Part shown: piece by piece, positions 1 to 64,000 of the stretch | Numbering within the stretch: position 1 is the first letter of the stretch | Layout of the letters: each line of letters starts with the position of its first letter | Translations under genes and position numbers: made by a program | NCBI GenBank assembly: GCA_963719515.1 | Contig: CAVRCJ010000018.1 | Coordinates: 1-64,000, forward strand | Length of the DNA stretch: 64,000 nucleotides | DNA from: an uncultured cyanobacterium | GTDB taxonomy: Bacteria; Cyanobacteriota; Cyanobacteriia; CAKZMO01 | Direction: 5' to 3' | The notes under the pieces: model-generated | Told to the model about the DNA's origin: nothing | Database searches by the model: none | What the model saw: the letters and a program-made list of their open reading frames with translations, nothing else

Positions 1-113
1 TCGCCATCAATGCAGTACTCAGTATAGTCAAGATCTTTGTCATCTAACAGCGCTTTGGCACGTAGGCAAAAGGGACACATGCTCCAGGTATAAATTTCGA
101 TCTTTGCTGCCAT
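1..113 (-). CDS. grxC: Glutaredoxin 3, 5' part (runs off the window start)
   Basis: Manual translation MAAKIEIYTWSMCPFCLRAKALLDDK... with CPFC dithiol motif; GGAGGA RBS upstream. Confidence 0.85.
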   Translation of the reverse strand, partial: MAAKIEIYTWSMCPFCLRAKALLDDKDLDYTEYCIDG

Positions 114-337
114 ATTGTCGTCCTCCAGTATAAAAAACTTCAGATTAGTGTAAGTGCTCACTGATTGTAATGTTTGCAACTAAGCCATGGGGTTACCGAG
201 ATCACTGTTGAATGACCTCTATCCCAAATCATCCAATATCTGCCTTAAGTATCGCGCCGAACGGAACCTTAGGCCGAAGGACGCTTCCGAAAATTGTTCG
301 ATAGTGCTTTCGGCAGTCTTGTGGCCTTGAGCAGAGG

Positions 338-1773
338 CTAAATATCTAAGCGGGTCGACCAGTCTTGCCCCACTCGAATCGTCAGATCCGACTCCAGATC
401 GCCAGTGGAGGTCGACACGACGTTCCCAACGCCGATGAGCTGCTCTAGCAGCGCGCCCCCCGGACGTCGCCTCGCTGAGCAATGATTTGAGTCTGCGCCT
501 GCGTCGTGGGCCAATCAGGAACGATATAGACGCGCTCAAACCCTTGGTCCCGTAAATGCTGTGCCATCTGCTGCGCGGAATAGGGCGACTCCGATGCGTT
601 TTGTACCGCGATGCGCATCGTCTGCTGGAGACTAACGCCATCTGGGGCGCCTGCCGCCTCAGCCCGAGTCAGCCGGTCGGTGAGGGGCCGCGAACGCGAT
701 GGGGTCACCTCGAAGTAGTCCTGCATGATGCGGCTGACGTCGCCGGTATCCGGTATCCAGTAGCTTGCGAAATATTCGTCAATCCGGCTGAACTTCCCTG
801 GCAGCATCACCATATTCACGTCAGAGCGCTCTAGACCCAGAGCAAAGTTTGTCAACGACAAAATCTCTTCCCCATTCAAGTTGGTGTCAACATGGGTCCG
901 GATCAGAGTAATCAGCGCCGGAATCTTCGTCAGCATAGCGGGACTAGAGAGGCGATCGCGCAGAGCTCCGAGCAGGACTTGCTGCCGCTGCACCCGGCCA
1001 ATATCCCCATTGCCGTCACTGCGAAATCGAGCAAACTGCTCGGCCTGATCGCCACTGAGACGCTGCTGACCTGCCTTCAGATCGATGTGCAGGTCTTGGG
1101 TCTGGTCGACGTAGGACATATCCTGGGGAACAAACACATCCACCCCGCCCAGGAGATCGACCAGCGCCCGAAACGCCGAGGTGTTGAAGCGCACATAGCG
1201 ATCGACCTCCACGCCCTGGAGGTTGTGGCTGACGACCGCCGCCGCCAGCTTTGGCCCCCCCAGGAGATTAGCGTGGTTGACCTTAGTGACGCCAGAACGT
1301 CCCGGAAACTCAACCAGGGTATCTCTAGGTATGGAGAGCATACTGATGGTTTGCTCCTCAGGGTTGAGGCGCACCAGCAGCATCGTATCGCTACGACCCG
1401 CAAATCGAAGGTTGTCACCGCTCCTATTTCCTTCAGCAACGCGGTCGACCCCCATCAGCAAAATATTGATGGGACGAGCCACCTCGTAGCGTACGCCCTT
1501 TCGCCACAGTTCAGGCAGCGAAAAAGCGGCCTGTTCCCCTTCTGCAGCAGGTTCGGGAGGACTTGCCAGCGACATCCCCACCAGGGTGCCGGCTCCTGCA
1601 GAGACCAGCGTCACTAGCGCGAACAGGCCTCCCAGCAGGACCGCTTTCTGCCGGGGGCGGGTGAAACTCTGTGGCTTTTGGGGAGACGCTTCTAGATCGG
1701 TTGAACTATCAAACCGTAGGTTCTCATCAGAAAGCGACGACGGTGCTGCCGCCTGTTTATCTTCCACGCTCAC
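338..1773 (-). CDS. LCP (LytR-CpsA-Psr) family protein with C-terminal LytR_C-like domain; apparent 1-bp frameshift near 455
   Basis: GRSDTMLL, SIPRDT, GDIGRVQRQQ motifs; the ORF stops at 445 but the typical C-terminus (...STGDLESDLTIRVGQDW) continues in another frame to 338. Confidence 0.85.
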
Positions 1774-2046
1774 TCCTCACTCCTGCGGTAAGACTCACCG
1801 TCTGATCGGCCCGTTTTGTTTGATTGCCGATCGGTTTGCCGCTTCAATCATAATCATTATTGCGCAAGTGTTAAAAATCTTATATCAAAGGAAGCCTAAA
1901 TTTGTCTCCGACAGGGGCCATCAGATTGGGATAACCTGCCTGCAGTTAAACTTCCGGTAAAGCCAGGGTGGGGGCTATCGATAAAGGCTGGAAACCTATC
2001 TATGATGGAGCAAACCCTAACTACATATAACTAAATAGAGTACATT

Positions 2047-3099
2047 ATGATTCCTGTTATTTTAGCTGGCGGAAAAGGAGAGCGGTTTTGGCCTGTGAGC
2101 CGAAAGCACCGACCTAAACAGTTTTTATGCTTAGACGGTAGCGGAGAAAGCCTGCTGCAGGCCACCGCTACTCGTCTGCTAGACGTCTCGGCGGGCTGGG
2201 ACAATCTTTGGGTGATTACGGCCTCCCACCTAGCGGACGGCATTCGCAAGCAGCTGCCCCAACTGCCCGAGAGCAACCTCTTGATTGAAAGCGAAGGGCG
2301 AGACACCGCCCCAGCAGTGGCCTGGGCGACGATGGAAGTGGCCAAACGCCACGGCGATGACGCCGTCGTGGGCTTTTTTCCTGCGGACCATTGGATCGGG
2401 AATTTAGATCAGTTCCACCAAACCCTCCACGCTGCGGCGGAGCTTGCGGTCAGTCATCAGGCGATCGCCACCCTAGGGATTGCCCCCACCTATCCCTCCA
2501 CCGGCTACGGCTATATCGAGCAGGGGGACGACATTGGTACCTTCAAAGACTTGCCGGGGTACGCGGTCGCCCGGTTCACCGAAAAGCCTGATCAGAAAAC
2601 CGCCGAAGGGTTTTTGTCTAGCGGTCGCTTCAGCTGGAACAGCGGCATGTTCATTTTCCAGGCGGGGCTAGCCCTCAAAGAACTGGCGCAGTATGCCCCT
2701 GAGGTTTTAGATCCGCTGCGCGCCAGCGGGCCCTCCTGCTACCCCACCCTGCCTAAGATCAGCATCGACTACGCTCTGATGGAGAAAACGGAGCGGGCCT
2801 GCGTGCTGCCGGTGACCTTTGAGTGGGACGACTTGGGCGACTGGAATGCCATCGAGCGACTGCACAGGGCGGAGGGCGCAGCCAATGTGGAGCTGTGCCA
2901 GCATGTGGGCCGGGACACGACGGGAACCGTAATCTACAACACGGACGAGGATGAGGTAATTGTCACCATCGGCCTGGAAGACGTGGTAGTGGTGCGAGAC
3001 GGTAATGCGACTTTGGTCGTCAATAAGCACCGCACCCAGGAGATCAAGCAGGTGCTGAAGGTGCTGAAGGAGAACCCGAAGTACGCTGACCTGCTGTAA
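2047..3099 (+). CDS. manC: Mannose-1-phosphate guanylyltransferase
   Basis: ILAGGKGERFWPVSR, PKQFL, GRDTAPA, FTEKP, WNSGMF, WDDLG motifs. Confidence 0.9.
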   Translation: MIPVILAGGKGERFWPVSRKHRPKQFLCLDGSGESLLQATATRLLDVSAGWDNLWVITASHLADGIRKQLPQLPESNLLIESEGRDTAPAVAWATMEVAKRHGDDAVVGFFPADHWIGNLDQFHQTLHAAAELAVSHQAIATLGIAPTYPSTGYGYIEQGDDIGTFKDLPGYAVARFTEKPDQKTAEGFLSSGRFSWNSGMFIFQAGLALKELAQYAPEVLDPLRASGPSCYPTLPKISIDYALMEKTERACVLPVTFEWDDLGDWNAIERLHRAEGAANVELCQHVGRDTTGTVIYNTDEDEVIVTIGLEDVVVVRDGNATLVVNKHRTQEIKQVLKVLKENPKYADLL

Positions 3100-3195
3100 G
3101 CTAGCCTTTTTTCTAGCAATTTTTTTTGGCAGCTCAGCTGCAAGGCAGGGTAAAAGGGTCCAGCCCGTCGCCCTGGGAAAAGTGCTCTGAACCCC

Positions 3196-4212
3196 CTACG
3201 GAATCTGCCAGATGCGATCGTGGTACTGGGTGGGGGTGGCGTAGGGGTCGGGCTGACCGTGGTTATGCTCGTGGTGCCCATGGCCATGCTCATGCCCATG
3301 CCCAGCTGCCGGGTCCCCTGCCGCCAGACGAAACTTGCACATCTCGCAGTTCATCTGTACCTGCCCCAGCTGGGTCTCAATCTCCCGCGATCGCATCACC
3401 TGAAACAGCTGCGGGTGCAGGCCCATTTCGGGAAGACACTGCACCTGAACATCGGGCTGCTCGGCCTGATGCTGGGCCACGATGTCGGCCACCTTTTCCA
3501 TCAGCACCCCGGTGAACAGAAAGTAGGGCAAGACGATAATGCGCTTTGGCGTATGCAGCTGCGATCGCCGAAAGCCCTCATCCATTCTGGGATGGGTGAT
3601 GCCAATGAAGCAGGTTTCCACCACTCCGTAGCCGCTGCCCTCCCACAGCAGACGGGCCAGCTTGCACAGGTCGCCGTTGGCGTCGGGGTCGCTAGAGCCG
3701 CGCCCCACCACCAGCAGGACGGTATCGGCCCGCTCAATTTGGTGTGGGTTCCAGGCGGGCTCATCTAGCTGGGCCAGACGCGATCGCCACAGGTCCAATA
3801 CCGTGGGGGTGATGCCGAAATGCCGCCCGTAGTGGAAGGTCACCTGGGGGTGACGCTGCCTAGCGCGGTCAAGCTCACCCGTGACGTCGAATTTGTTGTG
3901 GCGGGCAGCAAACAGCAGCACCGGCAAGGCCGACAGATCGCTATAGCCCTGCTCAACGCAGGCGTCAACCCCCTGCTGAATGGTGGGCTCGGTGAGCTCT
4001 AGAAAACAGGGCACCACGGGGCGACTCGGGTCGAGGGCCTGATAGGCCGCCGCAAAATCGAGGACGTTTTGTCGCCCCTGATCGCTGCGGCTGCCGTGGC
4101 CGATAAGCAGCACCGGGCGCGATAAAGGCAGGGGCGACAGCGGCGTACTTAGCGATGCAGAACCTGCCGAGTTGAGCTGCTCGACTGAAATAAAGGATTT
4201 AGTTTGGGTCAT
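3196..4212 (-). CDS. cbiX: Sirohydrochlorin cobaltochelatase CbiX (long form)
   Basis: GHGSR and GRGSSDP motifs, MNCEMC Fe-S motif, His-rich C-terminus. Confidence 0.9.
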
Positions 4213-4249
4213 TACACTCTCCCATGCGACGCAGGATAGAGTAGAGTCG

Positions 4250-4375
4250 CAAATGGCATTCTGACTGACGAGACCATCCCGGCTAAGAGCGGGGGCTCGA
4301 ACACAGCTGCGGCACAGTGCCGGAATCGTTGCGAGGCAACCTACCGGACTTTCCCATTTCGCGACTAGTCGTCAT
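4250..4375 (-). promoter_or_regulatory. Cobalamin riboswitch upstream of cbiX
   Basis: Minus strand reads GGGAAAGTCCGGT...CCGGCACTGTGCCGCAGCTGTG...AGTCAGAATGCC (B12-box-like); located in the cbiX leader. Confidence 0.85.
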
Positions 4376-4464
4376 TCTTGCCTCGTTATCATAGCGCTTA
4401 TGTTTCGCAGAAACGGAGGCGTCATGTGGGATAACTACAGTGTTCTACCGCATTTGTTCAGGTC

Positions 4465-5328
4465 ATGACGTCCGCCACCCCCCGCGAAATCATCGCTGCG
4501 CTGCTGCCCCACTTGCGGGTCGCCGCTGCCTATTCTCGCCACATTCAGTCCCGCATTGCCGCCCACCCCGACAAAGGTGAGGGCGGCGACAACTTTTTTG
4601 CCGCCGCTCTCACTGACGCTGACCTCTCGGTGCAGACTTTTGTAGAGGTGGCCCTATTGGGGCTGTTCCCCGACGTTCGCTTTTATGGGGAAGAGCACGA
4701 AAAAACCTACAACACCAAATACTTCCGCGCCATTGACCTTGGCCCTGACGGCGATTACCTCATCACCCTTGACCCCATCGACGGCACGCGCTTCTACCTC
4801 GATAATCACCCCAACTACCAAATTATTCTGGGCGTGCTCAACGCCAATGACTTTGAAGCCGTTATCGCCCTCACCCCGGCGCAAGACTGCTACTACTACG
4901 CGCTGCGAAACCAGGGCGCGTTTGTTGGGCGGTTGGCTGACGACCTAGAGGACTGCAAACCGCTGCAGGTCACGCCAACAGAGAAAATTTTGCTGGGCTG
5001 GAACATGGGCCACCTTGCCGGCGGGCTCGATCGCTATCAGGTCGTCGCCGTCCAAACCGACTACTCCCCGACCACGGCCATTCCCAACGTCAACGGGCTG
5101 TTGAGCGGCGACCTCTCCGGCGCAGCGCTGAGAACCGGAAAATTTATTGACGGGGCGGCGATCGCGTTTTTGGCGCAGCAGGCCGGCTGCCTTGTGACAA
5201 CCTTAACCGGAGACCCCCTGCCGCCCTTGCACAGCTGCCAAAGCTATCAGCGATCGGGCCTCCTAATTGCTGCTTCTGAGGCAATTCACGCTGACCTACT
5301 GCGAGCCTATGCGACAGCGACGGCTTGA
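4465..5328 (+). CDS. Inositol monophosphatase family protein
   Basis: TDAD, GEE and LDPIDGT motifs. Confidence 0.85.
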   Translation: MTSATPREIIAALLPHLRVAAAYSRHIQSRIAAHPDKGEGGDNFFAAALTDADLSVQTFVEVALLGLFPDVRFYGEEHEKTYNTKYFRAIDLGPDGDYLITLDPIDGTRFYLDNHPNYQIILGVLNANDFEAVIALTPAQDCYYYALRNQGAFVGRLADDLEDCKPLQVTPTEKILLGWNMGHLAGGLDRYQVVAVQTDYSPTTAIPNVNGLLSGDLSGAALRTGKFIDGAAIAFLAQQAGCLVTTLTGDPLPPLHSCQSYQRSGLLIAASEAIHADLLRAYATATA

Positions 5329-5350
5329 AGAAGATCTTTAAAGAAACAAA

Positions 5351-5379
5351 GCTCCGCAGCGGTTTGACCACTGCGGAGC
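5351..5379. terminator. Hairpin between convergent genes
   Basis: GCTCCGCAG...CTGCGGAGC inverted repeat. Confidence 0.55.
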
Positions 5380-5489
5380 CAGAGAATCTTAAGACTAATC
5401 TTAAGACTAATTTTTAAGAGACCGTAGGTCACCTATTAAAGCTTACCGACGGCTAGAGATCGCTAGGTCATTGTTAACAACGATGGAGC

Positions 5490-5699
5490 TCAGTGAAGTA
5501 TTCGCGTAATCCGAACGTCAAGCTCAGCGGCATCGGGAAAATCGTGTCCGGCGTGGGAACGAGCCGCATAATCGGCGCTGTGAGTCGACTCAGCAGCAAT
5601 TTCGTATCGTGCTGATAGCCGGCGACCTGCAGCACAGGCTGCGCCTTCGCATTCACGGATGTCTACAAACACTTCGTAAGTATGGCTCATCGCAATCAC
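5490..5699 (-). CDS. Small hypothetical protein
   Basis: 69-aa ORF preceded by GAGG RBS, plausible composition. Confidence 0.55.
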   Translation of the reverse strand: MIAMSHTYEVFVDIRECEGAACAAGRRLSARYEIAAESTHSADYAARSHAGHDFPDAAELDVRITRILH

Positions 5700-6092
5700 C
5701 TCTTTTAGAACTTAGGGTTTAGGACTTAATTGAGCGTGTAACGTTAAGGTCAGTATAAGAAGAGACGATGAAATGGGCTTATAGCGCAGACATGGTGTAG
5801 CAAAGCTCTATATTTCTACAATAAGATTTGCAAAATTTAACATCGCGCTCTTCTCGAAGTGCGGAGGTTTCGGGAAGGGCGAAAGGATGGGTCTATTCTC
5901 AGCCAAATCTCTATCAGCATGAAGATGCTGTATTAGATGAACATCTTGATAATAGACAACAGAATGAACATTCCGATGGTCACTGTCTAGCTCTAAAGGT
6001 AGAGTCGTTCTCTAAGCGGATCGGCATGGCGCTGCGGGATTGTTCTAGACTATTGAGCCTAACGATAAAAACGGAGTTTTGGGAGTTTACGT

Positions 6093-6488
6093 ATGGTTGG
6101 AAATCTTGTTGTTTGGCTGGCAACGGTCTTGAGTCTACTCGTTGTCGATCTTATCGTCCCTGGCGTAGAGCTTAGAACCTTTACAGCGGCGCTAATTGCT
6201 GGTGTGGCTTTGGGAGTTGTCAATGCGTTGGTCAAGCCCGTCATCTCAACGCTATCCTTGCCGCTAACGTTTTTAAGCTTCGGCTTGTTTACCCTGGTGG
6301 TCAACGGCGTTTGCTTTTGGCTGGCCTCTTTGTTTGTCCCTGGATTTGCGGTAAGCAATATCCTCGGGTTCATTCTTGGTCCTGTTGTCTTGTCGTTCGT
6401 TAGCTCCTTCCTGGGTAAGTACTTTGCCGAAAAGTATCCTGACCTGAAGCTGGGCGGCAAACCTGAGATTACGACCACCGACGGCTAA
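6093..6488 (+). CDS. Phage holin family / YvlD-like membrane protein
   Basis: Four hydrophobic segments; NALVKP and LPLTFLSFGLF motifs. Confidence 0.8.
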   Translation: MVGNLVVWLATVLSLLVVDLIVPGVELRTFTAALIAGVALGVVNALVKPVISTLSLPLTFLSFGLFTLVVNGVCFWLASLFVPGFAVSNILGFILGPVVLSFVSSFLGKYFAEKYPDLKLGGKPEITTTDG

Positions 6489-6522
6489 ATCAGTTGATCG
6501 ACGCCGTACTACACGGCTGAAT

Positions 6523-6558
6523 AAAAGGGAAGTGGCGACATGCTGCTTCCCTTTTTTG
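6523..6558 (+). terminator. Rho-independent terminator
   Basis: AAAAGGGAAG...CTTCCCTTTTTT hairpin with T run. Confidence 0.7.
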
Positions 6559-6827
6559 CGCTCTGATGCAAGCGTCCTTTATTGAACGAATGGACAATTT
6601 GGTAAACTGTCTTCTTTGACCCATTACCTTTTGACGGTAAAGCTACCGTTTAAAGGCATAAACAATAAGAAACCGCCTAGACGGTAATCCAGGCGGAGTA
6701 TGGTGTGAGGAGTGAACGGAAACAAATTGTCTCCGCTATACAGTCCATTGTAAGCGAGCGATCGGCTTTTGCCAGCCTCTAAAGAACGAGTTTTTGGCGA
6801 TCGCCCCCAATTATCGATCCCGGTTAG

Positions 6828-7991
6828 CTATTTTCCCATCCCAAGCTGCTGGGCTTTTTGGTAAACCTTCCCTTCAGTCAGAAGCGACGGCGCAATTACC
6901 ACGTCGACCTGCTGCATTTCTCGAATATTTTTTGCGCCTAGGGTTCCCATGCTGGTGCGCAGAGCCCCCAGCAGGTTGTGGGTGCCATCGTCGAGCTGGG
7001 CAGGTCCGCGAAGAATCTGCTCTAGAGTGCCGGTGGTGCCCACGTCAATGCGCGTGCCCCGGGGCAAAATCGGGCTTGGGGTTGCCATGCCCCAGTGGTA
7101 TCCCCGTCCTGGCGCTTCTGCAGCGCGGGCGAAGGGAGACCCAATCATGACGCCATCGGCCCCGCAGGCAATACACTTGCAGATGTCGCCCCCGGTAACC
7201 AGCCCCCCGTCCGCGACGACGGGAATATAGCTGCCGGTCTCTTTCTCATAGTCGTCCCGCGCCGCCGCGCAGTCGGCGATCGCCGTTGCCTGGGGTACCC
7301 CCACCCCCAAAACGCCGCGGGAGGTGCAGGCCGCTCCCGGCCCAATACCCACCATCACCGCCGCCGCTCCGGCTTTCATCAGGCTCAAAGCCACGTCGTA
7401 GGTGACGCAGTTTCCCAGCGCTACGGGCATGGGCATTTGCTGGCAAAACTGGATGAGGTCTAGCGGCGTTACCGACTCGGGCATCAGGTGGGCAGTGGAC
7501 ACCACCGTCGCTTGAATAAACACGATATCCGCCCCAGCCTCAGCGATCGCCTCCCCAAAGCGGCCTGCTCCCGCGGGGGTAGCGCTGACGGCAGCAATAC
7601 CGCCCTGGGCCTTGATTTCTTTAATGCGGCGGGTGATTAGCTCCGGCTGAATGGGCTGGGCGTAGAGCTTTTGCATCAGAGTGACGAACTCTGTCTTAGG
7701 CACGGACGCGATCTTGTCGAGCACCGGGTTAGGGTCTTCGTAGCGCGTCTGCAGTCCCTCTAAATTTAAGACGCCCATGGCCCCGAGCTGGGTAAGCTGC
7801 ACCGCCATACCGACGTCAATGACGCCATCCATGGCGCTCGCAATGATGGGAATTTCTCGCTCGATGTCGCCGATGCGCCATGTCGTGTCGGCGAGCGCTG
7901 GGTCAAGGGTTCTGCGTCCCGGCGACAGCGCAATCTCATCAATACCGTACGCCCTACGCGCCGTTTTTCCTTTGCCAATTTGAATGTCCAC
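6828..7991 (-). CDS. guaB: GuaB3-type IMP dehydrogenase family protein
   Basis: [11 protein letters not shown] catalytic motif, ADGG, WGMA; no CBS domains. Confidence 0.9.
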
Positions 7992-8077
7992 GCAACTCAA
8001 GCCCCCACGGCAGTAATGATTTGGAATATTTGAACTAGGGTATCAAATTTTCCTGAGATCTTTGCATGGGGCACGCA

Positions 8078-9355
8078 CTAGTCGAGCGAATTCCCAGCCG
8101 TTGCCTCACTGGCGTCGCTCACAGCTTCAAATAGAGTTGACAAAACGACGTTGGAAAAGAGAAAGCCCTCCGGATCGCTCAGGCGAATGCGATCGCCCGG
8201 TTCAGAGACCACCCAGCCCTTAGCGTGAAAGGGGTCTAGGGTACGGGTAATTTGCTGGGCTATCTTAGAGCCGAAGGCTTGCGCCAGCTCCCTCAGGGAG
8301 AGCCCTTCTGCGAGACGCAGCCCCAGCATTAGCCTATCGAGCAGCTGCTCGGTCGTGGAATCGGGTATGAGCGAGGGCTGGCGGTTCGACTGCACCCACT
8401 CCCGATAGGCCGCCTGCGTGCGGGGCCGCGTTACTCGTCGCTGATGCACATAGCTCGCCGCCCCCATGCCAAACCCGTAGAAAGGCCGGTTGTGCCAATA
8501 GACAAGGTTGTGGCGGCAGCGCGCGCCGGGCTTGGCGTAGTTGGAGATTTCGTAGTGGTCATAGCCCGCCTGAGTCAGCATGGCCTGGGCCTGCCGGTAC
8601 ATAGAGACCGTAGCCTCATCGGAGGGTAAGGGCAATTCTCCTGGCTCATACCAGCGGCTAAAGGCCGTCTTCGGTTCCACAATCAGGTCGTATATAGACA
8701 GGTGGGGCACCCCAGTGGCGATCGCCCGCCGCAGCGATTCGGTCCAGTGGTCTGTCGTTTGGTGAGGCAGCCCAGAGATTAGGTCAAGGCTGACGTTGGT
8801 CAACCCGGCGCGGCGGAGCTGCTCTAAGGCGTAGTCGACGTGGTGTTGGCGGTGGGTGCGCCCGCAGGCGGCCAGCAGCTCGTCTTGAAAAGCCTGCACC
8901 CCCAGGCTGACGCGGTTGATGCCTAGGTCGCGGTAGCGCTCCAGCCTCCCGTCCGTAACCGTGTCCGGGTCCACCTCAATAGAAATTTCTGCCCCCGCTG
9001 TAAGGCCAAACTGCCGCTCTAGCAGAGCCAAAAGTCGCCCTAGCTGACGGCTCGACAGCAGCGAGGGGGTGCCGCCGCCAAAAAACACGGTTTGCAGGGG
9101 GATTGGCGTCGCGGTTTCTAAAGGCGTGGCCGCGATCTCTTCGCACAGCGCGTCGAGGTAGGCGGCGATCGCCCTAGAGCCATGACCGTCATCTTGCGTA
9201 GAAGTAGGCAGCGGAGGGCGATCGCCAACGATGGAGACGGCGAAGTCGCAGTAGTAGCAGCGGCGGCGGCAAAAAGGGATGTGAATGTAGGCCGCCGTCG
9301 GCGCTTGAGCGATGGACAGCGGCGGAGACAATGGGGAAGGTTGGGGGAAAGGCAT
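8078..9355 (-). CDS. hemW: Radical SAM heme chaperone HemW (HemN-like)
   Basis: YIHIPFCRRRCYYCDF, FFGGGTPS, YEISNY, HNLVYW motifs. Confidence 0.9.
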   Translation of the reverse strand: MPFPQPSPLSPPLSIAQAPTAAYIHIPFCRRRCYYCDFAVSIVGDRPPLPTSTQDDGHGSRAIAAYLDALCEEIAATPLETATPIPLQTVFFGGGTPSLLSSRQLGRLLALLERQFGLTAGAEISIEVDPDTVTDGRLERYRDLGINRVSLGVQAFQDELLAACGRTHRQHHVDYALEQLRRAGLTNVSLDLISGLPHQTTDHWTESLRRAIATGVPHLSIYDLIVEPKTAFSRWYEPGELPLPSDEATVSMYRQAQAMLTQAGYDHYEISNYAKPGARCRHNLVYWHNRPFYGFGMGAASYVHQRRVTRPRTQAAYREWVQSNRQPSLIPDSTTEQLLDRLMLGLRLAEGLSLRELAQAFGSKIAQQITRTLDPFHAKGWVVSEPGDRIRLSDPEGFLFSNVVLSTLFEAVSDASEATAGNSLD

Positions 9356-9677
9356 ACTCCGACTGCAATTCGTGATAGCGTTTAGCGTATTGCTGGCCTG
9401 CAACATCTCCAAGCTTGAGACCGCTGGCAAAATATTTCGTAACGGTATTTGACTTTAAGGATCTCAATTTCAAGTTCCACTTCCCAGAAGTTGGGGGCCT
9501 TCTGCGGGCGATGAGCCTTTAGCAGTATTACGTAGCGCAAATTTCGTCAGTAATATCAAAGGCTGAGGGCGGGGGAGTCAGTTTGGTTCAACCGCATCGG
9601 TCCCGGTACCTCTAAACTAGCTCAATCGTCGTGGCCAGGAGCATTAACTTCTGGCCCTCGCTGTAGGAACACCCGCC

Positions 9678-11795
9678 ATGCTGCTTTTAGTAGAACCCGT
9701 TTCCGCAACCCTGCGAGAGCCCGTCACCACCTTTGTGCTGCTGCTGGCCATTGTGCTGATTGTCCCGCCCATATTCGAGCGCCTGCGGCTGCCGGGGCTG
9801 GTGGGGCTGCTGGCCGCTGGCGCGCTGTTTGGCAGCAGCGGCCTGGGGTGGCTGCGGGCTGACTCTGAGACGATGACCCTACTCTCGGATATTGGCAAGA
9901 TTTATCTGATGTTTGTCGCGGGTCTAGAAATTGACCTGGCCCTGTTTCAAAAAACCCGCAATCGCTCTATGGCTTTCGGCGCGGCTACGTTTGCGCTACC
10001 GCTGCTGGGGGGCATTGGGGTGGGGCTGGTGCTGGGCTACGGCTGGCTGGCTGCCGTGCTCATTGGGTCGCTGCTGGCCTCCCACACGCTGCTGGCCTAC
10101 CCCATCGTGCAGCGGCTGGGGGTAGTGAGCAACGAGGCGGTAACGGTGACGGTGGGGGCGACGATCTTCACCGATGTGGTCGCGCTGCTGGTGCTGGCCA
10201 TTTGCCTGGGCATCAACCAGGGAGACTTTTCTACGGTAAAGCTGCTCACCCTGCTGGGGTCTTTGGCGCTGTATGCGATCGCCGTCTTAGTGGGGCTGAA
10301 GCGTCTAGGGCAGCTCTTTTTCCGCAAAACGGGTCAAGACGAGGGCAACCAGTTTCTATTTGTGATGCTGTCGGTATTTTTGTGTGCCCTGGTGGCCCAG
10401 CTAATTGGCGTCGAAAGTATCATCGGGGCCTTCCTGGCGGGGCTGGCCATCAACAGCATTGTTGGGGATGGCCCGGTTAAAGAGAAAACCGAGTTTTTGG
10501 GCAGCGTCCTGTTTATCCCCATGTTTTTTGTGGCCATGGGGCTGCTGCTCGACCTCGAAGTATTCGAGAGCCTGCTGTCGTTCATCGAGGTGCCGCTGCT
10601 GATCGTGTCGACGCTGCTGGTGACCAAGCTGCTGGCGGCCCTCTTAATGCGGCAGCTGTTTGGCTATAGCTGGCCGCAAACCTGGACGATGTGGTCGCTG
10701 TCGGTGCCCCAGGTGGCGGCCACTCTGGCAGCGGCGCTGGTGGGCTATGAGGCGGAAATCATCAACGCCCAGGTGTTTAACAGCGTCATTTTACTGATGC
10801 TGGTGACGTCTATCTTAGGGCCGCTGGTGACGGCGCGCACCGCCCGACAGATAGTAGACCATGAGAGCATCGACGGCCCCCAGCTGCTGGACTGGCTGCC
10901 CCCCCCCGACAAAACTCCGGAGTCCTTCTCGGTGGTGGTGCCCGTCTACAACCCCGACACCGAGCGATCGCTGCTAGAATTGGCCGCTGCGGTGGCCCGC
11001 TACGAAAATGGCCGAGTGATTCCCCTGGCGATCGCCCTCGCCCAGCCCCAAATGGATTCTCCCCAGCTGGCCCGAGCGGTGGCTCGCAGCCGCCAGCGCC
11101 TCGAGGCGGCTGAAGCTATCGGCGAGGAGTTCCATGCCTCCGTTGACCCCAAACTACGAATTGAGTACAACGTGGCCCAAGCTATTTGCCACGTGAGCCG
11201 CGAAGAGGACGCTAACTTAATTATTTTGGGTATGGGGCGGCGATCGCGGCTGGGGGCGAAGCTGTTTAGCCCCGTTCAGGACGATGTGCTGTGGGCGGCC
11301 CACTGCCCTGTGGTCGCGGTCCAGCTCCGAGAGCCCCTCGCAGCGATTAAAACCCTGCTGCTGCCCATCGAAACCCCGTCGCCCCTAGCGCTGCGATCGC
11401 TGCGGTTTGCCCAGGTGCTGGCCAGCAGCAATCAGGCAACAATTACCCTGCTGCACGTCCACAGCCCGCGCGCCTCGGCGGTGCACCGCGCCCGGCTGCA
11501 AAAGCAGCTAGATCTGCTGGTAGGCCGACTGCCCGCGGCGAGCTGCCCCATCGAGATTCAGCTGCTGGCCAGCGATAGCGTAGTGACGGCGATCGCAAAG
11601 ACGTCTCGCGAGTATGATCTGGTTGTCCTGAGGCTACAGCGCCGCCGGGTAGGCAACGGCTTTGCCCGCGGCGAGACGACCTCGCCGCTGCTCAAACGCC
11701 TAAAGACGTCGATGATTTTGGTGGGAGAGCCCCACCCTAAGCGGTTGCGATCGGCCCAGCGGGAGCAGTCGGGAGGGGGTAGCGCGATGCGCTAG
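9678..11795 (+). CDS. Cation:proton antiporter (CPA2) with C-terminal USP-like domains
   Basis: About 12 TM segments, IFTD motif, soluble tail with USP-like pattern. Confidence 0.85.
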   Translation: MLLLVEPVSATLREPVTTFVLLLAIVLIVPPIFERLRLPGLVGLLAAGALFGSSGLGWLRADSETMTLLSDIGKIYLMFVAGLEIDLALFQKTRNRSMAFGAATFALPLLGGIGVGLVLGYGWLAAVLIGSLLASHTLLAYPIVQRLGVVSNEAVTVTVGATIFTDVVALLVLAICLGINQGDFSTVKLLTLLGSLALYAIAVLVGLKRLGQLFFRKTGQDEGNQFLFVMLSVFLCALVAQLIGVESIIGAFLAGLAINSIVGDGPVKEKTEFLGSVLFIPMFFVAMGLLLDLEVFESLLSFIEVPLLIVSTLLVTKLLAALLMRQLFGYSWPQTWTMWSLSVPQVAATLAAALVGYEAEIINAQVFNSVILLMLVTSILGPLVTARTARQIVDHESIDGPQLLDWLPPPDKTPESFSVVVPVYNPDTERSLLELAAAVARYENGRVIPLAIALAQPQMDSPQLARAVARSRQRLEAAEAIGEEFHASVDPKLRIEYNVAQAICHVSREEDANLIILGMGRRSRLGAKLFSPVQDDVLWAAHCPVVAVQLREPLAAIKTLLLPIETPSPLALRSLRFAQVLASSNQATITLLHVHSPRASAVHRARLQKQLDLLVGRLPAASCPIEIQLLASDSVVTAIAKTSREYDLVVLRLQRRRVGNGFARGETTSPLLKRLKTSMILVGEPHPKRLRSAQREQSGGGSAMR

Positions 11796-11935
11796 AGCGA
11801 GCGCCGGAGCGCGCCGGAGCGCCGGGGCTAGAGAGTTGCGCCATGGGGTACAGCGCCGTTACCAGTTCCGCAACCGGGTCCAATAGGCAGCTCTCAATAT
11901 GTATTCATTGAGGAGAACTCCGCTGGCATCCAACG

Positions 11936-12850
11936 ATGAAACATCCGCTTCAGATTCGGCATATCTCTTGGCTAGGGCCGCTGGTCGGTCTGATTTTAAT
12001 GGCAGGCTGCAGCACCGCCAAAATCGCTTCTGAAAGCGACATTCAGCCGCAGGCCGGGTCTGCCCCAACGGCCGCCTCAGCTGAATCGTCCAACGACCTG
12101 GCTGCTGAGTCAGCGGCTTTGACCCGCTTAGAAGCCCCCGCCTCGGCCCCCCAGCTGGCAAAGCGGGCAGACGTTACGCTACGGGTCAGCTCAGTGGCTG
12201 AGGCCATCGACGGGGCGATCGCCATCGCCCGCGCTCAGCAGGGAGATATTTTGACCCTAGAGGACAGTACTCCCGAATCGTCAGTGGCACGTCGGCAGGC
12301 TTTTGTGCAAATTCGGGTGCCCCAATCCCAGCTGGACACCCTGCTCAAAGAGCTAGCCGAGCTGGGAACGGTGCAGCAGCGGATGATCACCGCTGAGGAT
12401 GTGTCTACCCAGCTGGTGGACCTAGACGCTCGCCTGCGCAACCTGCGTAAAACCGAGGAGCTATTGCTGGGCATTATGGAGCGGTCGGGGGATGTGGCCG
12501 ATGTGCTGCAGGTGGCTCAGGAGGTGAGCACCGTGCGGGCCTCTATTGAGCAGATTGACGCCCAGCTGAAGACGCTCCGCAACCGGGTGAGCTACTCTAC
12601 GGTGTCGATTCGGTTGGAGTCGGCGATCGCCGCCAGTACGTCGCCTCTGGCCCTGCGCGATGAGCTGGGCAACACCTGGCAGCGGGCCACCCTATCGTTT
12701 CGCGATGTGTCGGTGGGGCTGATGAAGCTGGTGACCTGGCTGCTGGTGTACAGCCCTTACCTTGCGATAATTTTGCTGGCTGGGTTTGGCGTCTATCGCC
12801 TGCGGCGACGCACCCACGCGTCAGAGCCAGATACCAACGCGAGCGCCTAA
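11936..12850 (+). CDS. DUF4349 family lipoprotein
   Basis: Lipobox MAGC, IRVP, EDVSTQLVD motif, coiled coil, C-terminal TM. Confidence 0.8.
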   Translation: MKHPLQIRHISWLGPLVGLILMAGCSTAKIASESDIQPQAGSAPTAASAESSNDLAAESAALTRLEAPASAPQLAKRADVTLRVSSVAEAIDGAIAIARAQQGDILTLEDSTPESSVARRQAFVQIRVPQSQLDTLLKELAELGTVQQRMITAEDVSTQLVDLDARLRNLRKTEELLLGIMERSGDVADVLQVAQEVSTVRASIEQIDAQLKTLRNRVSYSTVSIRLESAIAASTSPLALRDELGNTWQRATLSFRDVSVGLMKLVTWLLVYSPYLAIILLAGFGVYRLRRRTHASEPDTNASA

Positions 12851-13012
12851 TGCTGCCCGAGGTCTCGCCTGCTTGAGCTAAACGCCGTGCAGAGGTTCCG
12901 CTGTGGTCACGTCCGGGGAAAAGTTGGCGGCCCGATAAGCGAATTGGCTTATCTTTGCTAAAGTAAATCACCAGCGACAGACCTTAATTGACAAACCCCT
13001 CGGGACTACGCC

Positions 13013-13936
13013 ATGGTTGCCCAAACCGCTGACTCAGCTTCTCCAACCCTGTCCTGCATAGGCGGCACCGTACAGACGTTTCGGTGGCAGTGGCAAGGGC
13101 AGCGCCTCACCATCGCCACCGAAACGTTAGGGAAGGGCGACCCGGTGCTGCTGCTGCCCGCGTTTAGCACTGTCTCTACCCGGGCCGAACTCAAGACGCT
13201 GGCCGAGCGCATTGCCCCTCAGCGCCAAGCGATCGCCCTCGACTGGCCCGGCTTTGGCCAATCCGATCGCCCCCCGCTCGACTATGGCCCCGCCCTCTAC
13301 ACCCAGTTTTTGCAGGACTTTGTGGCGACGATTTTCGAGACCAGATCCTTTAATATCGTCGCCGCCGGACATGCGGCTGGCTATGCCCTGCACCTGGCGG
13401 CCAAACGGCCTGAGGGGCTGCGCGGCCTGGTGCTGGTCGCCCCCACCTGGCGCGGCCCCTTTGCGGTGATGGGGGTGCCGCCAGCGGTGCGAACCGGGGT
13501 CAAAGCGCTGGTGCGATCGCCTCTCGTCGGTCAGGCCCTCTATAGCCTCAACACCCAGCCCGGCTTTCTCAAGTGGATGTACAGCCGCCACGTTTTTGTG
13601 GATGACGCCCAGCTGACGCCAGAGTATATTGAGCAGCGCCACCAGAGCACCCAGCAGCCCGGAGGCCGCTATGCCCCTGCGGCGTTTGTCACAGGAGGGC
13701 TGGACCCCGCCGAGGAGCGAGCGACCTTTCTGGGCTACGCTCAGCAGGCCACCTGCCCGCTAATGGCGATTGTGGCGGAGCAGGCACCGGCGGCCTCCAA
13801 AGCGGAAATGGAGGCGATCGCTAATCTGCCTGGGGTCCAGTCTGCGCGTCTCCCCGGTACCCTGGGTCTGGCGGAGGAATACGGCGCTGCGGTGGCTGAA
13901 GCGGTCTTGCCGTTTTTAGGAGGCTTGTCCGCGTGA
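13013..13936 (+). CDS. Alpha/beta-fold hydrolase
   Basis: LLLPAFSTVS, DWPGFG, AAGHAAGY motifs. Confidence 0.85.
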   Translation: MVAQTADSASPTLSCIGGTVQTFRWQWQGQRLTIATETLGKGDPVLLLPAFSTVSTRAELKTLAERIAPQRQAIALDWPGFGQSDRPPLDYGPALYTQFLQDFVATIFETRSFNIVAAGHAAGYALHLAAKRPEGLRGLVLVAPTWRGPFAVMGVPPAVRTGVKALVRSPLVGQALYSLNTQPGFLKWMYSRHVFVDDAQLTPEYIEQRHQSTQQPGGRYAPAAFVTGGLDPAEERATFLGYAQQATCPLMAIVAEQAPAASKAEMEAIANLPGVQSARLPGTLGLAEEYGAAVAEAVLPFLGGLSA

Positions 13937-16914
13937 CTGGCCACAATTGCACAACACAGGTCCTAGAGACCTGCGGCAAAAATATCTCGCAAGAGTTGAT
14001 TTCTAATCTCTTTTACCTGGTCTGGTCGAGTCTGTAGACTATCGAACCCATCTGATGGTACTGACAGGCGACGAATGGCATCTTTACAGTCTTGAAGATA
14101 CTCTTGCAGGTTACCGTTGTAGCGGATTTGCCCTCCGAGCAGGGCTTGACTAGACTGGCTTTTCCCCAATCGACACCTCTGCGCTGCATGAACGTCCTCT
14201 AGCAACGACTCTATCTCTTGCTGATACGATGCTCTTGCCTCTTTAGTCTGTAGCAGCAGCAGCAGCTTTAGAGATACTGCTGCAAAGATGCGGCCCAAAT
14301 CGGCGATTTCAGTGACGCGGTGAGGATAGAGCTCACGAACTGAAAAGACCTCTCCGCGCTCATCCCCTACGGGCTTAAAATTTCGGCTAACTCTGAATTT
14401 TGGTTCCGCTGAGTCTACTGTAGCGCCATCGTCGGGCGTAGACACTGTTTCCAGGTTACAGCCATCGTCGGCGATCGCCCAAGCGTAGTTAAACAAACGG
14501 TGAGCGCGGGTCAGCTTGTTGATCCAGTCCTCTAAGGTTTCCAGTTGAGTGTCCATATCGGTCTTGTCATCTTTGTTGAGGAATTCGTGTTTGTTATCAC
14601 TGCACAGATGAAAAAGCCCCCGGGCAAAGTACAGATAGCAGGCGTTGGGACCAAACAAGTAGATAGTCTCGTCTGGGTTGCCGGAAGATCCCTGTACATC
14701 CGCGCGCCGCACCGACTGCAGCAGCATATCTAAGTTGAGGACGTTAATTTCCTCTGTGGAAGCGCTTTGGGGTTGAAGAATGTTGAGTCCAGCATCCCCC
14801 TCATGAAACGACTCGCGCAGCACAGGAATATCTTCAATAGCGTAAGTTTCGTCGGTTTCCTGCGACGATTTTTTTAGGCCGCTTTTCTCCTTAATGCGAT
14901 AATAGCAGCGCCTGCCCGTCTCGGCATAAAACACGATAGCGTGGTCGCGGAGCTGCTTGGCGCGCTCTAAGCACTCGCCTTGGGTAAGGGTAAAGTCGAG
15001 ATCGTACTCGCTATGCTGGCAACGAACTACCGGCGTCTCTAGGCTACTAAACGCCGCCATTATATAGGCCCAGCACTGATAGCTCGTGTAGTAAGCGTAC
15101 AGGGCGCTGTTGCCATCGCTACCCGCATAGACTCGCGCCTTTTCGAGCAGGTAAATTTGCCCGGCGCGAATGACGTCTACCCGCTTGCGCGTCATACCGC
15201 TGTCTGCTGCATCACAGATATCGAGCGGAATGCGAAGCTGGGCAGGCTGCTGGTCTTTGGGTACCTTTCTAGGGAAAAAAATCAGCAGTTTGGCCCTTAG
15301 AAAGTAAATCTGGGCTAAGAGTTGATGGTGAGGTGTAAAGCGGGCCTGGGAGTACTCGTTGATAATGGTGTACTTAGCTAGCCGCACTTGGACATGGTCC
15401 TCGGCGCTGTTCAATGCATCCCAGGCGTATTCGGCGATCAGCCTAGTTTGGCTCAGGTCTTGCCCTTGGGAGGCCAGTTCCCACAGGTATTCAGAACGCT
15501 CTTGGGTTTCGAAGTCTAAGTCAAGCTGGTAATAATAGGCTGCTCGGCAGAGCTCGTAGCGAATTAGGCGAGCCCCCGAAAATAGCTCAAACTCATCTTC
15601 GCCATCGCCCTGGCCACGCTCAAAGCGGTTGAGCCATTTCCTACCCTGGGAAGAGTAGGCCGCAAACTCAAATGTTGTGGCCAACTGGTGTAGGTAGGGG
15701 TAGGCCTGGCGGTATCCCCCTTCCACTAAAAACGTTTCCGCCATTGTCAAGTAGGCATCGTAAATAATTTCAACCGCTTCACCAGTTTGGCCGTCGTGCT
15801 TAAGCAAGTTGGCTGTTTGAAGCTGCGCCTGCTGCGCTAGGGTGGAAAATGGGTAGGAAGTGACCCGCGATCGCGCTTGATGGAGCAGGTCTTGCTGCAC
15901 GACCCGACGACAGAGCTGACGAATGTATGTTTCAGGGTCAATGCCTGTAGCTTTAATTGCCTGCAGCCGCGACTGCAATACCGCCCGAGTGCTGCTAAGC
16001 AACAAGTCAAACTCGCAGTAGTCGCCGCGACCCACCACATCAGCGTAGGCAAACTGTCCATAGGGGCGGATGGTCCTAGCCCGAGCGCTCTCATTCATCG
16101 CTTGGCACAAGAAGTTGCGATCGCACAGAAGGGCCAAGCTATGGGACCAAGTGGGCGACGAGACGTTGTTGCCCTCAAACACCTGGTTAATCATCACGTC
16201 GTGTGCGATGGGGAAATAGTCTCGTAAGCATGTGATATCGCCAATCAACGCCTTGTTGAGAATCTTGATCACCTGGGAGAGCGTCCCTCCAATGCCGGAG
16301 CTGCTAACGGCAAAGTTAAAGTGGACTCGGTCCTCTACCACCTCGATCATGCGCTGAAACGCTTCTTGACCGTAAAGCTCAGGGCAATCGCGAAGCTCGT
16401 CTTGGGTAAACCGCACCTGAAACTGCACCGTGACGCGGTAAGAATGGCGCTTGGCTAGAGTAGAAATATCGCGATCGCGCCAGTCTGTGAGTTTATGTGG
16501 GTTGTCGCTATTCCGCTCAGCGCCGTTTGCTACATCAAGCGACAGCAGGCCAAAGTCGAGCAGGGTGTCTTTCTCTCGCAGCGGAAATGGGCCTACGCTT
16601 TCAACAGAGACGGCGCTCACCACGATGGGGAAGCTTTCCCGAATGGTACGGTTTGCTTTGACAGACTGTGCTAGCCGAAACAAAAACGACCGACTCAAGT
16701 AGCGCAGGATGTAACTTTCGTCGGCGATTTCACCCCGGAAATAGAGAGGGCGGATTCCGCCCTTGACTAGGATGCTGCGTACGGCACCGATTACGGAGGG
16801 GTAATGCTTGCTGTCGTTACCGGTGAGTAGGCCGCGAAGAAAGGCCTCAATTTCTTGGCGATTGGCGAAGCCCTCGCGAGGCGAAGGACTGTCGCCCATG
16901 CCTATAGAGGTTTT

Positions 16915-17760
16915 GGTAGTGCATTAGTGTAAAGGATAGAGGATAGTAAGCTATATCTGTGTATTCGGCGAAAGCATGATGCCAATAAAGCCAGAAATGA
17001 CCTGCCCCACTTGTGGCTCTCACGACATCTCGAAGAACGGCATGACGCGCCGTGGCAAGCAGAACTACAAGTGCCGAGACTGCAACCGTCAGTTCGTCGA
17101 AGACCCTCAGTGGAAGCCAAAAGACAAACATGACCTGAGCTTAGTCAATTTACTGCTGCTAGAAAGACTCGCATTGGCAGGCATCGCTAGAGTGGCAGGC
17201 GTGTCAGAGAGTTGGCTTCAAAGCTATGTCAATGACACCTATGCGGCGGTCTCGAAGATAGCGGTGGTGACACCTAAAGCCAAGGGTAAGCTTCGTGTGC
17301 AAATGGATGAGCTGTGGTCATTTGTCGATAACAAAGGGAACAAGCAGTGGGTCTGGCTAGCGATGGATGTTCAAACGCGAGAAATCATCGGGTGCTACAT
17401 CGGCGATCGCTCGCGGAAGTCAGCTAGGCGACTATGGCAGTCACTACCGGGTGTGTACAGACAGTGTGCGAAGGTTTACACAGACTATTGGGAAGCCTAC
17501 GAGACGGTTATTCCTAGCAAGCGGCATTGTGCTGTAGGTAAAGACAGTGGATTGACTAGCTACATAGAACGGTTCAACAACACATTGAGACAGCGCGTGT
17601 CGCGGCTAGTGAGAAGGGCATTATCCTTCTCTAAGAAGATAGAGAATCACGTAGGTGCGATTTGGACTTTCATTCATGAGTACAATCGTTTGGTCCAGGC
17701 AAGGAGAGTTAACTGTCTTGACCCTGATGTTTTCTCTATCCTTTACTAAAATGCACTACC
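16915..17760 (+). mobile_element. IS1-family insertion sequence
   Basis: Terminal inverted repeats GGTAGTGCATT..GTAAAGGATAG; 8-bp TSD GAGGTTTT at 16907-16914 and 17761-17768. Confidence 0.95.
16976..17749 (+). CDS. IS1 transposase, InsA and InsB fused in one frame
   Basis: CPTC/CRDC Zn ribbon, MDELWSFV, YTDYW, IERFNNTLRQR motifs. Confidence 0.92.
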   Translation: MMPIKPEMTCPTCGSHDISKNGMTRRGKQNYKCRDCNRQFVEDPQWKPKDKHDLSLVNLLLLERLALAGIARVAGVSESWLQSYVNDTYAAVSKIAVVTPKAKGKLRVQMDELWSFVDNKGNKQWVWLAMDVQTREIIGCYIGDRSRKSARRLWQSLPGVYRQCAKVYTDYWEAYETVIPSKRHCAVGKDSGLTSYIERFNNTLRQRVSRLVRRALSFSKKIENHVGAIWTFIHEYNRLVQARRVNCLDPDVFSILY

Positions 17761-18863
17761 GAGGTTTTGTAGAGCTGCAAGATGGCGTCGTTTAGCTCAG
17801 CATCAGTATGGTATAGCCGGGTGTTGAGCAGCATCTGCTGAAGCAACACCTCCTGGTCATTGTTCAGCGACTGAGAGACGGCTCCCTCCGGAAAGATGCT
17901 GCGCTTTTCGTCTGGGCCAAGCTGAATTAGCCGCTGGAAAGCGGCTAGAATTTCCTCCTCGGTTAGGGACTGCCAAAAACCATGGTCCTGCTCTTTGAGG
18001 CGACTGAAGTATCGTACCAAGTCTTCGGGAGAGATCAGGCTTGTCCCATCCCGCAGCTGACTGTAGAGATTCTTCCCCGTCGTCTCGCTGACATTAGGGT
18101 AGAAAAACTTGCTTAGGGTATTCTCGCTGTCGGGCTTGGCTCGGCTACCGTCGGGCGGTCGCCAGCCCTGCCGCGCTAGGTCCGAGCGGTATTGGCGAAA
18201 GCGCTGCAGAATGGCTCGAAACGCCTGCTTTGCTCGTCGTGTCGCTGAGGCACCCCCCGGCTCTGTCTTTCGCGCCCTTTCTTGAGAACCTTGATCTGGA
18301 GGTGACTGCATTTTACAAACATTGTTTAATTCCTTCCGGACGCCCCTTTCAATCTGATGGTCATGATAACGCTTGCTCGAAGAAAAAGCTAAGTGGATGA
18401 AATAAAAACTACTTTCAAGTTCAACGTAGTTACCGATAGAGCTAGATAATGTCGTGCTAGCGGGGAGAGATTGCTGAATGCTGTAGCCAATTACCGCATT
18501 AGCCCTGAGAAAAACGCTACATATAGCGTGAAAGTCAGTAAAGGCCACTTCATGATCTAGTCAGGGAGCAACTAGCCTGTTTTTATTTGAACTAGAAGGG
18601 TTAGCTCGGGGTAAATTTATTAAACCCTTTACTTGCGGCTAAAGACCTTTACTGACAAGGGTTTCAGCCGTATAATCAATTCATATCGATGTGAAGTTGA
18701 TATAAAGCAACCGTGCTAAAGCTTGCCTGAGGCGGCTGTTAATCTAACCAGTTTTGTTCGCAGCCACAAAACGATTTTGGAAAGCTTATGGCCTTTCCTA
18801 GATCTGCTGTACTCTCGACAGGCTTTGATAGCAACTTCTTTACCCCTTACTTGGTATAAGATT

Positions 18864-19070
18864 ATGGTTAACCCCGAAATTGTCCACCCGAGCCACCCAC
18901 ACAATCTGGAATGCCCTCGGTGCGGACACCACAGTATTGTTGTGCAGGGCGAAAGCGTCTATTCCTGTCTGCGGTGCGGATGGCGACGAGACGTTGCCGA
19001 TGAATTGGAGCCGGTGAAATCTGTCATGGCAATCGTGCTTGGCATAATAGGAGTGATAATTCTCCTGTAG
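18864..19070 (+). CDS. Small Zn-ribbon protein with C-terminal TM
   Basis: CPRCG...CLRCG motif and hydrophobic C-terminus. Confidence 0.6.
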   Translation: MVNPEIVHPSHPHNLECPRCGHHSIVVQGESVYSCLRCGWRRDVADELEPVKSVMAIVLGIIGVIILL

Positions 19071-19884
19071 TCAAGAACCTAGATCGCTTATCCCCTTCAC
19101 GGCAGAATTTCCTTACTCGTTTAGGACTACCGCATAACGATGTTGCGTCCCTCCGCTGAAGAGATACCCGACCCAGTCACGCGACCTGTGAGGGGATTGT
19201 AGCTCATGTTCAGATCCGCACGCCGTCTCTGGGGTTGATATCTGCGTACTCATCAGACAAGCCACCATCGGATTCCCGGATGCTGATGGAGAAGGGGATG
19301 GCGGTTTTGGCAATGCTGACGCAAACTGGGCCTGCGCCACGGGCGCTGCCGACAAGAAAAGGTTGTAGCTTGTCCGACTCAGCCCCCAGTTGATGACAGT
19401 CAGGAAGTAGGTTTCTACAGGGAGGCGATCGCTGCGGACAAACTGTGTGGTGTCGAGCTGATTGCTGCGAAGCAGGGTCTGCTGGCGGATGTCTTGAAGC
19501 GATCTCTCGACAGAGGCATCAAGGCTCAGGCCGCTTATATTTGCAAAGAACTGGCTGATGGCATTCGTTCTAAACCGCCACCGGCCCACCACGTCTGAAC
19601 CGCTTAAGCTTCCTCTCACCAGGCGATATCTGGTTGGTTGACGCGACCGCCGTCGTCACTCTGATTGGCTTCATCGACGCCATTGTTGGGTTCGTTTTCA
19701 AATTCGCGAATACACCGGTCCGGGTCTCAAAATTGAGCCGGTACGGCGTGCTACCCGCACCCGTTTTCTGCACTCGCATCAATATGGCTGTCAATGCCCA
19801 GCTCGTCTGAACCAATAATTTGCTCTCACGCTCAAATTTCGTGCGATCGCGTAATAGTATTGTCGCAGTTGACGAGGCCACTGC

Positions 19885-20000
19885 GCTCCCTGCATGCCAC
19901 CAACAACTGCCGCGATAGCCTCCATGCTCTCGGCTACGCCCGCTCCGACGAATAGTCCTGGCCCGTACCTTTGGTTAACACCGACATCGTCCGCAGCCTG
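19885..20000 (+). pseudogene. Remnant of the small-ORF family seen at 42599-42952
   Basis: CAACAACTGCCGCGATAGCCTCCATGCTCTCGGCTACGCCCG nearly identical to 42795-42890; TGG changed to TAG. Confidence 0.8.
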
Positions 20001-20009
20001 GCCCAAAAA

Positions 20010-20095
20010 ATTGGGATACAAGCCCTGTCTTTTAGGAGGCCTTTATATGACAATAATATTCATGAAGTGCCGCCATCAGTACTATATCTATCTGA
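20010..20095 (+). mobile_element. Left-end remnant of an IS200/IS605 tnpB element
   Basis: ATACAAGCCCTGTCTTTTAGGAGGC hairpin-like end followed by MKCRHQYYIY, resembling the TnpB N-terminus MKARYQYRIY. Confidence 0.5.
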
Positions 20096-20283
20096 CAAAC
20101 CCCTTGGGACTACGTCACGGTTGCCCAATAGGGCGATCGGCCTCTAAAGCGGAAATGGAGGCGATCGCAGATCTAGCTGGGGTTCAGTCTGCGCGTCTCC
20201 CCGGTACCCTGGGCCTAGCGGAGGAATACGGCGCTGCGGTGGCCGAAGCGGTCTTGCCGTTTATAGGAGGCTTGTCCGCGTGA
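20093..20283 (+). pseudogene. Internally deleted duplicate of the 13013-13936 hydrolase gene
   Basis: 20093-20128 matches 12989-13024 and 20139-20298 matches 13791-13950. Confidence 0.9.
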
Positions 20284-20759
20284 CTAGCCACAATTACACC
20301 GTCCAGGTCCGGTGGACTGGCAACTTGGGCCAAGGGACGCGCGACTATGAGGCTTACGAGCGGGCCCATGAGATATCCGCAGCAGGCAAGCCCAGCATTG
20401 TGGGGTCGGCTGACCCCGCGTTTCGGGGCGATCCAGCGCGGTACAACCCCGAAGAGCTGCTGGTCGCTTCAATATCGGCCTGCCACATGCTCTGGTATTT
20501 GCACCTGTGCGCCAAAGCAAAAATCGTCGTCACGGCTTACGTCGATGAGGCTTTTGGCTCCATGGCGGTGACCCGAGAGGGCGGGGGGCACTTTACGGCG
20601 GTGGTGCTCAGGCCCCGGGTGACGATTCAAGCGCGGAGTAATGCGGCCAAGGCGGAGCAGCTTCACGAGCGGGCTCATGGGCTGTGCTTTGTGGCTAACT
20701 CGGTCAATTTCCCGGTGAGCTGCGAGCCGACGCTTGCGGTGGGTGAGCGGACGGTCTGA
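20280..20759 (+). CDS. OsmC family protein
   Basis: NPEELLVASISACHMLWYL and CFVANSV motifs. Confidence 0.9.
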   Translation: MTSHNYTVQVRWTGNLGQGTRDYEAYERAHEISAAGKPSIVGSADPAFRGDPARYNPEELLVASISACHMLWYLHLCAKAKIVVTAYVDEAFGSMAVTREGGGHFTAVVLRPRVTIQARSNAAKAEQLHERAHGLCFVANSVNFPVSCEPTLAVGERTV

Positions 20760-20886
20760 GTCGGTCTACGTCAGCTCGCACTTGAGCGGCGGGCCTCGTA
20801 GCGCACCGTGAGGAGTAGCCGCGATCGCCGCGTAGAGGCTAGATGGCGCTTTAAGGGCGATCGCCATAGCGGGTGGGGAAGCCCGA

Positions 20887-21261
20887 CTACCGAATGGGCC
20901 GCTGCTGGATGAGGTAGCTGAGCACCTGGCCATGGGTGGGGGTGATGTGGACGCCACGATCGCCAATGGCAATTAGCGGGGTCCACAGCCGCCATTCCAC
21001 GTACTGCAGCACGTGCAGCCGGTTAATGGCTTGGCGCACGCCTTCGGGGGAGCCGATGATGATGTGCCGCAGATGTGAGTCTTCGACTGGTCCTGAAGGG
21101 CCAACGCAACCTGGCGCTGGCGAGGGCTCAATCAGCGTGGGGATAGCCGGGTCCGCTTCTAGAGGGGAGTCTAGCCGCAGCGCAGCGGGTTCCGCAGCGG
21201 GGTTTTGGGGCGCTGCAAACTGTGCCGCCCCTTGGGGCAGCGATGGGTATTGAGTTGTCAT
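20887..21261 (-). CDS. Small cyanobacterial hypothetical protein, module copy 1
   Basis: LRHIIIGSPEGVRQAINRLHVLQYVEWRLWTP conserved across three copies with synonymous changes; GGAG RBS. Confidence 0.8.
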   Translation of the reverse strand: MTTQYPSLPQGAAQFAAPQNPAAEPAALRLDSPLEADPAIPTLIEPSPAPGCVGPSGPVEDSHLRHIIIGSPEGVRQAINRLHVLQYVEWRLWTPLIAIGDRGVHITPTHGQVLSYLIQQRPIR

Positions 21262-21485
21262 GAGGGACTCCATTTTTTGAGTTGAGTTGGAGTCCCCCGC
21301 CGACCGATCATCCTCGACGTTTTTTGGGGGTGGGATGACCAGGTACCATGTACTCCAGGCGTCCCGACAGCCACGTTCTGTCGCGGGGGCTTAGGGGCTG
21401 CATGTTGCGACATCAACATGCGGCTCCGCCCAAGACCGAATCTTTGGGAGACTAGAACCATGGGGACCACGGCTCATAGCTCCCG
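21262..21485 (-). ncRNA. Putative structured leader RNA, module copy 1
   Basis: Conserved stems GCATGTTG/CAACATGC, CGACAG/CTGTCG, GGGACTCC/GGAGTCCC; TTGCCA-17-TATTCT promoter upstream. Confidence 0.6.
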
Positions 21486-21584
21486 AGAATAGATCATTTG
21501 TGGGCGGGTGGCAAGAGGGTAGCGTGATTTTCTGAGATGTGGCGTTGGGCGATCGCTTTGGGGGATTGGCGATCGCGGTTCGGG

Positions 21585-21785
21585 AGAACTGTTGACCTGC
21601 TTAGCAGTTCTAAATTGTTGCTTTGGAGTTCTGTTGAGCTGCTAATGAGTTGAGCAGTGCTACTCTCTAGTTCTGCTGAGCTGCTCAGGAGTTCTAAAAT
21701 GCTGCTCGGGAGTTCTGTTGAGCTGCTTGGGAGTTCTGTAGACCGACTCACCAGTTCTGCTGGCTTGCTTGGGAGTGCTGCTGTG
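21585..21785. repeat. Degenerate 21-nt tandem repeats
   Basis: Recurring AGTTCTG(T/C)TGAGCTGCT unit; minus-strand frame gives ELxSxST heptads; second copy at 28655-28835. Confidence 0.75.
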
Positions 21786-22367
21786 GGGCGATCGCTGCAT
21801 AGAATGGAGCAAGCTCCCGTATATTGAGAGGAAGCAATCTTCAGCCAGGGCAATGATTCTTGCCATAAACCAGGAGAAACTCACTAGCGTAATAAATGTA
21901 GGATTTTCCAGCTCTGAGGCCGTAGCGCCTTACACAAAACGCCTATTTTACTCAATTCAGGAGTTGATAATACTGCAATTTTAGAATGGATAATTGCGAT
22001 ACAATGCCACTACATAGGCACTCTCTGAGAAAGCGATGAATAACGCTCTAGAGTCCATATTTATATGAATAATGTAGAGGCGATAAGAAGATACACAATA
22101 GCTCCGAATTTTTAAAGATAGACACTAAATGTGGTGAATAGTCATGAGAAGAAGGGCATTATCTGTTAGACGTGCTTCGGAAGGCGAGGCATTATTTGGG
22201 AGAATCTAATGTTGAGTGCATAGTTGGCTTGTCGATTTGAAGGATCTTGGAAATGGACAAGCCAGTAGCATTTTTTCGATTCGCTCCGCGACTTGCTCAA
22301 TGTGCTATAAGCAGCTTAGTTGATCCAGTCTAAAATTGAATCCATTTTCAGCTTATAAAAAATTCCT

Positions 22368-23063
22368 ATGGTATATTCACATTCAGCTCTGAGGTTAAAG
22401 CAATTGGAAGACAATATCAGCCATGTCTTACAACTATTGAATGAGTATGAAAAAGAATTACTTGACGAAGACGATCCTAGCAGGATAAGTAGGTATCGTC
22501 GCCGCGTCGAAACGCTGAGGCAGCAAAAGAAAAAATACGAAGAAGAGTTTTTAGATCTACAAGACAAACTGAAAAGCAAATACCCAAATCGAATTCAATC
22601 TCTTTCTAGTCAAATTCAGAATATTGATAACAAGATTGACTCATTTCTAGAAGGTCAAGTAGGACTTTCTCAAGAATTAATGTTACATTTTAGCTCTGAA
22701 GTTCAATGCCTCATTCTACCTCTTGCGCAAAAGCTAAATCAGTCTGAGATTGTAAAATCAAAGAAGCTTTTAGAATCCATAGATAAAAATCTCGTTCCAG
22801 AAGAAAGCATGCGCTTAATATTGTCAGAGATCAGTCAAGCAATAAAAATATCGCAAGACGAAAAACTACATCTTCCGGAAGAAAGCGAGATTGTTGCTGA
22901 AATAATCAATTCGCCAGAAATTGATGCAAAGCACGCGTTAAAGGTCTCAATTCCTATTATTCCTTTCGTTCTCGCATATGAAGGAGAATTAGGATTGGGG
23001 ACTGGAATCAATCTTAAAGAGTTTTGGACAAATTTGAGATCGAAGTTTATCAAGGATAGTTGA
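22368..23063 (+). CDS. Hypothetical protein with N-terminal coiled-coil effector-associated-like domain; first gene of the Lamassu-like operon
   Basis: Low GC; stop overlaps next start; LLDEDDP helical hairpin; C-terminal KVSIPIIPFVLAYEGEL. Confidence 0.75.
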   Translation: MVYSHSALRLKQLEDNISHVLQLLNEYEKELLDEDDPSRISRYRRRVETLRQQKKKYEEEFLDLQDKLKSKYPNRIQSLSSQIQNIDNKIDSFLEGQVGLSQELMLHFSSEVQCLILPLAQKLNQSEIVKSKKLLESIDKNLVPEESMRLILSEISQAIKISQDEKLHLPEESEIVAEIINSPEIDAKHALKVSIPIIPFVLAYEGELGLGTGINLKEFWTNLRSKFIKDS

Positions 23064-23713
23064 GCTTTATGAATTGGCGAGAGGAAAGAAAGCTTGGCCT
23101 TGACAAAAATATGCTTAAAATTGTAAAGCTTCTTGGCACATGCGAACAAAGTTTGATTGATGAGAGCGATCCTCAAGCTAGAAATAAGCTAGAAGCTCAA
23201 ATTTCTAAACTTAGGGAAGACATGAGTAACTGCCAATCAGATTTGGAGAGACATGAGTCAGTATCTTATACTCCATCGGGTTCTGCCTTAGCAATGGCCA
23301 GTATCGCTTATGATGACATTACATTTGTGATTACAGCCCTTTTGAATCAGAGAGCAAATTTTTCAGATGGACAGAGCATTTTTCAACCCACTAACCCCGA
23401 AGAAAAAATGTCTAAGAATTATTTGACACACGAAATTAAATTTGCCCTGGGCATGGGTTTAGCTAAAGCAGGCGAAGTGCGCCATTTTATCGAGCAAAAT
23501 GCAAAGATCTACTTCCCTGATGTTCCAGAAAGACTCAAGGCAGCTTTAAATATCGAATATAAGAGGCTGCTTAGTCAGGGTATCCGAGGAGACGAGCTAT
23601 TCAATCAGCTTTATAGATTTTCGCACCAAAATAGTTCAAATACCTCGCGCCAGCTGGCAGGTTTAGCAGTTTTATGTTACTTCTTTGAAACTTGCGATAT
23701 TTTTGAGCCGTGA
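23060..23713 (+). CDS. Lamassu LmuA-like protein (ABC-three-component C-terminal domain)
   Basis: C-terminal LAVLCYFFETCDIFE motif typical of ABC-3C CTD; no catalytic N-terminal domain recognised. Confidence 0.8.
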   Translation: MSFMNWREERKLGLDKNMLKIVKLLGTCEQSLIDESDPQARNKLEAQISKLREDMSNCQSDLERHESVSYTPSGSALAMASIAYDDITFVITALLNQRANFSDGQSIFQPTNPEEKMSKNYLTHEIKFALGMGLAKAGEVRHFIEQNAKIYFPDVPERLKAALNIEYKRLLSQGIRGDELFNQLYRFSHQNSSNTSRQLAGLAVLCYFFETCDIFEP

Positions 23714-23937
23714 TATTACCTGATAAGTATATTTCAGTAGATAACTCATTACTAGGAGTTGGTGCTATTATCATAAAATATTTGAATCAGCCTCGAACAG
23801 TGACTTCCCTTTGGAGCGATTTATCTAAGATTTCAGAAGTTTCTACCTTTGAGCGATTTGTTCTAGGACTTAATTTGCTTTATATGATTGGGGCTATTGA
23901 ACTAAAGGAAGGCTTACTCCAAAAGCGTCGCCAATGA
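23710..23937 (+). CDS. Lamassu LmuC-like protein (ABC-3C middle component)
   Basis: MILPDKYISVDNSLLGVGA...LNLLYMIGAI; 75 aa; lies between CTD gene and ATPase gene. Confidence 0.85.
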   Translation: MILPDKYISVDNSLLGVGAIIIKYLNQPRTVTSLWSDLSKISEVSTFERFVLGLNLLYMIGAIELKEGLLQKRRQ

Positions 23938-25679
23938 TAAACTCTATATTTGCAAATAAAGACTCCTTTAAGCCAGTTGAATTCGCGCATGGATTCAATG
24001 TAATATTAGCCGATCGCACAGATTATTCTAGTTCTAGAGACTCGCGCAACGGTTTAGGAAAGTCAAGCCTTATTGAAATTATTCATTTTTGCTTGGGCTC
24101 GAGTCCGCGTAAAGGTACAGGACTAAGAGTATCAAGTTTGAGAGGGTGGTCTTTTGGCCTAAATTTGACTCTAGCAGAGCGCGAAATCATTGCTACGAGA
24201 AGTGTTGATGAACCTACGAAAATTTATTTGCAGGGCAATACTACTGATTGGATAATTCAGCCAAGATCGGAAGAAAATCAGAAATTTTATAAGATAGAAG
24301 AATGGAAAAAGCTGCTTGGATACCTAACTTTCGAATTGGCGATTAATGAGGAACGGCAGTTTGCTCCCAATTTTCGCGGTCTAATTTCCTACTTTATTCG
24401 GCCAGGAAAAGACGCATTTTCTACGCCTTTCGAATACTTTAGGAAGCAACCAGGGTGGCAAAAGCAAGTTCTTAATACTTTTTTGCTAGGGCTTGCCTGG
24501 GAAGATGCCAGCGATTTTCAGAAGATAAAAGAAGAAGGAAATCTGTTAGACAGTCTCAAGAAGCTAAAGACCTCTAATCAAGGTATTATCTCGACAAGAA
24601 TCTTAGGGTCACTTGGAGAGTTGGAAGCTGCTCGAGTCAGAATTGAACAGCAACTGCAAAGGCGGCAAGAGGACTTGAGCAATTTTCGCGTACATCCTCA
24701 GTACAAAGAGCTTCAAAGAGAAGCTAATCTCCTTACTTCTGAAATACATGAAATTACAAATGAGAATATATTTAATCGTCAGCTTTTAAGCTTTTATCAG
24801 TCTAGTGTTGAGCAAGAAAGCGAACCAAACAAAAATGATCTGCTTAGACTATATGAAAGCGCCGGCGTTGAGCTTCCAGGTTTAGTTATTCGCCGTCTGG
24901 AAGAAGTAGAGGCTTTTCACCATAGAATCATCGAGAATAGGCGGGGTTTTCTGCTAACGGAAGTTCAGCGTCTAAGGCGAACTATTGCTGATCTAGAGCA
25001 GTTAATTCAAAGAAAAATTGAACAGCGAGCTGAGAGGCTTGAAATTCTACAGACTCACGGTGCTTTAGAAGAATATACTAGGCTCCAAGAATTGTACTTG
25101 GAGACGCGCTCCGACCTCAATGATATTAATAAGCGTATCGATGAGCTGAGAAAAGTAGAAGAGGGAAAAAGTGCTCTTCGGATAGAAAAAGAGCTTTTAC
25201 AGCAAAGAGCACGCCGAGATTATGAAGAGCGCTATGCTCAGGCTGAGCGGGCGATTACACTATTCAATTCAAATTCGCAAGCCCTCTATGATGCTCCAGG
25301 AACGCTTGCGATAAATGTAGGCTCAGGCGGATTTCAATTTAATGTTGAAATTGAAAGAGATCGCAGTGAAGGAATTGGCAAAATGAAGATTTTTTGCTAT
25401 GATCTAATGCTTGCCCAACTATGGGCACAACGGGAAACATCCCCTGGCATTCTTATTCACGATAGTACTATTTTTGATGGCGTCGATGAACGTCAGGTTG
25501 GTCTAGCACTTGAATTGGCAGCTAGAGAATCAGAACGACTTGGCTTCAAATATGCCTGCGCTCTCAACTCAGATATGGTCCCGTTAACAGAATTTTCACC
25601 TGAATTTGATTTCGATTCTTTTATAAGGCTTAGGTTGACTGACGATGAGGGCGGAAACCTTTTTGGCATCGAATTTTGA
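23934..25679 (+). CDS. Lamassu LmuB SMC-like ABC ATPase (DUF2326-type)
   Basis: Walker A SRNGLGKSS, long coiled coil, LIHDSTIFDGVDERQ Walker B/D-loop region. Confidence 0.9.
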   Translation: MINSIFANKDSFKPVEFAHGFNVILADRTDYSSSRDSRNGLGKSSLIEIIHFCLGSSPRKGTGLRVSSLRGWSFGLNLTLAEREIIATRSVDEPTKIYLQGNTTDWIIQPRSEENQKFYKIEEWKKLLGYLTFELAINEERQFAPNFRGLISYFIRPGKDAFSTPFEYFRKQPGWQKQVLNTFLLGLAWEDASDFQKIKEEGNLLDSLKKLKTSNQGIISTRILGSLGELEAARVRIEQQLQRRQEDLSNFRVHPQYKELQREANLLTSEIHEITNENIFNRQLLSFYQSSVEQESEPNKNDLLRLYESAGVELPGLVIRRLEEVEAFHHRIIENRRGFLLTEVQRLRRTIADLEQLIQRKIEQRAERLEILQTHGALEEYTRLQELYLETRSDLNDINKRIDELRKVEEGKSALRIEKELLQQRARRDYEERYAQAERAITLFNSNSQALYDAPGTLAINVGSGGFQFNVEIERDRSEGIGKMKIFCYDLMLAQLWAQRETSPGILIHDSTIFDGVDERQVGLALELAARESERLGFKYACALNSDMVPLTEFSPEFDFDSFIRLRLTDDEGGNLFGIEF

Positions 25680-25706
25680 TGTTGAATTTACGAACTCAGC
25701 ACACGA

Positions 25707-25802
25707 TCTAATGCTCGGTTGACGCGAACGGTATAGGATTTATTCGCACAGGTTTAAGGTTGTCTGTAGACGCCGCACTTCGCCGTGTAAGCTACATTAG
25801 CT
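25707..25802 (+). other. Possible degenerate attC site
   Basis: TCTAATG...CATTAGC complementary ends shortly after the LmuB stop; resembles cyanobacterial attC-like repeats. Confidence 0.35.
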
Positions 25803-25816
25803 GAGATGATCCATAC

Positions 25817-26995
25817 GTGATGCCAATTCTGATCCTGAGCCTAACAGGCCTTTTCCTCAGCCTATGGATCGTCGTGCCAGCCCCCACCCGCTTCCTGCTG
25901 CCGCTAGGCGTAGGCGCACCCGAAGTCAGCCCCTGGCTAGCTGTAGTAAACGCGATCGCCCTCCTCCTACTGCTCTTCAGCCGCATCCGGGGCACAGCCA
26001 GACTCCTCATCCTCTCTTGTAGCCTGCTAGGGCTGGGGCTAAGCCTGTCGCCCCTGGCCCAATTCCCCGCCGCCAACCGCCAAATCGCCGCCGAAATGCG
26101 CGCCGTGCTGGGGGATGACTACCTCACTGGCATCCCGGCGATCGCCCTTCAGCCCCTGCGCCCCCGCCCCTTAGTCCTAGCAGACGTCTTTCGCGGCATT
26201 GCCCTAGATGAGGTGCGCATCGACCGGGGCATCGAGTTTGCCCAGCCGGATGGGGTCGCTCTGCACCTCAACCTTTACCGACCGCTAGCCCCAGGCCGCA
26301 ATCCCACCGTTGTGGTGATCTACGGCGGCGCATGGCAGAGCGGCAGCCCAGACAGCAGCGATCGCTTCAGCCGCTACATGGCCGCCCAGGGCTACACAGT
26401 GGTCGCGATCGACTATCGCCACGCGCCGGGCTACCGCTTTCCAGCCCAGGAGGAAGATGTGCGCGCTGCCCTAGCCTACATTCAGAGCAACGCCGAGGCG
26501 CTATCGGTAGACCCAGGCCGCGTGGCGCTGCTGGGGCGATCGGCTGGGGCGCAGCTGGCGGCGATCGCAGCCTATGGGGCACCAGAATCACTGCCGGTGC
26601 AGGCGGTGGTCAATTATTACGGGCCGGTGGATTTGACGGCGGGCTACCAGGACCCCCCAACTCCCGACCCAATCGATACTCGCGCCGTGTTGAGAGCATT
26701 TTTGGGCGGTCCCCCCGACGCGGCCCCTGAGCTTTACCGGCAGGCGTCCCCAATCAGCTATGTTGAACCGGGTTTACCGCCAACGCTGCTGGTCTATGCC
26801 GGACGCGACCATGTGGTGCAGGCTGAGTATGGTCGTCAGCTCTATGAGGGGCTGCGGGCTGCGGGCAATCAGGTGGTTTGGCTGGAGGTTCCCTGGGCTG
26901 AACATGCTTTTGATGCAGTGTTTAATGGCGTTAGTAACCAACTGGCGCTGTACTATACGGAGCGCTTTGTTGCCTGGGCGCTGAAGTCGGCCTAA
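25817..26995 (+). CDS. Membrane-anchored alpha/beta hydrolase (esterase/lipase)
   Basis: YGGAW oxyanion motif, GRSAG nucleophile motif, AEHAFD. Confidence 0.88.
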   Translation: MMPILILSLTGLFLSLWIVVPAPTRFLLPLGVGAPEVSPWLAVVNAIALLLLLFSRIRGTARLLILSCSLLGLGLSLSPLAQFPAANRQIAAEMRAVLGDDYLTGIPAIALQPLRPRPLVLADVFRGIALDEVRIDRGIEFAQPDGVALHLNLYRPLAPGRNPTVVVIYGGAWQSGSPDSSDRFSRYMAAQGYTVVAIDYRHAPGYRFPAQEEDVRAALAYIQSNAEALSVDPGRVALLGRSAGAQLAAIAAYGAPESLPVQAVVNYYGPVDLTAGYQDPPTPDPIDTRAVLRAFLGGPPDAAPELYRQASPISYVEPGLPPTLLVYAGRDHVVQAEYGRQLYEGLRAAGNQVVWLEVPWAEHAFDAVFNGVSNQLALYYTERFVAWALKSA

Positions 26996-27319
26996 GCTAC
27001 TACATTGGTGCTGCTGCCTGCTCATCACTGTCTCTGGACTTTACCTCAAGAGGACAGCGCATCGAAGACGAACCCTGCGATCGCCCTATACACAAAGCCG
27101 GGAAGGCGAGAAGATGTCTTGCACTTCGATATTACTGTTGATGGCGAGCATGACACTGGATAACAATTCTGCTGGATTGCTTAAGCAATGATAGACAACG
27201 CGGCTGTCCATGACCGCTCCACAATGAGCGCGATTACCCAGGCCATAGGCTTTGAGCCATCTGATACAGTCAATTGGAAGCCCTAAGAGCAAAAGCGAAG
27301 CGGCACACCTAGGAGAACA

Positions 27320-27724
27320 ATGACTGACACTGATATTGATACGGCCTGTCAGCTGCTTAAAAAAATTGACTACCAGCCGGTAGAGACGCTAGACCGTCCA
27401 GCAAATGCTGAAATTCAGGCCGCACTAAAAACCGTAGCTCAAAAGTCAGAGTTTCAGATTTTTGGCGTTTGCGCAGGCGGTTTAGGTGAAGGCGTGGCTG
27501 CCCTGAAGGGCTATACCCAGGCGCTTGGATATGATATTCCCCAGGACTTGACGTTCGACCCGGTGGAAGGGGCCGTCTACATCAAGTTCAATCCTAAATC
27601 GGGCCTTCTATATGCCAACAGCTACACAGGAGACCACCGAGGGGTTTTAGTGTCGTGTCAATCGCCCTATGACGGTGGCCTGAATGAAATGTATGGTCAT
27701 CTACCGCTGGATTTGTTCTCCTGA
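27320..27724 (+). CDS. DUF1824 family protein
   Basis: IFGVCA, VYIKFN, RGVLVSCQS, GHLPLDLF motifs. Confidence 0.8.
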   Translation: MTDTDIDTACQLLKKIDYQPVETLDRPANAEIQAALKTVAQKSEFQIFGVCAGGLGEGVAALKGYTQALGYDIPQDLTFDPVEGAVYIKFNPKSGLLYANSYTGDHRGVLVSCQSPYDGGLNEMYGHLPLDLFS

Positions 27725-27963
27725 GCGCCGCTGCTGTCCCTGGCGGAATTTGGATTTCTAGCTCATAAAACCAATCACAAAGCAGCTAGCGCTTGCTTTC
27801 CCTTGACGATCTGTCTCTCGTCTTAAAAGCAGGGGCCAACTCGTTCAGCGGACTAAGCAGAGCGCACCATGAAACGTCGACAGGCTTTAGGCAAAATGGC
27901 GATCGCCGCGTAGAGGCTAGATGTTGCCTTAAGGGCGATCGCCATAGCGGGTGGGGAGCCCGA

Positions 27964-28338
27964 CTACCGCATGGGCCGCTGCTGGATGAGGTAGCTGAGC
28001 ACCTGGCCATGGGTGGGGGTGATGTGGACGCCTTTTTCACCGATGGCAATCAGCGGGGTCCACAGCCGCCACTCGACGTACTGCAGCACGTGCAGCCGGT
28101 TGATGGCCTGGCGAACGCCTTCGGGGGAGCCAATGATGATGTGCCTCAGGTGTGAGTCTTCGACTGGCCCTGAAGGGCCAACACACCCCGGTGCGGGGGA
28201 GGGCTCAATCAGCGTGGGGATAGCGGGCTCGGCTTCCATGGGGGAATCTAGCCGCAGCGCAGCGGGTTCCGCAGCGGGGTTTTGGGGCGCTGCGAACTGT
28301 GCCGCCTCTTGGGGCAGCGAATGATATTGAGTTGTCAT
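27964..28338 (-). CDS. Small hypothetical protein, module copy 2
   Basis: Paralog of 20887-21261. Confidence 0.8.
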   Translation of the reverse strand: MTTQYHSLPQEAAQFAAPQNPAAEPAALRLDSPMEAEPAIPTLIEPSPAPGCVGPSGPVEDSHLRHIIIGSPEGVRQAINRLHVLQYVEWRLWTPLIAIGEKGVHITPTHGQVLSYLIQQRPMR

Positions 28339-28560
28339 GAGGGACTCCGTTTTTGAGTTAATTGGAGTCCCCCGCCGACCGGACATCCGCGACGTTTTTG
28401 GTTTTGGGATGGCCGGGTAATATCATTACTCCAGGCCGTTCCCGACAGCCACTGTCTGTCGTGGGGGCTTAGGGGCCGCATGTTGGCATCAACAGCATGC
28501 GGCTCCGCCCAGACCGAATCTTTGGGAGACTAGAACCATGGATAACGGCTCATAGCTCCA
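28339..28560 (-). ncRNA. Putative structured leader RNA, module copy 2
   Basis: Same stems as copy 1 with different loops; TTGCCA-18-TACCTT promoter upstream. Confidence 0.6.
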
Positions 28561-28928
28561 TAAGGTAGGACATTTGTGCGCGGGTTGGCAAGAGGGTGGC
28601 GCGGTTTTCTGTTGAGGGTGGCGATCGCTTTGGGGGATTGGCGATCGCGGCTTGAGAGATCTGTTGACCTGCTCAGCAGTTCTAAATTGTTGCTTTGGAG
28701 TTCTGTTGAGCTGCTAACGAGTTGAGCGGGGCTGCTCGCTAGTTCTGCTGACCTGCTCAGGAGTTCTAAAATGCTGCTTAGGAGTTCTGTAGACCGACTC
28801 ACCAGCTCTGCTGGCTTGCTCTGGAGTTCTGCTGTGGGGCGATCGCTGCACGTAATGAAGCAACCTCGCGCAGATGAATAGGAATTGGCCTTTGGTTAGC
28901 AATTACGAAGACTCAAGCCCTTGAGAAT

Positions 28929-29128
28929 TTAATTATCCAGAGGGCTACGCACTCCACGCCCACCCCGATTTAGGACATGCGTGTAAATCATTGGTGGCGC
29001 TTGTCATGGAAGAGGATGAATTCGCAGATGTAGTGAATGTAAGATTTCTCGGTTTTGAGGCTGTAGTGCTTTGTACGAAGCACCTGCTTTACCTGGCCGA
29101 GCAGGCGAGGAGGCTGTGATGACGACAT
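28929..29128 (-). pseudogene. intI: Integron integrase with large internal deletion
   Basis: N-terminus MSSSQPPRLLGQVKQVLRTKHYSLKTEKSYIHYICEFILFHDKRH joined out of frame to C-terminus MIYTHVLNRGGRGVRSPLDN*. Confidence 0.92.
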
Positions 29129-29134
29129 CGCTAA

Positions 29135-29365
29135 TCACGGGATAACACCGATAAATGGGGTGTTGTCTGACAAAAGTGACGGATAATACCCTATAAATCA
29201 TGGTTATCAGACAAGAGCGACGGATAACGCCCTAAATTTCCGGAGTTGGCCGTCAGATGCGGCGGATGATTGCGGAAAGTAGGGTGTTATTCGCTAGATA
29301 TGCCTGATAAGATCTGGGAGGCAGGGTATTATCCGCCAGATCTGACGTTGAATATATAGTTAGAA
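29135..29365 (+). promoter_or_regulatory. attI-like region ending in core site GTTAGAA
   Basis: Lies between the intI start and the cassette; GTTRRRY-like core at 29359-29365; repeated GGATAAYRCCCT motifs. Confidence 0.7.
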
Positions 29366-29406
29366 ATCAAAGGCAGAACCCGTGCAATCATGAGGGAATA
29401 GACAAA

Positions 29407-29592
29407 TTGACATCGAAAAGCCCAAAATACATAGAAGCATTGAAGGTTATCCCAGATGATATAGTTCCTGTATTTGATGAATTACTGGAACACTACAAAT
29501 TTGCTGCGCTAAAGGAGCATGGTAGAGCAATGGTCTCCCCGCTTGCAATTGCTGAGCTTGTGCTCATGGAGTGGAGAAATACCGAAGACTAG
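29407..29592 (+). CDS. Small hypothetical protein, first ORF of the cassette
   Basis: 61-aa ORF after a GAGGG RBS, low GC. Confidence 0.5.
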   Translation: MTSKSPKYIEALKVIPDDIVPVFDELLEHYKFAALKEHGRAMVSPLAIAELVLMEWRNTED

Positions 29593-29622
29593 AGAACCCC
29601 AAAGGCAGAAGACTGATATCGC

Positions 29623-30618
29623 ATGAAAAAAAGAGCACCTAGAAACCGCACGTTGACCTTGGAAGACGATGAAAAAGACACGCTTCTTAGGGAAACTATC
29701 ACACTTCAATCTGCTTGTGAGGCAGAGCAAATAGAAGGAAAAGTTATAAATCAGGATATTTTTTCTTGTATTGAATACTTGCCAGGCAATTTTATTGATC
29801 TTCTTGTAATTGATCCACCATACAATCTCAATAAAAAATTTGGTGAAAGCAAATTCTCTAAGAAATCAGAAGATTCTTATCAGGAATGGCTTGAATCATG
29901 GATACCAAATCTCAAGAGATGTCTGAAGAAAGACGCCTCTTTATATGTATGTTGTGATTGGCAATCTTCAAAGCCAGTTCAAGCCGTGCTTGAACGATAT
30001 TTTACAATCCGCAATCGCATCACATGGGAAAGAGAAAAAGGAAGGGGCGCAAAAACAAATTGGAAGAATTGTTCAGAAGACATTTGGTTTTGTACTATGT
30101 CAAATGATTACTATTTTGACGTCGAGGCGGTAAAACTTAAGAGGAAAGTAATTGCGCCTTATCGACATTCGTCAGGAAAACCGAAGGATTGGGAGGAAAC
30201 ACCTAAAGGAAATTACCGTCTAACACACCCCTCGAATTTATGGACGGATATATCTATTCCATTCTGGTCAATGCCGGAAAACACAGATCATCCTACTCAA
30301 AAGCCAGAAAAATTAATCGCAAAGTTAATTCTTGCAAGCTCTAGGGAGGGTGATTTTGTCTTTGACCCGTTTCTCGGTTCTGGCACGACATGCGTAGTTT
30401 CAAAAAAATTAGGTAGGCGATTCTCTGGCATAGAGATTGAATCTGAATATTGCGCTATGACAGTAAAACGACTTGCTCGCGCCGACTCTGACAACATCAT
30501 TCAAGGCTACCATGATGGTTATTTTTGGGAACGCAACAGCCTTGCCAAGCAAAAACAGAGCAAGAAAAAAAATAGTCAAGGTCAGGATGTTGTGATGGGA
30601 CTGTTTGATGAGCAATAA
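29623..30618 (+). CDS. N4-C/N6-A DNA methyltransferase (beta class)
   Basis: DPPY precedes HPTQKP and DPFLGSGTT. Confidence 0.92.
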   Translation: MKKRAPRNRTLTLEDDEKDTLLRETITLQSACEAEQIEGKVINQDIFSCIEYLPGNFIDLLVIDPPYNLNKKFGESKFSKKSEDSYQEWLESWIPNLKRCLKKDASLYVCCDWQSSKPVQAVLERYFTIRNRITWEREKGRGAKTNWKNCSEDIWFCTMSNDYYFDVEAVKLKRKVIAPYRHSSGKPKDWEETPKGNYRLTHPSNLWTDISIPFWSMPENTDHPTQKPEKLIAKLILASSREGDFVFDPFLGSGTTCVVSKKLGRRFSGIEIESEYCAMTVKRLARADSDNIIQGYHDGYFWERNSLAKQKQSKKKNSQGQDVVMGLFDEQ

Positions 30619-31765
30619 AATAAATGAGCTATTAGCGTTTATCGAAGAGCATAATGGTATTAACGATAAATCGAAATTATGTAAGCTTGTGGCGGATAAA
30701 TTTTCATTAACGAAAGACCGCTCTGTTTTTTATTGCAAAGAGTTTGCCATACGTTATAGCTCATCAAACAGCCAGAGCTTTTCAAATACAGTGCTTTCCT
30801 TATCCAAACTACAAAAGGTCGATGATCGCCCGTTTTTAGTTTGCCTAGTTGCCCCTAGTAGAAATCATATCCTTTTATCAAACACTACGTTCTTGAAAAA
30901 GATAAGCCACAGCTCTCAAGAGCTTCGTGAGAACAATATTCGTGGCAGCTTCAACGGCTCCGACATTATGCGAGAATTTGAAGGTATCGAGAACAAGCCA
31001 GAAAATATTGAACGGTTATTTAATATACACGCAGAAATCGGTTTTGAAGGCAACTTGGTACGCTTGGTTGAGGCAACGAACAATATTAGTCCTTCTGGAA
31101 CGAAATTTGCGCCAACTAATACGCAAATAGCCACTATATTAGATGCTCCACGCAGGGCCGTTGGTTTTGTTGGTAGTGATGATTTGCGGACGCTCAAGGA
31201 TGAATTGGATGTAAAGGTTGATCAATATAAGAACGAAATCTTGCTGGCTGGGCTGATAGAGAATGTGAATGTACGTGGGAGGATAATAGAATATCTGATT
31301 GCTGGTGAAGATGAGAGACTAAGGCAAGAAATTATAGATGCACTTTTGCAGAAATCTAACGGAATACCACAGTTTAAAACAGAAAATACTCTTGGCGATT
31401 ATTCGAGGGAGTTTGAAGAATATTTTACTGAGACAGATGTAAAGACAAAAATCATGGTTCTTAATTCAAACCCGAAAGCGTACAACCTTGATAAGGTTCT
31501 TGAGTTTTTGGCGACGAAAAAATCGGTGTTTATGTTTTATTTTGTAGGGATTGCACCAACAAAGATTGTTAACACAGTTCTAGTATCAATGTTTCAAGAA
31601 GACCTATTGAATTCAACTCTACTGCTAAAACACTGGTCAGGAAGAAATTCTAGGGGTGTTAGTCAGTTTGAGGGAAAAACAATTGGTAGGTTGATACTTT
31701 CACCGAAAAGTCACATCGACAATGAGAAAGCAACTAGCTTCCTTCGTAGGTTATTAGAGTTGTGA
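30605..31765 (+). CDS. Putative type II restriction endonuclease
   Basis: Overlaps the MTase gene; GD...TDVK PD-(D/E)xK-like motif; low GC. Confidence 0.65.
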   Translation: MMSNKINELLAFIEEHNGINDKSKLCKLVADKFSLTKDRSVFYCKEFAIRYSSSNSQSFSNTVLSLSKLQKVDDRPFLVCLVAPSRNHILLSNTTFLKKISHSSQELRENNIRGSFNGSDIMREFEGIENKPENIERLFNIHAEIGFEGNLVRLVEATNNISPSGTKFAPTNTQIATILDAPRRAVGFVGSDDLRTLKDELDVKVDQYKNEILLAGLIENVNVRGRIIEYLIAGEDERLRQEIIDALLQKSNGIPQFKTENTLGDYSREFEEYFTETDVKTKIMVLNSNPKAYNLDKVLEFLATKKSVFMFYFVGIAPTKIVNTVLVSMFQEDLLNSTLLLKHWSGRNSRGVSQFEGKTIGRLILSPKSHIDNEKATSFLRRLLEL

Positions 31766-31771
31766 AATTGA

Positions 31772-31843
31772 TTCTAACAAGGCGCTGCAACGGACGGCAA
31801 TTCCGCTGCGCTCCATTGCCACCGGTGAGCTTGGTCGCTATGA
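31772..31843 (+). other. Integron attC site
   Basis: TTCTAACAAGGCGCTGCAACGGACGGCAATTCCGCTGCGCTCCATTGCCACCGGTGAGCTTGGTCG; R'' TTCTAAC is the exact complement of GTTAGAA at the cassette start; distal core degenerate (GCT). Confidence 0.88.
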
Positions 31844-32267
31844 GGTTGATACAGTGCGATCGCAGATCTTGTAGAGTACATTGCTGAACATCAAACACAC
31901 CATTTTGCTGGACACCCCAACATCGCTCTTTCACCTGCACTCACACACCCGACTATCGAAGATCTAAAACTGCATACCCATGCCCAGAATTTGAGCTAAA
32001 CATGCAATGGGAGCAATAGCGCGTTTGCTCACCGCAACCCACCCCAAAAGAACCGCGATCGCACTATAAGTAGGCGACCTAAGCCTAGCGACATCAGCTC
32101 GCACTGAAGCGGCGCACCATAACAAATGAGAATTGCGGGCCGGGCTGCCCCCAATTAAAGTTCCGTAGCCCTAGTCACAAAGGATGCCAATGGTTTGAAC
32201 TACTGTTGGCATGCAATCGACAGAACGGCAGCCGCTGCGCCAAGAGGGAGCGGTAGCTAAAGGGGGA

Positions 32268-33902
32268 GTGACCATCAATAACGTGATTATCAACAAGCTC
32301 AAGGCTTTGACTGGAGCAGCCGCGATCGCCGCCGCGATGGGCACCGCACTGCCCGCGATCGCCGACACCTTTAATCTGCAAGAGGCAACCCTGACCGACA
32401 TTCAGGCCGCGATGGATGCAGGAACCTTGACGTCGGTGGAGCTGGTGCAGCTTTACCTCAACCGCATCGATGCCTACGAAGCCGACGGCCCCGCCATTAA
32501 CGCCCTGATCAGCGTGAACGACAACGCCCTCAGCCTTGCCGCCGAGCGAGACGCGGCCCGTGAGGCGGGGGAGGTGATGGGCCCACTGCACGGCATTCCT
32601 ATCATTTTGAAGGATAACTACGACACCGCCGACATGCCGACCACGGCAGGCTCTGACGTGCTCATGGACGCTATCCCGCCGGACGATGCGTTTGTGGTGC
32701 AGCTGCTGCGGGAGGCCGGCGCAATTATCCTCGCCAAGGCCAACATGAGCGAGTTTGCGGCCTCCTACGGGCGGCTGGGCTACAGCTCGCTGGGCGGGCT
32801 GACGCTGAATCCCTATAACCTAGGCCGCGATGCGTCGGGGTCAAGCAGCGGCACGGCGGCGGCGATCGCCGCCAACTTCGCCGTATTGGGTACGGGCAGC
32901 GATACGGCAGGCTCGGTGCGCGGCCCGGCGGCGGTGACGGGGCTGGTGGGCATTAAACCCACCATGGGGCTGGTGAGCCGCGACGGCATCGTGCCGCTGA
33001 CCCTGTCTTTTGACGTGGCCGGACCCATGGCGCGCACCGTCACAGATGCGGCGATCGCCCTGGGGGTAATGGCGGGCCCTGACCCCGCCGACCCGCGCAC
33101 GCTAGAGAGCGCTGAATTTGCCGTCGAGGACTACACCCCGTTTTTAGACGCAGACGCCCTCGCCGGCGCGCGGGTTGGCCTGATTACTGACTTCATGGGG
33201 GGCAACCCAGAGGTAGACGCCCTGATGGAAGCGGCGATCGCGGAAATGGAAGCCTTGGGCGCGACGGTGGTCAGGGTCGACCTGCCCGAGTCGCTAGAGT
33301 CGCCCTGGAGTCTCTTGGGCCCAGCTTGGGACAATGAGTTTGAGCCCCAAATCGAGACCTACCTCAGCACCCTGCCGGACAACTATCCTAAAACTCTGCA
33401 GGCCCTAATTGACGCCAGCCTCGACCCAGCGATCGCCGAATCTGAAACCCCCGTGAACCCGGCCCGAGTCGACAGCTTTGTGGAGATGGCAGAAGCGCTG
33501 GGGCTGGCGGATACCGGCCTGCTCTACAGCCTGTCGAATCAGCTGCCGATGGCGCGGCAAACCCTCACGGGCATCATGGCCGATAGCGATTTGGACGCCT
33601 TTGTCTACCCGACGATGAGCTGTCCGGCTAGCCCGATTTATACCCTTGAGTCGGACCCGACTTATCTGTGCGAGGCCGCCGACCCCTACAGCGCGGGCTA
33701 TCTGGCCAACGCTACGGGCTTCCCCGACGTGACTGTGCCCATGGGGTACACCGAGGCGGCCCTGCCGGTGGGGGTATCGTTCATGGCCGAAGCCTACAGC
33801 GAACCGACGCTGCTGGGGCTGGCCTATGCCTATGAGCAGGCGACCCAGGTGCGGCAAGCGCCGCCGACAACCCCGCCCCTCTCGGGTGAGCAGATTGACT
33901 AG
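32268..33902 (+). CDS. Secreted amidase-signature family protein
   Basis: LHGIPIILKDN, SGSSSGTA, GSDTAGSVRGPA motifs; signal peptide. Confidence 0.9.
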   Translation: MTINNVIINKLKALTGAAAIAAAMGTALPAIADTFNLQEATLTDIQAAMDAGTLTSVELVQLYLNRIDAYEADGPAINALISVNDNALSLAAERDAAREAGEVMGPLHGIPIILKDNYDTADMPTTAGSDVLMDAIPPDDAFVVQLLREAGAIILAKANMSEFAASYGRLGYSSLGGLTLNPYNLGRDASGSSSGTAAAIAANFAVLGTGSDTAGSVRGPAAVTGLVGIKPTMGLVSRDGIVPLTLSFDVAGPMARTVTDAAIALGVMAGPDPADPRTLESAEFAVEDYTPFLDADALAGARVGLITDFMGGNPEVDALMEAAIAEMEALGATVVRVDLPESLESPWSLLGPAWDNEFEPQIETYLSTLPDNYPKTLQALIDASLDPAIAESETPVNPARVDSFVEMAEALGLADTGLLYSLSNQLPMARQTLTGIMADSDLDAFVYPTMSCPASPIYTLESDPTYLCEAADPYSAGYLANATGFPDVTVPMGYTEAALPVGVSFMAEAYSEPTLLGLAYAYEQATQVRQAPPTTPPLSGEQID

Positions 33903-33967
33903 GCGATCGCCGTGTAGAGGCTAGATGTCGCTCTAAGGGCGATCGCCATAGCGGGTGGGTCGTCCGA

Positions 33968-34315
33968 CTACCGAATGGGCCGCTGCTGGATGAGGTAGCT
34001 GAGCACCTGACCTTGGGCGGGGGTGATGTGGACGCCGCGATCGCCGATGGCAATCAGCGGGGTCCACAGCCGCCACTCGACGTACTGCAGCACGTGCAGC
34101 CGGTTGATGGCTTGGCGAACGCCTTCGGGGGAGCCGATGATGATGTGCCTCAAGTGCTCGCAGCCGGGGGCTGGGGAGGGCTCAAGCAGCGTGGGGATAG
34201 CGGGTTCGGCTTCCATGGGGGAATCTAGCCGCAGCGCAGCGGGTTCCGCAGCGGGGTTTTGGGGCGCTGCGAACTGTGCCGCCTCTTGGGGCAGCGAATG
34301 ATATTGAGTTGTCAT
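33968..34315 (-). CDS. Small hypothetical protein, module copy 3
   Basis: Paralog with an in-frame 27-nt deletion in the Pro-rich linker. Confidence 0.8.
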   Translation of the reverse strand: MTTQYHSLPQEAAQFAAPQNPAAEPAALRLDSPMEAEPAIPTLLEPSPAPGCEHLRHIIIGSPEGVRQAINRLHVLQYVEWRLWTPLIAIGDRGVHITPAQGQVLSYLIQQRPIR

Positions 34316-34540
34316 GAGGGACTCCGTTTTTGAGTTAATTGGAGTCCCCCGCCGACCGGACATCCGCGACGTTTTTGGTTTTGGGATGGCCGGGTAATAT
34401 CATTACTCCAGGCCGTTCCCGACAGCCACTATCTGTCGTGGGGGCTTAGGGGCTGCATGTTGTCATCAGCAACATGCGGCTCCGCCCAGACCGAATCTTT
34501 GGGAGACTAGAACCATGGGGACCACGGCTCATAGCTCCAT
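34316..34540 (-). ncRNA. Putative structured leader RNA, module copy 3
   Basis: Same stems as copies 1 and 2. Confidence 0.6.
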
Positions 34541-34892
34541 AAGGTAGGACATTTGTGCGTGGGTTGGCAAGAGGGCAGCGCGGTTTTCTGTTGAGGGTGG
34601 CGATCGCTTTGGGGAGGGTGGCGATCGCAGCTTGGGAGAGCTATTGGCCAGCTTAGCAGTTCTGAGATCTTGCTTTTTTCAAGCGCTCATCGACTGATCA
34701 CTGAAGAAATTTATTCGCCAAACCGGGGTGAATGCCTAGAGTTTGGGCTGAATATGCAATGAGAGTGATGGTGCAATCGCTTATCGAAATGCGCACTACA
34801 AGATCCTCGATTGCACTTATTTTATGAGTCAGGGCATACTTATAAGGCCCCTACTGTAGTCTAGCGACTCAGCCAACTTAGAATCTGTCAAC

Positions 34893-35642
34893 ATGCAGCA
34901 ATCCGAGTCAAAAATTGCTTTGCTGATCGATGCAGACAATGCTCCCGCATCGAAAATTGAGTCAATTCTATCTGAAATTGCGAAATATGGAGTTGCCAAC
35001 ATCCGCAGAGCTTATGGCAACTGGAAAAGCTCAAATTTGCAATCGTGGGAGGAGTGCTTACATGAATACGCTATCCGCCCAGTCCAACAGTTCGATTACA
35101 CCAAAGGTAAAAATGCTACTGATGCATCAATGATTATTGATGCGATGGACTTACTTTACACGCAACAGCTAGATGCCTTTGCTATTGTGTCTAGCGATTG
35201 CGACTTCACTCCTCTAGTGATGAGGATTTTGACAAATGGCTTGAAAGCCTATGGATTTGGTGAGAAGAAGACTCCTCTAGCCTTTGTCAATGCTTGCTCA
35301 ACATTTCTATATCTTGAAACAATTAATCAGACTATAGCTTCTGAAGAGGAATCAAGGTCTGCTAAAAGCGCCAGAAAAACCAGTGAAGAGCTGAAGCAAG
35401 ATGCAAAGTTAATGAATTTATTGCGGAGCGCTATTTCTAGTACTCTAGATGATGATGGTTGGTCAAGCTTAGCAGTCCTTGGTGGACATATTAAGAATCA
35501 GGCATCTTTCGATTCGCGCAACTATGGGTACGCCAAATTGAGTGGCCTTTTTGAGGCTATTGATCTATTCGAGATTCGGAGAAAAAATAAAGCAGTCCAT
35601 GTGAGAAATAAGCAAAAGGGAAATGTCAGCTCAAAGAAATAG
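34893..35642 (+). CDS. NYN domain protein with C-terminal OST-HTH/LOTUS domain
   Basis: LLIDADN, GKNATD, SSDCDFTPL, FDSRNYGYAKLSGL motifs; low GC. Confidence 0.88.
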   Translation: MQQSESKIALLIDADNAPASKIESILSEIAKYGVANIRRAYGNWKSSNLQSWEECLHEYAIRPVQQFDYTKGKNATDASMIIDAMDLLYTQQLDAFAIVSSDCDFTPLVMRILTNGLKAYGFGEKKTPLAFVNACSTFLYLETINQTIASEEESRSAKSARKTSEELKQDAKLMNLLRSAISSTLDDDGWSSLAVLGGHIKNQASFDSRNYGYAKLSGLFEAIDLFEIRRKNKAVHVRNKQKGNVSSKK

Positions 35643-35891
35643 CTATTAGCGATCGCAACTCAGCCCGATTTAGCCCTTCATCTACGAAATAGGGCCTTCC
35701 ATCTGCTAAGGCCGCACCACGCAGGGGGGCCGGGCTGCGGTCGGAGTTGATGTGTTGGCAGCGGTTCCGATGGACTGAGCTGAGGTGGAGAATCGGCGAT
35801 CGCCGTCGAGAATAGAAGACGGCGCAGAAACTGCCGTGACGCTGGAATGCCCAGGTTTTCCCTCCGCTACAGCCTTAGCCTTTCAGTCAGG

Positions 35892-35932
35892 CTTAATTCT
35901 CTAATAACCCAGAGATGGCGATCGCTTAATCT
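35892..35932 (+). promoter_or_regulatory. Possible Pho (SphR) boxes
   Basis: CTTAATTC / AATAACCC / CTTAATCT in 11-nt phase upstream of phoX. Confidence 0.3.
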
Positions 35933-36116
35933 AGCCTCACTAAACTGGCGATCGCCCCTGCCTGTAAAGGTCGCTGAAATTTCAGTACCGACCTTGCGGG
36001 CTATCGGGCTGTACATCTTGATGCGTCTCCTAACCATATTTGGCCCTGCCTCAATAGAGCCGACACTGGTTAGGGCAGGTCAATGACTCCGCTCAATCTT
36101 CGTCCTAATAAAATCT

Positions 36117-38321
36117 ATGAGCCTTAAACGTCGACACTTTCTCGCTTTCATGGGAGCCACCACTGGCGCGATCGCCCTATCCCCACTAGCGCACAATCGG
36201 CCTTTCTCTGGTTCTGCAGCTGCCAACGCCCAGGGCGCTGCGGATGGCGTTCTTGGGTTTGAGCCCATTAAAGGGCCGATGCCACTGCCCAGCTACGGTG
36301 TTGACCCCAGCCAGCAAGCCGCTGAGTTTAGCCAGTTTACTGTGGTTGACGACCTGGTGCTACCGGAGGGATACACCTACGATGTGATTGCCGCCTGGGG
36401 CGACCCGGTGGGCGACTCCCGTTTTGGCTACAACAACGACTACATTGCGCTCGTAGAAACCGCTCCCGGCGAAGGCTACCTAACCGTGAACTTCGAGTAC
36501 ATCAGCGGCGCGACCTGGATTGCGACCCATGCTGAAGTACTGGGCAAAGCGCTGCCGGTAGAGGTCGTAAGCGGGGTGGCTAATGAGGGAGAGATCGATG
36601 TTCTGCTGCTGGAAGACGATGCTCTCAAGGCCCAGATTGAAGAAATTGCCAAGGAAGCGATGACCGACCAGGGCATTGGCGTCATTGGCGTGCGCCGCAG
36701 CGCCAGTGGCCAGTGGGAGCGCAGCTTTTCCGAGGCAGACCGCCGCATCACCGGGATCTCTGGTCTAGAGGACGGGCGATACTTGGCATCTACTGGCCCT
36801 GCTGTGGCGGTATTTAACAAGACCGAGAAAATTGGCTACGAAGACAACCTGGGCGATCGCATCATCGGTACCTTCCAGAACTGCGGCGGCGGCATTACCC
36901 CTTGGGGCACCGTGCTCAGCGCTGAGGAGAACTTCCAGGACCAGGTCCCTGAGCCGGTCAAGCCCGATGGCTCGGCCCTGTCGCCTTCGGAAACGCCGTT
37001 TTACATCACGTCCGGCGATGTGGACGGGCGCGGCAATGTGTTTGGTCTGGCGGGCAACAAGTACGGCTGGATGGTAGAAATAGACCCAGCCAATCCTAGC
37101 GATTACGGCACCAAGCACAGCTGGCTGGGCCGCTTCCGCCATGAGGCGGTGGCCGTGCGGGCGGTGGCCGACCAGCCCCTAGCGGTGTACTCCGGCTGCG
37201 ATCGCCGTGGGGGCCACCTCTACAAGTTCGTCAGCACGGGCAGCATCAGCGACCCCAAGGACAAAGCCAACTCCGCCCCAATGACAGACGGTATGCTCTA
37301 CGCCGCCAAGTTCAATCCCGACGGCACCGGCACTTGGATGGCGCTGACCCCCGACACCCCCGTCGATCCTAATCTGCCCAGCAGCGTCGCGGGCGGCATG
37401 GTCACCCTGCCCCAGCGTCCTGAAGGGGGCTGGACCAAGGTAGAGGACGACGCCACTGCTATGGCGTTCAAAGCGCAGTACAGTACCCTGGGTGACCTTT
37501 ACGACGGTAGCCCCGAGGAGAAGCAGGGGGCGATCTTGATTGACGCTCACTACGCGGCCAATGCCGCAGGCGCGACCCACACCGCCCGCCCAGAAGATAC
37601 CGATGTCACCGCTGACGGCACCCTGTTCATCGCCTTTACCTCCGGTAGCCCCGGCGGCGACGGTGGCCCAGCCAGCGAAATCTTTGTGGGGCCCAACGGC
37701 GAATTTCCTTATGAGTTCGGCTGGATTATGAAGCTGCGCGAAGGCGGCAACGCCACCGACGCGATGGACTTTACCTGGGAGATGATGTCCCTGGGCGGCG
37801 AGCCGGCTGAGGGCGGCGCGGGTTTCTCTAGCCCCGACAATCTAGAGATCGACGCTAAGGGCAATGTATGGATGGTGACAGATATGTCCACCAGCAAGCA
37901 CAACCTAGCGGTGCCTAGCCGCACCGAGGCAGCGTCTGGTGAGCCGGTGAGCCAGTCAGACCTGCGGGGTCTATTTGGCAATAACTCGGTGTGGGTACTG
38001 CCCACCGCGGGTCCTCAGGCGGGGGAGGCGTTTATGTTTGCCTATGGGCCTATGGAGTGCGAGATGACCGGCCCATTTTTATCCGGCGATGCCTCAACGC
38101 TGTTTCTGGCAGCGCAGCACCCCGGCGAGCGCAACGGCATCCGTCAAGAGATGGCCTCGGAGACGCGCCAGTTTGCCATGAAAACCACTGAAGGTGAGCT
38201 GTTTGACCAGGCTCGCCAAGTGCCCTTGGGCTCTAACTGGCCGGATAAGACGGCCAACGCCGCTCCGAAACCGGCGATCGTAGCGGTGCGGCGGCTGGAC
38301 GGTAAGGCGCTATTGGGATAG
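36117..38321 (+). CDS. phoX: PhoX alkaline phosphatase (Tat-exported)
   Basis: KRRHFL Tat motif; NCGGGITPWGTVLSAEEN, GRFRHE, RPED, PDNL, QHPGE motifs. Confidence 0.92.
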   Translation: MSLKRRHFLAFMGATTGAIALSPLAHNRPFSGSAAANAQGAADGVLGFEPIKGPMPLPSYGVDPSQQAAEFSQFTVVDDLVLPEGYTYDVIAAWGDPVGDSRFGYNNDYIALVETAPGEGYLTVNFEYISGATWIATHAEVLGKALPVEVVSGVANEGEIDVLLLEDDALKAQIEEIAKEAMTDQGIGVIGVRRSASGQWERSFSEADRRITGISGLEDGRYLASTGPAVAVFNKTEKIGYEDNLGDRIIGTFQNCGGGITPWGTVLSAEENFQDQVPEPVKPDGSALSPSETPFYITSGDVDGRGNVFGLAGNKYGWMVEIDPANPSDYGTKHSWLGRFRHEAVAVRAVADQPLAVYSGCDRRGGHLYKFVSTGSISDPKDKANSAPMTDGMLYAAKFNPDGTGTWMALTPDTPVDPNLPSSVAGGMVTLPQRPEGGWTKVEDDATAMAFKAQYSTLGDLYDGSPEEKQGAILIDAHYAANAAGATHTARPEDTDVTADGTLFIAFTSGSPGGDGGPASEIFVGPNGEFPYEFGWIMKLREGGNATDAMDFTWEMMSLGGEPAEGGAGFSSPDNLEIDAKGNVWMVTDMSTSKHNLAVPSRTEAASGEPVSQSDLRGLFGNNSVWVLPTAGPQAGEAFMFAYGPMECEMTGPFLSGDASTLFLAAQHPGERNGIRQEMASETRQFAMKTTEGELFDQARQVPLGSNWPDKTANAAPKPAIVAVRRLDGKALLG

Positions 38322-38401
38322 CGATCGCCGCCGCAATTTGGCCTACAGGAAAGGCCTTAGTCCCTCAAGGCCTTTCCTGTCGCGAAAAGACGAAGAGGCT
38401 A

Positions 38402-38590
38402 GGCTACAACTCGTTGGGCGGGCTGACCCATGGGATATACCGAGGCGGCCCTGCCGGTGGGGGTGTCGTTTGTGGCTGAAGCCTATAGCGAGCCGACGCT
38501 GCTGGGGCTGGCCTATGCCTACGAGCAGACTACCCAGGTGCGGCAAGCGCCGACGACAACCCCGCCCCTTTCGGGTGAGCAGATTGACTA
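38402..38590 (+). pseudogene. Internally deleted duplicate of the amidase gene
   Basis: 38402-38427 matches 32778-32803 and 38427-38590 matches 33738-33901. Confidence 0.88.
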
Positions 38591-38797
38591 TTAAGAGGCC
38601 AAAAGGTCGAAGCGGAATTCGGCGAGAAAGAACAGCAGGCTGGCGCTTTGGGTAGGGTAGTTGAGGGAATGATGCGCTGAGCCGACCTGTAGATCAACGA
38701 CTCATCAAAAGGGGTGATTGCTTGATTGCGTTGATTCTGGCGTTTAAGGCATAGGTTACGGTGTAGGGGTATTTATCGACGCTTAGACAGGTCGGCA

Positions 38798-38893
38798 ATG
38801 CTGCGGGAAGCCCTGATCATTGGCATCACTCAATATGATTGTGAGGCGCTGGAGAATTTCAAGACGCCAGCTAAGGATGCTAGGGGGCGTAGC
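38798..38893 (+). pseudogene. N-terminal remnant of a caspase-like (peptidase C14) gene
   Basis: MLREALIIGITQYDCEALENFKTPAKDA resembles the C14 N-terminal ALVIGI..Y...L.....DA pattern. Confidence 0.55.
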
Positions 38894-38959
38894 CAAAGGT
38901 TGTGGGAGGGGGCTGGCGGCAAGAAAAAAGGGATGGGATAATCATACCGTCCCACAAAA

Positions 38960-39083
38960 CAACACTCCGGACAGTTTTTGATGGCTAACGGTGGAATGCG
39001 GGTTTCAGGCCTCTTCCACAGCAGCTTGGCCAACGAGAAATCGAGGGTTTCAGCGCTTGTCCAGAAAAGTGTCCGGACTATTG
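38960..39083. mobile_element. MITE or collapsed IS (IS4-like ends)
   Basis: Imperfect terminal inverted repeats CAACACTCCGGACAGTTTT and AAAAGTGTCCGGACTATTG. Confidence 0.65.
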
Positions 39084-39264
39084 TGTCTGGTTATAGCTTA
39101 AGGTCTGTCATCTTGCTTGCTCAAGTAAGCGGAATCACCAATCTTGTTGGTGCAACAGAGGGGGGAACCCTACAATCGCTGCTCCCAGCTCAGCCCAACC
39201 AGCGCCTCTAGACTCCAGCCGTCCGTCTCTATTTCTATTCAGAGCCCAGAATATCGCTACCCCA

Positions 39265-39434
39265 GCGCCATCGGCTCCCTTCGCGCCGACAACTGCCGCG
39301 ACAGCCTCCACGTCCTGGGTTACGCCCGCCCCGACAAGTGGTCCTGGCCCGTGCCCCTGGTCAACACCGACATCATTCGCACCGTCACCTCCGGGGAGAT
39401 GATGCGAATCCTCACCAAGCGAGTGCCGCGCTAG
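39265..39434 (+). pseudogene. 3' remnant of the small-ORF family seen at 42599-42952
   Basis: ...NCRDSLHVLGYARPDKWSWPVPLVNTDIIRTVTSGEMMRILTKRV*. Confidence 0.85.
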
Positions 39435-39605
39435 ACCCGATAAGGGCACAACCTGCGTTTGGAGGAAGGGCTAGGGATGGAGCACCCGGTGCGCTGAACA
39501 GATACTGCGCCCACCACCTGCCCCAGAGCGATCGCCCCTACCCCAAAAACGCCATAGAGTAGGATCTAAGCAGAGATTCGACCTGAAATTTACAGAGGTC
39601 ACACC

Positions 39606-40157
39606 ATGCGTTCAGTAACAAAATGGTCTGTTACCGACTATCACCACATGCGCCAGCAGGGCATTCTTGATCGTCGCCGCTGCGAGCTGATCAATGGAGA
39701 GATTTTGGAGATGTCACCAGAAGGCGAATTTCATCGGTTCATCAACGATCGCGGTGCCGAATATCTCAGACAAGTTCTCCGAAGCAAAGCCAAAATCTTT
39801 GAATCCCACCCCATCACCCTCACCAAATCTGAACCAGAGCCAGACATCGCCATCGTTCGCTTGCCCAATACCCGCTACCTCAAGCATCACCCCTATCCAG
39901 AAGATATCTACTGGCTGATTGAAGTCGCCGACACCACGCTGGCCTACGACCTAGACATCAAGCGCAAACTCTACGCAAGCGCCGGCATCCCCGAATACTG
40001 GGTGATTGATGTCCCTAGGCAACAACTGATCTTATTCAAAGACCTACAAGGCGACGATTTCTCCACTCAGACCACCGCCAATAGCGGCGTGGTCTATCCC
40101 GGCGCTTTTCCCGATGTGGCGATCGCCGTCTCTAACCTCGTCTCGATTCCGACGTAA
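39606..40157 (+). CDS. Uma2 family endonuclease
   Basis: ELINGEI, EPEPDI, LIEVADTT, YASAGIPEYWVID motifs. Confidence 0.92.
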   Translation: MRSVTKWSVTDYHHMRQQGILDRRRCELINGEILEMSPEGEFHRFINDRGAEYLRQVLRSKAKIFESHPITLTKSEPEPDIAIVRLPNTRYLKHHPYPEDIYWLIEVADTTLAYDLDIKRKLYASAGIPEYWVIDVPRQQLILFKDLQGDDFSTQTTANSGVVYPGAFPDVAIAVSNLVSIPT

Positions 40158-40234
40158 AGCAAAGAACCCAATAGCCGCTGCTCCTGGCTCAACCCAGACC
40201 CAGACCACCGAAGCCTATTTGGACCGAAGTATCG

Positions 40235-40919
40235 CTACCCCAGCGCCATCGCGATCGCCGCCTCAGCGTGGATCACCGTCGTATCAAGCAGCGGCACCTC
40301 CACATGCTGCTGCTGCACCAGCGTACCAATCTCCGTACAGCCCGCAATCACCCCTTCGGCCCCCGCTTGCCGCAGCGCCTCAATCACGCGCAAGTACCCC
40401 TGCCGCGACTCGTCCCGCACCACCCCCAGGCAAAGCTCATCGTAAATCGCCCGGTGCACCAAGTCGCCATCGCCCTCCGAGGGCACCACAACGCTGATGC
40501 CGTAGCCCCCAAAGCGGCCCTTGTAAAAATCCTGCTCCATGGTAAACCGCGTCCCCAGCAGCCCCACGGTGGTGAGTCCCGCCTGCCGGACCCGCTCAGC
40601 CGTCGCGTCTGCAATGTGCAAAATAGGAATGCCGATGCCGCGCTCAATTTGGGGCGCGACCTTGTGCATCGTGTTGGTGCAGATCAGCAAAAAATCGGCC
40701 CCCGCCGCCTCAATGCCCTGGGCCGCTTGGGTGAGGCGATCGCCCGCCTGCTCCCACTGGCCGCTGTGCTGCAGGGCCTCGATTTCCTGAAAGTCTACGC
40801 TCACCATGGCAATTTTTGCCGAATGCAGCCCGCCGAGCCGCTGCTTAATGCCCTGGTTAATGAGCTGGTAATACAGCCCTGTGCTCTCCCAACTCATGCC
40901 GCCCAATAGTCCAATTGTT
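40235..40919 (-). pseudogene. Aspartate/glutamate racemase whose first codons are separated by a tnpB element
   Basis: GGMSWEST, CTNTMH, GCTEI motifs; GTGAA (42290-42286) plus AACAATTGGA restores MKTIG. Confidence 0.85.
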
Positions 40920-42285
40920 ATGAACTACACCTAACCGCTACGCTGAGCTAGGTGTTTCGTGCGCTTCATTGCCCCTAGTTGCCTCATGCTTCCGCAGTTG
41001 GTAGAGCTAGGCGGCTCAGCGCTTGCGAGGGAAGATTCCTGCCCCCGTGCCCAGATCAGATTGACCTGAGCAGCATTGGTATCGCGGTCTTCGGTATGGC
41101 CGCAGTGTTGGCATCGGTGGATACGGTCGCTCAACGTCTTGGGCGTCAGCTCCCAGCACTGAGCGCAGCGCTGGGACGGCTTGAGCTGCCGGGTAGGAGA
41201 CTCCAGATAGAATCCGCCCGCCTCAGCTTCCTTGTAGGACAGCAGCGGTCTAACCCTTGCAAACCCCACCGACAGGATTGAGCGATTGAGACCGGCCTTT
41301 TGACGTTTCCGCTTGCCTTTGCGGGCCTTGCGGGTCATGCCCTTGACGTTAAGCTGCTCTCCGGCGACTAGGCTATTACGGCTAACTATGTTGCTGGTGA
41401 GCTTGTGCAACCAATCCGCTCGCTGGTTGGCTACCTTGCGTTGAATCTTGGAAACTTTGCGTCTGGCTTTGCGCCAGCGGTTAGAGGCTTTGACGCCCTG
41501 CTTGCGGTTGGGCCTGCGTTTGCGGCGCAGCACCTTGCAGGCCTGCTTAACCGCGACATCGCCCGCTTTGATGAACTCAGGCTTTTCCTCTTTGGTGCCG
41601 TCTGAGAACGACACCGCATTAGTGCAGCCTAAGTCTATCCCGACAGCACCGCCAGCGGTTTGGCGCTCTGGGCTGCACGCCACGGTGATGGAGGCGTACC
41701 ACTTCCCTTCACTTGGCCGGTAGACAATCGTGCAGGTTGTCGGTCTCCCCCAGGTACGAGCTTGTCCTCGCATCCGAATCTTGCCCAAGTTTGATAGCTG
41801 CAGGCAACCATTGATGCCATCGCTTAGCGCCTTCCAGCCAGAACCGCACGGATAGGTCCAGCCAGAGAACAGCCGTATCGACTTGAACTTGGGATACTTC
41901 CCTAGCCCTTTGAAGAACCGCTGAAACGCAAAGTCTACTCGCTTGACCGTAGCCTGCAAAGCATGACTGCCCAAAGCTTTGTACTCTGGCCAGCACTCCT
42001 TGAATGCAGGTAGCAGGTTTTGCTGGTCGATGTAGCCCACAGACTGCCCGTGCTGTTTGTAGCTGGTGCGGCGGTGCTCTATGCAGGCGTTGTACAGGTA
42101 GGCATGAAGACGCCGCCACTCGAACAGCATCGCCCCTTGCTGGGTCGTCGGGTAGAGCCTATACGTTACACGGCGTGTTGCCATAACTCGATGTATGCAC
42201 TGAGACAATCGTACTATGTTCGCTACGCTCACGCGCTATCCTTCCCTAATCCGCTTCGCTGAGATTAGGGACTGCCGCGATTCTG
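40920..42285 (-). mobile_element. IS200/IS605-family tnpB-only element (IS1341-like)
   Basis: Left-end hairpin CCCTAATC/GATTAGGG; right end TTCAT; no TSD; precise removal restores the racemase start. Confidence 0.9.
40931..42184 (-). CDS. tnpB: RNA-guided endonuclease TnpB
   Basis: YRLYP, GIDLG, GEQL, CxxC-CxxC Zn finger, DRDTNAA; RuvC D-E-D intact. Confidence 0.95.
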   Translation of the reverse strand: MATRRVTYRLYPTTQQGAMLFEWRRLHAYLYNACIEHRRTSYKQHGQSVGYIDQQNLLPAFKECWPEYKALGSHALQATVKRVDFAFQRFFKGLGKYPKFKSIRLFSGWTYPCGSGWKALSDGINGCLQLSNLGKIRMRGQARTWGRPTTCTIVYRPSEGKWYASITVACSPERQTAGGAVGIDLGCTNAVSFSDGTKEEKPEFIKAGDVAVKQACKVLRRKRRPNRKQGVKASNRWRKARRKVSKIQRKVANQRADWLHKLTSNIVSRNSLVAGEQLNVKGMTRKARKGKRKRQKAGLNRSILSVGFARVRPLLSYKEAEAGGFYLESPTRQLKPSQRCAQCWELTPKTLSDRIHRCQHCGHTEDRDTNAAQVNLIWARGQESSLASAEPPSSTNCGSMRQLGAMKRTKHLAQRSG

Positions 42286-42379
42286 TTCACGCCAGCGCTC
42301 CCATTTTCTCTATTGTTAACTCAGCCCGCGAAATCTCGCTAGTACGGTTGTAAACCGCCTCAACATCCGCTACACTCCC

Positions 42380-42598
42380 TGCCCATGGGCACAAAACGCG
42401 CCCTAACCCAGACGCCCAAAACTTTAGCGCGCCCCCTGGCAGTGCCGACAACACTAGCCAGAGAGCATAACCGCAGCGTTGAGCTAAGCAACGCGACGGC
42501 TATCGAGATTTTATCTTGTGGTAGCTGTCCCGTCCTTCACCGCGTGGATGGCTGAATGACTTGGGCGTCTTTCCTAAACCCACAAAAGGTAAGACACA
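42380..42598 (+). ncRNA. Putative structured leader RNA of divergent module member 4
   Basis: TTGTAA-17-TACACT promoter; AGACGCCCAA (42410) pairs with TTGGGCGTCT (42561); internal hairpins. Confidence 0.55.
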
Positions 42599-42952
42599 AT
42601 GACATACGACTCCCAGCCCCGCCGCAGCGAGGCACAGACCGGTCATGATGACGAGCGCCGTCTGCGCCAGGAGCTGTTCCCCGGCAGCAGCAGCCTTTGG
42701 GCCGCCCCCCTGCCTGAGAGCCCCGCCCCAGAGCCAGAACTCCCGCCCGACGACCAGCGCCTGCGGCTGATCGCCATCGGCTCCTTGCACGCCATCAACA
42801 ACTGCCGCGACAGCCTCCACGCCCTCGGCTACGCCCGCCCCGATGAATGGTCTTGGCCCGTGCCCCTGGTCAACAGCGACATCATCCGCAGCCTCACCCC
42901 CGGCGAGATGATGCGCATTCTCACAAAGCAGGTGCCGCCGCCGGGACGGTAG
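42599..42952 (+). CDS. Small hypothetical protein, divergent member of the module family
   Basis: LRLIAIGSLHAINNCRDSLHALGYARPDEWS aligns with LRHIIIGSPEGVRQAINRLHVLQYVEWRLWT. Confidence 0.75.
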   Translation: MTYDSQPRRSEAQTGHDDERRLRQELFPGSSSLWAAPLPESPAPEPELPPDDQRLRLIAIGSLHAINNCRDSLHALGYARPDEWSWPVPLVNSDIIRSLTPGEMMRILTKQVPPPGR

Positions 42953-43089
42953 AAGCAGGAGGGCGATCGCTGCGCAGCGTAGCTTTGGCCCTACCCCTCT
43001 CCCAATCTCAAGAAAGAGCCTGGTCCCCTTCCCTCGGAATCGGGGGAAGGGCTAGGGATGGGGGCCTACCAAAACGCCAAACGCACATT

Positions 43090-43191
43090 AGCGATCGCCC
43101 CTAGCAATATTGAGGGGCTTTTGGGACAAGACTTCTTTTCGGCCTACGACGTGCGAATCCTATCTGAAGAGATTGAGTTCTATCGGCGGTA
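43090..43191 (+). pseudogene. C-terminal remnant of a retropepsin-like aspartic protease
   Basis: AIAPSNIEGLLGQDFFSAYDVRILSEEIEFYRR*; GLLGxDF motif. Confidence 0.65.
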
Positions 43192-43201
43192 GTTGGCTGC
43201 G

Positions 43202-43612
43202 TCAGAGCGTCACGGGGGTACCGTCGAGGTGGATGGCCGGTTCTTGGTCGCAAAGGCCGAGGTTAGCGTGCCAGCGAGAGGGAAAATCGGGGTCGATAAA
43301 CGTCAGCTCAAATCGACCCCAGTAGTAGCTAGGCTCGCCGTCTGCACCTTCACGATAGGTATCGCAGCGCAGCGATGAAGATTCTTGAACCCAGTAGCCT
43401 GAGTAAGCGCTTCGGTCGGTATAGACTCCGGCCAACCCGTCAATAAAGACAAGTCCATCTTCGCCATAGGACCAGATGGCGGTTCTATCGCGGTCTTCTT
43501 CGTAAACTACGTCGTATTCCTGGGTGGTCCAGACCTCGTCCGCTATGACACTTTGAGGAGCAAGTGTACCAGTTAGTAGGGCAAAAACGAACAGAAAGGA
43601 GGATTTTCTCAC
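43202..43612 (-). CDS. Secreted hypothetical protein
   Basis: Signal peptide; two Cys; aromatic-rich. Confidence 0.7.
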   Translation of the reverse strand: MRKSSFLFVFALLTGTLAPQSVIADEVWTTQEYDVVYEEDRDRTAIWSYGEDGLVFIDGLAGVYTDRSAYSGYWVQESSSLRCDTYREGADGEPSYYWGRFELTFIDPDFPSRWHANLGLCDQEPAIHLDGTPVTL

Positions 43613-43982
43613 GGCGCTTTAGTTCGAGCTATCTAGTTTGGGCTGATTTGATCTATTAGATTATCTTAGTCCGGGCTATTTATCCAGTTAGCTCAGTTTG
43701 GGCCGAAGGCTGAAAGCCGGACCACGAGCCACCTAGACTTCTGAGCGTTGCGCCCGGCAAATGCGATCGCCGAGTCTATTTCGAGGGGCATAACTTAATC
43801 TAATCAGTATCCTGCTGTTAGGGACTTACTCCGCCTTTTCACACATGCTAGTATGTACGCTGGGAGTAAATATCGGTTGATAGCACTTGTTTCTAGTATT
43901 AACGGCTTTTCGCGTTTTTCCATTGACAGACTTTTCTCCGAAACTTTCCTCTACACATTCCTTACAATTTTGGAGATAATCC

Positions 43983-44285
43983 ATGTCAATTTATGTAGGC
44001 AATCTATCCTACGATGTCACTGAGGCTGATCTAAAGACCGTGTTTGCAGAGTACGGCTCTGTCAAGCGCGTCCAGCTTCCTACCGATCGCGAGACGGGCC
44101 GCATGCGCGGTTTCGGTTTCGTCGAGATGAGCGCCGAATCTGAAGAAGAAGCCGCCATTGAAGCGCTTGACGGCGCTGAGTGGATGGGCCGCGACCTCAA
44201 GGTCAACAAAGCTAAGCCCCGCGAGAACCGCGGCGGTGGCGGCGGTTCGTTCGGTCGTGGCGGCGGCGGCGGTGGTCGCTACTAA
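43983..44285 (+). CDS. rbp: RRM RNA-binding protein with Gly-rich tail
   Basis: IYVGNL (RNP2), RGFGFVEM (RNP1); leader with TCTCCGAA/TTTGGAGA stem. Confidence 0.95.
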   Translation: MSIYVGNLSYDVTEADLKTVFAEYGSVKRVQLPTDRETGRMRGFGFVEMSAESEEEAAIEALDGAEWMGRDLKVNKAKPRENRGGGGGSFGRGGGGGGRY

Positions 44286-44353
44286 GCGCGACCGTTAGGC
44301 TTTCGTCAACGGGCTACATTGAGCTGACTTAGCCTCCTCGGCGAGTCAGACTA

Positions 44354-44387
44354 TAGGGGCTGGGCAGTTTTGCTCAGCCCCTTTTTG
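44354..44387 (+). terminator. Rho-independent terminator
   Basis: AGGGGCTGGGCA...TGCTCAGCCCCTTTTT. Confidence 0.7.
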
Positions 44388-44519
44388 GTTAGGAGCCACA
44401 GGCTGGCTCAACCCCAGGGACCTGCGCCACAATAGAGGCAGTGCCTTTTCGAGAATTTTGCTCTCGATCGCTGCAAAGCTGTTCAATAGACCTTGCCACT
44501 CTACCCCCCCCTCAAATCC

Positions 44520-45920
44520 ATGGTTGCCATTCCCCAGCCCAAAACCCCCGGCCTCGCCCAGATTCTCCAGTGGGTCTTCGACCCTATTGGCTACATGGAG
44601 ACCAACTTCAGCCGCTTTGGCCCTCTGTTCGGCGCTAAGATCGCGCCCACTGAGGCTGGTTCTGTCGTTTTGGTCAGCCACCCCGAAGCCCTTCAGTATT
44701 TGCTCACCCACGATACGGGTAAGCAGCTGTCGGCCCCCGGAGAGGCAAACCAGCTCGCTGAGCCCCTATTAGGCAAAAACTCGGTAATTCTGCAGAGCGG
44801 CAAACAGCATAGGCAGCGCCGTAAGCTGATGATGCCGCCGTTTCACGGGGAGCGGATGACCGCCTACGGGGAATTGATTCGCCAGATCACTCAGCAGGTC
44901 ATAGGTGGATGGGCCGTAGGCGAGACGTTTCAGGCCCGCGACGCCATGCAGAAAATTACCATGCGGGTGATTTTGCAGGCGGTGTTTGGCCTATACGAGG
45001 GCGATCGCTACCGTCGCCTAGATACCCTACTCGCGGAGCGCCTCAACGCCGTGAGCTCCCCCCTCACCTCGGCGCTGATATTTTTTCCCAAGCTGATGAT
45101 TGACCTCGGCCCGCGCAGCATCGGCGGGCGGATAAAGCGCCTGGTCGCGGAGACCGATCGCCTGCTCTACGATGAGATTCGCGATCGCCGCGCCAACCTT
45201 GATCCCGAGCGGACGGACGTGCTCACGCTGCTGCTGCTGGCCCGCGACGAGGCGGGCAACGGCCTGACCGACGAAGAGCTGCACGACGAGCTGATGACCC
45301 TGCTGGTGGCGGGCCATGAGACGACGGCAACGGCCCTGGCCTGGGCGCTTTACTGGATACACCGTCAGCCGGAAGTGCGCCAGGCGCTGCTGGCGGAGCG
45401 CGTTGACGTACTTCCACAGGACAATCGCAGCTCCCAAGACGACCTGATGGCGATCGCCAAGCGCCCCTATCTCAACGCCGTCTGTAACGAAACCCTGCGA
45501 ATTTATCCCGTGGGAATGGTGACTCTGCCGCGCCGCGTCGAGCAGCCGCTGACGCTGATGGACTTTGACCTTGAGCCCGGAACGCTGGTGATGGGCTGCA
45601 TCTATCTGCTTCACCACGACCCAGAGCTCTACCCCAACTCCCATGAATTCCGGCCCGAGCGGTTTCTAGAGCGGCAGTTCTCCCCTTACGAGTTTTTGCC
45701 CTTTGGCGCGGGAGCCCGCCGCTGCGTAGGCGCGGCCTTGGCCCTGTATGAGATGGCGCTGGTGTTAGACACTATTTTGGGCGAGTGCGAGCTGGCGCTC
45801 GCGAATGATGAGCCGGTCTTACCCCAGCGGCGAGGGGGCACCCTAGCGCCGGCGAGCGGCATCCTCATGAAGAAGACGGCCTCCAAGGCCGCGGTTCGCA
45901 GTGAGCTGACTCCCGCCTAG
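44520..45920 (+). CDS. Cytochrome P450 (CYP110-like)
   Basis: AGHETT, ETLR, PERF, FGAGARRCVG motifs. Confidence 0.95.
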   Translation: MVAIPQPKTPGLAQILQWVFDPIGYMETNFSRFGPLFGAKIAPTEAGSVVLVSHPEALQYLLTHDTGKQLSAPGEANQLAEPLLGKNSVILQSGKQHRQRRKLMMPPFHGERMTAYGELIRQITQQVIGGWAVGETFQARDAMQKITMRVILQAVFGLYEGDRYRRLDTLLAERLNAVSSPLTSALIFFPKLMIDLGPRSIGGRIKRLVAETDRLLYDEIRDRRANLDPERTDVLTLLLLARDEAGNGLTDEELHDELMTLLVAGHETTATALAWALYWIHRQPEVRQALLAERVDVLPQDNRSSQDDLMAIAKRPYLNAVCNETLRIYPVGMVTLPRRVEQPLTLMDFDLEPGTLVMGCIYLLHHDPELYPNSHEFRPERFLERQFSPYEFLPFGAGARRCVGAALALYEMALVLDTILGECELALANDEPVLPQRRGGTLAPASGILMKKTASKAAVRSELTPA

Positions 45921-45965
45921 CCGCTATGTAGCCTTCCAAAGCACTGACCGCGCGCTGTAGAACAG

Positions 45966-46562
45966 CTAAGGCTGAGGCCACAGCTCTTCTCCCATCTTCC
46001 GGTAGTCCTCCCAGGCGACTTTAGCCCTGGGGTCACGGACGGCGAAGACAAGCTTTCCCGCGTTGGCGGCCTTTCGGTAGGCGGCATAGCGCCGAATTTT
46101 GGTTGCGAAGACGGGCAGGTCGGCGTCCGCCAGCATTTGGTAGGTCTGCTCGCCGTCCTTACTGGGCTTGGGGGGAACCACCGTCAGCAAAATGCGGTAG
46201 CGATAGGCGTCAATAGACTGTAGATACTCTAGGGTGAGCGTCAGTGTGTCTAGCGCCAGGATATCCGGGGTCGTTGGCAGAATAAGCAGCTCGCAGCTGT
46301 CCGCCAAAGTCGCTAAGTCTTCCAGCACCGGGCGGGCCTGGGTATCGATGATGACGTGGTCGTAGCTGTTGAACTGTGGCGGCTGACGCTCGCTCACCAC
46401 CTGAAACGGCAGCGATCCCCGCTTAGCCCAGGCTGACGCTGAGCGATTGGGGTCGGCGTCGATCAAAAGGGTGCTGCCCTGCCCCTGAAAGTAGGCCGCC
46501 AGGTGAATCGCCGTGGTCGTTTTGCCAACGCCTCCTTTAAAGCTAGCGATCGCGATAATCAT
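45966..46562 (-). CDS. Short ParA family ATPase
   Basis: KGGVGKTT, IDADPN, IIDT motifs. Confidence 0.9.
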   Translation of the reverse strand: MIIAIASFKGGVGKTTTAIHLAAYFQGQGSTLLIDADPNRSASAWAKRGSLPFQVVSERQPPQFNSYDHVIIDTQARPVLEDLATLADSCELLILPTTPDILALDTLTLTLEYLQSIDAYRYRILLTVVPPKPSKDGEQTYQMLADADLPVFATKIRRYAAYRKAANAGKLVFAVRDPRAKVAWEDYRKMGEELWPQP

Positions 46563-46680
46563 GCGCAGGTTGGCCCATCAGCAGCTGATTTGCAGTGTAT
46601 CGCGTTGCTGCGTGCTGCGGGCCGGGGCTATTGTGGGCAGTGGTTCCATTAGGTTGGGGATGGAGGCGTCCCCAATGCCC

Positions 46681-47334
46681 TTACGCTGAAACCGAAAGCG
46701 CCTCTAGGGCCGCGACGATGGCGCTGGGCTCCATGCGCTGCTTATAGTCCGTATTCACAAACGCATGGGCAATCTTGCCCGTCGGCGCGACGACGTAGGT
46801 GGCGGCCAGCGGCAGCTCAAACGTCTCGTCGCCGTTGTGGGCCGGGAGATCGACGCCAAAGCTCTCGTAGACGGGCCGCAGCGCATCAGGCAGTTGAAAC
46901 ACCAGCCCAAACTGCCGTGCGACGACGTTACCCACGTCGCTCAGCACCTCGAAGGTCAGCTCGCCTTTCTCTGCCGTCGATAGGGAATTGTCCGGCGTCT
47001 GAGGCGAGATGGCCACTAGCGCGCCCTGCTGCTGAATGTCGGGTAGAGCCTGCTGTAGGGCGCGCAGCTCTAGGTTACAGTAAGGACACCACCCTCCCCG
47101 GTAGAACGAGATGACGACCGGACCCTGGGCCAGCAGCGTTTGGATATCGACGCTGTTGCCTGTGGCGTTAGGGAGGCTGAAGGTGGGCAGTGAATCGCCA
47201 GCGCTCAAGGCCTGGTTGATGATGTCGGAGTTTTCCAGCGCTTCTGAGGCCTCAGCCATAACGGCCTGTGTCTCTTGGGGAACCATGGCGCTGAACTCGG
47301 ATGTCTTGTCGGCAAGCTGTTGATGTAAGGTCAT
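46681..47334 (-). CDS. Peroxiredoxin-like (AhpC/TSA) protein
   Basis: FYRGGWCPYCNLEL motif. Confidence 0.9.
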   Translation of the reverse strand: MTLHQQLADKTSEFSAMVPQETQAVMAEASEALENSDIINQALSAGDSLPTFSLPNATGNSVDIQTLLAQGPVVISFYRGGWCPYCNLELRALQQALPDIQQQGALVAISPQTPDNSLSTAEKGELTFEVLSDVGNVVARQFGLVFQLPDALRPVYESFGVDLPAHNGDETFELPLAATYVVAPTGKIAHAFVNTDYKQRMEPSAIVAALEALSVSA

Positions 47335-47375
47335 TTTTCCTCCAGATGGGTCGACCCGTATAGCCTAGCCAGTTA

Positions 47376-47391
47376 TAGACCGATAGGTCAA
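47376..47391. promoter_or_regulatory. TetR/NemR-type operator palindrome
   Basis: TAGACCgataGGTCAA, one mismatch to TAGACC-N4-GGTCTA. Confidence 0.5.
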
Positions 47392-47547
47392 TAATTCTCA
47401 GGGGTTTCTTAGGTTGAGCGATTTGGGCGTAGGCTTAACGTATAGCAAATGTCTTGATGCTTGGGACATTTGCGCGGCGCATTGCTTATGCTATGTAAGG
47501 GTTTGAGCCCACGGCAATTATCCCAAGCAATGTGGTCAAAGCTATAA

Positions 47548-48150
47548 GTGAAGCGAGCTAACGCTATGAACAATCGCCGCCGTGATGGGCTGATGAAAGC
47601 GCTAACCCTTTGGTTCTGCCTAGGATGTGCTGTAGTACTGACCGGATGTGGCGCTCAAGAGCAGGCGCTCGTTGAACAGCCGTCACCCGCACCTCTATCC
47701 TCCCCTGCTACTCAAACCCAGGAGCCTCCCATGCCTACTCAGTCCTCCTCTGCTGAATCAGACGCCGCCGTTGAAGACGTTTCAGTGAGCGGAAGGTCGG
47801 GCAGCTATCAGTTTTCCGTGACCGTGCGCAGCAGCGACACCGGCTGTGACCACTACGCCGACTGGTGGGAGGTGGTTGACGGCTCTGGGCAGTTGCTCTA
47901 CCGGCGCATCCTGGCCCACAGCCACGTCGATGAGCAGCCGTTCACCCGCTCTGGGGGCCCTGTTCCCCTCGAGCCCGGTCAGACCGCCACTGTGCGAGTT
48001 CACATGAACACATCGGGCTATAGCGCGCAGGCCTATCAGGGCCAGGTGACCTCAGAAGGAACCGCCCAGTTTGAGGCCGTCACGCTGGAGCCGGACTTCG
48101 CGGCTGCGCTAGCGCAGCAGGCACCGCTGCCGTCGGGCTGTGCGTTTTAG
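47548..48150 (+). CDS. Hypothetical lipoprotein
   Basis: LTGC lipobox; DTGCDHYADWWEV and RILAHSHVDEQPFTRS motifs. Confidence 0.75.
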   Translation: MKRANAMNNRRRDGLMKALTLWFCLGCAVVLTGCGAQEQALVEQPSPAPLSSPATQTQEPPMPTQSSSAESDAAVEDVSVSGRSGSYQFSVTVRSSDTGCDHYADWWEVVDGSGQLLYRRILAHSHVDEQPFTRSGGPVPLEPGQTATVRVHMNTSGYSAQAYQGQVTSEGTAQFEAVTLEPDFAAALAQQAPLPSGCAF

Positions 48151-48284
48151 GCTTGAGCATTCGGACCCTGTACGGTTGGCTGCGTGCGTTTAGGAAAAGG
48201 CGGGGCTCATACAAAAATTCCCTCGCGCGGGGCGAAGGAATCGCGCTGGCCACAGGACCAGCAGAGTCGACAGTATTGATTTAG

Positions 48285-48465
48285 GCTTACCGCAACGCCG
48301 TCTTACCTCAGCTTCCGACCTGGATAAACCAGGTGGGGTCCATGGCTCTCCGATTTAAAGTTTCCGAGTCTAAGCCCGGTTTACTGCCATCGGTGCACTT
48401 GATCCCCTTATTGGCGAAGCATAGATCGTAAAACATTGTTGGCAGTCACCAACGCCGCAGTAAGC
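48285..48465 (-). ncRNA. ssrS: 6S RNA
   Basis: GCTTACTGCGGCGTT...GACGGCGTTGCGGTAAGC terminal pairing; cyanobacterial 6S core CCACCTGGTTTATCCAGGTCGGAAG. Confidence 0.9.
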
Positions 48466-48532
48466 ATGTCTACAGTTTAACGGCTCATCGGCAGGGGCGC
48501 ACCATGGGGATAGTACGGATACCTGAATCAAT

Positions 48533-49213
48533 TTAGGGGACGGTCAGGGCTTGACCGTTGTGGCGATCGCTCAACGTCAGTAGATAGGGCACAGCGCGCG
48601 ATCGCCATTCTGAAACCGAGTCGTAGGCAGCGGCAGACGGCCCAAAGCACCGCTCCAGCATCTCCGTGTGGATGACGCCGGGGTTGAGGGCCACGGCGGC
48701 AATTCCGGCGGGCAGCTCCTGCGCTAGCGATCGCGTCAGCCCTTCGATTGCCCATTTGGAAGCGCAGTAGGGCGCGACTTCTGGGGATGTGGAGCGTCCC
48801 CAGCCTGAGCTGAAGTTAACGATTACCCCGGCGCCTTGGTCAATCAAAGCCGGGACCAGATGACGAATGACGTTGATTGTACCCTTGACGTTGATGTCTA
48901 TGACCTGGCTCACCTCATTTACAGAGATTTGCCACAGAGGGGCAGGCTCATTGATGATGCCGGCATTGTTAAGAACGAGGTCAGGGGCACCCCGCTGAGC
49001 TACCACCTGACTCGCCCAAGCCGCAACAGCCCCGTCGTCGGTAACGTCCACTGCGGCAAAGTTCTGGCCCGGAAATGTCTGACGCAGCACGTCAATGGCG
49101 TCCGAAGAGCGGGCGCAGCCTGTGACCTGATGCCCTGCCTGAATGAATCCGTCAGCTAGGGCGCGGCCTAGGCCGCGCGAGACGCCGGTAATCAAGATGT
49201 GTTTTGGTGCCAT
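48533..49213 (-). CDS. SDR family oxidoreductase
   Basis: TGVSRGLG, NNAG, YCASK motifs. Confidence 0.92.
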   Translation of the reverse strand: MAPKHILITGVSRGLGRALADGFIQAGHQVTGCARSSDAIDVLRQTFPGQNFAAVDVTDDGAVAAWASQVVAQRGAPDLVLNNAGIINEPAPLWQISVNEVSQVIDINVKGTINVIRHLVPALIDQGAGVIVNFSSGWGRSTSPEVAPYCASKWAIEGLTRSLAQELPAGIAAVALNPGVIHTEMLERCFGPSAAAYDSVSEWRSRAVPYLLTLSDRHNGQALTVP

Positions 49214-49237
49214 TCTTATGGGGGCTCTGTACGGGCT

Positions 49238-49693
49238 CTATGCAGGTGGGGGTGGATTGACGAACCGACGGCGCGGCTCCAAAGACAAGATCAATCCTGA
49301 GATTTGTAGCAACACCCCAATCAGAGCCGCCAGCCAAGGGGTTGTGGCCGACGTCCGGAGAGCGATAGTCAGCGTTAGATACAGTAGCGGCACTGCCGTG
49401 GTCAGACCAATAAAGGGAACTGCCCAGCGGGCCCACAGCTCACCGCGCTTGAAGGGCTTAAATAGAATGACTGCCATAGCCACAGCCGTTGCCAGCCAGC
49501 CCCCTCCGGTCGCTTTCATCAACCCCAGAATCAACGTCTGGAACGCTGGCGGAACGTCTTCCCAATTCATTCCCACGGCTGAAGCGTGGTAGGGCATAAA
49601 TTCGGGCCGCAGCAGATAAATTAGGCTGAACGCCGCAAGCAGCGATAGTGTAGTCAAGTGACACCAGAAAGCCCAGGTTAGTCGCTTAGTCAT
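49238..49693 (-). CDS. Hypothetical 4-TM membrane protein
   Basis: Four hydrophobic segments; FMPYH motif. Confidence 0.7.
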   Translation of the reverse strand: MTKRLTWAFWCHLTTLSLLAAFSLIYLLRPEFMPYHASAVGMNWEDVPPAFQTLILGLMKATGGGWLATAVAMAVILFKPFKRGELWARWAVPFIGLTTAVPLLYLTLTIALRTSATTPWLAALIGVLLQISGLILSLEPRRRFVNPPPPA

Positions 49694-49838
49694 AGCTTGG
49701 ATAGTAGTGCTTAGATGCGCCTTGATTGAGAAATTAGTGCAGTGGGACCTCTCCCTTCAGTTCATCCCTAACGTCGGCGCAGCCTAATCCGCCAGCCGTA
49801 GGGTGATCAGTGGGAGAGGTGGACGGACGAGGCTTGTC

Positions 49839-50588
49839 TTACGATGCCCTCACCGAGGCAGAAACAGCCCTTAGGGCTTCAACTAACCCCCTCACCACCG
49901 CCACCATCGCCACGGGGCTGTTGAGCTGGCTGATGGCCGAGCCGACGCCAACCCCGGAGGCTCCTGCCGCGATCGCCATTGGCACCGTCACGCTGGAGAG
50001 CCCTGAGGCGCAGAGCACCGGCACCGCTACGGCGCGGGAAATAGCGTGGGCCGCTGCCAGAGTCGGGGCCGCTTTTTCAATCAGGCCTAGGGTACCGGCG
50101 TGTTGGGGGGCACTGCTGGTGCCGCCTTCGGTTTGAATCACGTCGGCTCCGGCCTGTACCAGCTGCTCTGCTAAGGTGCACTGCTGGTCGAGGGGCAGCT
50201 TGTGGGGAACCGTCACCGAGAGCATTATGTGGGGCAGGCGATCGCGGGTTTGGCGGGTGATGCGGAGCACTTCCTCCGCCCCAAACTGCCGGCCCTGGGC
50301 GTAGAAGCTATCGAAGTTACCAATCTCAACCAGGTCAGCCCCAGCGGCCACGGCGGCCACAAACTGCTCGGCCTCAACTGCTGAAACGCAAATCGGGAGG
50401 TCAGTCAGCGAACGCACGTGAGAGACAAGGCCAGCATCAGCAGCAATATCGACGAACGTAGCGCCGCCCTGGTCCGCAGCAGCGACAACGGCTGATACCC
50501 GGTCAACGTCACGATTAGCCAAGCCGCTGATAACCTTCAGGGCACGTCTGTGGCGTAGGCTAGACTCTAGGGCTGGATGAATAGTCAT
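49839..50588 (-). CDS. DUF561 / Ycf23 family protein
   Basis: LKVISGL, EIGNFDSFY, IQTEGG motifs. Confidence 0.88.
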   Translation of the reverse strand: MTIHPALESSLRHRRALKVISGLANRDVDRVSAVVAAADQGGATFVDIAADAGLVSHVRSLTDLPICVSAVEAEQFVAAVAAGADLVEIGNFDSFYAQGRQFGAEEVLRITRQTRDRLPHIMLSVTVPHKLPLDQQCTLAEQLVQAGADVIQTEGGTSSAPQHAGTLGLIEKAAPTLAAAHAISRAVAVPVLCASGLSSVTVPMAIAAGASGVGVGSAISQLNSPVAMVAVVRGLVEALRAVSASVRAS

Positions 50589-50708
50589 AAGTATTCGGCG
50601 AAAAATTAGGATGTTGTGGGTTAGCGGACACCAAAGCACGTCAGGCGGCGCCGCGCCCCAAATTCACCGTCATCCTACCACCATTGGCGATCGCAATCGC
50701 CCTTTGCG

Positions 50709-51167
50709 CTAGCGACAGGGCGGCAGAGAAACCACTTGAAACCAGTACCGCCCTAGTCGATTGAAGGTATTGACCAGCTGAGTAAGGCTGATGGGCTTGA
50801 TGATAAACGAGTTAACGCCCAGTATGTATGAATCTCGCACGTCTGACTGGCTGCAGGACATCGTCAGAATGACAACGGGAATATGCCTGAAGGCGGGATC
50901 GCTGCGCAGGGCCTTCAGAACCTCTCGTCCACCCATATCCGGCATTTTCAGGTCGAGCAAGATTAGGCCAGGGCTAGGGGAAACTTGCCGATCGCCGTAG
51001 GGATGGCGGTGGTTGAGGTAATCTAACAGCTCTTTTCCGTCTTTCACAAAGTGAACCGGATTTTTCAGCTCGCTCTTGCACAAGGCCGTGTCGATCAAGT
51101 GGCGATCGTTCTCGCTATCCTCGGCCACCAAAATAGGAATAGAGCTCTTTAGTTTTGAACTAACCAT
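50709..51167 (-). CDS. Single-domain response regulator (Rcp1-like)
   Basis: LVAED, ILLDLKMP, IIKP motifs. Confidence 0.9.
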   Translation of the reverse strand: MVSSKLKSSIPILVAEDSENDRHLIDTALCKSELKNPVHFVKDGKELLDYLNHRHPYGDRQVSPSPGLILLDLKMPDMGGREVLKALRSDPAFRHIPVVILTMSCSQSDVRDSYILGVNSFIIKPISLTQLVNTFNRLGRYWFQVVSLPPCR

Positions 51168-51636
51168 AGTGAGCAACGGCCAGCACCGTGGAATAGACGA
51201 CTCCCAATAGAGACGACGCGCCGTGGGCACGGGTGGGCAAACCCTCATGGCCGTGGGGGAGAGCCTGAACTACGGGAAGGGGGCATTGACATACACCCTG
51301 AGATAAAGCCATAACTAATCGCCTAGTTGTTAAAAACCAATAAGGTTTTCAAATAATCTTTTTATATTTGTATATTCTTTTGATTTTAGGGGAAGCGGCC
51401 TCTATCTCCAGTGGGATTGTTGTCTCAACCCAGGGAATGGCCTAACCAAATGACTAGTCTAATCAGTATAGGGGAGTGAGTTTTCCTGCGAAAATACTCA
51501 AGCCCAATGCGCTAAATTCCCCATTGAATTCCCGCAACAACAGTCTCACAGCTTCAATAGCCCTCTAGTTCGAGGAAATATCACAGTACAATCGAACTAT
51601 CAGCCACTACCATCATTGGCCAAGGAGGATTTCAAT

Positions 51637-52125
51637 ATGGTTCGATACACATTGGCTCAATGCCCCGACGTGACGCTCCCCGTTCGAGGCAAAGACTCTA
51701 AAAAGGCCCGGGACAAAGCGATGGATCAGCTGATCGAGCTGATGGATGACGGTAAACTGCCTATTGACCTTTCCGACGGATTTAGCCCCCAGGAGTTGAT
51801 TGCTGTGGATGAACAGGATACTGCGATCGCAGCATCGGCGGCGGGTGATGAGGAGGCGGTGATTCAGGCCGTTCAAATGTTGAACAATTTGGCCAACTTG
51901 AAGCTTAAGGCGCAGGAGCTGCGGGATGAAGCGCTCCAGGTGCGATCGCAAGTTGATATTTTGTTCTCTGATGATCCCATTCACCCAGAGCAAATTGCCC
52001 AGATGAAAGACGGGTTCAAAGCCCTTAAGAGCTTCGCTCAGGCAAACTTACGCTATCGAGCGGGGCGAGTGGAGGCGGAACAGGCACGGGCTATCTTGGA
52101 CGATGCCCTCAAGCCCGCAGACTAG
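51637..52125 (+). CDS. Conserved cyanobacterial hypothetical protein
   Basis: GKDSKKARDKAMDQL, coiled coil; AAGGAGG RBS. Confidence 0.75.
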   Translation: MVRYTLAQCPDVTLPVRGKDSKKARDKAMDQLIELMDDGKLPIDLSDGFSPQELIAVDEQDTAIAASAAGDEEAVIQAVQMLNNLANLKLKAQELRDEALQVRSQVDILFSDDPIHPEQIAQMKDGFKALKSFAQANLRYRAGRVEAEQARAILDDALKPAD

Positions 52126-52184
52126 CCAGCGGCTGTGGCCTGCGCTGTTGCTGAAACTGCTGAGACTCTGCTGCTGAGGACGCC

Positions 52185-53405
52185 ATGCTGCCGACTGACC
52201 TGTTGATCAACCGACTAGCTGGGGGAAGTTTGGTGCCTAAGCGTCTCCCGCTTGAGCCTCCGGTGCTGGCTATTGCCCAGGCCGTGACTGCCTGCTTTGA
52301 GGCCCACCGGGGCAAGTCTCAAGGAGCGCTCAACGCCGCTCTCCAAGAGATGGAGGGAGAAGAAACCGACTATCGGCTCAAGCGCGGATTTGTTCACCTC
52401 CTGCGAGGCCGCCACAGTACCTTTGACGTGGTCAGTCCGCTGGAGCCGCCGCTGCTCAGGCAGCGCGTATTTGCCCTCGCTGCCCAAGCGCCCCCGCTGC
52501 CTGCCGCTGCGCCCAGCACCCTGCAGCGCATTGCTGACCAGCTCGCGCAGGAGATGGGCCAAGATGTCCATCCCCAGCAGGTCCGCCAGGGACTTTACGC
52601 CGACCTCAACGAAAACCGAATCTTGACCGAATTCGAAGCCCCTACCGCAGAAGCTTTAGTCCATCTCTATAACCTGTCCCAGGTGCAGGGGGTGTTTTAC
52701 AAGGCGAGTCAGCTGACGATCACCGCCCACCGCAACGATCCCGGCGAGTATAAGCTGCTGTTTCGCTACCTAAAGCTGTTTGGTTTGATGGCCTACATCG
52801 AAGGAGACGCCGACCACGGCTTTACCATCACCATTGACGGTCCCACGAGCTTGTTTAAGCCCAGCACCCGCTACGGCCTCAGCATCGCCAAGCTGATTCC
52901 CGCCCTACTCCACGTCACAAAGTGGAGCCTCGCGGCTGACCTCCAGTGGCGCGACACCTACAGCAACACCACCCGAACCGGGTGCTTTACCCTCAACTCT
53001 ACCTGCGGTCTGGTCACCCACTATCCCCCCGGCAAGCCCTACGACAGCATGCTCGAAGAGTCCTTCGCGGACCGCTGGCGATCGCTCAAAACCCCTTGGC
53101 GTCTTGAGCGCGAGGTAGACCTGATTCCAATCCCCGGCAGCGTCATGATTCCTGACTTTCGCTTAGTCCACCCCGACGGCCGCGAGCGGCTGCTGGAGAT
53201 CGTGGGCTATTGGCGACCGGAGTACCTGCGCAAAAAATTTTCCCAGGTGCGTCAGTCGGGGCGTAGCGACCTGATTTTGGCGGTGTCTGAGCGGCTGAAC
53301 CTGGAAAAAGCCGGGGTCAAGCTGGGCCAGATTACAACCCCGATCGTTTGGTTTAAGCAAAAGCTGTCGCCCAAAGCGGTCCTGACCGTGCTGGAAACGC
53401 TCTAA
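52185..53405 (+). CDS. DUF790 family nuclease-like protein
   Basis: LYADL, IDGPTSLF, MIPDF...LEIVGYWRPEYL motifs. Confidence 0.88.
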   Translation: MLPTDLLINRLAGGSLVPKRLPLEPPVLAIAQAVTACFEAHRGKSQGALNAALQEMEGEETDYRLKRGFVHLLRGRHSTFDVVSPLEPPLLRQRVFALAAQAPPLPAAAPSTLQRIADQLAQEMGQDVHPQQVRQGLYADLNENRILTEFEAPTAEALVHLYNLSQVQGVFYKASQLTITAHRNDPGEYKLLFRYLKLFGLMAYIEGDADHGFTITIDGPTSLFKPSTRYGLSIAKLIPALLHVTKWSLAADLQWRDTYSNTTRTGCFTLNSTCGLVTHYPPGKPYDSMLEESFADRWRSLKTPWRLEREVDLIPIPGSVMIPDFRLVHPDGRERLLEIVGYWRPEYLRKKFSQVRQSGRSDLILAVSERLNLEKAGVKLGQITTPIVWFKQKLSPKAVLTVLETL

Positions 53406-53513
53406 GGGCGACAGCTCGGCGATTCAGTCCAGGCTGCACCGTCAGTCGGTCAATCAGGCGATCGCGATGCGGTATTGTGGGTAAGACTTTTTGAAACTCC
53501 CAGGGAGCACACC

Positions 53514-54242
53514 ATGGCGACCCAGCGTTCCGACGGACGGCGTTCCGACCAGCTTCGTCCTGTTTCCTTTGAGCGTCATTTCACCCAGTTTGCGCCCGGT
53601 TCTGTCTTGGCCCGTTGTGGAAACACACAGGTGCTCTGTACGGTCAGCGTTCAGCCCGGCGTTCCTCGATTTTTGGAAGGAACCGGTGAAGGATGGCTGA
53701 CGGCAGAGTACCGGATGCTACCGGGGGCCACCCCTCAGCGAAAAAGCCGCGAGCTGCTGAAGCTGTCGGGGCGCACCCAGGAAATTCAGCGCCTGATTGG
53801 CCGCAGCTTACGCTCTACGCTAGATCGGCTAGCGCTGGGAGAGTATACCCTGCTGGTGGATACCGACGTGATTCAAGCGGATGCGGGAACGCGCACCACG
53901 GCCATCACGGGGGCCTATGTCGCCCTATGCGATGCCGTGAGCCACCTGATCGAAACGGGAAAAATCGAGCGATCGCCCCTCCACCACCAGGTGGCCGCTG
54001 TTTCGGTGGGGCTGATTGAGGGCCAGCCCGTCCTCGATTTGAACTATGGCGAAGACGTGGCGGCGGATGTGGATCTCAACGTCGTGCTCAATGAGAATTT
54101 AGAGATTATAGAGGTCCAGGGGACTGCTGAAGCCGGCAGCCTGAAGCGATCGCAGTTCAACGCCATGCTGGATCAAGCTGAGGTAGGGATCAAAGCCCTA
54201 CTGGAGCAGCAGCGCCTCGCCTTAAACGCCCCAAGGCAATAG
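53514..54242 (+). CDS. rph: Ribonuclease PH
   Basis: [42 protein letters not shown] motifs. Confidence 0.95.
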
Positions 54243-54311
54243 ACAACTTGAGCGCTTCAGCCCGCGAGGCTCACCTCAGCATTGAGACCGGCAAACCCTG
54301 CTGTAACGCCC

Positions 54312-55430
54312 ATGCCACCGACCGCTAACCACAAGCCTCGCTTGCTCCATCCCCTCATGGGGTGCGATCTCAAAACCCTCCTGCAGGTCAGCACCCGCAG
54401 CGGCGCGATCGCCCCTCAATATCTTCCTCACCTATCGCTGGCGATCGCCACTGCCTTGGCCCGTCTCCCGATTACCGTAGCCGAAAACTGGCGGCTCCGG
54501 CGTCAAACGCCAGGCTCTCTGGCCGCCCCTGCCCCCCTCTTTATCGTGGGTCACTGGCGCAGCGGCACAACCTTTCTCTATGAGCTGCTGTGTCACTCCC
54601 AACAGTTTGCCTACGTGTCTCCTTTCTCTACGGGTCTGCCGTGGGAGTTTTTGACCCTGGGCGCTTTCCTGCGCCCTCTCCTAACGCGGGCGCTTCCGGC
54701 GGATCGCTTCATTGATGGCGTCGAGGTGACCCCCGATTCTCCCCAAGAAGACGAGATTGCCCTGGCCAACATGCAGCCGCTCTCTTTCTACCACGGCCTC
54801 TATTTCCCCGCACAGCTTCAGCAGTACTTCAACCAGGGGGTCTTTTTTGAGGGCTGTACGCCTGAGCAAATTGAGGGATGGCAGCAGGCGGCGGCCCTAT
54901 TCTTTCGAAAGCTGCAGCTTGAGTCTCCAGACAAGCCCCTGCTGATCAAGAACCCGGTTTATACAGCGCGGGTGGCGATGCTGCGGCAGATGTATCCCCA
55001 GGCAAAGTTCATCCACATCTACCGCAATCCCTACGTAGTCTTCCAGTCGATGCGCAATTTCTACCGCAAGCTATTGAATCAGCTGGCGCTCCAGTCTTTC
55101 GACGCGGCCCTCACGGAGCAGACGACGGACGAGCTTACCCTACAAAGCTACCCGCGGATGATGAACGGTTTGCTGAGCGATGTGGCCGATCTGCCCCCAA
55201 ATCAATACGTTGAGCTGCGGTTTGAGGACTTTGAGCAAGACCCGGTGGCCCACATTGAGATGATTTATCAGCAGCTAGAGCTAGAGGGGTTCGATACAGC
55301 GAGCGATCGCTTCCGGCACTATCTAGAGACGCATCAAAGATACCGCAAGAATCAGTATCGCTTTCCGCCGGAAGATAACCAGCGCCTACAGGAGCGCTGG
55401 CGAGAGTTTATCGAGCGGTGGGGCTATTGA
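54312..55430 (+). CDS. Sulfotransferase family protein
   Basis: GHWRSGTT PAPS-binding motif, PQEDE, IYRNPY. Confidence 0.88.
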   Translation: MPPTANHKPRLLHPLMGCDLKTLLQVSTRSGAIAPQYLPHLSLAIATALARLPITVAENWRLRRQTPGSLAAPAPLFIVGHWRSGTTFLYELLCHSQQFAYVSPFSTGLPWEFLTLGAFLRPLLTRALPADRFIDGVEVTPDSPQEDEIALANMQPLSFYHGLYFPAQLQQYFNQGVFFEGCTPEQIEGWQQAAALFFRKLQLESPDKPLLIKNPVYTARVAMLRQMYPQAKFIHIYRNPYVVFQSMRNFYRKLLNQLALQSFDAALTEQTTDELTLQSYPRMMNGLLSDVADLPPNQYVELRFEDFEQDPVAHIEMIYQQLELEGFDTASDRFRHYLETHQRYRKNQYRFPPEDNQRLQERWREFIERWGY

Positions 55431-55477
55431 CAATGCGGAATGATAGAGAAGGGATAGCTTCAACAATCTACTGACCC

Positions 55478-55852
55478 ATGGGACTTACTCACTACGACGC
55501 CTTTATCGCGATCGCCGCCGCTGACCTCAATACGCTGGTGGCCTTTTACCAAACGCTATTGGAACAGCCCCCCCAGCCGTACCTGCCGGGGCGGTACGCC
55601 GAGTTTCGGCTGGCCGGACTGCGGCTAGGCCTGTTTAAGCCGAAAGGCGACCACGTTGACCAATTTGCCAACTCCGATGGGGCGGCCATCAGTCTATGCC
55701 TGGAGGTCAAAGATTTGGATGAGGCGATCGCCCATCTAGAGTCCACGGGACATCCCCCTGTCGATGTCGAAGTGGCTTCCCACGGGCGGGAGGCCTACGG
55801 CTACGACCCAGTAGGCAGCCGGCTGATCTTGCACGAAGCGGCTCAACGTTAG
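55478..55852 (+). CDS. VOC / glyoxalase family protein
   Basis: FY..L, LCLEV, YDPVGSRL patterns. Confidence 0.85.
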   Translation: MGLTHYDAFIAIAAADLNTLVAFYQTLLEQPPQPYLPGRYAEFRLAGLRLGLFKPKGDHVDQFANSDGAAISLCLEVKDLDEAIAHLESTGHPPVDVEVASHGREAYGYDPVGSRLILHEAAQR

Positions 55853-56147
55853 CCGTCAAGGTTAGGCTGTTTTGAAGCTGTCAAACTCTAACCGGCCCAT
55901 ACGGCTTATGCCGCGAACGGGTATGGGATATTACAGCAAATATCCTAAGGATTAGGACATTTGCGCGCCGCACTGCCGATGTGCGCGCAAGGGCGGCTAC
56001 CGCGAGGAGGCTCAAACTCGGGACTTCTACGCGCCGAGAGCTGACAAGATTATTTACTGCAAAGCGATCGCCGCTGAGGTATAGCCTGACGGCGGGTGCT
56101 GGCAGGTTGCCAATCCCCACCAGTAGGGCTGGGCGGCCCTGCGCTGA

Positions 56148-56621
56148 CTATACCCGAGGCTTCTCGAGGTACTGCTGATGATACTCCTCAGCCAGGTAAT
56201 ACTCGGAAGCAGGCTCAATCTGCGTCACCACCTCGCGATCGGCTTTTCCCATTGCTTCTAGACCCGATGACTGCAGCTGCCACTTCGAGCGGCGGGCGGC
56301 GGTGGCTTGATCTGACGTATGGTAAAAAATCACGGAGCGATACTGCTCGCCGCGATCGGCCCCTTGACGGTTGACGCTCGTCGGATCGTGAATCGACCAA
56401 AATACCCCCAGCAGCTCGCTGTAGGACACCTGGTCCGGCTCGTATTCCACCTGAACCACTTCGGCATGTCCCGTAATTCGGGCACAGACATCCAGGTACG
56501 ACGGATTGGGAAAGTGCCCTCCCATGTAGCCGACGGAGGTTGTGGTAACGCCTGAGACGCGGCGAAAAGCCGCCTCGACTCCCCAAAAGCAGCCGGCACC
56601 GAAGGTTGCTACGCAGGTCAT
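56148..56621 (-). CDS. msrA: Peptide methionine sulfoxide reductase A
   Basis: GCFWG, GHAEVV, QYRS, AEEYHQQY motifs. Confidence 0.95.
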   Translation of the reverse strand: MTCVATFGAGCFWGVEAAFRRVSGVTTTSVGYMGGHFPNPSYLDVCARITGHAEVVQVEYEPDQVSYSELLGVFWSIHDPTSVNRQGADRGEQYRSVIFYHTSDQATAARRSKWQLQSSGLEAMGKADREVVTQIEPASEYYLAEEYHQQYLEKPRV

Positions 56622-56671
56622 TAGTTACGGATCCATTTCACTCTCTTTAGCTTAAATCATTTGAGGGCTGG

Positions 56672-58420
56672 CTACTGGGGCGGGGCGATGAAACCGTCCG
56701 AGGGCTCTTCCTCATCCGAAGGGCCTAAATTAGGCGATCGCGGGGAGAGGGGTTCAGCGCCTGGGGCCGGCAGCTGGCCCGGATCGCTGAGCTGGTCGAG
56801 CAGCACCGAGATATTAAACTGCAGCGTCTGGTCGCTGGGTATCGTCGTTTTAAGGCCGATGGCCTGAATGGCCTCTGCGGCAGACTGCAGCGCGGGAGGG
56901 AAGCTGGGGAGCGGCAGGCCCCGGTCGAGGGCAGCGAGGCGTTGAGGATTGACAAAGAAGAAGCCGTTGGGGGATGACGAGTCGTCGACTGCACCTGTAA
57001 AGAGTTCGCTCTGGCCAAGAGAAGACTCTGGCGGCGGGGCCTCACTCGCCCCCACCCTGATGGATACTCTATCTTTGTTCACCCACTGGCGAGTGACCTG
57101 CAGCGCCGCTAGCGGTGACGTCCACTGCACTAGGGGAACGCCATCCACCACGTTTTGCGCAATTTGAAAGTTATGGCGACTGCGCACCGACTGGTCTAGG
57201 CGGTCCAAGGCGTCCTCTGCCGCCGAGCGATCGCTAGTTTTGAGCTGTAGCACCAGCCCCATTGGCCCGTCTACAGAGGCGGTCGGGGCCACTAGCGCCA
57301 GCGCGTATTCGTCTCCCATCCAAGGAATCAGATCCTCATCTACGCTCAATCCCGTGAGCGCATCGACCGTACCGCGAATATTGTCTGGATTGAGAAATCC
57401 GGTGGTTTGGGTCTCTTGCTGCGATCGCCACAGCCGCTGCAGATTGCCGCCCGCCATCACCAAGACCGTGTCCAGCGGCAGAAACGAAGCGACATCCTCG
57501 ACAGGACTGCCCGTGAAGGTTTGGTTGGCGTCAGGCTTTAGCCAAGTCACGCTGTCCACCTCAATACCTGTCTCCGTCAAGCTTGCCGTTGCAGCAATTC
57601 CCTGGCCGTCTTTGCGCAGGGGCACCAGCGACGGGGCTCCCTCTGTGGCGTTCGCCGCTGCCGCCGCTGTCGCAGCATCACTGTTGATATAGGCCTGCAA
57701 AAACGGCTGTACCCGAGACACGCGCTGCGCGGCCTGCCGGTATCCCGGCACATTGAGCACCGAGGTGTCGTTCTCATAGGCATCGATAATGGCCTCAACG
57801 TCGGTGCTGCTCGTCGCGATCGCTAGCATTCGCCGATCGAGCACCGTCGCCCAGTAAGACTGATCCCCCCCCTCAATCTGGTAGATTTCAAGCCCTTGAT
57901 ACTCTTGCTGCGCAGAAACGCCGGCAGACTCTAGCCGCGCCAGAGCAACCTGAGCCGTTACCGAGGGGTCAATGGGCAAAAACCAGGCCACTGGGCGGCC
58001 CTCTAGATTCATCTGATCGGGGTCAAAAGGGTTTGAGCCAGGCGACTCACTGAGGGGCCGCTCTAGTTCAGGCAGCGGGCTGGCGCCGCCAGAGGCCAAG
58101 AAAGCTACAGTGATCGCTTCACCGACCCAAGGGGCAACGTCTTGCTCATAGCTGAGGTCTAGGTCGGTCAATAGGCGATCGCGCCAGGTTGCGATATATT
58201 GATTCAGCTGGGTTTGGGTTTCGCGGGTGCCAAACCGCCGCAGCTGCTCCCACTGGGCTTCGTCGGTGGAAAACGTCAGGGTCATCAGCGCATCGGCAGG
58301 CACCGCACGACTGCCTACCGGCAGCTGAGACTGCCCTCGACGCCCCACGAACCAGTAAGCGGTTAGGCCCCCAGCGGCTAGCGCCAGCAGCATTGCCCCG
58401 ACGCCCCAGATCCATTTCAT
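56672..58420 (-). CDS. DUF3352 family protein
   Basis: N-terminal TM; DVAPWVG and DLIPWMG repeated pattern. Confidence 0.8.
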   Translation of the reverse strand: MKWIWGVGAMLLALAAGGLTAYWFVGRRGQSQLPVGSRAVPADALMTLTFSTDEAQWEQLRRFGTRETQTQLNQYIATWRDRLLTDLDLSYEQDVAPWVGEAITVAFLASGGASPLPELERPLSESPGSNPFDPDQMNLEGRPVAWFLPIDPSVTAQVALARLESAGVSAQQEYQGLEIYQIEGGDQSYWATVLDRRMLAIATSSTDVEAIIDAYENDTSVLNVPGYRQAAQRVSRVQPFLQAYINSDAATAAAAANATEGAPSLVPLRKDGQGIAATASLTETGIEVDSVTWLKPDANQTFTGSPVEDVASFLPLDTVLVMAGGNLQRLWRSQQETQTTGFLNPDNIRGTVDALTGLSVDEDLIPWMGDEYALALVAPTASVDGPMGLVLQLKTSDRSAAEDALDRLDQSVRSRHNFQIAQNVVDGVPLVQWTSPLAALQVTRQWVNKDRVSIRVGASEAPPPESSLGQSELFTGAVDDSSSPNGFFFVNPQRLAALDRGLPLPSFPPALQSAAEAIQAIGLKTTIPSDQTLQFNISVLLDQLSDPGQLPAPGAEPLSPRSPNLGPSDEEEPSDGFIAPPQ

Positions 58421-58477
58421 CTGTCGTGCCACAGCACACCGTTCCCTAAGCACTACCCTTGAATTCTGCCAGATTAT

Positions 58478-59792
58478 AGAAGTTGCCGTAAAACCCATCC
58501 GCTTTAGCGGTGGGATATAAGGCGGTGAGCGTTAGCGAATATGTCCACACTTTACACGGCGAGTGTTAGACTGTAAGTATGGTTCAAAAGGCTTACCGCT
58601 ATCGCTTCTATCCTACTGCTGAGCAAGAAAACCTCTTGCGCCGGACGATGGGGTGTACTCGCCTGGTCTACAACCGCGCTTTAGCGGCAAGGACTGAGGC
58701 TTGGTACCAGAAGCAAGAGCGCGTCGGCTACGCTCAAACCTCGTCGATGCTGACGCAGTGGAAAAAAGAGGAGGGCCTTGAATTTCTTACTGAGGTTAGC
58801 TCGGTTCCCCTTCAGCAGGGGCTAAGACATCTGCAGACCGCCTTCACTAACTTCTTCGCCGGTCGGGCCAACTATCCCAGCTTCAAGAAAAAGCGCAACG
58901 GCGGTAGCGCAGAGTTTACCAAGTCGGCGTTCAAGTTTAGAGGGCGGTCAGGTGTACTTGGCCAAGTGCTCTAAAGCTCTGCCTATTCGATGGTCTCGTC
59001 AGCTTCCGGAAGATGCCGCACCATCGACTATCACGGTGAAGCTGACGCCTGCAGGCCGGTGGTTTGTGTCGCTGTTGGTGGAGGTAGAGATTGAGCCACT
59101 GCCGGTATCTCCTAACAAAGTTGGCCTGGACTTGGGCATCACCAGTCTGGTCACGCTGAGCACGGGCGAGAAGGTGGCCAACCCCAAAGGCTTCCGGGCT
59201 AAGTACCGCAAGCTACGAAAAGCTCAAAAGGCGCTCAGCCGCAAGCAAAAGGGGTCGAACAACCGGTACAAAGCGCGGCTCAGGGTGGCTAGAGTCCACG
59301 CCGAGATAGCCAATGCCCGCAAAGACCTGCTTCACAAGCTGACAACCCGGCTGGTGCGCGAAAACCAAGCGATCGCCGTTGAAGACTTGGCAGCGGGGAA
59401 TATGGTCCGTAATCACGCTTTGGCGCGCGCCATCAGTGATGCGAGCTGGGGAGAACTGGTGCGGCAGCTTACCTACAAGTGCGAATGGTACGGGCGGGAG
59501 CTTGTCAAGATAGACCGATGGTTCCCTAGCTCTAAGCGCTGTGGCAGCTGCGGTCACGTTGTAGATAAGCTGCCGCTGAATGTTCGAGAGTGGCAGTGCC
59601 CTGCGTGCGACGTGAAGCACGATAGGGACGTAAACGCTGCTGTAAACGTATTGGCCGCTGGTCTAGCGGTGTCAGTCTGTGGAGCGACTGTAAGACCTGA
59701 GGAGAGCAAATCTCGGAAGGCAGGTGCTACGAAGCAGAAAAGTCTTGGAGCAATCCAAGAATCCCACGCGCTTTAGCCGTGGGAGTAGTCAA
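58478..59792 (+). mobile_element. IS200/IS605-family tnpB-only element
   Basis: Subterminal hairpins CCCATCCGCTTTAGCGGTGGG (left) and CCCACGCGCTTTAGCCGTGGG (right); follows TTAT and ends TCAA. Confidence 0.88.
58579..59776 (+). pseudogene. tnpB: TnpB with +1 frameshift near 58942
   Basis: Two overlapping ORFs (AYRYRFYP...; GLDLG, VEDL, DRDVNAA) joined by removing one base at AGAGGGCGGT. Confidence 0.88.
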
Positions 59793-59803
59793 TCTGCCAA
59801 ACT

Positions 59804-60262
59804 ATGGCGCAATCTCAGAGCAGCATGTTTCGCTACCCCCGCACCCTCTACCTGCGAGATACCGACGCCGCTGGCGTGGCCTACTTTGCCAGCCTGCTCA
59901 GCATCTGTCACGAGGCCTACGAAGCCTCGCTAACCGCCGCCGCCGCCCCGCTAGCCGATTTGCTCACTCAGTCTGACATTGCCGTCCCGGTGATCCACGC
60001 TAGCGCCCGCTTTCTACAGCCCCTGCGCTGCGGCGATCGCTGCGAGGTTCACCTTGTCCCCCACGACTGGCAAGCCCACCGCTTCTCTGTGACCTATCGC
60101 CTCCAGCTCTCCAGCGATACGGCCGCCACCCCTGCCGCCACCGCTTTGACGCAGCACTACTGCATCCACCCCGGCACCCGGCAGCAACAGCCCTTACCGC
60201 CGCCGCTGCAGCGCTGGTATCAGCGCTGGGCCGAGCCGATGCCCGAAGCCGATGCCCAATAG
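59804..60262 (+). CDS. Acyl-CoA thioesterase, probably DHNA-CoA hydrolase
   Basis: DTDAAGVAYFA, CHEAYE motifs; next to menE. Confidence 0.85.
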   Translation: MAQSQSSMFRYPRTLYLRDTDAAGVAYFASLLSICHEAYEASLTAAAAPLADLLTQSDIAVPVIHASARFLQPLRCGDRCEVHLVPHDWQAHRFSVTYRLQLSSDTAATPAATALTQHYCIHPGTRQQQPLPPPLQRWYQRWAEPMPEADAQ

Positions 60263-60278
60263 CCTTCACGCACAAACG

Positions 60279-61706
60279 CTAAGCTTTCCCTGAGGCGATC
60301 GCCCGCAGTGCCCTGCGGTCTAGCTTGCCCTGAGCGCTCCGGGGGAGCTCCGGCAAAGCAATCCAGCGGCTGGGGTGCTTATAGCGGCTGAGGCACTGTG
60401 AGAGGGCTGTCTCAAGCCCGTTGGGTTCGCTAGGGGCAGCCTCACCCGGTGCAGCCGGTGAAGACGCCTTCGAAGGAACGTACAGCGCCACCGGCGTTTC
60501 CCCCCAATGCCCATCCTCAACGCCAATAACAGCCACGTCCTCCACCAGACCAGTCGCCCGAATCGCGGCCTCCACCTCTGCTGGGAATATGTTTTCTCCC
60601 CCCGAAATAATCGCGTCGCTCCGGCGTCCCGTCAGATGGAGAACCCCAGCCTCTAAGTACCCCAGATCATCCGTTTCAAGCTGGGCCGGATAACTCGCCT
60701 GGGGATAGTAGCCCAGGTGCAGAGACTGAGCGACGATCGCAACTTGCCCTCTGCCCTCGGTCGGGCTGCCGTAGGCGTCGACGATCTTGATTTGGGCGTG
60801 GGGCAGCGCAGAGCCACAGCCGGTCCGTCCCGCCAAGAAATCCTCAGGTTTGAGCGTCGCCACCTGAGACGCCGTCTCCGTCATTCCGTAGGTAGGGGCA
60901 AGGGGAAGCTGCAGCGATCGCCCTCGATCGAGAAGTGAGGGCCAAGCCGGGGCTCCGCCGAGAAGAATAGCGCGAAAGCGGCGTAGGGCAATGGCGTCTG
61001 GGCTTGAGAGGAGCTGCTGCAGCTGAGACGGCACCAGCGAAAGGAAAAAGGGCTCGGGTGCGGGTGCGGGCTGGGTGAGCGATCGCCAGGGCCGGATCAC
61101 CAGCTGCCCCCCCGAGAGCCAGCAGCGCATAAACTGCATCAGCCCGCTCACGTGGTAGAGGGGCAAGGTGCAGCAGGCGTTGACGGTCTGGCAGTCGAAG
61201 TACTGCCGAAAGCCTTGAACCGACGCCGACAGAGTTTCCCAGGTGTGAATAGAAAACTTCAGCGCTCCTGACGTACCGCCTGTGGGAATCATAATCCAGC
61301 GGCGATTTCGAGCAGGTCGATGAGCCGATTCGGGCCTCTTTCCGCTGGGCAAGCTTGGAACGAGCTGGGGCGTAGAGGTCGTCGCTCCGTCACGCCAAAC
61401 CAGCGTCGGCTGTGCGATCGCGATCGCGGTCCGCCATTCGCTGTCGGTCCAGCGTGGGTTGGCCAAGAAGAGGGGGCATTCTGCCGCACAGGCCGCCAGA
61501 AATGACGCCAGGAAGACCTCCGGTCGGCGCTCTGACAGCATCACGGCTGGCGGCACAGCCTCCGCCGTGAGCTGACGATATCGCCGCTCAAAGGTGGCCT
61601 CAAATTTGCCCGAGACATGGCCCGAGCTATGGCCCGAGACGGCGCCATGAACTTGCAGCCAAGGGGTGCCGCAGCGCTGCTGATAACTCTCTAGAGACGA
61701 GACCAT
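60279..61706 (-). CDS. menE: O-succinylbenzoate-CoA ligase
   Basis: PTGGTSG, YGMTETASQV, SGGENIFP, GK motifs; next to menC. Confidence 0.88.
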   Translation of the reverse strand: MVSSLESYQQRCGTPWLQVHGAVSGHSSGHVSGKFEATFERRYRQLTAEAVPPAVMLSERRPEVFLASFLAACAAECPLFLANPRWTDSEWRTAIAIAQPTLVWRDGATTSTPQLVPSLPSGKRPESAHRPARNRRWIMIPTGGTSGALKFSIHTWETLSASVQGFRQYFDCQTVNACCTLPLYHVSGLMQFMRCWLSGGQLVIRPWRSLTQPAPAPEPFFLSLVPSQLQQLLSSPDAIALRRFRAILLGGAPAWPSLLDRGRSLQLPLAPTYGMTETASQVATLKPEDFLAGRTGCGSALPHAQIKIVDAYGSPTEGRGQVAIVAQSLHLGYYPQASYPAQLETDDLGYLEAGVLHLTGRRSDAIISGGENIFPAEVEAAIRATGLVEDVAVIGVEDGHWGETPVALYVPSKASSPAAPGEAAPSEPNGLETALSQCLSRYKHPSRWIALPELPRSAQGKLDRRALRAIASGKA

Positions 61707-62662
61707 AGCGATTGGGGAGATTCCTGCTCAAAACCATCGGCAAACCACTGCTCGACCCCAAACCCCAGCGATCGCCTTGGCGGATGGGCAGCCACCAAGT
61801 AATCAAAGATGTAGGTTCGGGCCACAGCGGTTTCAAAGACCGATGACCATATTACATCCGCCCGGTAGCGCCGGCAGACCTGCCGCAGCTGTGACGGGAA
61901 CCCGGCGATCGCCGCTTTGACCACCACTACACCTTGCCAGCCTGCCTCCAGACAGCGCTCTAGCTGCGCCACCGTGGCCACAGATTCGTCTAGCGCCAGC
62001 GGGGTTTGGTAGCGAGGCTGGAGGGCCAGCATTTGAGAAAACTGTTGGGGAGGGAGGGGCTGCTCTACGCAGTCGATGGTCGCCGCTGACTGCGCCGCCA
62101 GGCGATCGCACTGGTCGAGCCAGGCGATCGCTTCTCCTCCCCTGAGGCCGCCGTTGGCGTCGAGTCGCAGCGCCGCGCCTGCAGGCAGCGCAGCCATGAG
62201 CTGCTCCAGCAGGGCTAGCTCATGGGCTACCTCAGCGACGCCAATTTTCCACTTGAACGTGCGGTATCCCTGACCCCAGGGCGATCGCCAAGCGCTGAGC
62301 GCATCGGCCCCGGCGGGCAGCAGATAGGCGCTAGCCAGGCCAGGGGCGGGGGCTAATGGTTTGACCTGTGACCTGTGCTGTTCCCAGGCAGACGCCAGCC
62401 CAAATCGACAGGCGGGGTGGGTTGCGGGAATGTTGCGAATCTGAGCCAGCGAAATCTCTGGCGGGAGCCTCTGACAGAGCGCTATGGCCTGGGTCAGAGT
62501 TTCGCTACCAAACCACGGCAGTGGGGCAATTTCCCCGTAGCGGTGACTGTCTCCTTGGGAGAGCTTTACTAAAATCCCTTCGCGCCAGTCCCAGCGGCCG
62601 TGAGCGGTGTGGAGCGATCGCCGGAAAGGGCGGCGATAGGGGCGATAGGCAAAGCGACACAT
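61691..62662 (-). CDS. menC: O-succinylbenzoate synthase
   Basis: FKWKIG, LRLDANG, EQP, LDES, SSVFET motifs. Confidence 0.9.
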   Translation of the reverse strand: MCRFAYRPYRRPFRRSLHTAHGRWDWREGILVKLSQGDSHRYGEIAPLPWFGSETLTQAIALCQRLPPEISLAQIRNIPATHPACRFGLASAWEQHRSQVKPLAPAPGLASAYLLPAGADALSAWRSPWGQGYRTFKWKIGVAEVAHELALLEQLMAALPAGAALRLDANGGLRGGEAIAWLDQCDRLAAQSAATIDCVEQPLPPQQFSQMLALQPRYQTPLALDESVATVAQLERCLEAGWQGVVVVKAAIAGFPSQLRQVCRRYRADVIWSSVFETAVARTYIFDYLVAAHPPRRSLGFGVEQWFADGFEQESPQSLWSRL

Positions 62663-63423
62663 TACTCAAAGGCGGGGCTTGAGGAGGGCGTAGGGTCTGC
62701 CGCCGCGCCACACAGATCTCCTAGCGCGCTGTGCAGATCGCCGGTCAGCCGCCGCGCGATTTGCTTCGCTTCGCTGGCGTCAGCATCGCCGTTGGAGCAA
62801 TAGCGCTCTACCGCAAGCGGCTTACCGATGTGAATCGTGACATCGCATCCCCAACCCGGCACCAGCTGGCTGTAGGACAGGGAAATAGGCACTACGTTGA
62901 CCCCGATACCGGGCTGCGCCAGCTCAGTCTGCACCGCCAGGCGGGCCAGACCGGGCTTGAGGGGATGCATCTGGCGATCGCGGAAAATACCGCCTTCGGG
63001 AAAGATAACCATCATTTCTTTGTTTTGCAGCACGTCTGCGCCATAGCGAAGACTGGCAATTCCAGGCTGGCGGGTGTTGATGGGAAACCCCCCCAAGCGG
63101 CGGATAAACCAACCTTGCAGCCCTTTGACTTCGTCCGCCGTCACCATAAACCGCAGATCCCGCCCGGTCACGTAGCGCCCCGTAGCGTAGGGCACCAGCA
63201 GCGCGTCCCAGCGGGAGCGATGCGTTGGCGCTAGGATCACCGGGCCCTGGGTCGGGATATGCTCTTGGCCAGACACCGTGATTTTCCCGAAGTACGCCGG
63301 CAGGACCACCCTGCACCCCAAGGGATAGACGACGGAAACCAGCCAAGGCGAAATGCGGGACTTAATCTCGGCGGTGGGTTGGGAGGGAACAATCGTAGGC
63401 ATGAGTATGGAGGGTGTTAGCAC
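62662..63423 (-). CDS. plsC: 1-acyl-sn-glycerol-3-phosphate acyltransferase
   Basis: THRSRWD and FPEG motifs. Confidence 0.88.
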   Translation of the reverse strand: MLTPSILMPTIVPSQPTAEIKSRISPWLVSVVYPLGCRVVLPAYFGKITVSGQEHIPTQGPVILAPTHRSRWDALLVPYATGRYVTGRDLRFMVTADEVKGLQGWFIRRLGGFPINTRQPGIASLRYGADVLQNKEMMVIFPEGGIFRDRQMHPLKPGLARLAVQTELAQPGIGVNVVPISLSYSQLVPGWGCDVTIHIGKPLAVERYCSNGDADASEAKQIARRLTGDLHSALGDLCGAAADPTPSSSPAFE

Positions 63424-63606
63424 GGGTTGGCTCGGCCTTTAGCCGTAAGGATTGATTTTCTTTTACACTTTAGAGAACAGTTCAGCGGCTTTCGGCATGG
63501 CCAAGGCCAGTTTAATGTCCGTCTCAAACAATGGCGCGCGGCCGTCCGAGCGGAAAGCTGCCCCGATGACCCTGCATAGGGGGCCAGCGCGTCTGCCTCG
63601 CGCCCG

Positions 63607-64000
63607 TCACGAGCGGCGGGCTGCAAACCAGTCCTGGAGCTGCTTGCGGCAGGGCGCTTCCAAAATTCCGCCAACGACGCGGGGGCTGTGGTTTGAGCAG
63701 GGACCGTCAAACAGGTTCATTGCCGTGCGGGCTGCTCCTGTTTTGAGATCGTCCGCGCCGTAAACCAGAGTCTTGAGGCGAGACAAGATGATGGCTCCGG
63801 CGCACATAGGGCAGGGCTCTAAGGTGACATAGAGCGTACAGTTCGCCAATCGCCAGGTTTGAGCCTTTGCTCCCGCAGTTCGCAGCGCAATAATCTCGGC
63901 GTGAGCCGTCGGATCATGGCCTCGCTCGCGGTTGTTTTGCCCTTCGGCCAGCAGATGGTTGTCGCCATCCACTACCACCGCCCCCACGGGAATTTCACCC
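63607..64000 (-). CDS. tadA: tRNA adenosine(34) deaminase, 5' end outside the window
   Basis: GEIPVGAV, HAE, LEPCPMC motifs. Confidence 0.92.
   Translation of the reverse strand, partial: GEIPVGAVVVDGDNHLLAEGQNNRERGHDPTAHAEIIALRTAGAKAQTWRLANCTLYVTLEPCPMCAGAIILSRLKTLVYGADDLKTGAARTAMNLFDGPCSNHSPRVVGGILEAPCRKQLQDWFAARRS

Follow-up and report, generated by a model that had tools for sequence, protein, structure and literature searches.

The window, a stretch of 64,000 nucleotides from an uncultured cyanobacterium (contig CAVRCJ010000018.1), carries four copies of a module that encodes a small protein behind a long RNA leader. Copy 1 occupies 20821..21833 on the minus strand and consists of a heptad-repeat spacer, a sense promoter (21486..21514; -35 TTGCCA, 17 nt, -10 TATTCT), the leader, an ORF of 124 aa (20887..21261) and a 3' tail ending in a HIP1 octamer (20821-20828). 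Copy 2 (27899..28884) and copy 3 (33903..34676) lie on the same strand, likewise with HIP1 at the 3' end (27899-27906 in copy 2); their promoter motifs are found at 28591-28562 and 34570-34541, and their ORFs encode 124 aa (27964..28338) and, with nine codons fewer, 115 aa (33968..34315). Copy 4, from a second subfamily, runs on the plus strand (42348..42952), where a promoter at 42348-42376 precedes the leader and a 117-aa ORF (42599-42952), with HIP1 at 42963. Two plus-strand remnants of copy-4-type ORFs, both without a leader, are present at 19885..20000 (with an internal stop) and 39266..39434 (the C-terminal half). Some 55 nt separate the upstream side of copy 4 from the end of an IS605 tnpB element, which belongs to a separate repeat family.

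The first-pass annotation had recorded ORFs of 115-124 aa, the divergent member with its two remnants, and sigma70-like promoters, all of which we recover; the promoters of all four copies read TTG-N17/18-TAnnnT. Its three near-identical minus-strand units do align with one another, but at 84-90% identity they are not near-identical. The ORFs of this trio differ by 12-25 synonymous changes per pair, and a dN/dS of 0.11-0.25 agrees with its view that the reading frame is maintained. The repeat family proposed there is real, although some 70 further copies elsewhere in the genome had been overlooked. The 5.3-Mb genome holds 78 loci of the small protein, 66 of them with a full leader, and 96 of 251 cyanobacterial genomes contain relatives. 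The one family member compared with phage records had no match there, and no published description of the module family was found in a search that covered mostly the main text of papers outside subscription.

The mRNA leader is 215-240 nt long. Double-sided changes are seen in 24 of 45 base pairs of the leader, a level reached by 0 of 500 shuffles, with counts inflated by three related subfamilies; this bears out the earlier impression of conserved stems with variable loops. On the sense strand, stem P1 has 52 G-U against 5 A-C cells and the inner long-range helix 49 against 2, placing the wobbles of both on the mRNA. No covariation was seen in the outer long-range helix, and the base of P4 pairs in only 77% of cells. 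No described RNA family in Rfam was matched, either by the window at gathering score or by 12 loci at E up to 1. A coupled leader peptide was considered and rejected (frames 14/13/12, none conserved).

A second, predicted promoter, overlooked in the first-pass annotation, is embedded in the leader on its opposite strand. In 52 of 59 copies the strongest antisense -10 hexamer anywhere in the leader sits at 55-62% of leader length. It scores at least 6 bits in 66% of copies versus 6% of shuffles; an A lies 7 nt past it in 42/59 copies and a purine 8 nt past it in 59/59. The RNA predicted to start here has a core of about 75 nt that folds into two hairpins in 56/56 copies, with a folding mean z of -5.2 on the antisense strand versus -3.1 on the sense strand. 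In the window, the predicted -10 element and two-hairpin core are located on the plus strand in copy 1 (21344..21349, TACCAT; 21356..21428), copy 2 (28421-28426; ~28433-28505) and copy 3 (34398-34403; ~34410-34482), and on the minus strand in copy 4 (42513-42508, TAAAAT; ~42501-42429). Since the sense-strand cells of P2 are mostly A-C rather than G-U (67 versus 12), this stem wobbles on the antisense strand; by their wobble pairs, one stem belongs to the antisense RNA and others to the mRNA. On the upstream side, the region covered by the predicted antisense RNA stops roughly 95 nt short of the start codon. For this RNA no clear terminator was seen. Under a lenient rule, 13 of 66 copies were flagged as damaged, all hit on the ORF or sense-promoter side with the antisense hexamer kept; among the 11 ORFs called broken, three (L012, L054 and L061) probably use a GTG start or follow a longer leader and are intact.

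At the sequence level, the -10 motif, start spacing and strand-specific wobble indicate a complementary antisense RNA gene with its own promoter, as expected of a type I system, and antisense control of the module gene is highly probable. The idea of a self-contained RNA-regulated unit fits these data, the regulator being a predicted cis-encoded antisense RNA with its own promoter within the leader. Start-site tables from dRNA-seq (Anabaena, Nodularia and others) may already contain such RNAs.

The loops differ in every copy: none of 3080 non-cognate pairs has both loop words in common, and in five close pairs loop divergence is 57% versus 28% at synonymous sites. In a folding model, blocking the antisense-covered part of the leader makes the start region costlier to open in 42 of 52 copies and cheaper in 3; blocking just the 72-nt core has a weaker effect (up in 29/48, down in 4), and shuffling the linker raises the cost in 44/48. 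The modelling suggests a refolding switch in which antisense binding flips the leader and the ribosome site becomes hidden, and predicts that the free mRNA is more open. Window copies 1-3 have a broken outer long-range helix, and their modelled start is rather closed even without antisense RNA (10-11.5 kcal/mol). Two alternative folds together with an anti-Shine-Dalgarno strand would also suit a riboswitch-like leader that senses a ligand or protein, the antisense promoter motif then being incidental. We consider this very improbable, given that the loops are hypervariable rather than conserved, that it is the opposite strand on which the longest stem pairs best, and that the leader is restricted to this gene (69 of 73 leader matches precede it and the remaining four are fragments).

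The module protein has 79-158 residues and is soluble, with a hydropathy maximum over 19 residues of 1.2 (55 proteins) and no membrane helix; its predicted structure is an alpha/beta model, and modelling predicts a dimer. Classical type I toxins (Hok, Ldr, Ibs, AapA), as described in the available text of PMC2887945, have fewer than 60 residues and a hydrophobic membrane helix, and the module protein departs from them in length, hydropathy and fold. A core dN/dS of 0.19 (18 independent pairs) indicates purifying rather than neutral evolution. No family match was obtained in Pfam, PHROGs, NCBIfam or PDB sequences, and no likeness to known toxins. The ESM Atlas returned matches only to unnamed cyanobacterial clusters. 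Fold searches with the core (best Z 4.5) and with a tandem fusion that occurs naturally (best Z 5.5) stayed at background, a level that is evidence neither for a new fold nor for the absence of kin. The top Foldseek rows are latent MinE (E 0.77 and 1.5, TM 0.42, rmsd 4.4-4.8); MinE is absent from the VIA-align rows, where the best Z is 4.5. A DUF1737-like pattern with one usable member was noticed in the viral fold list. A 2131-aa match, P0151, proved to be a repeat-protein artefact, and a supposed link to Anabaena CRISPR repeat-associated small proteins found no support in the accessible text of 10.1101/2020.04.14.041012 or in the literature search. In other genomes, 10 of 27 loci that look leaderless and have a Pfam match place the protein under a divergently encoded RHH or HTH repressor, so that with an antisense leader here and a divergent repressor there it is under negative control in either format. 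A LexA-type box is not enriched, with 2 of 64 promoters within one mismatch versus 2.9% of shuffles.

Beside copy 2 lie probable integron remains that the first-pass annotation had passed over. An internally deleted integron integrase (28932..29104, minus strand) retains the first ~38 and last ~20 codons in different frames (TIGR02249 positions 2-39 and 295-314; PF13495 above cut-off). A putative attI region on the plus strand (29148..29369; intI-upstream profile E 4e-12; core GTTAGAA at 29359-29365) resembles those of intact cyanobacterial integrons. The plus-strand cassette cargo (29623..31765) comprises an N6/N4 DNA methyltransferase and an overlapping 386-aa gene that matches no family and, judged by position, may be its restriction partner. 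An attC-like site with a degenerate right core follows (31773..31844, plus strand; HIP1 at 31856); it was read by eye and missed by a strict scan and by an 8-sequence profile. Flanked by an intI remnant, attI and attC-like sites, this cargo resembles integrons and integrase-less cassette arrays. Records exist of integrons in cyanobacteria and of toxin-antitoxin modules in Vibrio arrays (available text of PMC4889954). A weak, degraded remnant of an integrase N-terminus is also found at 21850..21963 on the minus strand (tblastn E 0.069; nhmmer E 0.0015).

This association extends to other genomes. A module lies within 1.5 kb of the intI 3' end at 11 of 34 cyanobacterial loci, compared with 0/19 on the 5' side and 0/33 non-cyanobacterial loci, and the intI-linked modules come from several subfamilies (single clade rejected, p-AU 3e-16). 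The module is not a cassette, as it sits behind intI and outside the array; the literature searched held no earlier report of a gene at this position. In the present genome, a leader-type module follows three of five attI-like sites, and no intact intI was found; relatives carry an intact intI before the module. Plasmid relatives are placed beside tyrosine recombinases or between parG and rep.

Both the intI-linked and the plasmid placements favour the main rival to a toxin, namely an establishment factor that helps incoming DNA integrate or survive, for instance if it assists recombination, modulates the integron integrase or relaxes restriction. No resident antisense RNA would match the loops of an incoming copy, so a short burst of protein would follow until its own antisense RNA accumulates; copy-specific loops fit this scheme equally well, and the more open free mRNA predicted is in its favour. 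We nevertheless judge it unlikely. Most copies have no nearby recombinase, with three attI-linked leader-type modules set against 66 full modules, lasting purifying selection on old copies is less well explained by a one-off role on arrival, and no excisionase or anti-restriction fold likeness appeared among the fold-search matches listed.

The neighbourhood of the module is asymmetric. By hand classification, the first gene on the promoter side is of defence or toxin-antitoxin type at 23 of 60 loci versus 5 of 60 on the 3' side (p 1.7e-4), leaving 37/60 loci with a non-defence gene there. Promoter-side sequence is low in GC for 29% of 66 copies, compared with 1.5% on the 3' side and a background of 3.7%. 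In copy 1, the promoter-side low-GC cargo (22368..25679, plus strand) consists of ABC-three-component-like genes (CTD10, MC6, DUF2326/AAA), followed by a degenerate attC-like hairpin read by eye (~25706-25801). On the promoter side of copy 3 lies a plus-strand NYN-LOTUS gene (34893..35642) and then HIP1 at 35649.

The HIP1 octamers at the 3' junctions, likewise missed earlier, mark the exact point at which similarity between close copies stops in the window trio and one further pair, while 5' junctions vary. In addition, 37 of 66 copies have a HIP1 no more than 100 nt upstream of their promoter, versus 13% of control genes. Together with the several copies behind integron integrases, these junctions narrow what had been called an unknown route of spread. 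An insertion sequence or MITE was rejected, because the ORF matches no transposase family, in line with the absence of a transposase reported before, and the junctions are at HIP1 on the 3' side and variable on the 5' side. When six sites were compared within the genus, the module was missing from the flank of 13 of 15 informative relatives. Such turnover and the HIP1 junctions are what one would expect of a selfish element that spreads by illegitimate recombination at HIP1 and piles up in tolerant spots shared with defence genes. This is less probable still than an establishment factor, as mere co-accumulation would not yield a one-sided cargo link, and as a unit without its own mobility gene would, at a dN/dS of 0.19, still require a toxic or useful protein.

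The reading we prefer, with a probability of about 0.55, is a type I toxin-antitoxin-like unit that works in the manner of AapA/IsoA with a new kind of protein. It is argued for by the two promoter motifs, covarying strand-assigned stems, unique loops, purifying selection and the defence and integron link, and more indirectly by damage that falls on the protein side of the module and by the negative control of the protein in either format; the earlier suggestions of a type I toxin-antitoxin-like module and of island maintenance fit the opposite-strand promoter and these neighbours. The sigma70-type promoter would yield an mRNA whose 5' linker, in the free leader, forms long-range pairs with a portion of the anti-Shine-Dalgarno strand, leaving the hairpin at the ribosome site looser. 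The opposite-strand promoter would produce the two-hairpin antisense RNA, which would contact two matching mRNA hairpins loop-to-loop, so that the leader refolds and the ribosome site is hidden; because loops differ in every copy, each antisense RNA would silence its own mRNA only. On loss of the locus or a stop in transcription, the antisense RNA would decay first and the soluble, dimeric protein would then inhibit growth, favouring the allele with its neighbouring defence genes or integron cassettes. Here we infer transcription, differential decay, and toxicity and its target; that the protein acts as a toxin seems somewhat more probable than not. Against the toxin-antitoxin reading, cargo could be deleted without loss of the module because the module sits at the cargo edge. 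The lack of a membrane helix and of toxin likeness, the many copies with no defence gene next to them, and the rather closed modelled start of window copies 1-3 also count against it.

Several known systems share parts of this design. In IncB/IncI (RNAI), R1 (CopA) and pT181, an upstream antisense RNA blocks an activating long-range pairing, and loops define specificity groups. The module resembles such copy-number control in setting an upstream antisense RNA against a long-range pairing and in loop-set specificity, but its gene is no replication initiator and it has no conserved coupled leader peptide. In phage P4, the CI RNA represses and so guards a small gene, kil. An RNA repressor over a small gene is common to the module, P4 CI-kil and P1 c4-icd-ant, but the closer analogy drawn in the first-pass annotation fails: C4 shares both operon and strand with the gene it targets, with Icd inhibiting cell division (available text of PMC8198154), whereas the module RNA is on the opposite strand, and no C4-type match was among the Rfam results above.

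The AapA/IsoA family of Helicobacter pylori, in the part of PMC5416894 available, comprises five chromosomal loci whose cis-antisense RNA contacts the 5' leader through two-hairpin kissing loops; IsoA loops confer own-mRNA specificity and control acts via mRNA folding. AapA1 itself has just 30 residues; 3' processing activates its mRNA, and duplex formation covers the ribosome site (PMC5416894). The module shares the multi-copy format and, as predicted, the two-hairpin cis-antisense RNA, loop specificity and folding-based control, and differs in its 79-158-aa soluble protein, an antisense RNA placed upstream that would act by refolding, and ~70 loci versus five. SymE/SymR and RalR/RalA are type I systems with soluble toxins (PMC4147584, as far as its available text goes), and the module parallels them in that its protein, some 100 residues long, lacks a membrane helix and would be held off by an antisense RNA. 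No sequence or fold match to either system was among the matches listed; SymR overlaps the ribosome site (PMC4147584), whereas the module antisense RNA lies upstream, and LexA-type boxes are not enriched.

If the toxin reading is true, the module would be a large RNA-antitoxin family in a phylum for which none was found described in the literature searched, with a soluble effector of a new kind; set against the five AapA/IsoA loci, its insulated copies per genome would be about ten times more numerous. It would also explain how polyploid, transformable cyanobacteria retain costly defence genes and integron cassettes. More doubtful, and offered tentatively, is a genome-wide address system in filamentous cyanobacteria, in which dozens of insulated antisense switches, each tied to a defence islet or integron, would let arriving defence DNA express an effector that resident copies cannot silence. 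This effector might help integration or be toxic, perhaps as a MinE-like inhibitor of division, and new loop sequences would be the price of founding a new islet. As a defence-islet marker, the module makes its unannotated promoter-side neighbours candidates for anti-phage genes. With 56 antisense-leader pairs that occur naturally and are apparently orthogonal, the family offers material for testing kissing-loop specificity and gene-control tools for cyanobacteria.

The repeat module is real. Three minus-strand units in the window (20821-21833, 27899-28884 and 33903-34676; copies 1-3) share 84-90% mutual identity in a self-comparison, which also identifies two fragments (19885-19999 and 39266-39429) with about 85% identity to a fourth unit at 42348-42952 (copy 4). 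The layout given in the first-pass annotation for these units stands, but its term "near-identical" is too strong for the 84-90% identity of the trio. The open reading frames of the four units encode 124, 124, 115 and 117 amino acids. Across the 5.28-Mb, 21-contig assembly, an iterated protein profile yields 83 domain matches at 78 loci. A leader profile built from 54 of these loci gives 73 matches, of which 69 precede family protein loci and four are fragments; nine protein loci have no leader. A TTG-N16/19-TAnnnT promoter is found at the same position in 64 of the 66 full-length loci, and the frame is open from its ATG in 55 of 66 under a strict rule. The cyanobacterial identity of the genome is backed by Yfr1 and 6S RNA matches, the corresponding genes lying at 6671-6736 and 48283-48466 in the window. 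We also note two short two-copy repeats that are unrelated to the module and lie wholly within the window (33738-33901 with 38427-38590, and 13791-13963 with 20138-20310; 91-92% identical).

In 42 main-class leaders, RNAalifold places hairpin P1 at the 5' end, hairpins P2 and P3 in the centre and hairpin P6 over the ribosome site, and it joins a 5' linker to the base of the anti-Shine-Dalgarno strand by a long-range helix. Two-sided changes occur in 24 of the 45 pairs of this structure, a count inflated by the relatedness of the copies and reached by none of 500 shuffles. The outer long-range helix shows no covariation among these 45 pairs, and the base of P4 is only 77% paired. An AnnnTA loop on the mRNA strand becomes a -10 element when read on the opposite strand. 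This hexamer, at 55-62% of leader length, is the top antisense hexamer of the whole leader in 52 of 59 tested copies and reaches at least 6 bits in 66% of copies versus 6% of shuffles. In 42 of 59 copies the base 7 nt behind it is A, and the base 8 nt behind it is a purine in all 59; no -35 element is apparent in the leaders tested. Of 66 copies, 13 were classed as damaged, although three of these are probably intact; by a lenient rule, every one of the 13 retains an antisense hexamer.

Wobble pairs divide between the two strands. On the mRNA, P1 shows 52 G-U versus 5 A-C cells and the inner long-range helix 49 versus 2. P2 shows the reverse, with 67 A-C versus 12 G-U cells on the mRNA strand and hence wobble on the antisense RNA, as does the base of the other antisense hairpin (63 A-C versus 15 G-U on the mRNA, the former being G-U on the antisense RNA). 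The same split is present in the second leader class. Furthermore, the predicted 75-nt antisense core folds into two hairpins in 56 of 56 copies, a set that leaves out three copies where the search window picked the wrong hexamer, and folds better than the sense strand in 51. An automatic rule recovers the same antisense layout in 27 of 64 rows, which represent 23 distinct loci and come almost entirely from other genomes; the remaining rows are cut, belong to the leaderless type or escaped the rule. We put the probability that the leader contains an antisense gene that controls the module at roughly 0.9. That this leader is instead a riboswitch appears highly improbable.

Folding models outline how such antisense control could operate. 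Opening the start region costs on average 6.9 kcal/mol in the free leader versus 10.7 kcal/mol when the antisense-covered part is kept unpaired; this blocking raises the cost in 42 of 52 copies and lowers it in three, and blocking the 72-nt core alone raises it in 29 of 48 and lowers it in four. Shuffling the 16-nt linker raises the cost in 44 of 48 copies. Taken together, these results suggest that the linker is an activator, and the antisense RNA would cancel its activating effect without touching the ribosome site. Copies 1-3 of the window have some of the tightest start regions even when free (10-11.5 kcal/mol). Comparison of the leaders revealed no conserved coupled leader peptide.

Every one of the 56 copies has its own loop pair: among 3080 non-cognate pairs, both 7-nt loop words are shared by none and one word by 32. 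In five close pairs, loops differ at 57% of positions versus 28% at synonymous sites, a contrast that indels may inflate. Over 18 independent pairs, dN/dS is 0.19 for the core of the protein and rises to 0.34 for its proline-rich N-terminus. It seems improbable that the module is a purely selfish unit. As predicted, the module shares with AapA/IsoA (PMC5416894) the same RNA logic of two antisense hairpins, kissing loops and copy-specific repression. It combines this logic with a protein unlike classical type I toxins in size and hydrophobicity (PMC2887945). Soluble type I toxins do exist (PMC4147584), and we slightly favor a toxin role for the family protein.

The first-pass annotation had proposed structure prediction and a Foldseek search; neither this nor other fold searches returned a significant match. 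The AlphaFold2 model has a strand-helix-loop-strand core (mean pLDDT 83), and the family protein has no membrane helix. The top Foldseek rows, below significance, are latent MinE (E 0.77, TM 0.42). A two-copy model scores 0.62 versus 0.01 for the best control; 20 of 30 solved pairs score that high, compared with 1 of 23 single chains. Contact agreement between runs is at least 87%, and pLDDT at least 76. This modeling supports a homodimer through the first strands and helices. Latent MinE pairs via its first strands, and this likeness in predicted pairing offers a MinE-like division-inhibitor role as a lead, though a long shot at best.

In other genomes, leaderless proteins face a divergent RHH or HTH gene in 10 of 27 loci with a Pfam match and lie downstream of a DUF7662-HTH gene in 4 of 27. 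At L308, L310, L108 and L104, a DUF7662-HTH_3 regulator precedes the family member, which is possibly a settled chromosomal copy; in two of the genomes it lies between mscS and hisG. Two leaderless members in the present genome, L079 (C14:59440-60009) and L078 (C5:122426-122683), each have a divergent XRE-type HTH gene opposite; L079 lies directly at an attI-like site. A 75-column tree nests 13 repressor-type rows among antisense-type rows with moderate support, so RNA control seems, from sequence, to have been replaced by a protein repressor in some lineages.

Relatives occur in 56 of 151 cyanobacterial genomes, and in 96 of 251 with a second profile added; copy numbers per genome are often lower bounds ("at least"). 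A protein scan gives 690 matches among 1.84 billion representatives, and the 150 listed are all small proteins except for one repeat artefact. No description of the family appears in the titles and abstract openings searched or in the passages of the papers cited here. With one family member as query, ten plasmid records and no phage record matched. It is unlikely that the protein is an establishment factor made in a burst on arrival rather than a toxin. On plasmid D of Trichormus variabilis ATCC 29413 (L280), a member lies between parG and a replication gene and the leader layout is absent.

On the 3' side, similarity between close copies breaks off precisely at a HIP1 octamer in the window trio and one further pair; leaving aside one self-overlap, these are the five junction rows that run beyond the stop. 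Upstream of the promoter, 37 of 66 copies have a HIP1 site no more than 100 nt away, versus 13% of 2369 control genes; after the stop, 23 of 66 have one, versus 15%. Such sites also bracket copies 2 and 3 together with their cargo. PMC4390886 describes some evidence that recombination, both site-specific and illegitimate, takes place at HIP1. Six sites followed into four same-genus genomes retrieved 20 loci, five ending at a contig edge; the 15 informative loci include one orthologous module, one leader remnant and 13 with neither in the 0.75-1.5 kb flank examined, and gene order is mostly changed. From the HIP1 junctions and this site turnover, we infer that the module spreads via recombination by the host at HIP1 and carries no mobility gene itself.

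Copy 2 has both ends of an integron integrase (intI) upstream, together with an attI region resembling that of intact cyanobacterial integrons, the methyltransferase pair and an attC identified by eye, which is degenerate. Copy 1 and one other copy are also preceded by intI remnants, though fainter ones. The genome has five attI-like sites; the module comes after three of them and a leaderless relative after a fourth. In a survey of 80 GTDB intI loci, 34 cyanobacterial ones were evaluable at the intI 3' end, and 11 of these have the module within 1.5 kb, 10 of them in the same direction. The corresponding counts are 0 of 19 for the 5' side and 0 of 33 for non-cyanobacterial loci (p 0.004 and 0.0004, respectively, with related loci not being independent). 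Cultured strains with intI-linked copies include Nodosilinea sp. FACHB-131 and Leptolyngbya sp. CCNP1308. Additional cases are convergent or co-directional. A single clade of intI-linked proteins is rejected (p-AU 3e-16), indicating that the pairing arose more than once. Most copies in this genome have no integron, and integrons are thus one kind of cargo and not a general cause. The intI form with both ends kept and the middle lost (window 28932-29104) recurs in several related genomes (L002:760-1004, L092:258-424, L191:947-1404 and L196:1371-1773), which suggests non-autonomous mini-integrons. Tandem repeats with a 21-nt rhythm and 84-nt period (21589-21779 and 28657-28834) separate intI remnant and module promoter; in one frame they give serine/leucine heptads, and at C1:256233 this frame forms a fusion with the N-terminus of intI.

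G+C content drops below 50% across the 2 kb on the promoter side in 29% of 66 copies; the corresponding fraction is 1.5% for the 3' side and 3.7% for random windows. Of the 62 full copies outside the window, 60 were classified by their first flanking genes: a gene of defence or toxin-antitoxin type comes first on the promoter side in 23 and on the 3' side in 5 (p 1.7e-4). Classes were assigned by hand, and TPR-only, IS and unnamed genes were placed outside the defence class. The types include Uma2, PIN, HEPN/MNT, XisH, Mrr, methyltransferase, TIR/STAND and Roc-COR, among others; first 3' genes are otherwise often housekeeping (psbA, ilvD, purU). Reaction-centre genes of psbA type directly adjoin four modules (L137, L143, L162 and L165), three on the 3' side. 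Promoter sides in the window carry ABC-3C-like genes, a methyltransferase pair, an NYN gene and IS605 tnpB. The IS605-type tnpB element (40920-42292) ends just upstream of copy 4 and has 99.9-100% identical copies on other contigs. Low-GC promoter-side genes at L129, L130, L139, L148 and L113, mostly unannotated, are candidate new defence genes. Finally, an esterase end and DUF1824 gene beside copy 2 (26663-27760) have an 81-83% identical paralogue at C13:46578-47544, also with a module nearby, and one of the two regions may be foreign DNA that arrived with its module.

Follow-up and report, generated by a model that had tools for sequence, protein, structure and literature searches.

Four small genes lie in the window, that is, the whole stretch of 64,000 nucleotides analysed here, which corresponds to contig C18 of a 5.28-Mb cyanobacterial genome. 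Copies 1 to 3 are on the minus strand and member 4 is on the plus strand, each one consisting of a promoter, a leader of ~220 nt and an ORF of 115-124 amino acids (Table 1). The question raised by this locus is whether the leaders control the translation of the small ORFs. An earlier note on the same DNA had claimed that one leader strand (Y) pairs either with a 5' strand (X), closing a multi-hairpin structure and freeing the ribosome-binding site (RBS), or with a downstream strand (Z) that buries the RBS, and had proposed either a conserved translational switch or a processed antisense-type RNA. The core of the leader carries four hairpins, P3 to P6, and a short linker joining P3 to P4 is conserved. 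A covariance model of the core matches the four leaders at 92.2 bits (copy 1, a training row), 87.6 and 87.1 bits (copies 2 and 3, outside the training rows) and 80.9 bits (member 4, a training row).

Table 1. Positions of the leader modules and related features in the 64,000-nt window
Feature	Position	Strand	Details
Copy 1 promoter, sigma-70-type	21486..21514	-	-35 21509-21514, 17-nt spacer, -10 21486-21491
Copy 1 transcription start	near 21480	-	Inferred
Copy 1 5'-terminal hairpin P0	21455..21475	-	Compensatory changes in 4/8 pairs; some branches without P0
Copy 1 strand X, 5' side of long-range helix P1	21446..21453	-	
Copy 1 conserved core	21291..21449	-	P1/P2 close junction of hairpins P3, P4, P5, P6
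Copy 1 strand Y, common to P1 and RBS hairpin	21289..21298	-	
Copy 1 strand Z with Shine-Dalgarno-like GGAG	21264..21271	-	
Copy 1 start codon	21261-21259	-	Conserved ATG
Copy 1 orphan ORF	20887..21261	-	124 aa from conserved ATG
Copy 2 promoter and leader	28339..28591	-	X 28524-28531, core 28366-28527, Z 28341-28348
Copy 2 ORF	27964..28338	-	124 aa
Copy 3 promoter and leader	34316..34570	-	X 34501-34508, core 34343-34504, Z 34318-34325
Copy 3 ORF	33968..34315	-	115 aa
Member 4 promoter and leader	42348..42598	+	-35 42348-42353, -10 42371-42376
Member 4 leader strands		+	X 42410-42419, P5 3' strand 42509-42521, Y 42561-42575, Z 42587-42595
Member 4 ORF, divergent paralog	42599..42952	+	117 aa; 24% identity to copy 1 over domain
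Member-4-type ORF remnant, without leader	39261..39429	+	No covariance model match
Member-4-type ORF remnant, without leader	19881..20042	+	Internal stop; no covariance model match
Integron-integrase remnant, internally deleted	28932..29101	-	Only two ends left; upstream of copy 2

All the quoted segments were found where the earlier note had put them. In copy 1 the X:Y helix has 8 bp including one G-U pair and the Y:Z helix has 8 perfect base pairs, 11 in the fold; copies 2 and 3 hold identical X, Y and Z strands. In an anchored test on copy 1 both helices share 8 nt of Y. Folding of copies 1-3 predicts precisely the X:Y helix for transcripts that stop short of the RBS and for those in which the RBS is kept unpaired; at full length from the inferred start the minimum-energy fold contains the RBS hairpin. 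The two states are unequal in energy, the RBS hairpin being preferred by 6.9, 5.1 and 6.2 kcal/mol in copies 1, 2 and 3, respectively. Member 4 is a true homolog rather than a look-alike, as indicated by its place in a unified alignment and by its match to the model, although it was a training row; a single MAFFT alignment accommodates all leader clusters. The pairings that the earlier note quoted for it are present: 42410-42419 pairs perfectly with 42561-42570, and 42567-42575 pairs with 42587-42595 at 8 of 9 positions, but this RBS helix is weak and the quoted helices overlap by only 4 nt. Here the open, long-range state is the more stable one, by 2.2 kcal/mol. The energy gap is 0.0-1.8 kcal/mol for three of eight class-B leaders, and the predicted balance ranges from strongly off (copies 1-3) to on (member 4 and leader L270).

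Two such helices arise easily by chance, and therefore the case rests on co-evolution rather than on their presence. Of 114 leaders picked by eye, 64 of them in this genome and the other 50 spread over 14 further genomes, 106 passed a loose blind two-helix test; the corresponding counts were 100 of 400 for other upstream regions and 99 of 456 for shuffled sequences. A long-range helix of at least 9 bp was predicted in 111 of the 114 transcripts cut before the RBS, compared with 174 of 400 controls. The cost of opening the RBS was rejected as a marker of the leader, since its median (6.2 kcal/mol in 39 leaders) was not above that of 150 controls (6.5 kcal/mol, p=0.7). A helix between the P3-P4 linker and the 5' side of P5 was also discarded, as it was present in just 15 of 34 leaders. 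A long P6 and P2 plus P5 may exchange by a register shift, a reading that is no more than suggestive: the mean predicted probability of P2 was 0.48 with the RBS open and 0.21 when free.

For the co-evolution analysis the leaders were reduced to 39 at <80% identity, leaving out a broken row (L117) and two members that lacked locus references (m01 and m34). The strands were delimited by alignment anchors, every cross pair was scored, and cognate pairs were compared with non-cognate ones over 20000 permutations. Cognate X:Y pairs reached -12.7 versus -8.4 kcal/mol and cognate Y:Z pairs -14.8 versus -9.9 kcal/mol, in both cases with 0 of 20000 permutations as extreme, counts that overstate independence because the leaders are related to one another. 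The X:Z control pairing gave a null result in the same 39 leaders (12587/20000). The X:Y and Y:Z helices overlap by at least 3 nt in 36 of the 39, and a set of 18 hand-picked distinct designs reproduced the co-evolution of both pairings. The hairpins were scored on the structure that we had named, over a MAFFT alignment of 34 of the 39 cores (five with large insertions were left out), ignoring kinship among leaders; in P3, P4 and P6, 89.8% of 772 cells were paired versus 32-44% in slid controls, with 141 double changes versus 47.5 in shuffles. Conserved secondary structure with covariation was found across all subfamilies. Only 4 of 196 columns are invariant, and 27 are conserved at 85% or more, most of them inside helices, beside the conserved linker and one A that never varies; the P6 sequence and the helix lengths of the core are conserved across families. 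The leader sits in cis between its own sigma-70-type promoter and the start codon: a strict promoter pattern occurs 195-262 nt before the start codon in 109 of the 114 leaders, compared with 53 of 3000 random sites. Hence, comparison at the level of sequence shows a leader with its own promoter, a multi-hairpin core and two exclusive sets of pairings, both kept by compensatory change across subfamilies and genomes. The check on many homologs that the earlier note had called for thus lends comparative support to its proposal of a conserved translational switch. Covariation backs the folding predictions, and the existence of a functional switch of translation with two states is considered likely.

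A second expression platform is present in part of the group of member 4, where the RBS strand pairs with the 3' strand of P5 instead of Y. In 17 group-2 leaders (two further rows lacked the anchor) cognate pairs of the P5 3' strand with Z scored -11.2 versus -7.2, with 0 of 20000 permutations as extreme, whereas no co-evolution was detected in 17 group-1 leaders (1860/20000; four further ones lacked the anchor). In several lineages Y then pairs with a segment located just before the RBS. For both platforms, the off state requires an opened core and the on state a closed one. Three of the four leaders folded from outside the training set (L262, L264 and L286) repeat the two predicted states, P5 burying the RBS and the core closing once the RBS is opened; the fourth, L270, is already open. 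In member 4 itself the P5:Z duplex was considered and rejected: it is possible, but the resulting state is 10.8 kcal/mol worse than the open one.

Taking these results together, we propose that the leader represents a new RNA family and acts in cis as a translational switch that is off by default and gated by an effector, a reading to which we give a probability of roughly 0.55. In the model, X would pair with Y during transcription, closing the core before the RBS exists, which is the on state. The emerging RBS strand would then invade through the free 3' part of Y and bury the Shine-Dalgarno sequence, giving rise to the off state. In the other branches, Y would pair with the neighbouring segment and the freed 3' strand of P5 would bury the Shine-Dalgarno sequence. 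A trans-acting effector, either a small molecule, an ion or a protein, might bind and hold the closed core, turning translation on; this is the least certain step of the model. In most riboswitches the regulated genes hint at the ligand, and here they offer no hint; a metabolite pocket is also expected to hold more invariant nucleotides than the 4 of 196 found in the leader.

The leader is abundant. A profile of the conserved C-terminal domain of the ORF product (family 1) gives about 80 matches in this genome (80-81, a few being pieces of one gene), and 67 of 73 leader matches lie 5' of a same-strand family-1 ORF, the other six being partial or decayed. By sequence the leaders fall into clusters of 25, 22 and 15 plus small ones, with copies 1-3 and member 4 in different clusters. 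The family-1 protein occurs in 16 of 151 sampled genomes of the phylum and in 24 of 41 relatives, with 760 representatives at 50% identity and 13 plasmid records. The RNA spans several families of cyanobacteria: the covariance model finds it in 13 of 150 genomes, with at most 19 candidates scored per genome, and in 17 of 41 relatives of genome G002. In a first model search, 22 of the 27 matches checked precede family 1, two precede a different ORF and three are partial or have no clear ORF. In a second search, 26 of 28 new loci precede a second orphan family of 120-220 aa (family 2) and two precede family 1. No similarity was detected between the proteins of the two families, and in genome G219 the leader of a family-1 gene matches that of a family-2 gene at 179 of 226 positions. 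Within the family-2 leader set the co-evolution signal is weak for Y:Z (375/20000) and moderate for X:Y (79/20000). Some copies carry insertions of 90-135 nt between core and start codon; in L230-L241 (G178), L127 and L280, short tandem repeats are inserted between strand Y and the RBS. One model match of 49 bits (L212, G038:C1:376558-376712) has no clear ORF of either family behind it, and in L128 (G162) a tRNA-like gene replaces the 5' part of the leader, only the 3' end remaining before the ORF. Five metatranscriptomes contain 4-10% of the sequence words; in the strandless contigs of four of them modules of relatives are present, and some of these contigs reach into the promoter.

The protein of copy 1 is composed of a variable proline-rich N-terminal part and a conserved domain of ~60 aa, for which a beta-alpha-beta-beta fold was predicted (pLDDT 83). 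Family 1 is predicted to form a homodimer by pairing of the first beta strand, with a score of 0.65 (best control 0.00) on a scale whose mark 20 of 30 solved pairs attained, against 1 of 23 single chains; between runs at least 96% of the contacts agreed, with pLDDT of at least 77. The fold predicted for family 2 comprises a helix, a three-stranded sheet and long helices (pLDDT 86). Both folds, of 60 aa in family 1 and 197 aa in family 2, are predicted to be soluble, and by sequence and model neither is a short hydrophobic peptide. Family 1 had no match in Pfam, NCBIfam or PDB sequences, nor in a phage collection searched with one query; against PHROGs, 1 of 58 rows appeared at E=0.043, and fold searches gave a best Z of 4.0 and no Foldseek hit with E <0.001. 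Its Atlas neighbours are unnamed cyanobacterial proteins, the named members among 10 clusters being 'hypothetical'. Searches with family 2 gave no useful match, one of 15 proteins touching an excisionase PHROG at E=0.03. Blank searches for both families do not show that the folds are new.

Genes of toxin-antitoxin systems, defence or insertion sequences were found upstream in 15 of 41 modules versus downstream in 2 of 41 (p=0.0007), considering the two nearest called genes, assigned by hand and post hoc on crude gene calls, with ORFs without assignment counted as neither. The genes upstream of the modules in the window belong to an ABC-three-component locus and a methyltransferase pair or encode an NYN protein and TnpB. 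The first is an AT-rich locus of three genes (22368-25679, plus strand; CTD10, DUF2326/AAA_23) upstream of copy 1, which we take to be Lamassu-like. At 29623-31765 (plus strand) an N6/N4 methyltransferase gene is followed by a 385-aa gene without Pfam or NCBIfam match, probably a restriction-modification pair, and the IS605-family TnpB gene (40931-42184, minus strand) is divergent from member 4. The integrase remnant near copy 2 is context, outside the switch. As a protein it appears at 1 of 81 family matches, with related DNA beside m03 and m05 (C1) and the leader-less m64 (C14), and on its other side, at ~29150-29370, there are repeated short motifs that may be an attI-like region. In genome G162 modules converge on integron integrases, linkage to integrons being that of a minority of modules. 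The leader was rejected as an integron component, constant linkage to integrase and attI not being found, and a general tie to tyrosine recombinases was rejected as well, with a single weak match in the genome.

The leader resembles translational on-type, strand-exchange riboswitches in being a 5' leader with a P1-closed multi-helix core and a downstream strand that competes with P1; mutually exclusive pairings and different expression platforms on one core are also shared with riboswitches. Unlike them, its genes are orphan rather than metabolic or transport genes, it is found in up to ~70 copies per genome and it has no Rfam match: in Rfam 15 no family reached the gathering threshold on the leaders, the best E being 0.44 for copy 1 and 0.87 for member 4. 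Likeness to the c-di-AMP riboswitch, twister, pistol, retron and group II intron domain V was considered, and Rfam gave no support to any of them. A strand-exchange mechanism, of the transcriptional type, is described for the yxjA purine riboswitch in PMC9756952. No description of the leader RNA or of either protein was found in a search of mostly open papers, with the 409 structures of PMC12873609 outside the comparison. That 2026 screen covered 202 cyanobacterial genomes and reported 409 new structures with KEGG orthologs as anchors; leaders of orphan genes were therefore not its target, and its list might include the leader through a neighbouring gene. As a candidate the leader is well supported: it would be a new family of regulatory RNAs in cyanobacteria, within a kind of regulator that is already known.

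A different kind of control is offered by toxin mRNAs. According to PMC13000454, activation of the timP mRNA (timPR, type I) is purely structural: a long-range interaction destabilises the RBS stem-loop. The leader is similar in that a long-range 5'-UTR pairing would free the Shine-Dalgarno sequence from a stem-loop and an alternative pairing would lock it off. Under such control the protein would be harmful, the switch would be ligand-free and structural, with the long-range pairing opening the RBS hairpin in a subpopulation, and a small antisense RNA would police the mRNA. A structured mRNA with a buried RBS, as in type I systems, is predicted here, and the multi-copy spread, the plasmid records and the toxin-antitoxin and defence genes upstream would fit addiction modules. 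However, neither protein resembles a short hydrophobic type I toxin, both being larger, predicted soluble and unrelated to each other, and neither an antitoxin RNA nor a pseudoknot was found. The sole promoter-like site in 20780-21620 is in sense orientation, leaving no antisense one, and no terminator-like site was found there; with the position of the leader 5' of a same-strand ORF, the processed antisense-type RNA of the earlier note is not supported either. The order of events also differs from that of AapA3/IsoA3: there, according to PMC6733600, transient metastable hairpins block early translation, whereas the nascent fold predicted for the leader leaves the RBS free. Co-transcriptional folding would govern RBS access in both. 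Toxin-mRNA-type control seems on the whole unlikely.

That folding order, together with the toehold layout, the small energy gaps in several members and the modest nucleotide invariance, would suit a kinetic dose limiter without effector. The mRNA would be translatable only briefly before the RBS strand invades, keeping output low and set by transcription-translation coupling, temperature or growth rate. Such a limiter, however, leaves unexplained why the four-hairpin core, the linker and the P6 sequence are retained across families and two platforms, and we consider it rather improbable. Beta-strand-paired homodimers are common in nucleic-acid-binding regulators, and the predicted family-1 homodimer, together with the exclusive tie of the leader to family 1 within this genome, would suit autoregulation by binding of the encoded protein to its own leader. 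Since near-identical leaders precede an unrelated protein, the leader is not tied to one family, and either both proteins would have to bind it or control would have to act in trans; autoregulation is accordingly quite doubtful. The very high copy number, the ordinary energy of RBS burial and the 90-135-nt insertions could suggest that the structure serves another purpose, as an independent non-coding RNA, in RNA stability or in spread of the module, RBS pairing being a by-product. This is very improbable: in each of two independent designs the RBS strand and its partner have co-evolved, no terminator-like site follows the core of copy 1, and copies lie at varied sites in a genome with one weak tyrosine-recombinase match.

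The effector-gated, default-off switch can be placed beside the cassettes of mobile elements, of the cI-cro or ImmR-Xis type, in which a divergent repressor faces a small accessory gene. Family-1 members without leader (no model match) often face an XRE/HTH or ribbon-helix-helix gene; some lie behind such a gene in the same orientation, and for others, m63 among them, there is none. Family 2 is split likewise, the leader-less L247 and shorter relatives facing HTH genes, and leader-less members of both families are found on plasmids beside ParG, replication or recombinase genes. The resemblance does not extend to the proteins, with no sequence or fold match to Cro or Xis. In a tree of 74 family-1 domains leader presence changes five times, at least two of them on well-supported branches, the tree resting on 69 columns and a bootstrap that had not settled. 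From this gene arrangement, the RNA leader and the divergent repressor appear to be alternative ways to keep both gene families off: the RNA would do the job of the XRE/HTH repressor, an accessory gene of mobile-element type remaining silent until a signal arrives. A more tentative extension, possible though not probable, is a riboswitch-like class that senses a stress or mobile-element signal, replaces XRE repressors and moves as a promoter-plus-leader cassette between unrelated accessory genes. If so, one signal could switch on a whole paralog family translationally through the ~70 copies of one genome. Regulation would then have evolved in an unusual way, an RNA leader taking the place of a repressor gene in front of unrelated genes. 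An effector, if it exists, would represent an unrecognised signal. The natural variants supply on-biased and off-biased constructs and two expression platforms, and the leader offers a way into two orphan protein families that are widespread.

In both families, members that lack the leader often have a single short hairpin directly ahead of the RBS (L062, L064, L074, L078 and L247), which may be a third and minimal element of control. In L068 (G059) the gene facing the family-1 gene encodes a 450-aa protein whose N-terminal domain is XRE-like. In the window, a conserved 3' element of 59 nt follows the ORFs of copies 1-3 (20821-20879, 27899-27957 and 33903-33961) and is bounded by HIP1-type octamers. 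Degenerate short repeats lie between the promoters of copies 1 and 2 and the upstream genes (21548-21833 and 28620-28884), and the same repeats are found beside m03 and m05. Two further repeats of ~170 nt, each in two copies 91-92% identical (13791-13963/20138-20310 and 33738-33901/38427-38590), are unrelated to the leader. The Rfam RNAs in the window are 6S RNA (48283-48466) and Yfr1 RNA (6671-6736), both on the minus strand.

Follow-up and report, generated by a model that had tools for sequence, protein, structure and literature searches.

How can a Lamassu system have an output when its LmuA protein carries no catalytic effector? This is the question raised by a four-gene block at positions 22368..25679 of the window, the 64,000 nt stretch of a cyanobacterial contig that was analysed. 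In published accounts, as far as the available parts of them go, the effector of a Lamassu is a domain fused to LmuA; a clade that has no effector is noted there, without explanation. According to the available parts of Haudiquet et al. 2025 (PMC12663957), clade O lacks a catalytic effector yet is counted as Lamassu; no adaptor or partner gene is named in these parts, and the word "cyanobacteria" is absent from the main text. The locus described here indicates how an effector-less LmuA can still have an output, namely by means of an adaptor and a separate gene. The sensor likely recruits the upstream gene (gene 1), because a hairpin on LmuA replaces the DNA-cutting domain and gene 1 bears a matching hairpin. 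The reading preferred here, with a probability of roughly 50%, is that of a short Lamassu in which the LmuA hairpin would cluster gene 1, whose C-terminal domain (called X) would thereupon change its fold to make a predicted membrane pore of beta-hairpins, by which the infected cell would be killed. The coupling of hairpin-LmuA to gene 1 is well supported, physical binding of the two is predicted, and a membrane pore made by X is suggested. The Lamassu variant is new, and the shared effector family X possibly so.

The block consists of a short Lamassu/ABC-3C core (CTD10 LmuA, MC6 LmuC and DUF2326 LmuB), affiliated with the PADLOC PDC-M68 lineage, with an unannotated gene of 231 aa in front. 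All four ORFs of the sequence-only reading are present, on the + strand, and both hairpins that it quoted, as well as the hydrophobic KVSIPIIPFVLAYEGEL segment, are found in the translations. Gene 1 (22368..23063), the proposed recruited effector, starts with a helical hairpin (residues ~5-68, 22380..22571, loop ELLDEDDP), the proposed homotypic adaptor, and continues with X (residues 73-231, 22584..23060), which is made up of a coiled-coil helix, a helical core and a conserved C-terminal motif. The LmuA-type protein (23069..23713) combines a hairpin (residues ~1-62, 23069..23254) with CTD10 (residues 83-213, 23315..23707). It is followed by the LmuC-type middle component MC6 (23710..23937, 75 aa; PF20293, E 6e-16) and by a short LmuB-type ABC/SMC-like ATPase with DUF2326 and without a CxxC hook (23934..25679). 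The same reading had taken all four genes to be translationally coupled and LmuA to have 217 aa. Most homologues start at ATG 23069, so this is most likely the true start and LmuA most likely has 214 aa; there are therefore 5 nt between genes 1 and 2, without overlap, and coupling by overlap applies to genes 2/3 (GTGA) and 3/4 (ATGA).

LmuC reaches 58.6 bits for MC6 (cut-off 27.2). LmuB has 581 aa, near the 600 or so of an SMC-like ABC ATPase, and is matched by PDC-M68B (E 9e-193), DUF2326 (E 2e-36) and LmuB (E 5e-10). Its candidate Walker A (Gx4GK[S/T]) is GLGKS at 40-44, but with Ser and not Gly in the first position; its Walker B, as defined in the available text of PMC12663957 (hhhhD[Q/S/T/E]), starts at 506 and reads ILIHDS, the fourth residue being His. 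A PDB sequence search with LmuB gave no match at E<=0.1. With the HNH-CTD10 short (type II) Lamassu of PADLOC PDC-M68, the locus has in common CTD10, MC6, the 581-aa DUF2326 ATPase and the gene order. It differs in that a non-catalytic hairpin replaces HNH, and in the invariable presence, upstream, of a fourth gene that carries this hairpin as well.

In LmuA, CTD10 is matched at 35 bits (cut-off 28.1) and stands upstream of LmuC and LmuB, and the match to PDC-M68A (E 1.7e-34) is confined to the C-terminal half. As had been described, the N-terminus holds only a hairpin, of 62 aa, with no fused catalytic effector domain, and the locus is therefore filed as a core variant and not as a named effector subtype. 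This hairpin sits where relatives have their HNH domain, and the architecture of ~214 aa is kept in 38 homologues (45-77% identity), so LmuA is not a truncated version of a known type. The CTDs of hairpin-LmuA fall among those of HNH-LmuA in a tree. Hairpin LmuA needs two changes on the careful tree, and may have had one or two origins, of which one is compatible with that tree; in a quick tree with L107 and the cut rows left out, the 24 hairpin rows are on one side, with a support of 89. A CTD-only LmuA without X occurs separately, at locus L086.

The N-termini of gene 1 and LmuA, reported earlier as similar, are homologous by HHalign, with a probability of 98.1 and a score of 66 across 55 columns. 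The reversed profile scores 14, and 30 of 30 heptad-preserving shuffles score 7-19, with probabilities of at most 12%; in a pairwise BLAST alignment the two agree at 30% across 40 aa (E 2e-4). By these sequence comparisons the likeness exceeds chance. In the AF2 model, the gene 1 hairpin is formed by helices 5-31 and 37-68. A structural search by VIA-align with residues 1-100 of gene 1 returned generic three-helix bundles (best spectrin, Z 12.0, rmsd 1.6, 89 aligned), which give no usable relative. The idea that these N-termini are EAD9-like survives in part. Against a profile of 16 EAD9 (PF19962) matches, HHalign gives 92-93% for the LmuA hairpins and 26% for the gene 1 hairpin, and the LmuA hairpin itself reaches 16.4 bits, under the Pfam cut-off of 25. 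EAD9 is matched at E<=0.05 in 13 of the 38 LmuA homologues (best 3.2e-5) and in at most one of 65 gene 1 proteins. Within 1.5 kb, no X was found at the 30 EAD9 loci that were fetched.

The EAD principle, in the available parts of Kaur et al. 2020 (PMC7159879) and 2021 (PMC8195603), is that a core component and a neighbouring gene each bear a small helical domain, the cognate copies being closer to each other. In these parts homotypic coupling through EADs is put forward as a prediction; "ABC" is absent from both main texts, and EAD9 was not found in the available supplementary text of Kaur 2020. The present locus follows this principle: a small helical, non-enzymatic domain has one copy on the core and one on the adjacent gene, and adjacent copies are slightly more alike than distant ones. 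The mean BLOSUM score is 1.61 for cognate and 1.45 for non-cognate hairpins (permutation p 0.013 with 11 clusters and 1e-4 at 31 pairs, kin not being independent in either case), and the effect is small, with 35% against 33% identity. The locus is thus an EAD-type arrangement with a hairpin that scores below the EAD9 cut-off, and its four genes are a compact and clonable test of the homotypic-coupling idea.

The two hairpin genes are also strictly linked. Among 34 metagenome LmuA loci (10 with the hairpin and 24 others), X lies directly upstream of the hairpin-LmuA in 10/10 and of the non-hairpin LmuA in 0/24, of which 16 have at least 390 nt of upstream sequence. All seven CTD-only PDC-M68A matches in 401 genomes adjoin X, the source genome of this locus included. 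Seen from the other side, a hairpin gene directly follows gene 1 in 21 of 23 gene 1 loci (13 LmuA, 8 other), and the source genome contains one X and two hairpins, which make a closed pair. A predicted complex of gene 1 with LmuA residues 1-68 scored 0.59 (best control 0.02), with at least 84% of contacts agreeing between runs and a partner pLDDT of at least 83. The mark for this score was reached by 116/157 solved and 2/215 mismatched pairs, and at <=0.60 there were 18 solved pairs and both mismatches; a score of 0.59 lies in a range that is more often wrong than right unless the pairing is likely beforehand, and so lends weak support. By analogy with published Lamassus, LmuB2C would keep LmuA monomeric, sense phage DNA ends and release LmuA, which would then tetramerise through its CTD. 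The several hairpins of this oligomer would quite probably bind their homologous counterpart in gene 1, or take the place of the third helix of that protein.

What gene 1 would do once clustered depends on X. Gene 1 has no Pfam family over its cut-off and belongs to a set of 66 proteins, itself included, of 37-68% identity. X comprises 718 clusters at E<=1e-3, so that the locus exposes an unannotated domain common to many immune sensors. As judged from gene neighbourhoods and fusions, gene 1 is not specific to Lamassu, the partner being a module common to many sensor types: genes with the same hairpin downstream of X also encode NACHT, FGE, TIR and SNase proteins. Domains found N-terminal to X are EAD1, EAD7, EAD11, TIR, SIR2, CHAT, DUF4062 and PNPase-like domains, with X standing alone behind EAD7 (P0120), EAD1 (P0246) and EAD11 (P0182). 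Of the best 150 X proteins, 141 have X at their C-terminus; the other nine run on for more than 25 residues past it. That the clustered X would be the terminal effector seems fairly likely. A rather unlikely alternative is that the hairpin recruits gene 1 in the same way, but that X polymerises as a scaffold, or serves as a second adaptor, and signals to a non-homologous host protein or enzyme without killing directly. The position of X behind oligomer-dependent enzymes (TIR, SIR2 and CHAT, the last in 4/82 longer X proteins), as well as behind DUF4062 and PNPase-like domains, fits such a role, and weak CARD-family rows at residues ~52-159 (Z 4.1-4.7, rmsd 3.4-4.1, 79-87 aligned) are a lead, although below threshold. 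Against this, the genome has no second X, and 21 of the 22 genomes with X (among 401) have a single match, so a homotypic downstream partner is missing. Moreover, the hairpin and X are all there is in 50 of the best 150 X proteins, one third of them.

The conserved end of X, where hydrophobic and charged residues alternate around a PIIPF turn, resembles a membrane beta-hairpin. Residues 185-216 (22920..23015) are predicted to form an amphipathic beta-hairpin with a basic strand, the turn and an acidic strand, followed by an amphipathic C-terminal helix (23013..23048; residues 216-227 in AF2) with basic residues and a conserved Trp220, W being present in 91% of rows. The alternation is significant on at least one strand in 189/191 gap-free rows, the 180-degree moment rises to 2.2-2.6 within the motif but does not exceed 1.6 ahead of residue 183, and the polar faces of the predicted strands have median net charges of +2 and -2. 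The hairpin register shows weak covariation, with a mean z of 1.4-1.5 for i+j of 397 and 399 and of 1.3 for 403, and the top 40 pairs include a single register pair (187-212). The sequence-only reading had pointed to membranes on account of the hydrophobic segment. A transmembrane helix was rejected, the maximum KD19 being about 1.1-1.3 (1.28), and the segment is predicted to fit an amphipathic beta-hairpin better. Residues 185-216 of clustered copies might thus assemble into a beta-barrel that is hydrophobic on the outside and charged in its lumen, with the Trp/basic helix as its anchor, the chance of which is put at slightly less than even. The AF2 monomer has a helix at 187-208 (pLDDT 94-97), so the beta state needs refolding; the alternation would equally fit a soluble beta-polymer, and several of the longer-running X proteins have a hydrophobic stretch straight after X that a beta-barrel would have to accommodate. 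It is doubtful that X acts on membranes by alpha-helical or re-entrant insertion instead. The confident AF2 helix would agree with this, and insertion at the surface would be in keeping with a 12-residue hydrophobic core and the amphipathic helix at the C-terminus, but two near-invariant prolines (P196 99%, P199 100%) lie inside the segment, the alternation in its flanks has period 2 and not 3.6, and the KD19 maximum is low. An enzymatic X is unlikely, since the conserved His189 is missing in a short related family.

Structural searches with X gave few leads. The AF2 model of X has a pLDDT of 87.9 and a pTM of 0.77. Neither gene 1 nor X has a Foldseek match in the PDB at E<=0.001, and PDB sequence searches yielded nothing beyond coiled-coil noise. 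With X alone, the best VIA-align match (Z 5.3, rmsd 2.1, 62 aligned) is compatible with a known fold as well as with a new one. In the ESM Atlas, three unnamed and mostly cyanobacterial clusters are found at 0.90-0.91, with no usable named cluster.

A toxin-antitoxin logic, in which the oligomerised LmuA hairpin is toxic and gene 1 is a neutralising decoy, is improbable. Gene 1 is indeed always upstream, and a faint match to MLKL_N (E 0.008) is seen in one of the 38 LmuA homologues, but the hairpin is charged and variable while the most conserved motif sits in X, and X is found without the hairpin, behind EAD1, EAD7 and EAD11. That the locus is a decayed HNH Lamassu beside an unrelated passenger gene is hardly credible: broken relatives exist among Lamassu loci (L004, L012, L014, L027) and FGE loci (L036, L037), but this reading is largely refuted by the linkage (10/10 vs 0/24), and the hairpin is shared and the four-gene order intact across several cyanobacterial families.

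The paper by Krishnan et al. 2020 is reportedly the original ABC-3C classification. No description of the hairpin pair or of X was found in the literature searched; the architecture may be shown by Krishnan et al. 2020 or in the supplementary information of Haudiquet et al. Two known kinds of system resemble the preferred reading, that of a clustered, pore-forming X. Pepco (Trypco1/2) and EACC1 are, in the available parts of Evans et al. 2025 (PMC12642450), small pore effectors made of beta-strands that are coupled to diverse sensors. As described there, they resemble X in being small, constant components without enzymatic function that pair with diverse sensors (FGE, STAND), and in their amphipathic strands, charged lumen and additional amphipathic helix, features that for X are predicted. 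They need protease cleavage; here there is no protease gene among the four genes, and activation would occur by adaptor clustering. Their Pfam models have no match in gene 1, and they are absent from the list of 25 families for 65 homologues. In the amyloid-coupled Bab/Agp defence, going by the available text (10.1101/2024.11.07.622273), adjacent sensor and death-effector genes likewise share a motif that transmits activation. That motif is an amyloid, as opposed to the helical hairpin here, and its effector resembles pore-forming domains of fungi, animals and plants, as opposed to X, which has no identified relative.

If X forms pores, it would be a new class of bacterial cell-death executioner. 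A wider reading, offered tentatively, is that X makes up an undescribed family of death effectors that form beta-pores and are activated by clustering without proteolysis. One hairpin would plug it into unrelated sensors (Lamassu SMC, NACHT, FGE, TIR, SNase), and EAD1, EAD7 and EAD11 would plug it into others. The present Lamassu would then link an SMC-type DNA sensor to a pore by way of a death-domain-like adaptor, which would amount to an inflammasome-style relay in multicellular cyanobacteria. As for the setting of the block, scanning for promoters and terminators gave a result at chance level (10 against 8.4 expected), and the block has a low GC content of 0.37-0.41, against 0.57 for the genome.

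Gene 1 (231 aa) and the hairpin-bearing LmuA downstream of it constitute a real, conserved and new form of Lamassu. The sequence-only reading placed four genes at 22368..25679, and all four lie there on the forward strand, in a block with a GC content of 0.37-0.41 against 0.57 for the genome. Gene 2 (LmuA) matches CTD10 at 35 bits (cut-off 28.1), gene 3 (LmuC) matches MC6 (E 6e-16) and gene 4 (LmuB) matches DUF2326 (E 2e-36). PADLOC assigns gene 2, by its C-terminal half only, to PDC-M68A, and gene 4 to PDC-M68B with a weaker LmuB match in addition. This core belongs to the short type II Lamassus, within the PDC-M68 lineage. Cyanobacteria form the majority of named relatives. Judged by homologue starts, LmuA begins at ATG 23069, 5 nt past the gene 1 stop. 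Gene 1 itself exceeds the cut-off of no family in Pfam or NCBIfam, and its only PADLOC rows are weak.

Judged by their sequences, the N-terminal helical hairpins of gene 1 and LmuA are homologous. BLAST gives 30% identity over 40 aa, and the aligned family profiles reach a probability of 98.1 and a score of 66 over 55 columns, against 14 for a reversed profile and 7-19 (probability at most 12) for 30 heptad-preserving shuffles, which bears out the shared hairpin noted earlier from the sequence. The suggestion that these N-termini are EAD9-like holds as a likeness but misses the Pfam cut-off (16.4 bits for the window's LmuA, cut-off 25). At E<=0.05 EAD9 is found in 13 of 38 LmuA homologues and at most one of 65 gene-1 proteins; in HHalign against 16 EAD9 matches the LmuA hairpins reach 92-93% and the gene-1 hairpin 26%. 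Among loci with both hairpins (the others were excluded), identity is slightly higher within a locus than between loci (35% vs 33%; permutation p 1e-4 over 31 pairs and 0.013 over 11 clusters, kin not being independent). LmuA hairpins of the window's clade score a BLOSUM of 1.61 to their own gene-1 hairpins vs 1.20 to LmuA hairpins of the other clade, with one of the 29 rows, a duplicate of the window, counted in the other clade.

The LmuA hairpin is tightly linked to the remainder of gene 1, an unnamed domain X (residues 73-231). Searching metagenomes with the LmuA alignment gave 34 loci, near-duplicates included; LmuA carries the hairpin in 10, all with X directly upstream, and X occurs in none of the other 24, of which 16 have at least 390 nt upstream. 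The expected co-occurrence of gene 1 with such LmuA proteins is thus seen. The N-termini of the 24 are HNH-like in 18 (motifs judged by eye), otherwise nuclease-like in two, absent in one and cut in three. In 401 genomes of the phylum, a PDC-M68A search matched 26, again with near-duplicates; seven matches, in frames of about 210 aa, are limited to the CTD, and all seven (own genome included) adjoin X, and the five full-length matches scanned are HNH plus CTD10 or CTD11. In a CTD tree the hairpin LmuAs fall among HNH LmuAs with two changes, though there may have been a single origin. The simplest reading is that HNH was exchanged for the hairpin. Separately, at L086:441-848 LmuC and LmuB accompany what appears to be an LmuA reduced to its CTD (about 135 aa), without X upstream; it may belong to the published effector-less clade or reflect a frameshift. 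In L004:3429-4366, a decayed copy of the four-gene unit, a deletion fuses a gene-1 homologue, broken off within its motif, to the final part of LmuB.

Gene 1 is a module common to many sensor types, and the locus points to a domain shared by many sensors. A hairpin-starting gene lies directly downstream in 21 of 23 gene-1 loci in genomes, the exceptions being the L004 deletion and an AAA_35-EAD7-X fusion (L021). Thirteen of the 21 are LmuA; the other eight comprise NACHT, NACHT-FGE, TIR, a probable membrane protein and unknown or short ORFs, and in the phylum search FGE, SNase and unknown genes appeared as further partners. With an X profile, 718 clusters match at E<=1e-3, and 142 still do at 1e-30. 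The best 150 proteins divide into 50 with hairpin-X alone, 50 with hairpin-X inside a longer protein and 50 without the hairpin, of which 12 are shorter than 215 aa; X is C-terminal in 141. A Pfam scan of the 82 longer X proteins found EAD1, EAD7, EAD11, TIR, DUF4062, SIR2, SLOG, a Cap17-like nucleosidase, CHAT, receiver and STAND domains N-terminal to X; one EAD7-X protein has only 249 aa. From these fusions it follows that the hairpin fills the place of an adaptor and X that of the recruited part. The window's genome is 100% complete, and at the profile sensitivity used it contains a single X and two hairpins, so the gene 1/LmuA pair is closed.

Several further X proteins deserve mention. 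Three loci (L035-L037) have hairpin-X genes upstream of hairpin-FGE genes, with an internal stop in the X gene in two. A shorter family (L038-L046, about 165 aa) matches the C-terminal part of X (HHalign 97.8%); several members lie upstream of NB-ARC, AAA_35 or nSTAND-like genes, and there are fusions to TIR, COR, FGE and TPR proteins. The CHAT-X and EAD1-X fusions P0174, P0191, P0210, P0225 and P0246 have Gly/Asn-rich linkers ahead of X, which we take to resemble amyloid signalling motifs. P0132, P0180, P0188 and P0255 continue beyond X with a hydrophobic, probably transmembrane stretch and then another domain, which places X next to a membrane.

With the original ABC-3C paper set aside, the literature search returned no description of the pair. 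The available parts of Haudiquet et al. (PMC12663957) record an effector-less clade O and name no partner gene in the text, and the accessible portion of a modularity screen (10.1101/2025.09.30.679545) does not mention EADs. The coupling is in line with the EAD principle, as excerpted from Kaur et al. (PMC7159879, PMC8195603); 'ABC' is absent from both main texts. As far as the excerpts show, Pepco and EACC1 (PMC12642450), and likewise Bab/Agp, resemble the gene 1 system functionally, but it is a member of neither.

Coupling of LmuA to gene 1 through the hairpins is probable. The predicted complex of gene 1 with LmuA residues 1-68 scored 0.59 against 0.02 for the best control, graded as weak support; the runs share at least 84% of contacts, and the partner's pLDDT is no lower than 83. 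Of the calibration pairs, 116 of 157 solved ones and 2 of 215 mismatched ones reached the mark; at the mark but no higher than 0.60 there were only 18 solved pairs, and both mismatches. The prediction raises the odds of binding only a little, and the case for coupling is carried by the genomic evidence.

In the AF2 models, both gene 1 (pLDDT 81, pTM 0.56) and X (pLDDT 88, pTM 0.77) are helical throughout, and structure searches identified no relative. A transmembrane helix in gene 1 was ruled out (KD19 maximum 1.28). The best-conserved part of X is residues 183-220. Here, residues 185-195 and 202-216, flanking a PIIPF turn, alternate hydrophobic and charged residues across 203 non-redundant rows; the 180-degree moment is 2.2-2.6 inside the motif vs at most 1.6 ahead of residue 183, and among 191 gap-free rows the alternation differs from shuffles within the segment at p<0.05 in 160 for strand 1 and in 184 for strand 2. 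Median net charge is +2 on one polar face and -2 on the other. An antiparallel register would set K192 opposite E205 and hydrophobic residues on one face. Against it count the AF2 helix at 187-208 (pLDDT 94-97) and covariation, which supports the register only weakly. Helix-to-beta refolding is known in pore-forming proteins. That X forms a beta pore is a tentative proposal, somewhat short of even odds; that X is the terminal effector is more likely than not.

In published Lamassus, according to the parts available (PMC12663957; 10.1101/2025.06.23.660979), LmuA is kept monomeric, DNA ends are sensed, and LmuA is released and then tetramerised by its CTD. Here the LmuA oligomer would show hairpins where nuclease domains would be, these would cluster gene 1, and clustered gene 1 would set off X. 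We give this relay, ending in membrane damage by X, a probability of about 0.5. X as a scaffold, clustered without being the effector, is unlikely; X as a helical membrane effector, a reading that keeps the AF2 fold, is more doubtful, and gene 1 as an antitoxin slightly more so. Decay of the locus, as in L004, is very improbable beside the conserved pairing.

Elsewhere in the window, the minus strand at 13963-18548 encodes ORFs of 978 and 270 aa, without families above cut-off in Pfam, NCBIfam or PADLOC, and between them a 257-aa ORF that presumably resembles an IS1-type transposase; these are possibly another uncharacterised system. An element of about 1.1 kb, encoding a 128-140-aa ORF without Pfam match, recurs with 84-86% identity at 20771-21900 and 27899-28884 (also 33903-34676), and the genome has twenty matches of at least 250 nt. 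Behind each of the first two copies lies low-GC defence cargo (0.38 and 0.41 vs 0.57), the present Lamassu in one case and in the other a Type II restriction-modification pair at 29623-31765 (N6/N4 methylase and REase_II, E 2e-158).

Follow-up and report, generated by a model that had tools for sequence, protein, structure and literature searches.

Analysis of a 64,000-nucleotide window of cyanobacterial DNA (the whole stretch examined; contig C18 of a 5.28 Mb assembly) revealed a locus that is probably a pseudo-integron with a fixed restriction-modification (R-M) cassette, that is, a cyanobacterial chromosomal integron that would have worked until recently and is now dead. An IntI-type gene, an attI site and one cassette are arranged in the standard divergent layout with precise cassette ends, within an AT-rich island (39-44% GC) between GC-rich genes. 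The term "dead" covers the integrase and the attC site, but not surely attI.

The integrase gene measures exactly 200 bp on the minus strand, from ATG at 29128 to TAA at 28929, the size given in an earlier reading of the letters alone (the sequence-only reading). Its N-terminal remnant (28992..29128, codons 1-45), assigned by PF13495, TIGR02249 and alignment with intact genes, meets a C-terminal remnant (28929..28991, minus strand, the last 20 codons and the stop) in a different frame at a junction around 28991-28994. The 46-aa N-terminal ORF (29128..28988) scores 34.6 bits with PF13495 against a cut-off of 27 bits and matches the integron integrase profiles TIGR02249 and PRK15417 (positions 1-37 and 15-52), and the C-terminal piece is 100% identical (19/19 residues) to residues 302-320 of the intact IntI of a relative. 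The recognizable intI pseudogene expected of a pseudo-integron is thus present. The loss within the gene is about 769 bp (769-770 bp in four of five comparisons with intact genes of relatives) and takes out the whole catalytic domain, where deletion of most of it had been proposed; a deletion of this length places the fusion, correctly located near 28992 by the sequence-only reading, out of frame. The fused 46-aa peptide was considered as a functional product, but this is unsupported, as the peptide is frameshifted and junctions vary between genomes. Retention of the N-terminal stub for the promoter Pc is likewise not supported, as a promoter scan of the stub gave no promoter-like site.

A member of the same genus (G011) also has a collapsed intI, which keeps codons 1-52 and 282-320 and differs in its junction from the window stub, and the two stubs are separated by a dS of ~1.0-1.2 and a dN of 0.02-0.05. 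The collapse in the window thus appears, from these sequences, to be recent and independent of that in G011. Several further family members feature internal intI deletions or paired N- and C-terminal fragments. It is very improbable that the collapse is an assembly artefact and that the gene is whole in the organism: although the junction is known from the assembly alone and repeats lie on both sides of the region, the window stub has private amino-acid changes, other stubs in this genome are broken elsewhere, and relatives have internal deletions of their own.

A functional IntI, meaning a tyrosine recombinase with the integron-specific extra domain as in a complete integron, was found neither at the locus nor across the assembly. 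The window stub was the sole match to TIGR02249 in the assembly, which is rated 100% complete, tblastn of the assembly with intact IntI returned stubs only, and a PF00589 search of it gave one tyrosine recombinase, which is not among the TIGR02249 matches. No intact intI elsewhere in the genome was therefore recovered, in an assembly of 21 contigs in which an IntI could lie in a gap or on an unassembled plasmid.

The spacer between intI and the crossover, together with attI (29129..29361, plus strand), consists of ~5.5 palindromic units of ~41.5 bp and ends in the terminal crossover G|TT (29359|29360), so that an attI with a GTT crossover lies beside the 5′ end of intI as in a pseudo-integron. 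Homologous attI sites, including those beside intact intI, match one another up to GTT and are unrelated beyond it; GTT formed part of the attI search pattern, whereas the divergence after it did not. The entire spacer is a repeat array, with a length of 234-250 bp in the 21 sites that keep the intI start. In these sites, TTATC-type boxes are found near -30, -72, -113, -155 and -197 and inverted GATAA-type boxes near -53, -94, -136, -178 and -219, giving a design of ten alternately inverted boxes with a 41.5-bp period and about two helical turns between boxes. We infer that the boxes may be accessory IntI sites or overlapping divergent promoters. A scan for Pc found three weak sigma-70-like sites, which is at chance level (1.2 +/- 1.2 in shuffles), two of them within the array and in opposite directions. 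The window array has eight departures at 107 conserved columns of a consensus to which it contributed itself, compared with three to five in the six sites beside full-length intI and 1-17 in the whole set, and the last 30 bp of its attI are the consensus. The exact attI motif was not found in viral contigs. No description of a ten-box array or of solo attI sites was found in the literature searched, which covers subscription journals thinly; cyanobacterial sites may figure in the supplements to PMC4889954 or to the bioRxiv preprints, in tabulated form.

The gene cassette (29360..31837, plus strand) is 2,478 bp long and has a GC content of 39.7%, compared with ~57% for the host contigs. Its limits follow from the GTTAGAA starting at 29359 and the TTCTAAC starting at 31772, a pairing across ~2.4 kb that the sequence-only reading had pointed out. 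A related locus (L061) carries the cassette at 87% identity, starting exactly at the equivalent of window position 29359, behind unrelated DNA and with a canonical attC with GTT, which fixes the cassette ends independently. The attC site (31772..31843, plus strand, 72 bp) features R'', L'', L' and R' boxes, with R'' (TTCTAAC) complementary to the first seven bases of the cassette, as expected for a pseudo-integron. A heuristic attC scan of the whole genome proved too noisy, with 1,010 candidates, so a covariance model was used instead; it was trained on 17 attC sites that follow related attI sites elsewhere, the window attC being left out. When the window was scanned unfiltered, this independent model scored 31772-31843 at 36.3 bits (E 5.3e-6), the next best score in the 64 kb being 15 bits. 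Hairpins resembling attC that were seen by eye at ~25707-25810 (after ABC-3C-like genes) and ~35655-35765 (after an NYN gene) gave no covariance-model match. The window thus holds a single attC by this model, fewer than the two or more clustered attC sites that define a CALIN.

This attC lacks the features of a recombination-competent site, which are a GTT core and a folded bottom strand. Its R' core reads GCT, as already seen in the letters, and its predicted mean L-box pairing, modelled on the isolated 72-mer, is 0.01, the lowest of 20 attC sites folded; the L061 version reaches 0.98. The recombinogenic hairpin of the bottom strand is not predicted. Three other attC sites with low L-box pairing (0.09-0.41) are all terminal sites of this genome. 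The GCT core is best read as a point change from GTT, because 5 of 92 attI sites have a core other than GTT, cassettes often begin with GTTATG, and the consensus given for secondary sites in the accessible text of 10.1101/2022.09.11.507474 is GWT. The GCT end could instead be a junction at which IntI recombined the attC with a secondary chromosomal site, with removal of the distal array or insertion of the module there, in which case an empty host allele would be expected to read through G|CTATGAGG. Genome-inserted cassettes can excise via nearby genomic sites, according to the same source, and there is no second attC downstream. This origin is nevertheless unlikely, as GCT does not fit GWT, and the core is followed by ATG, GTTATG being the beginning of 13 of 92 first cassettes, far above the chance expectation of 1 in 64. 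A HIP1 octamer (31856..31863), 12 bp past the attC, is a possible right edge of the module, but with HIP1 occurring once per 682 bp it may be there by chance; the part of PMC4390886 consulted is the source of the name HIP1 and of its association with cyanobacteria.

The cassette encodes what is, judged by homology, an intact Type II R-M pair. The first of the two genes (29623..30618, plus strand) encodes an amino (N6A/N4C) DNA methyltransferase (PF01555, 160 bits; PADLOC MTase_II, 225 bits) in which DPPY precedes FxGxG (beta order, motifs at residues 64 and 250). Its ORF overlaps that of an intact 385-aa Type II restriction endonuclease (30608..31765, plus strand), as the adjacency of genes in Type II systems leads one to expect; this protein scores 525 bits with PADLOC REase_II and has no Pfam match and, by sequence, no relative of solved structure. 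Homologues of the endonuclease make up 3,579 of the 7,999 candidates scored. The PD-(D/E)xK assignment is consistent with a candidate catalytic triad, D264-D277-K279, that is invariant in 76 homologues, and with a structure model (mean pLDDT 69) whose C-terminal domain appears to resemble R.SwaI (Z 8.2, rmsd 3.9, 150 residues aligned) and HincII, with moderate scores. No recognition site could be inferred from palindrome avoidance. Both R-M genes have a dN/dS of 0.08-0.10 relative to L061, which mostly reflects the time before capture, and 25 of 26 related loci have both genes, the remaining one being truncated where its contig stops. Not every such pair is carried as a cassette, since no attC was matched, by model or by eye, at the close R-M loci L062, L065, L066 and L084. 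Upstream of the pair lies a 61-aa ORF of unknown function (29407..29592, plus strand), which stops eight codons early: relatives mostly have 69-72 aa, and most of its 34 homologues (69-87% identity) are 8-11 residues longer. Its dN/dS is 0.22 relative to L061, it has no Pfam, PADLOC or NCBIfam match, and a role as controller protein was rejected given the lack of an HTH or a family match. The public runs listed comprised one sediment run (share 0.06) and none of RNA; reads of the sediment run gave no joints at the locus and were only short pieces from other organisms.

A pathway to the present locus is proposed in which a still functional IntI inserted the cassette by attI x attC recombination, and intI collapsed afterwards through a deletion whose ends shared a very short stretch of homology or none. 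Decay of the attC would have come next, through the GTT to GCT point change and loss of the recombinogenic hairpin, so that the cassette could no longer be efficiently excised, even by a visiting integrase. Type II R-M systems punish their own loss, and the R-M genes may persist through this property as well as through defence against phage and foreign DNA. The locus would be one of several modules, each made of a repeat (module X), an intI stub, an attI array and cassettes, that lost intI by separate deletions. Four relatives in the genus have no empty or allelic version of the locus, and its flanking genes are found there in other contexts. With no IntI in the assembly and an attC that is doubly damaged, by its GCT core and by the lowest predicted recombinogenic folding, the R-M cassette is most likely locked in place. 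The sequence-only reading of a frozen integron with a locked-in defence cassette has therefore held up, supported by the lack of an IntI in the assembly, the Type II R-M pair and the mutated, misfolding attC. The elements it named were all located at the positions it gave.

Searches with a model of the last 108 attI positions revealed five clear and three faint attI copies in this genome, of which one faint copy (C11:188 kb) is not tied to an integron. Each clear copy has its own cassettes, and the intI stubs have different junctions, one of them at a HIP1. Nine of the 11 genomic attC matches, two of the 11 being in the training set, lie in the correct orientation downstream of an attI copy (four other copies and that of the window). 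On the 3′ side of intI lies the dispersed repeat module X (27899..28856, minus strand), which starts with a HIP1 (27899-27906) and comprises a small ORF (27964-28338), a structured leader and 42-nt repeats (28647-28856). Copies that are 83-90% identical are found at 20.8 kb and 33.9 kb of the window, three times on C1 and on C10; the three copies of this ~1-kb module in the window each lie beside AT-rich cargo. Homology begins at HIP1 in six of seven close copies. The ORF family accounts for 58 tblastn rows in the genome, and related ORFs also occur upstream of attI sites in other families. Module X has no Pfam, NCBIfam or Rfam match, and Rfam gave no family at the locus; Yfr1 RNA and 7,737 HIP1 octamers were found in the assembly and identify it as cyanobacterial.

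Of 151 genomes drawn from the class, at least 38 are matched by the attI model, with the best 25 candidates per genome scored. TIGR02249 is over its cut-off in 48 of the same 151 genomes, which indicates that other integron types exist, and in none of five genomes chosen for several attI copies, which are drafts with two stubs at contig ends. The sampled genomes and 16 metagenome loci yielded a set of 84 attI-type sites preceded by 1.3 kb or more of sequence, after 24 of 108 rows had been dropped for a low score, a short flank or a match to an internal repeat; some rows represent one locus in kin, and all sites were found via attI. By tblastn, a near-full intI adjoins only six of these 84 sites (three frameshifted full genes and three single full-length matches, one with an internal stop), whereas 49 have none, although some of these keep stubs of 10-70 nt detected with a DNA model. 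The others comprise 17 N-terminal stubs, three collapses to N- and C-terminal pieces and nine other fragments.

The scarcity of near-full intI raises a tentative alternative, that the window locus is a satellite docking site whose attI array works without an integrase of its own and is reloaded by an IntI acting in trans from another locus, a plasmid or transient DNA. The R-M cassette may then even postdate the collapse, and modules would travel as short blocks with HIP1 at their edges, both inside a genome and from one genome to another. One case is an intI-less locus in two strains (L096 and L141), 98% identical over 2.2 kb upstream with a shared HIP1 left junction, in which the cassettes are wholly different (two in one, one in the other) and the sequences part at the crossover, rejoining at the terminal G|TT. 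More generally, 10 pairs among the 78 sites without a full intI share their flank from beyond the stub to the crossover, and all 10 have different sequence past that point; once two C1 copies with different deletions are discounted, these pairs form five groups. A common dead-intI flank with different cassettes in five groups suggests, from these alignments, reloading after intI loss by an integrase in trans at other cyanobacterial sites. In a further genome (G048), the start of each of two stub and attI blocks coincides exactly with the crossover of the attC before it.

This evidence comes from other loci, however, and none of it from the window's own. The orthologous pairs L090/L094 and L092/L167 (at least 99.5% identity) agree in their cassettes, one intI deletion could have reached arrays loaded earlier through gene conversion or transformation, and the divergence between L096 and L141 is raised around attI, as expected of allele replacement. 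Retention of attI is built into the count of 84, because the sites were found by attI. In favour of a source in trans, one plasmid from a cyanobacterium carries an integron integrase annotated as intact, but its spacer does not match the array, and the plasmid search gave one match, limited to the C-terminus of intI. An IntI and an attI that are not cognate generally make an inefficient pair, as stated in the portion of PMC8946536 available. HIP1 as a general left edge of solo attI sites has weak support, with slight enrichment there: it lies within 25 nt at 5 of 48 sites (2.9 expected), within 50 nt at 9 (4.8 expected) and within 100 nt at 14 (8.2 expected).

The frozen pseudo-integron thus remains the preferred reading of the window locus. 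The second proposal of the sequence-only reading, service in trans by another IntI, stands in part: there is no resident enzyme and excision of this cassette is unlikely, but for this class of attI the proposal has indirect support in other cyanobacteria. Loading of a new cassette at the window attI by a visiting integrase could still occur, since the attI core is intact. Extended to cyanobacteria at large, a possible but speculative picture is a distributed integron, in which the many integrase-less ten-box attI modules of a genome would be copied satellite docking sites that receive new defence and toxin-antitoxin cassettes through the action of an IntI encoded at a single locus, carried by a plasmid or passing transiently through the population; the window locus would be one of these, with its cassette welded in and its attI open. 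If this is true, single-attC sites without intI would be missed by surveys that require intI or clustered attC sites. The regular, conserved architecture of cyanobacterial attI provides a sequence-model handle on integron platforms that are invisible to current tools, and the pairs of intI-less alleles with swapped cassettes open the long-suggested service in trans to direct testing in a host that is polyploid, phototrophic and rich in HIP1.

In itself, the window locus is an ordinary outcome: dead integrons are familiar, as are cassettes that carry defence genes. Inactive intI genes have long been recognized as common, with proportions from about one third to 46% in the accessible parts of PMC2426708, PMC3108266 and 10.1101/2025.06.18.660453. 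The pseudo-integrons described there (Nemergut 2008; Cambray 2011; Xanthomonas) resemble the present case in their inactive intI, the remaining cassette array and the presence of several integrons per genome. The Xanthomonas case, as presented in the portion at hand, derives from one ancestral locus beside ilvD, whereas here at least five platforms are dispersed per genome, most of them holding one to four cassettes and many, unlike Xanthomonas, retaining hardly any intI; at the window, intI was inactivated by a large deletion. The locus is also similar to a CALIN (Cury 2016, PMC4889954) in having an attC-bounded cassette without a working integrase, an arrangement proposed to be a reservoir or a step to fixation, and the same source discusses arrays that lack an integrase and how these might be used in trans. 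The CALIN definition, in the sections available, needs at least two attC sites and ignores attI, whereas the window locus combines a single attC with a full attI and a stub of intI; its lone attC would be discarded under these rules. Type II restriction systems are prevalent among the defence cassettes of sedentary chromosomal integrons (10.1101/2024.07.02.601686) and present here, although that work concerns large arrays, mainly of Vibrio, and the stem "cyanobact" is absent from its main text. Finally, attI1 of class 1 integrons and the attI described here both combine a core site with upstream repeats that may bind the integrase and favour attI x attC recombination (PMC8946536, as far as its accessible text goes), but attI1 has two direct repeats (DR1 and DR2), whereas here ten alternately inverted boxes, putatively bound by IntI, fill the whole 237-bp spacer in a strict 41.5-bp phase.

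The attI-type locus L133 of another cyanobacterial genome (G048:C31:9500-21500) carries three blocks of intI stub plus attI in tandem, with four attC sites interspersed among them. The starts of two of these three blocks coincide precisely with the crossover of the attC that comes before each, which looks as if the attI blocks had themselves been mobilised in cassette fashion. Three of the four intI stubs in G000, the genome containing the window, terminate near codons 43-46 (window junction 28992-28997 and other stubs); this may reflect a cluster of breakpoints, but could be an alignment-end effect.

The window holds a second module (20821-25810), in which decay is further advanced than at the main locus. 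It opens with a copy of repeat X, a dispersed module of about 1 kb, followed in order by a faint intI stub (21850-21975), a faint attI (22129-22225; 29.7 bits) and a three-gene, ABC-3C-like defence cluster (22368-25679; PADLOC PDC-M68). The attC-like stretch 3' of this cluster, at about 25707-25810, gave no match to the attC covariance model. A third copy of repeat X, in the region 33903-35770, begins at a HIP1 octamer immediately 3' of the stop codon of the amidase gene. An AT-rich NYN/OST-HTH gene comes after this copy, where the analysis found no attI; a candidate hairpin lies within the region at about 35655-35765. Directly after the attC of the main locus, an inverted repeat (31850-32068) is formed on two HIP1 sites that enclose about 150 bp, and 31980-32065 is similar to 34732-34817 (71%).

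An esterase end and a gene that we take to be DUF1824-like (26664-27760) have a second copy at G000:C13:46578-47544 with 81-83% identity, and the region looks like a mosaic of relatives' blocks. The C13 copy has a short attI-like remnant between the two. Two further attC sites in this genome have no attI copy upstream: G000:C4:91761-91846, placed after an AT-rich, pentapeptide-repeat-like ORF of 393 aa, and G000:C13:43863-43949, whose core is GTC.

A frameshifted homologue of the cassette methyltransferase (G000:C11:452317-453275; 63%) adjoins another repeat X copy. The model of the cassette restriction enzyme predicts, beside the SwaI-like domain, a second, N-terminal PD-(D/E)xK-like fold (residues 1-96; window 30608-30900), which in the model resembles Hjc and EcoRV (Z about 5-7).
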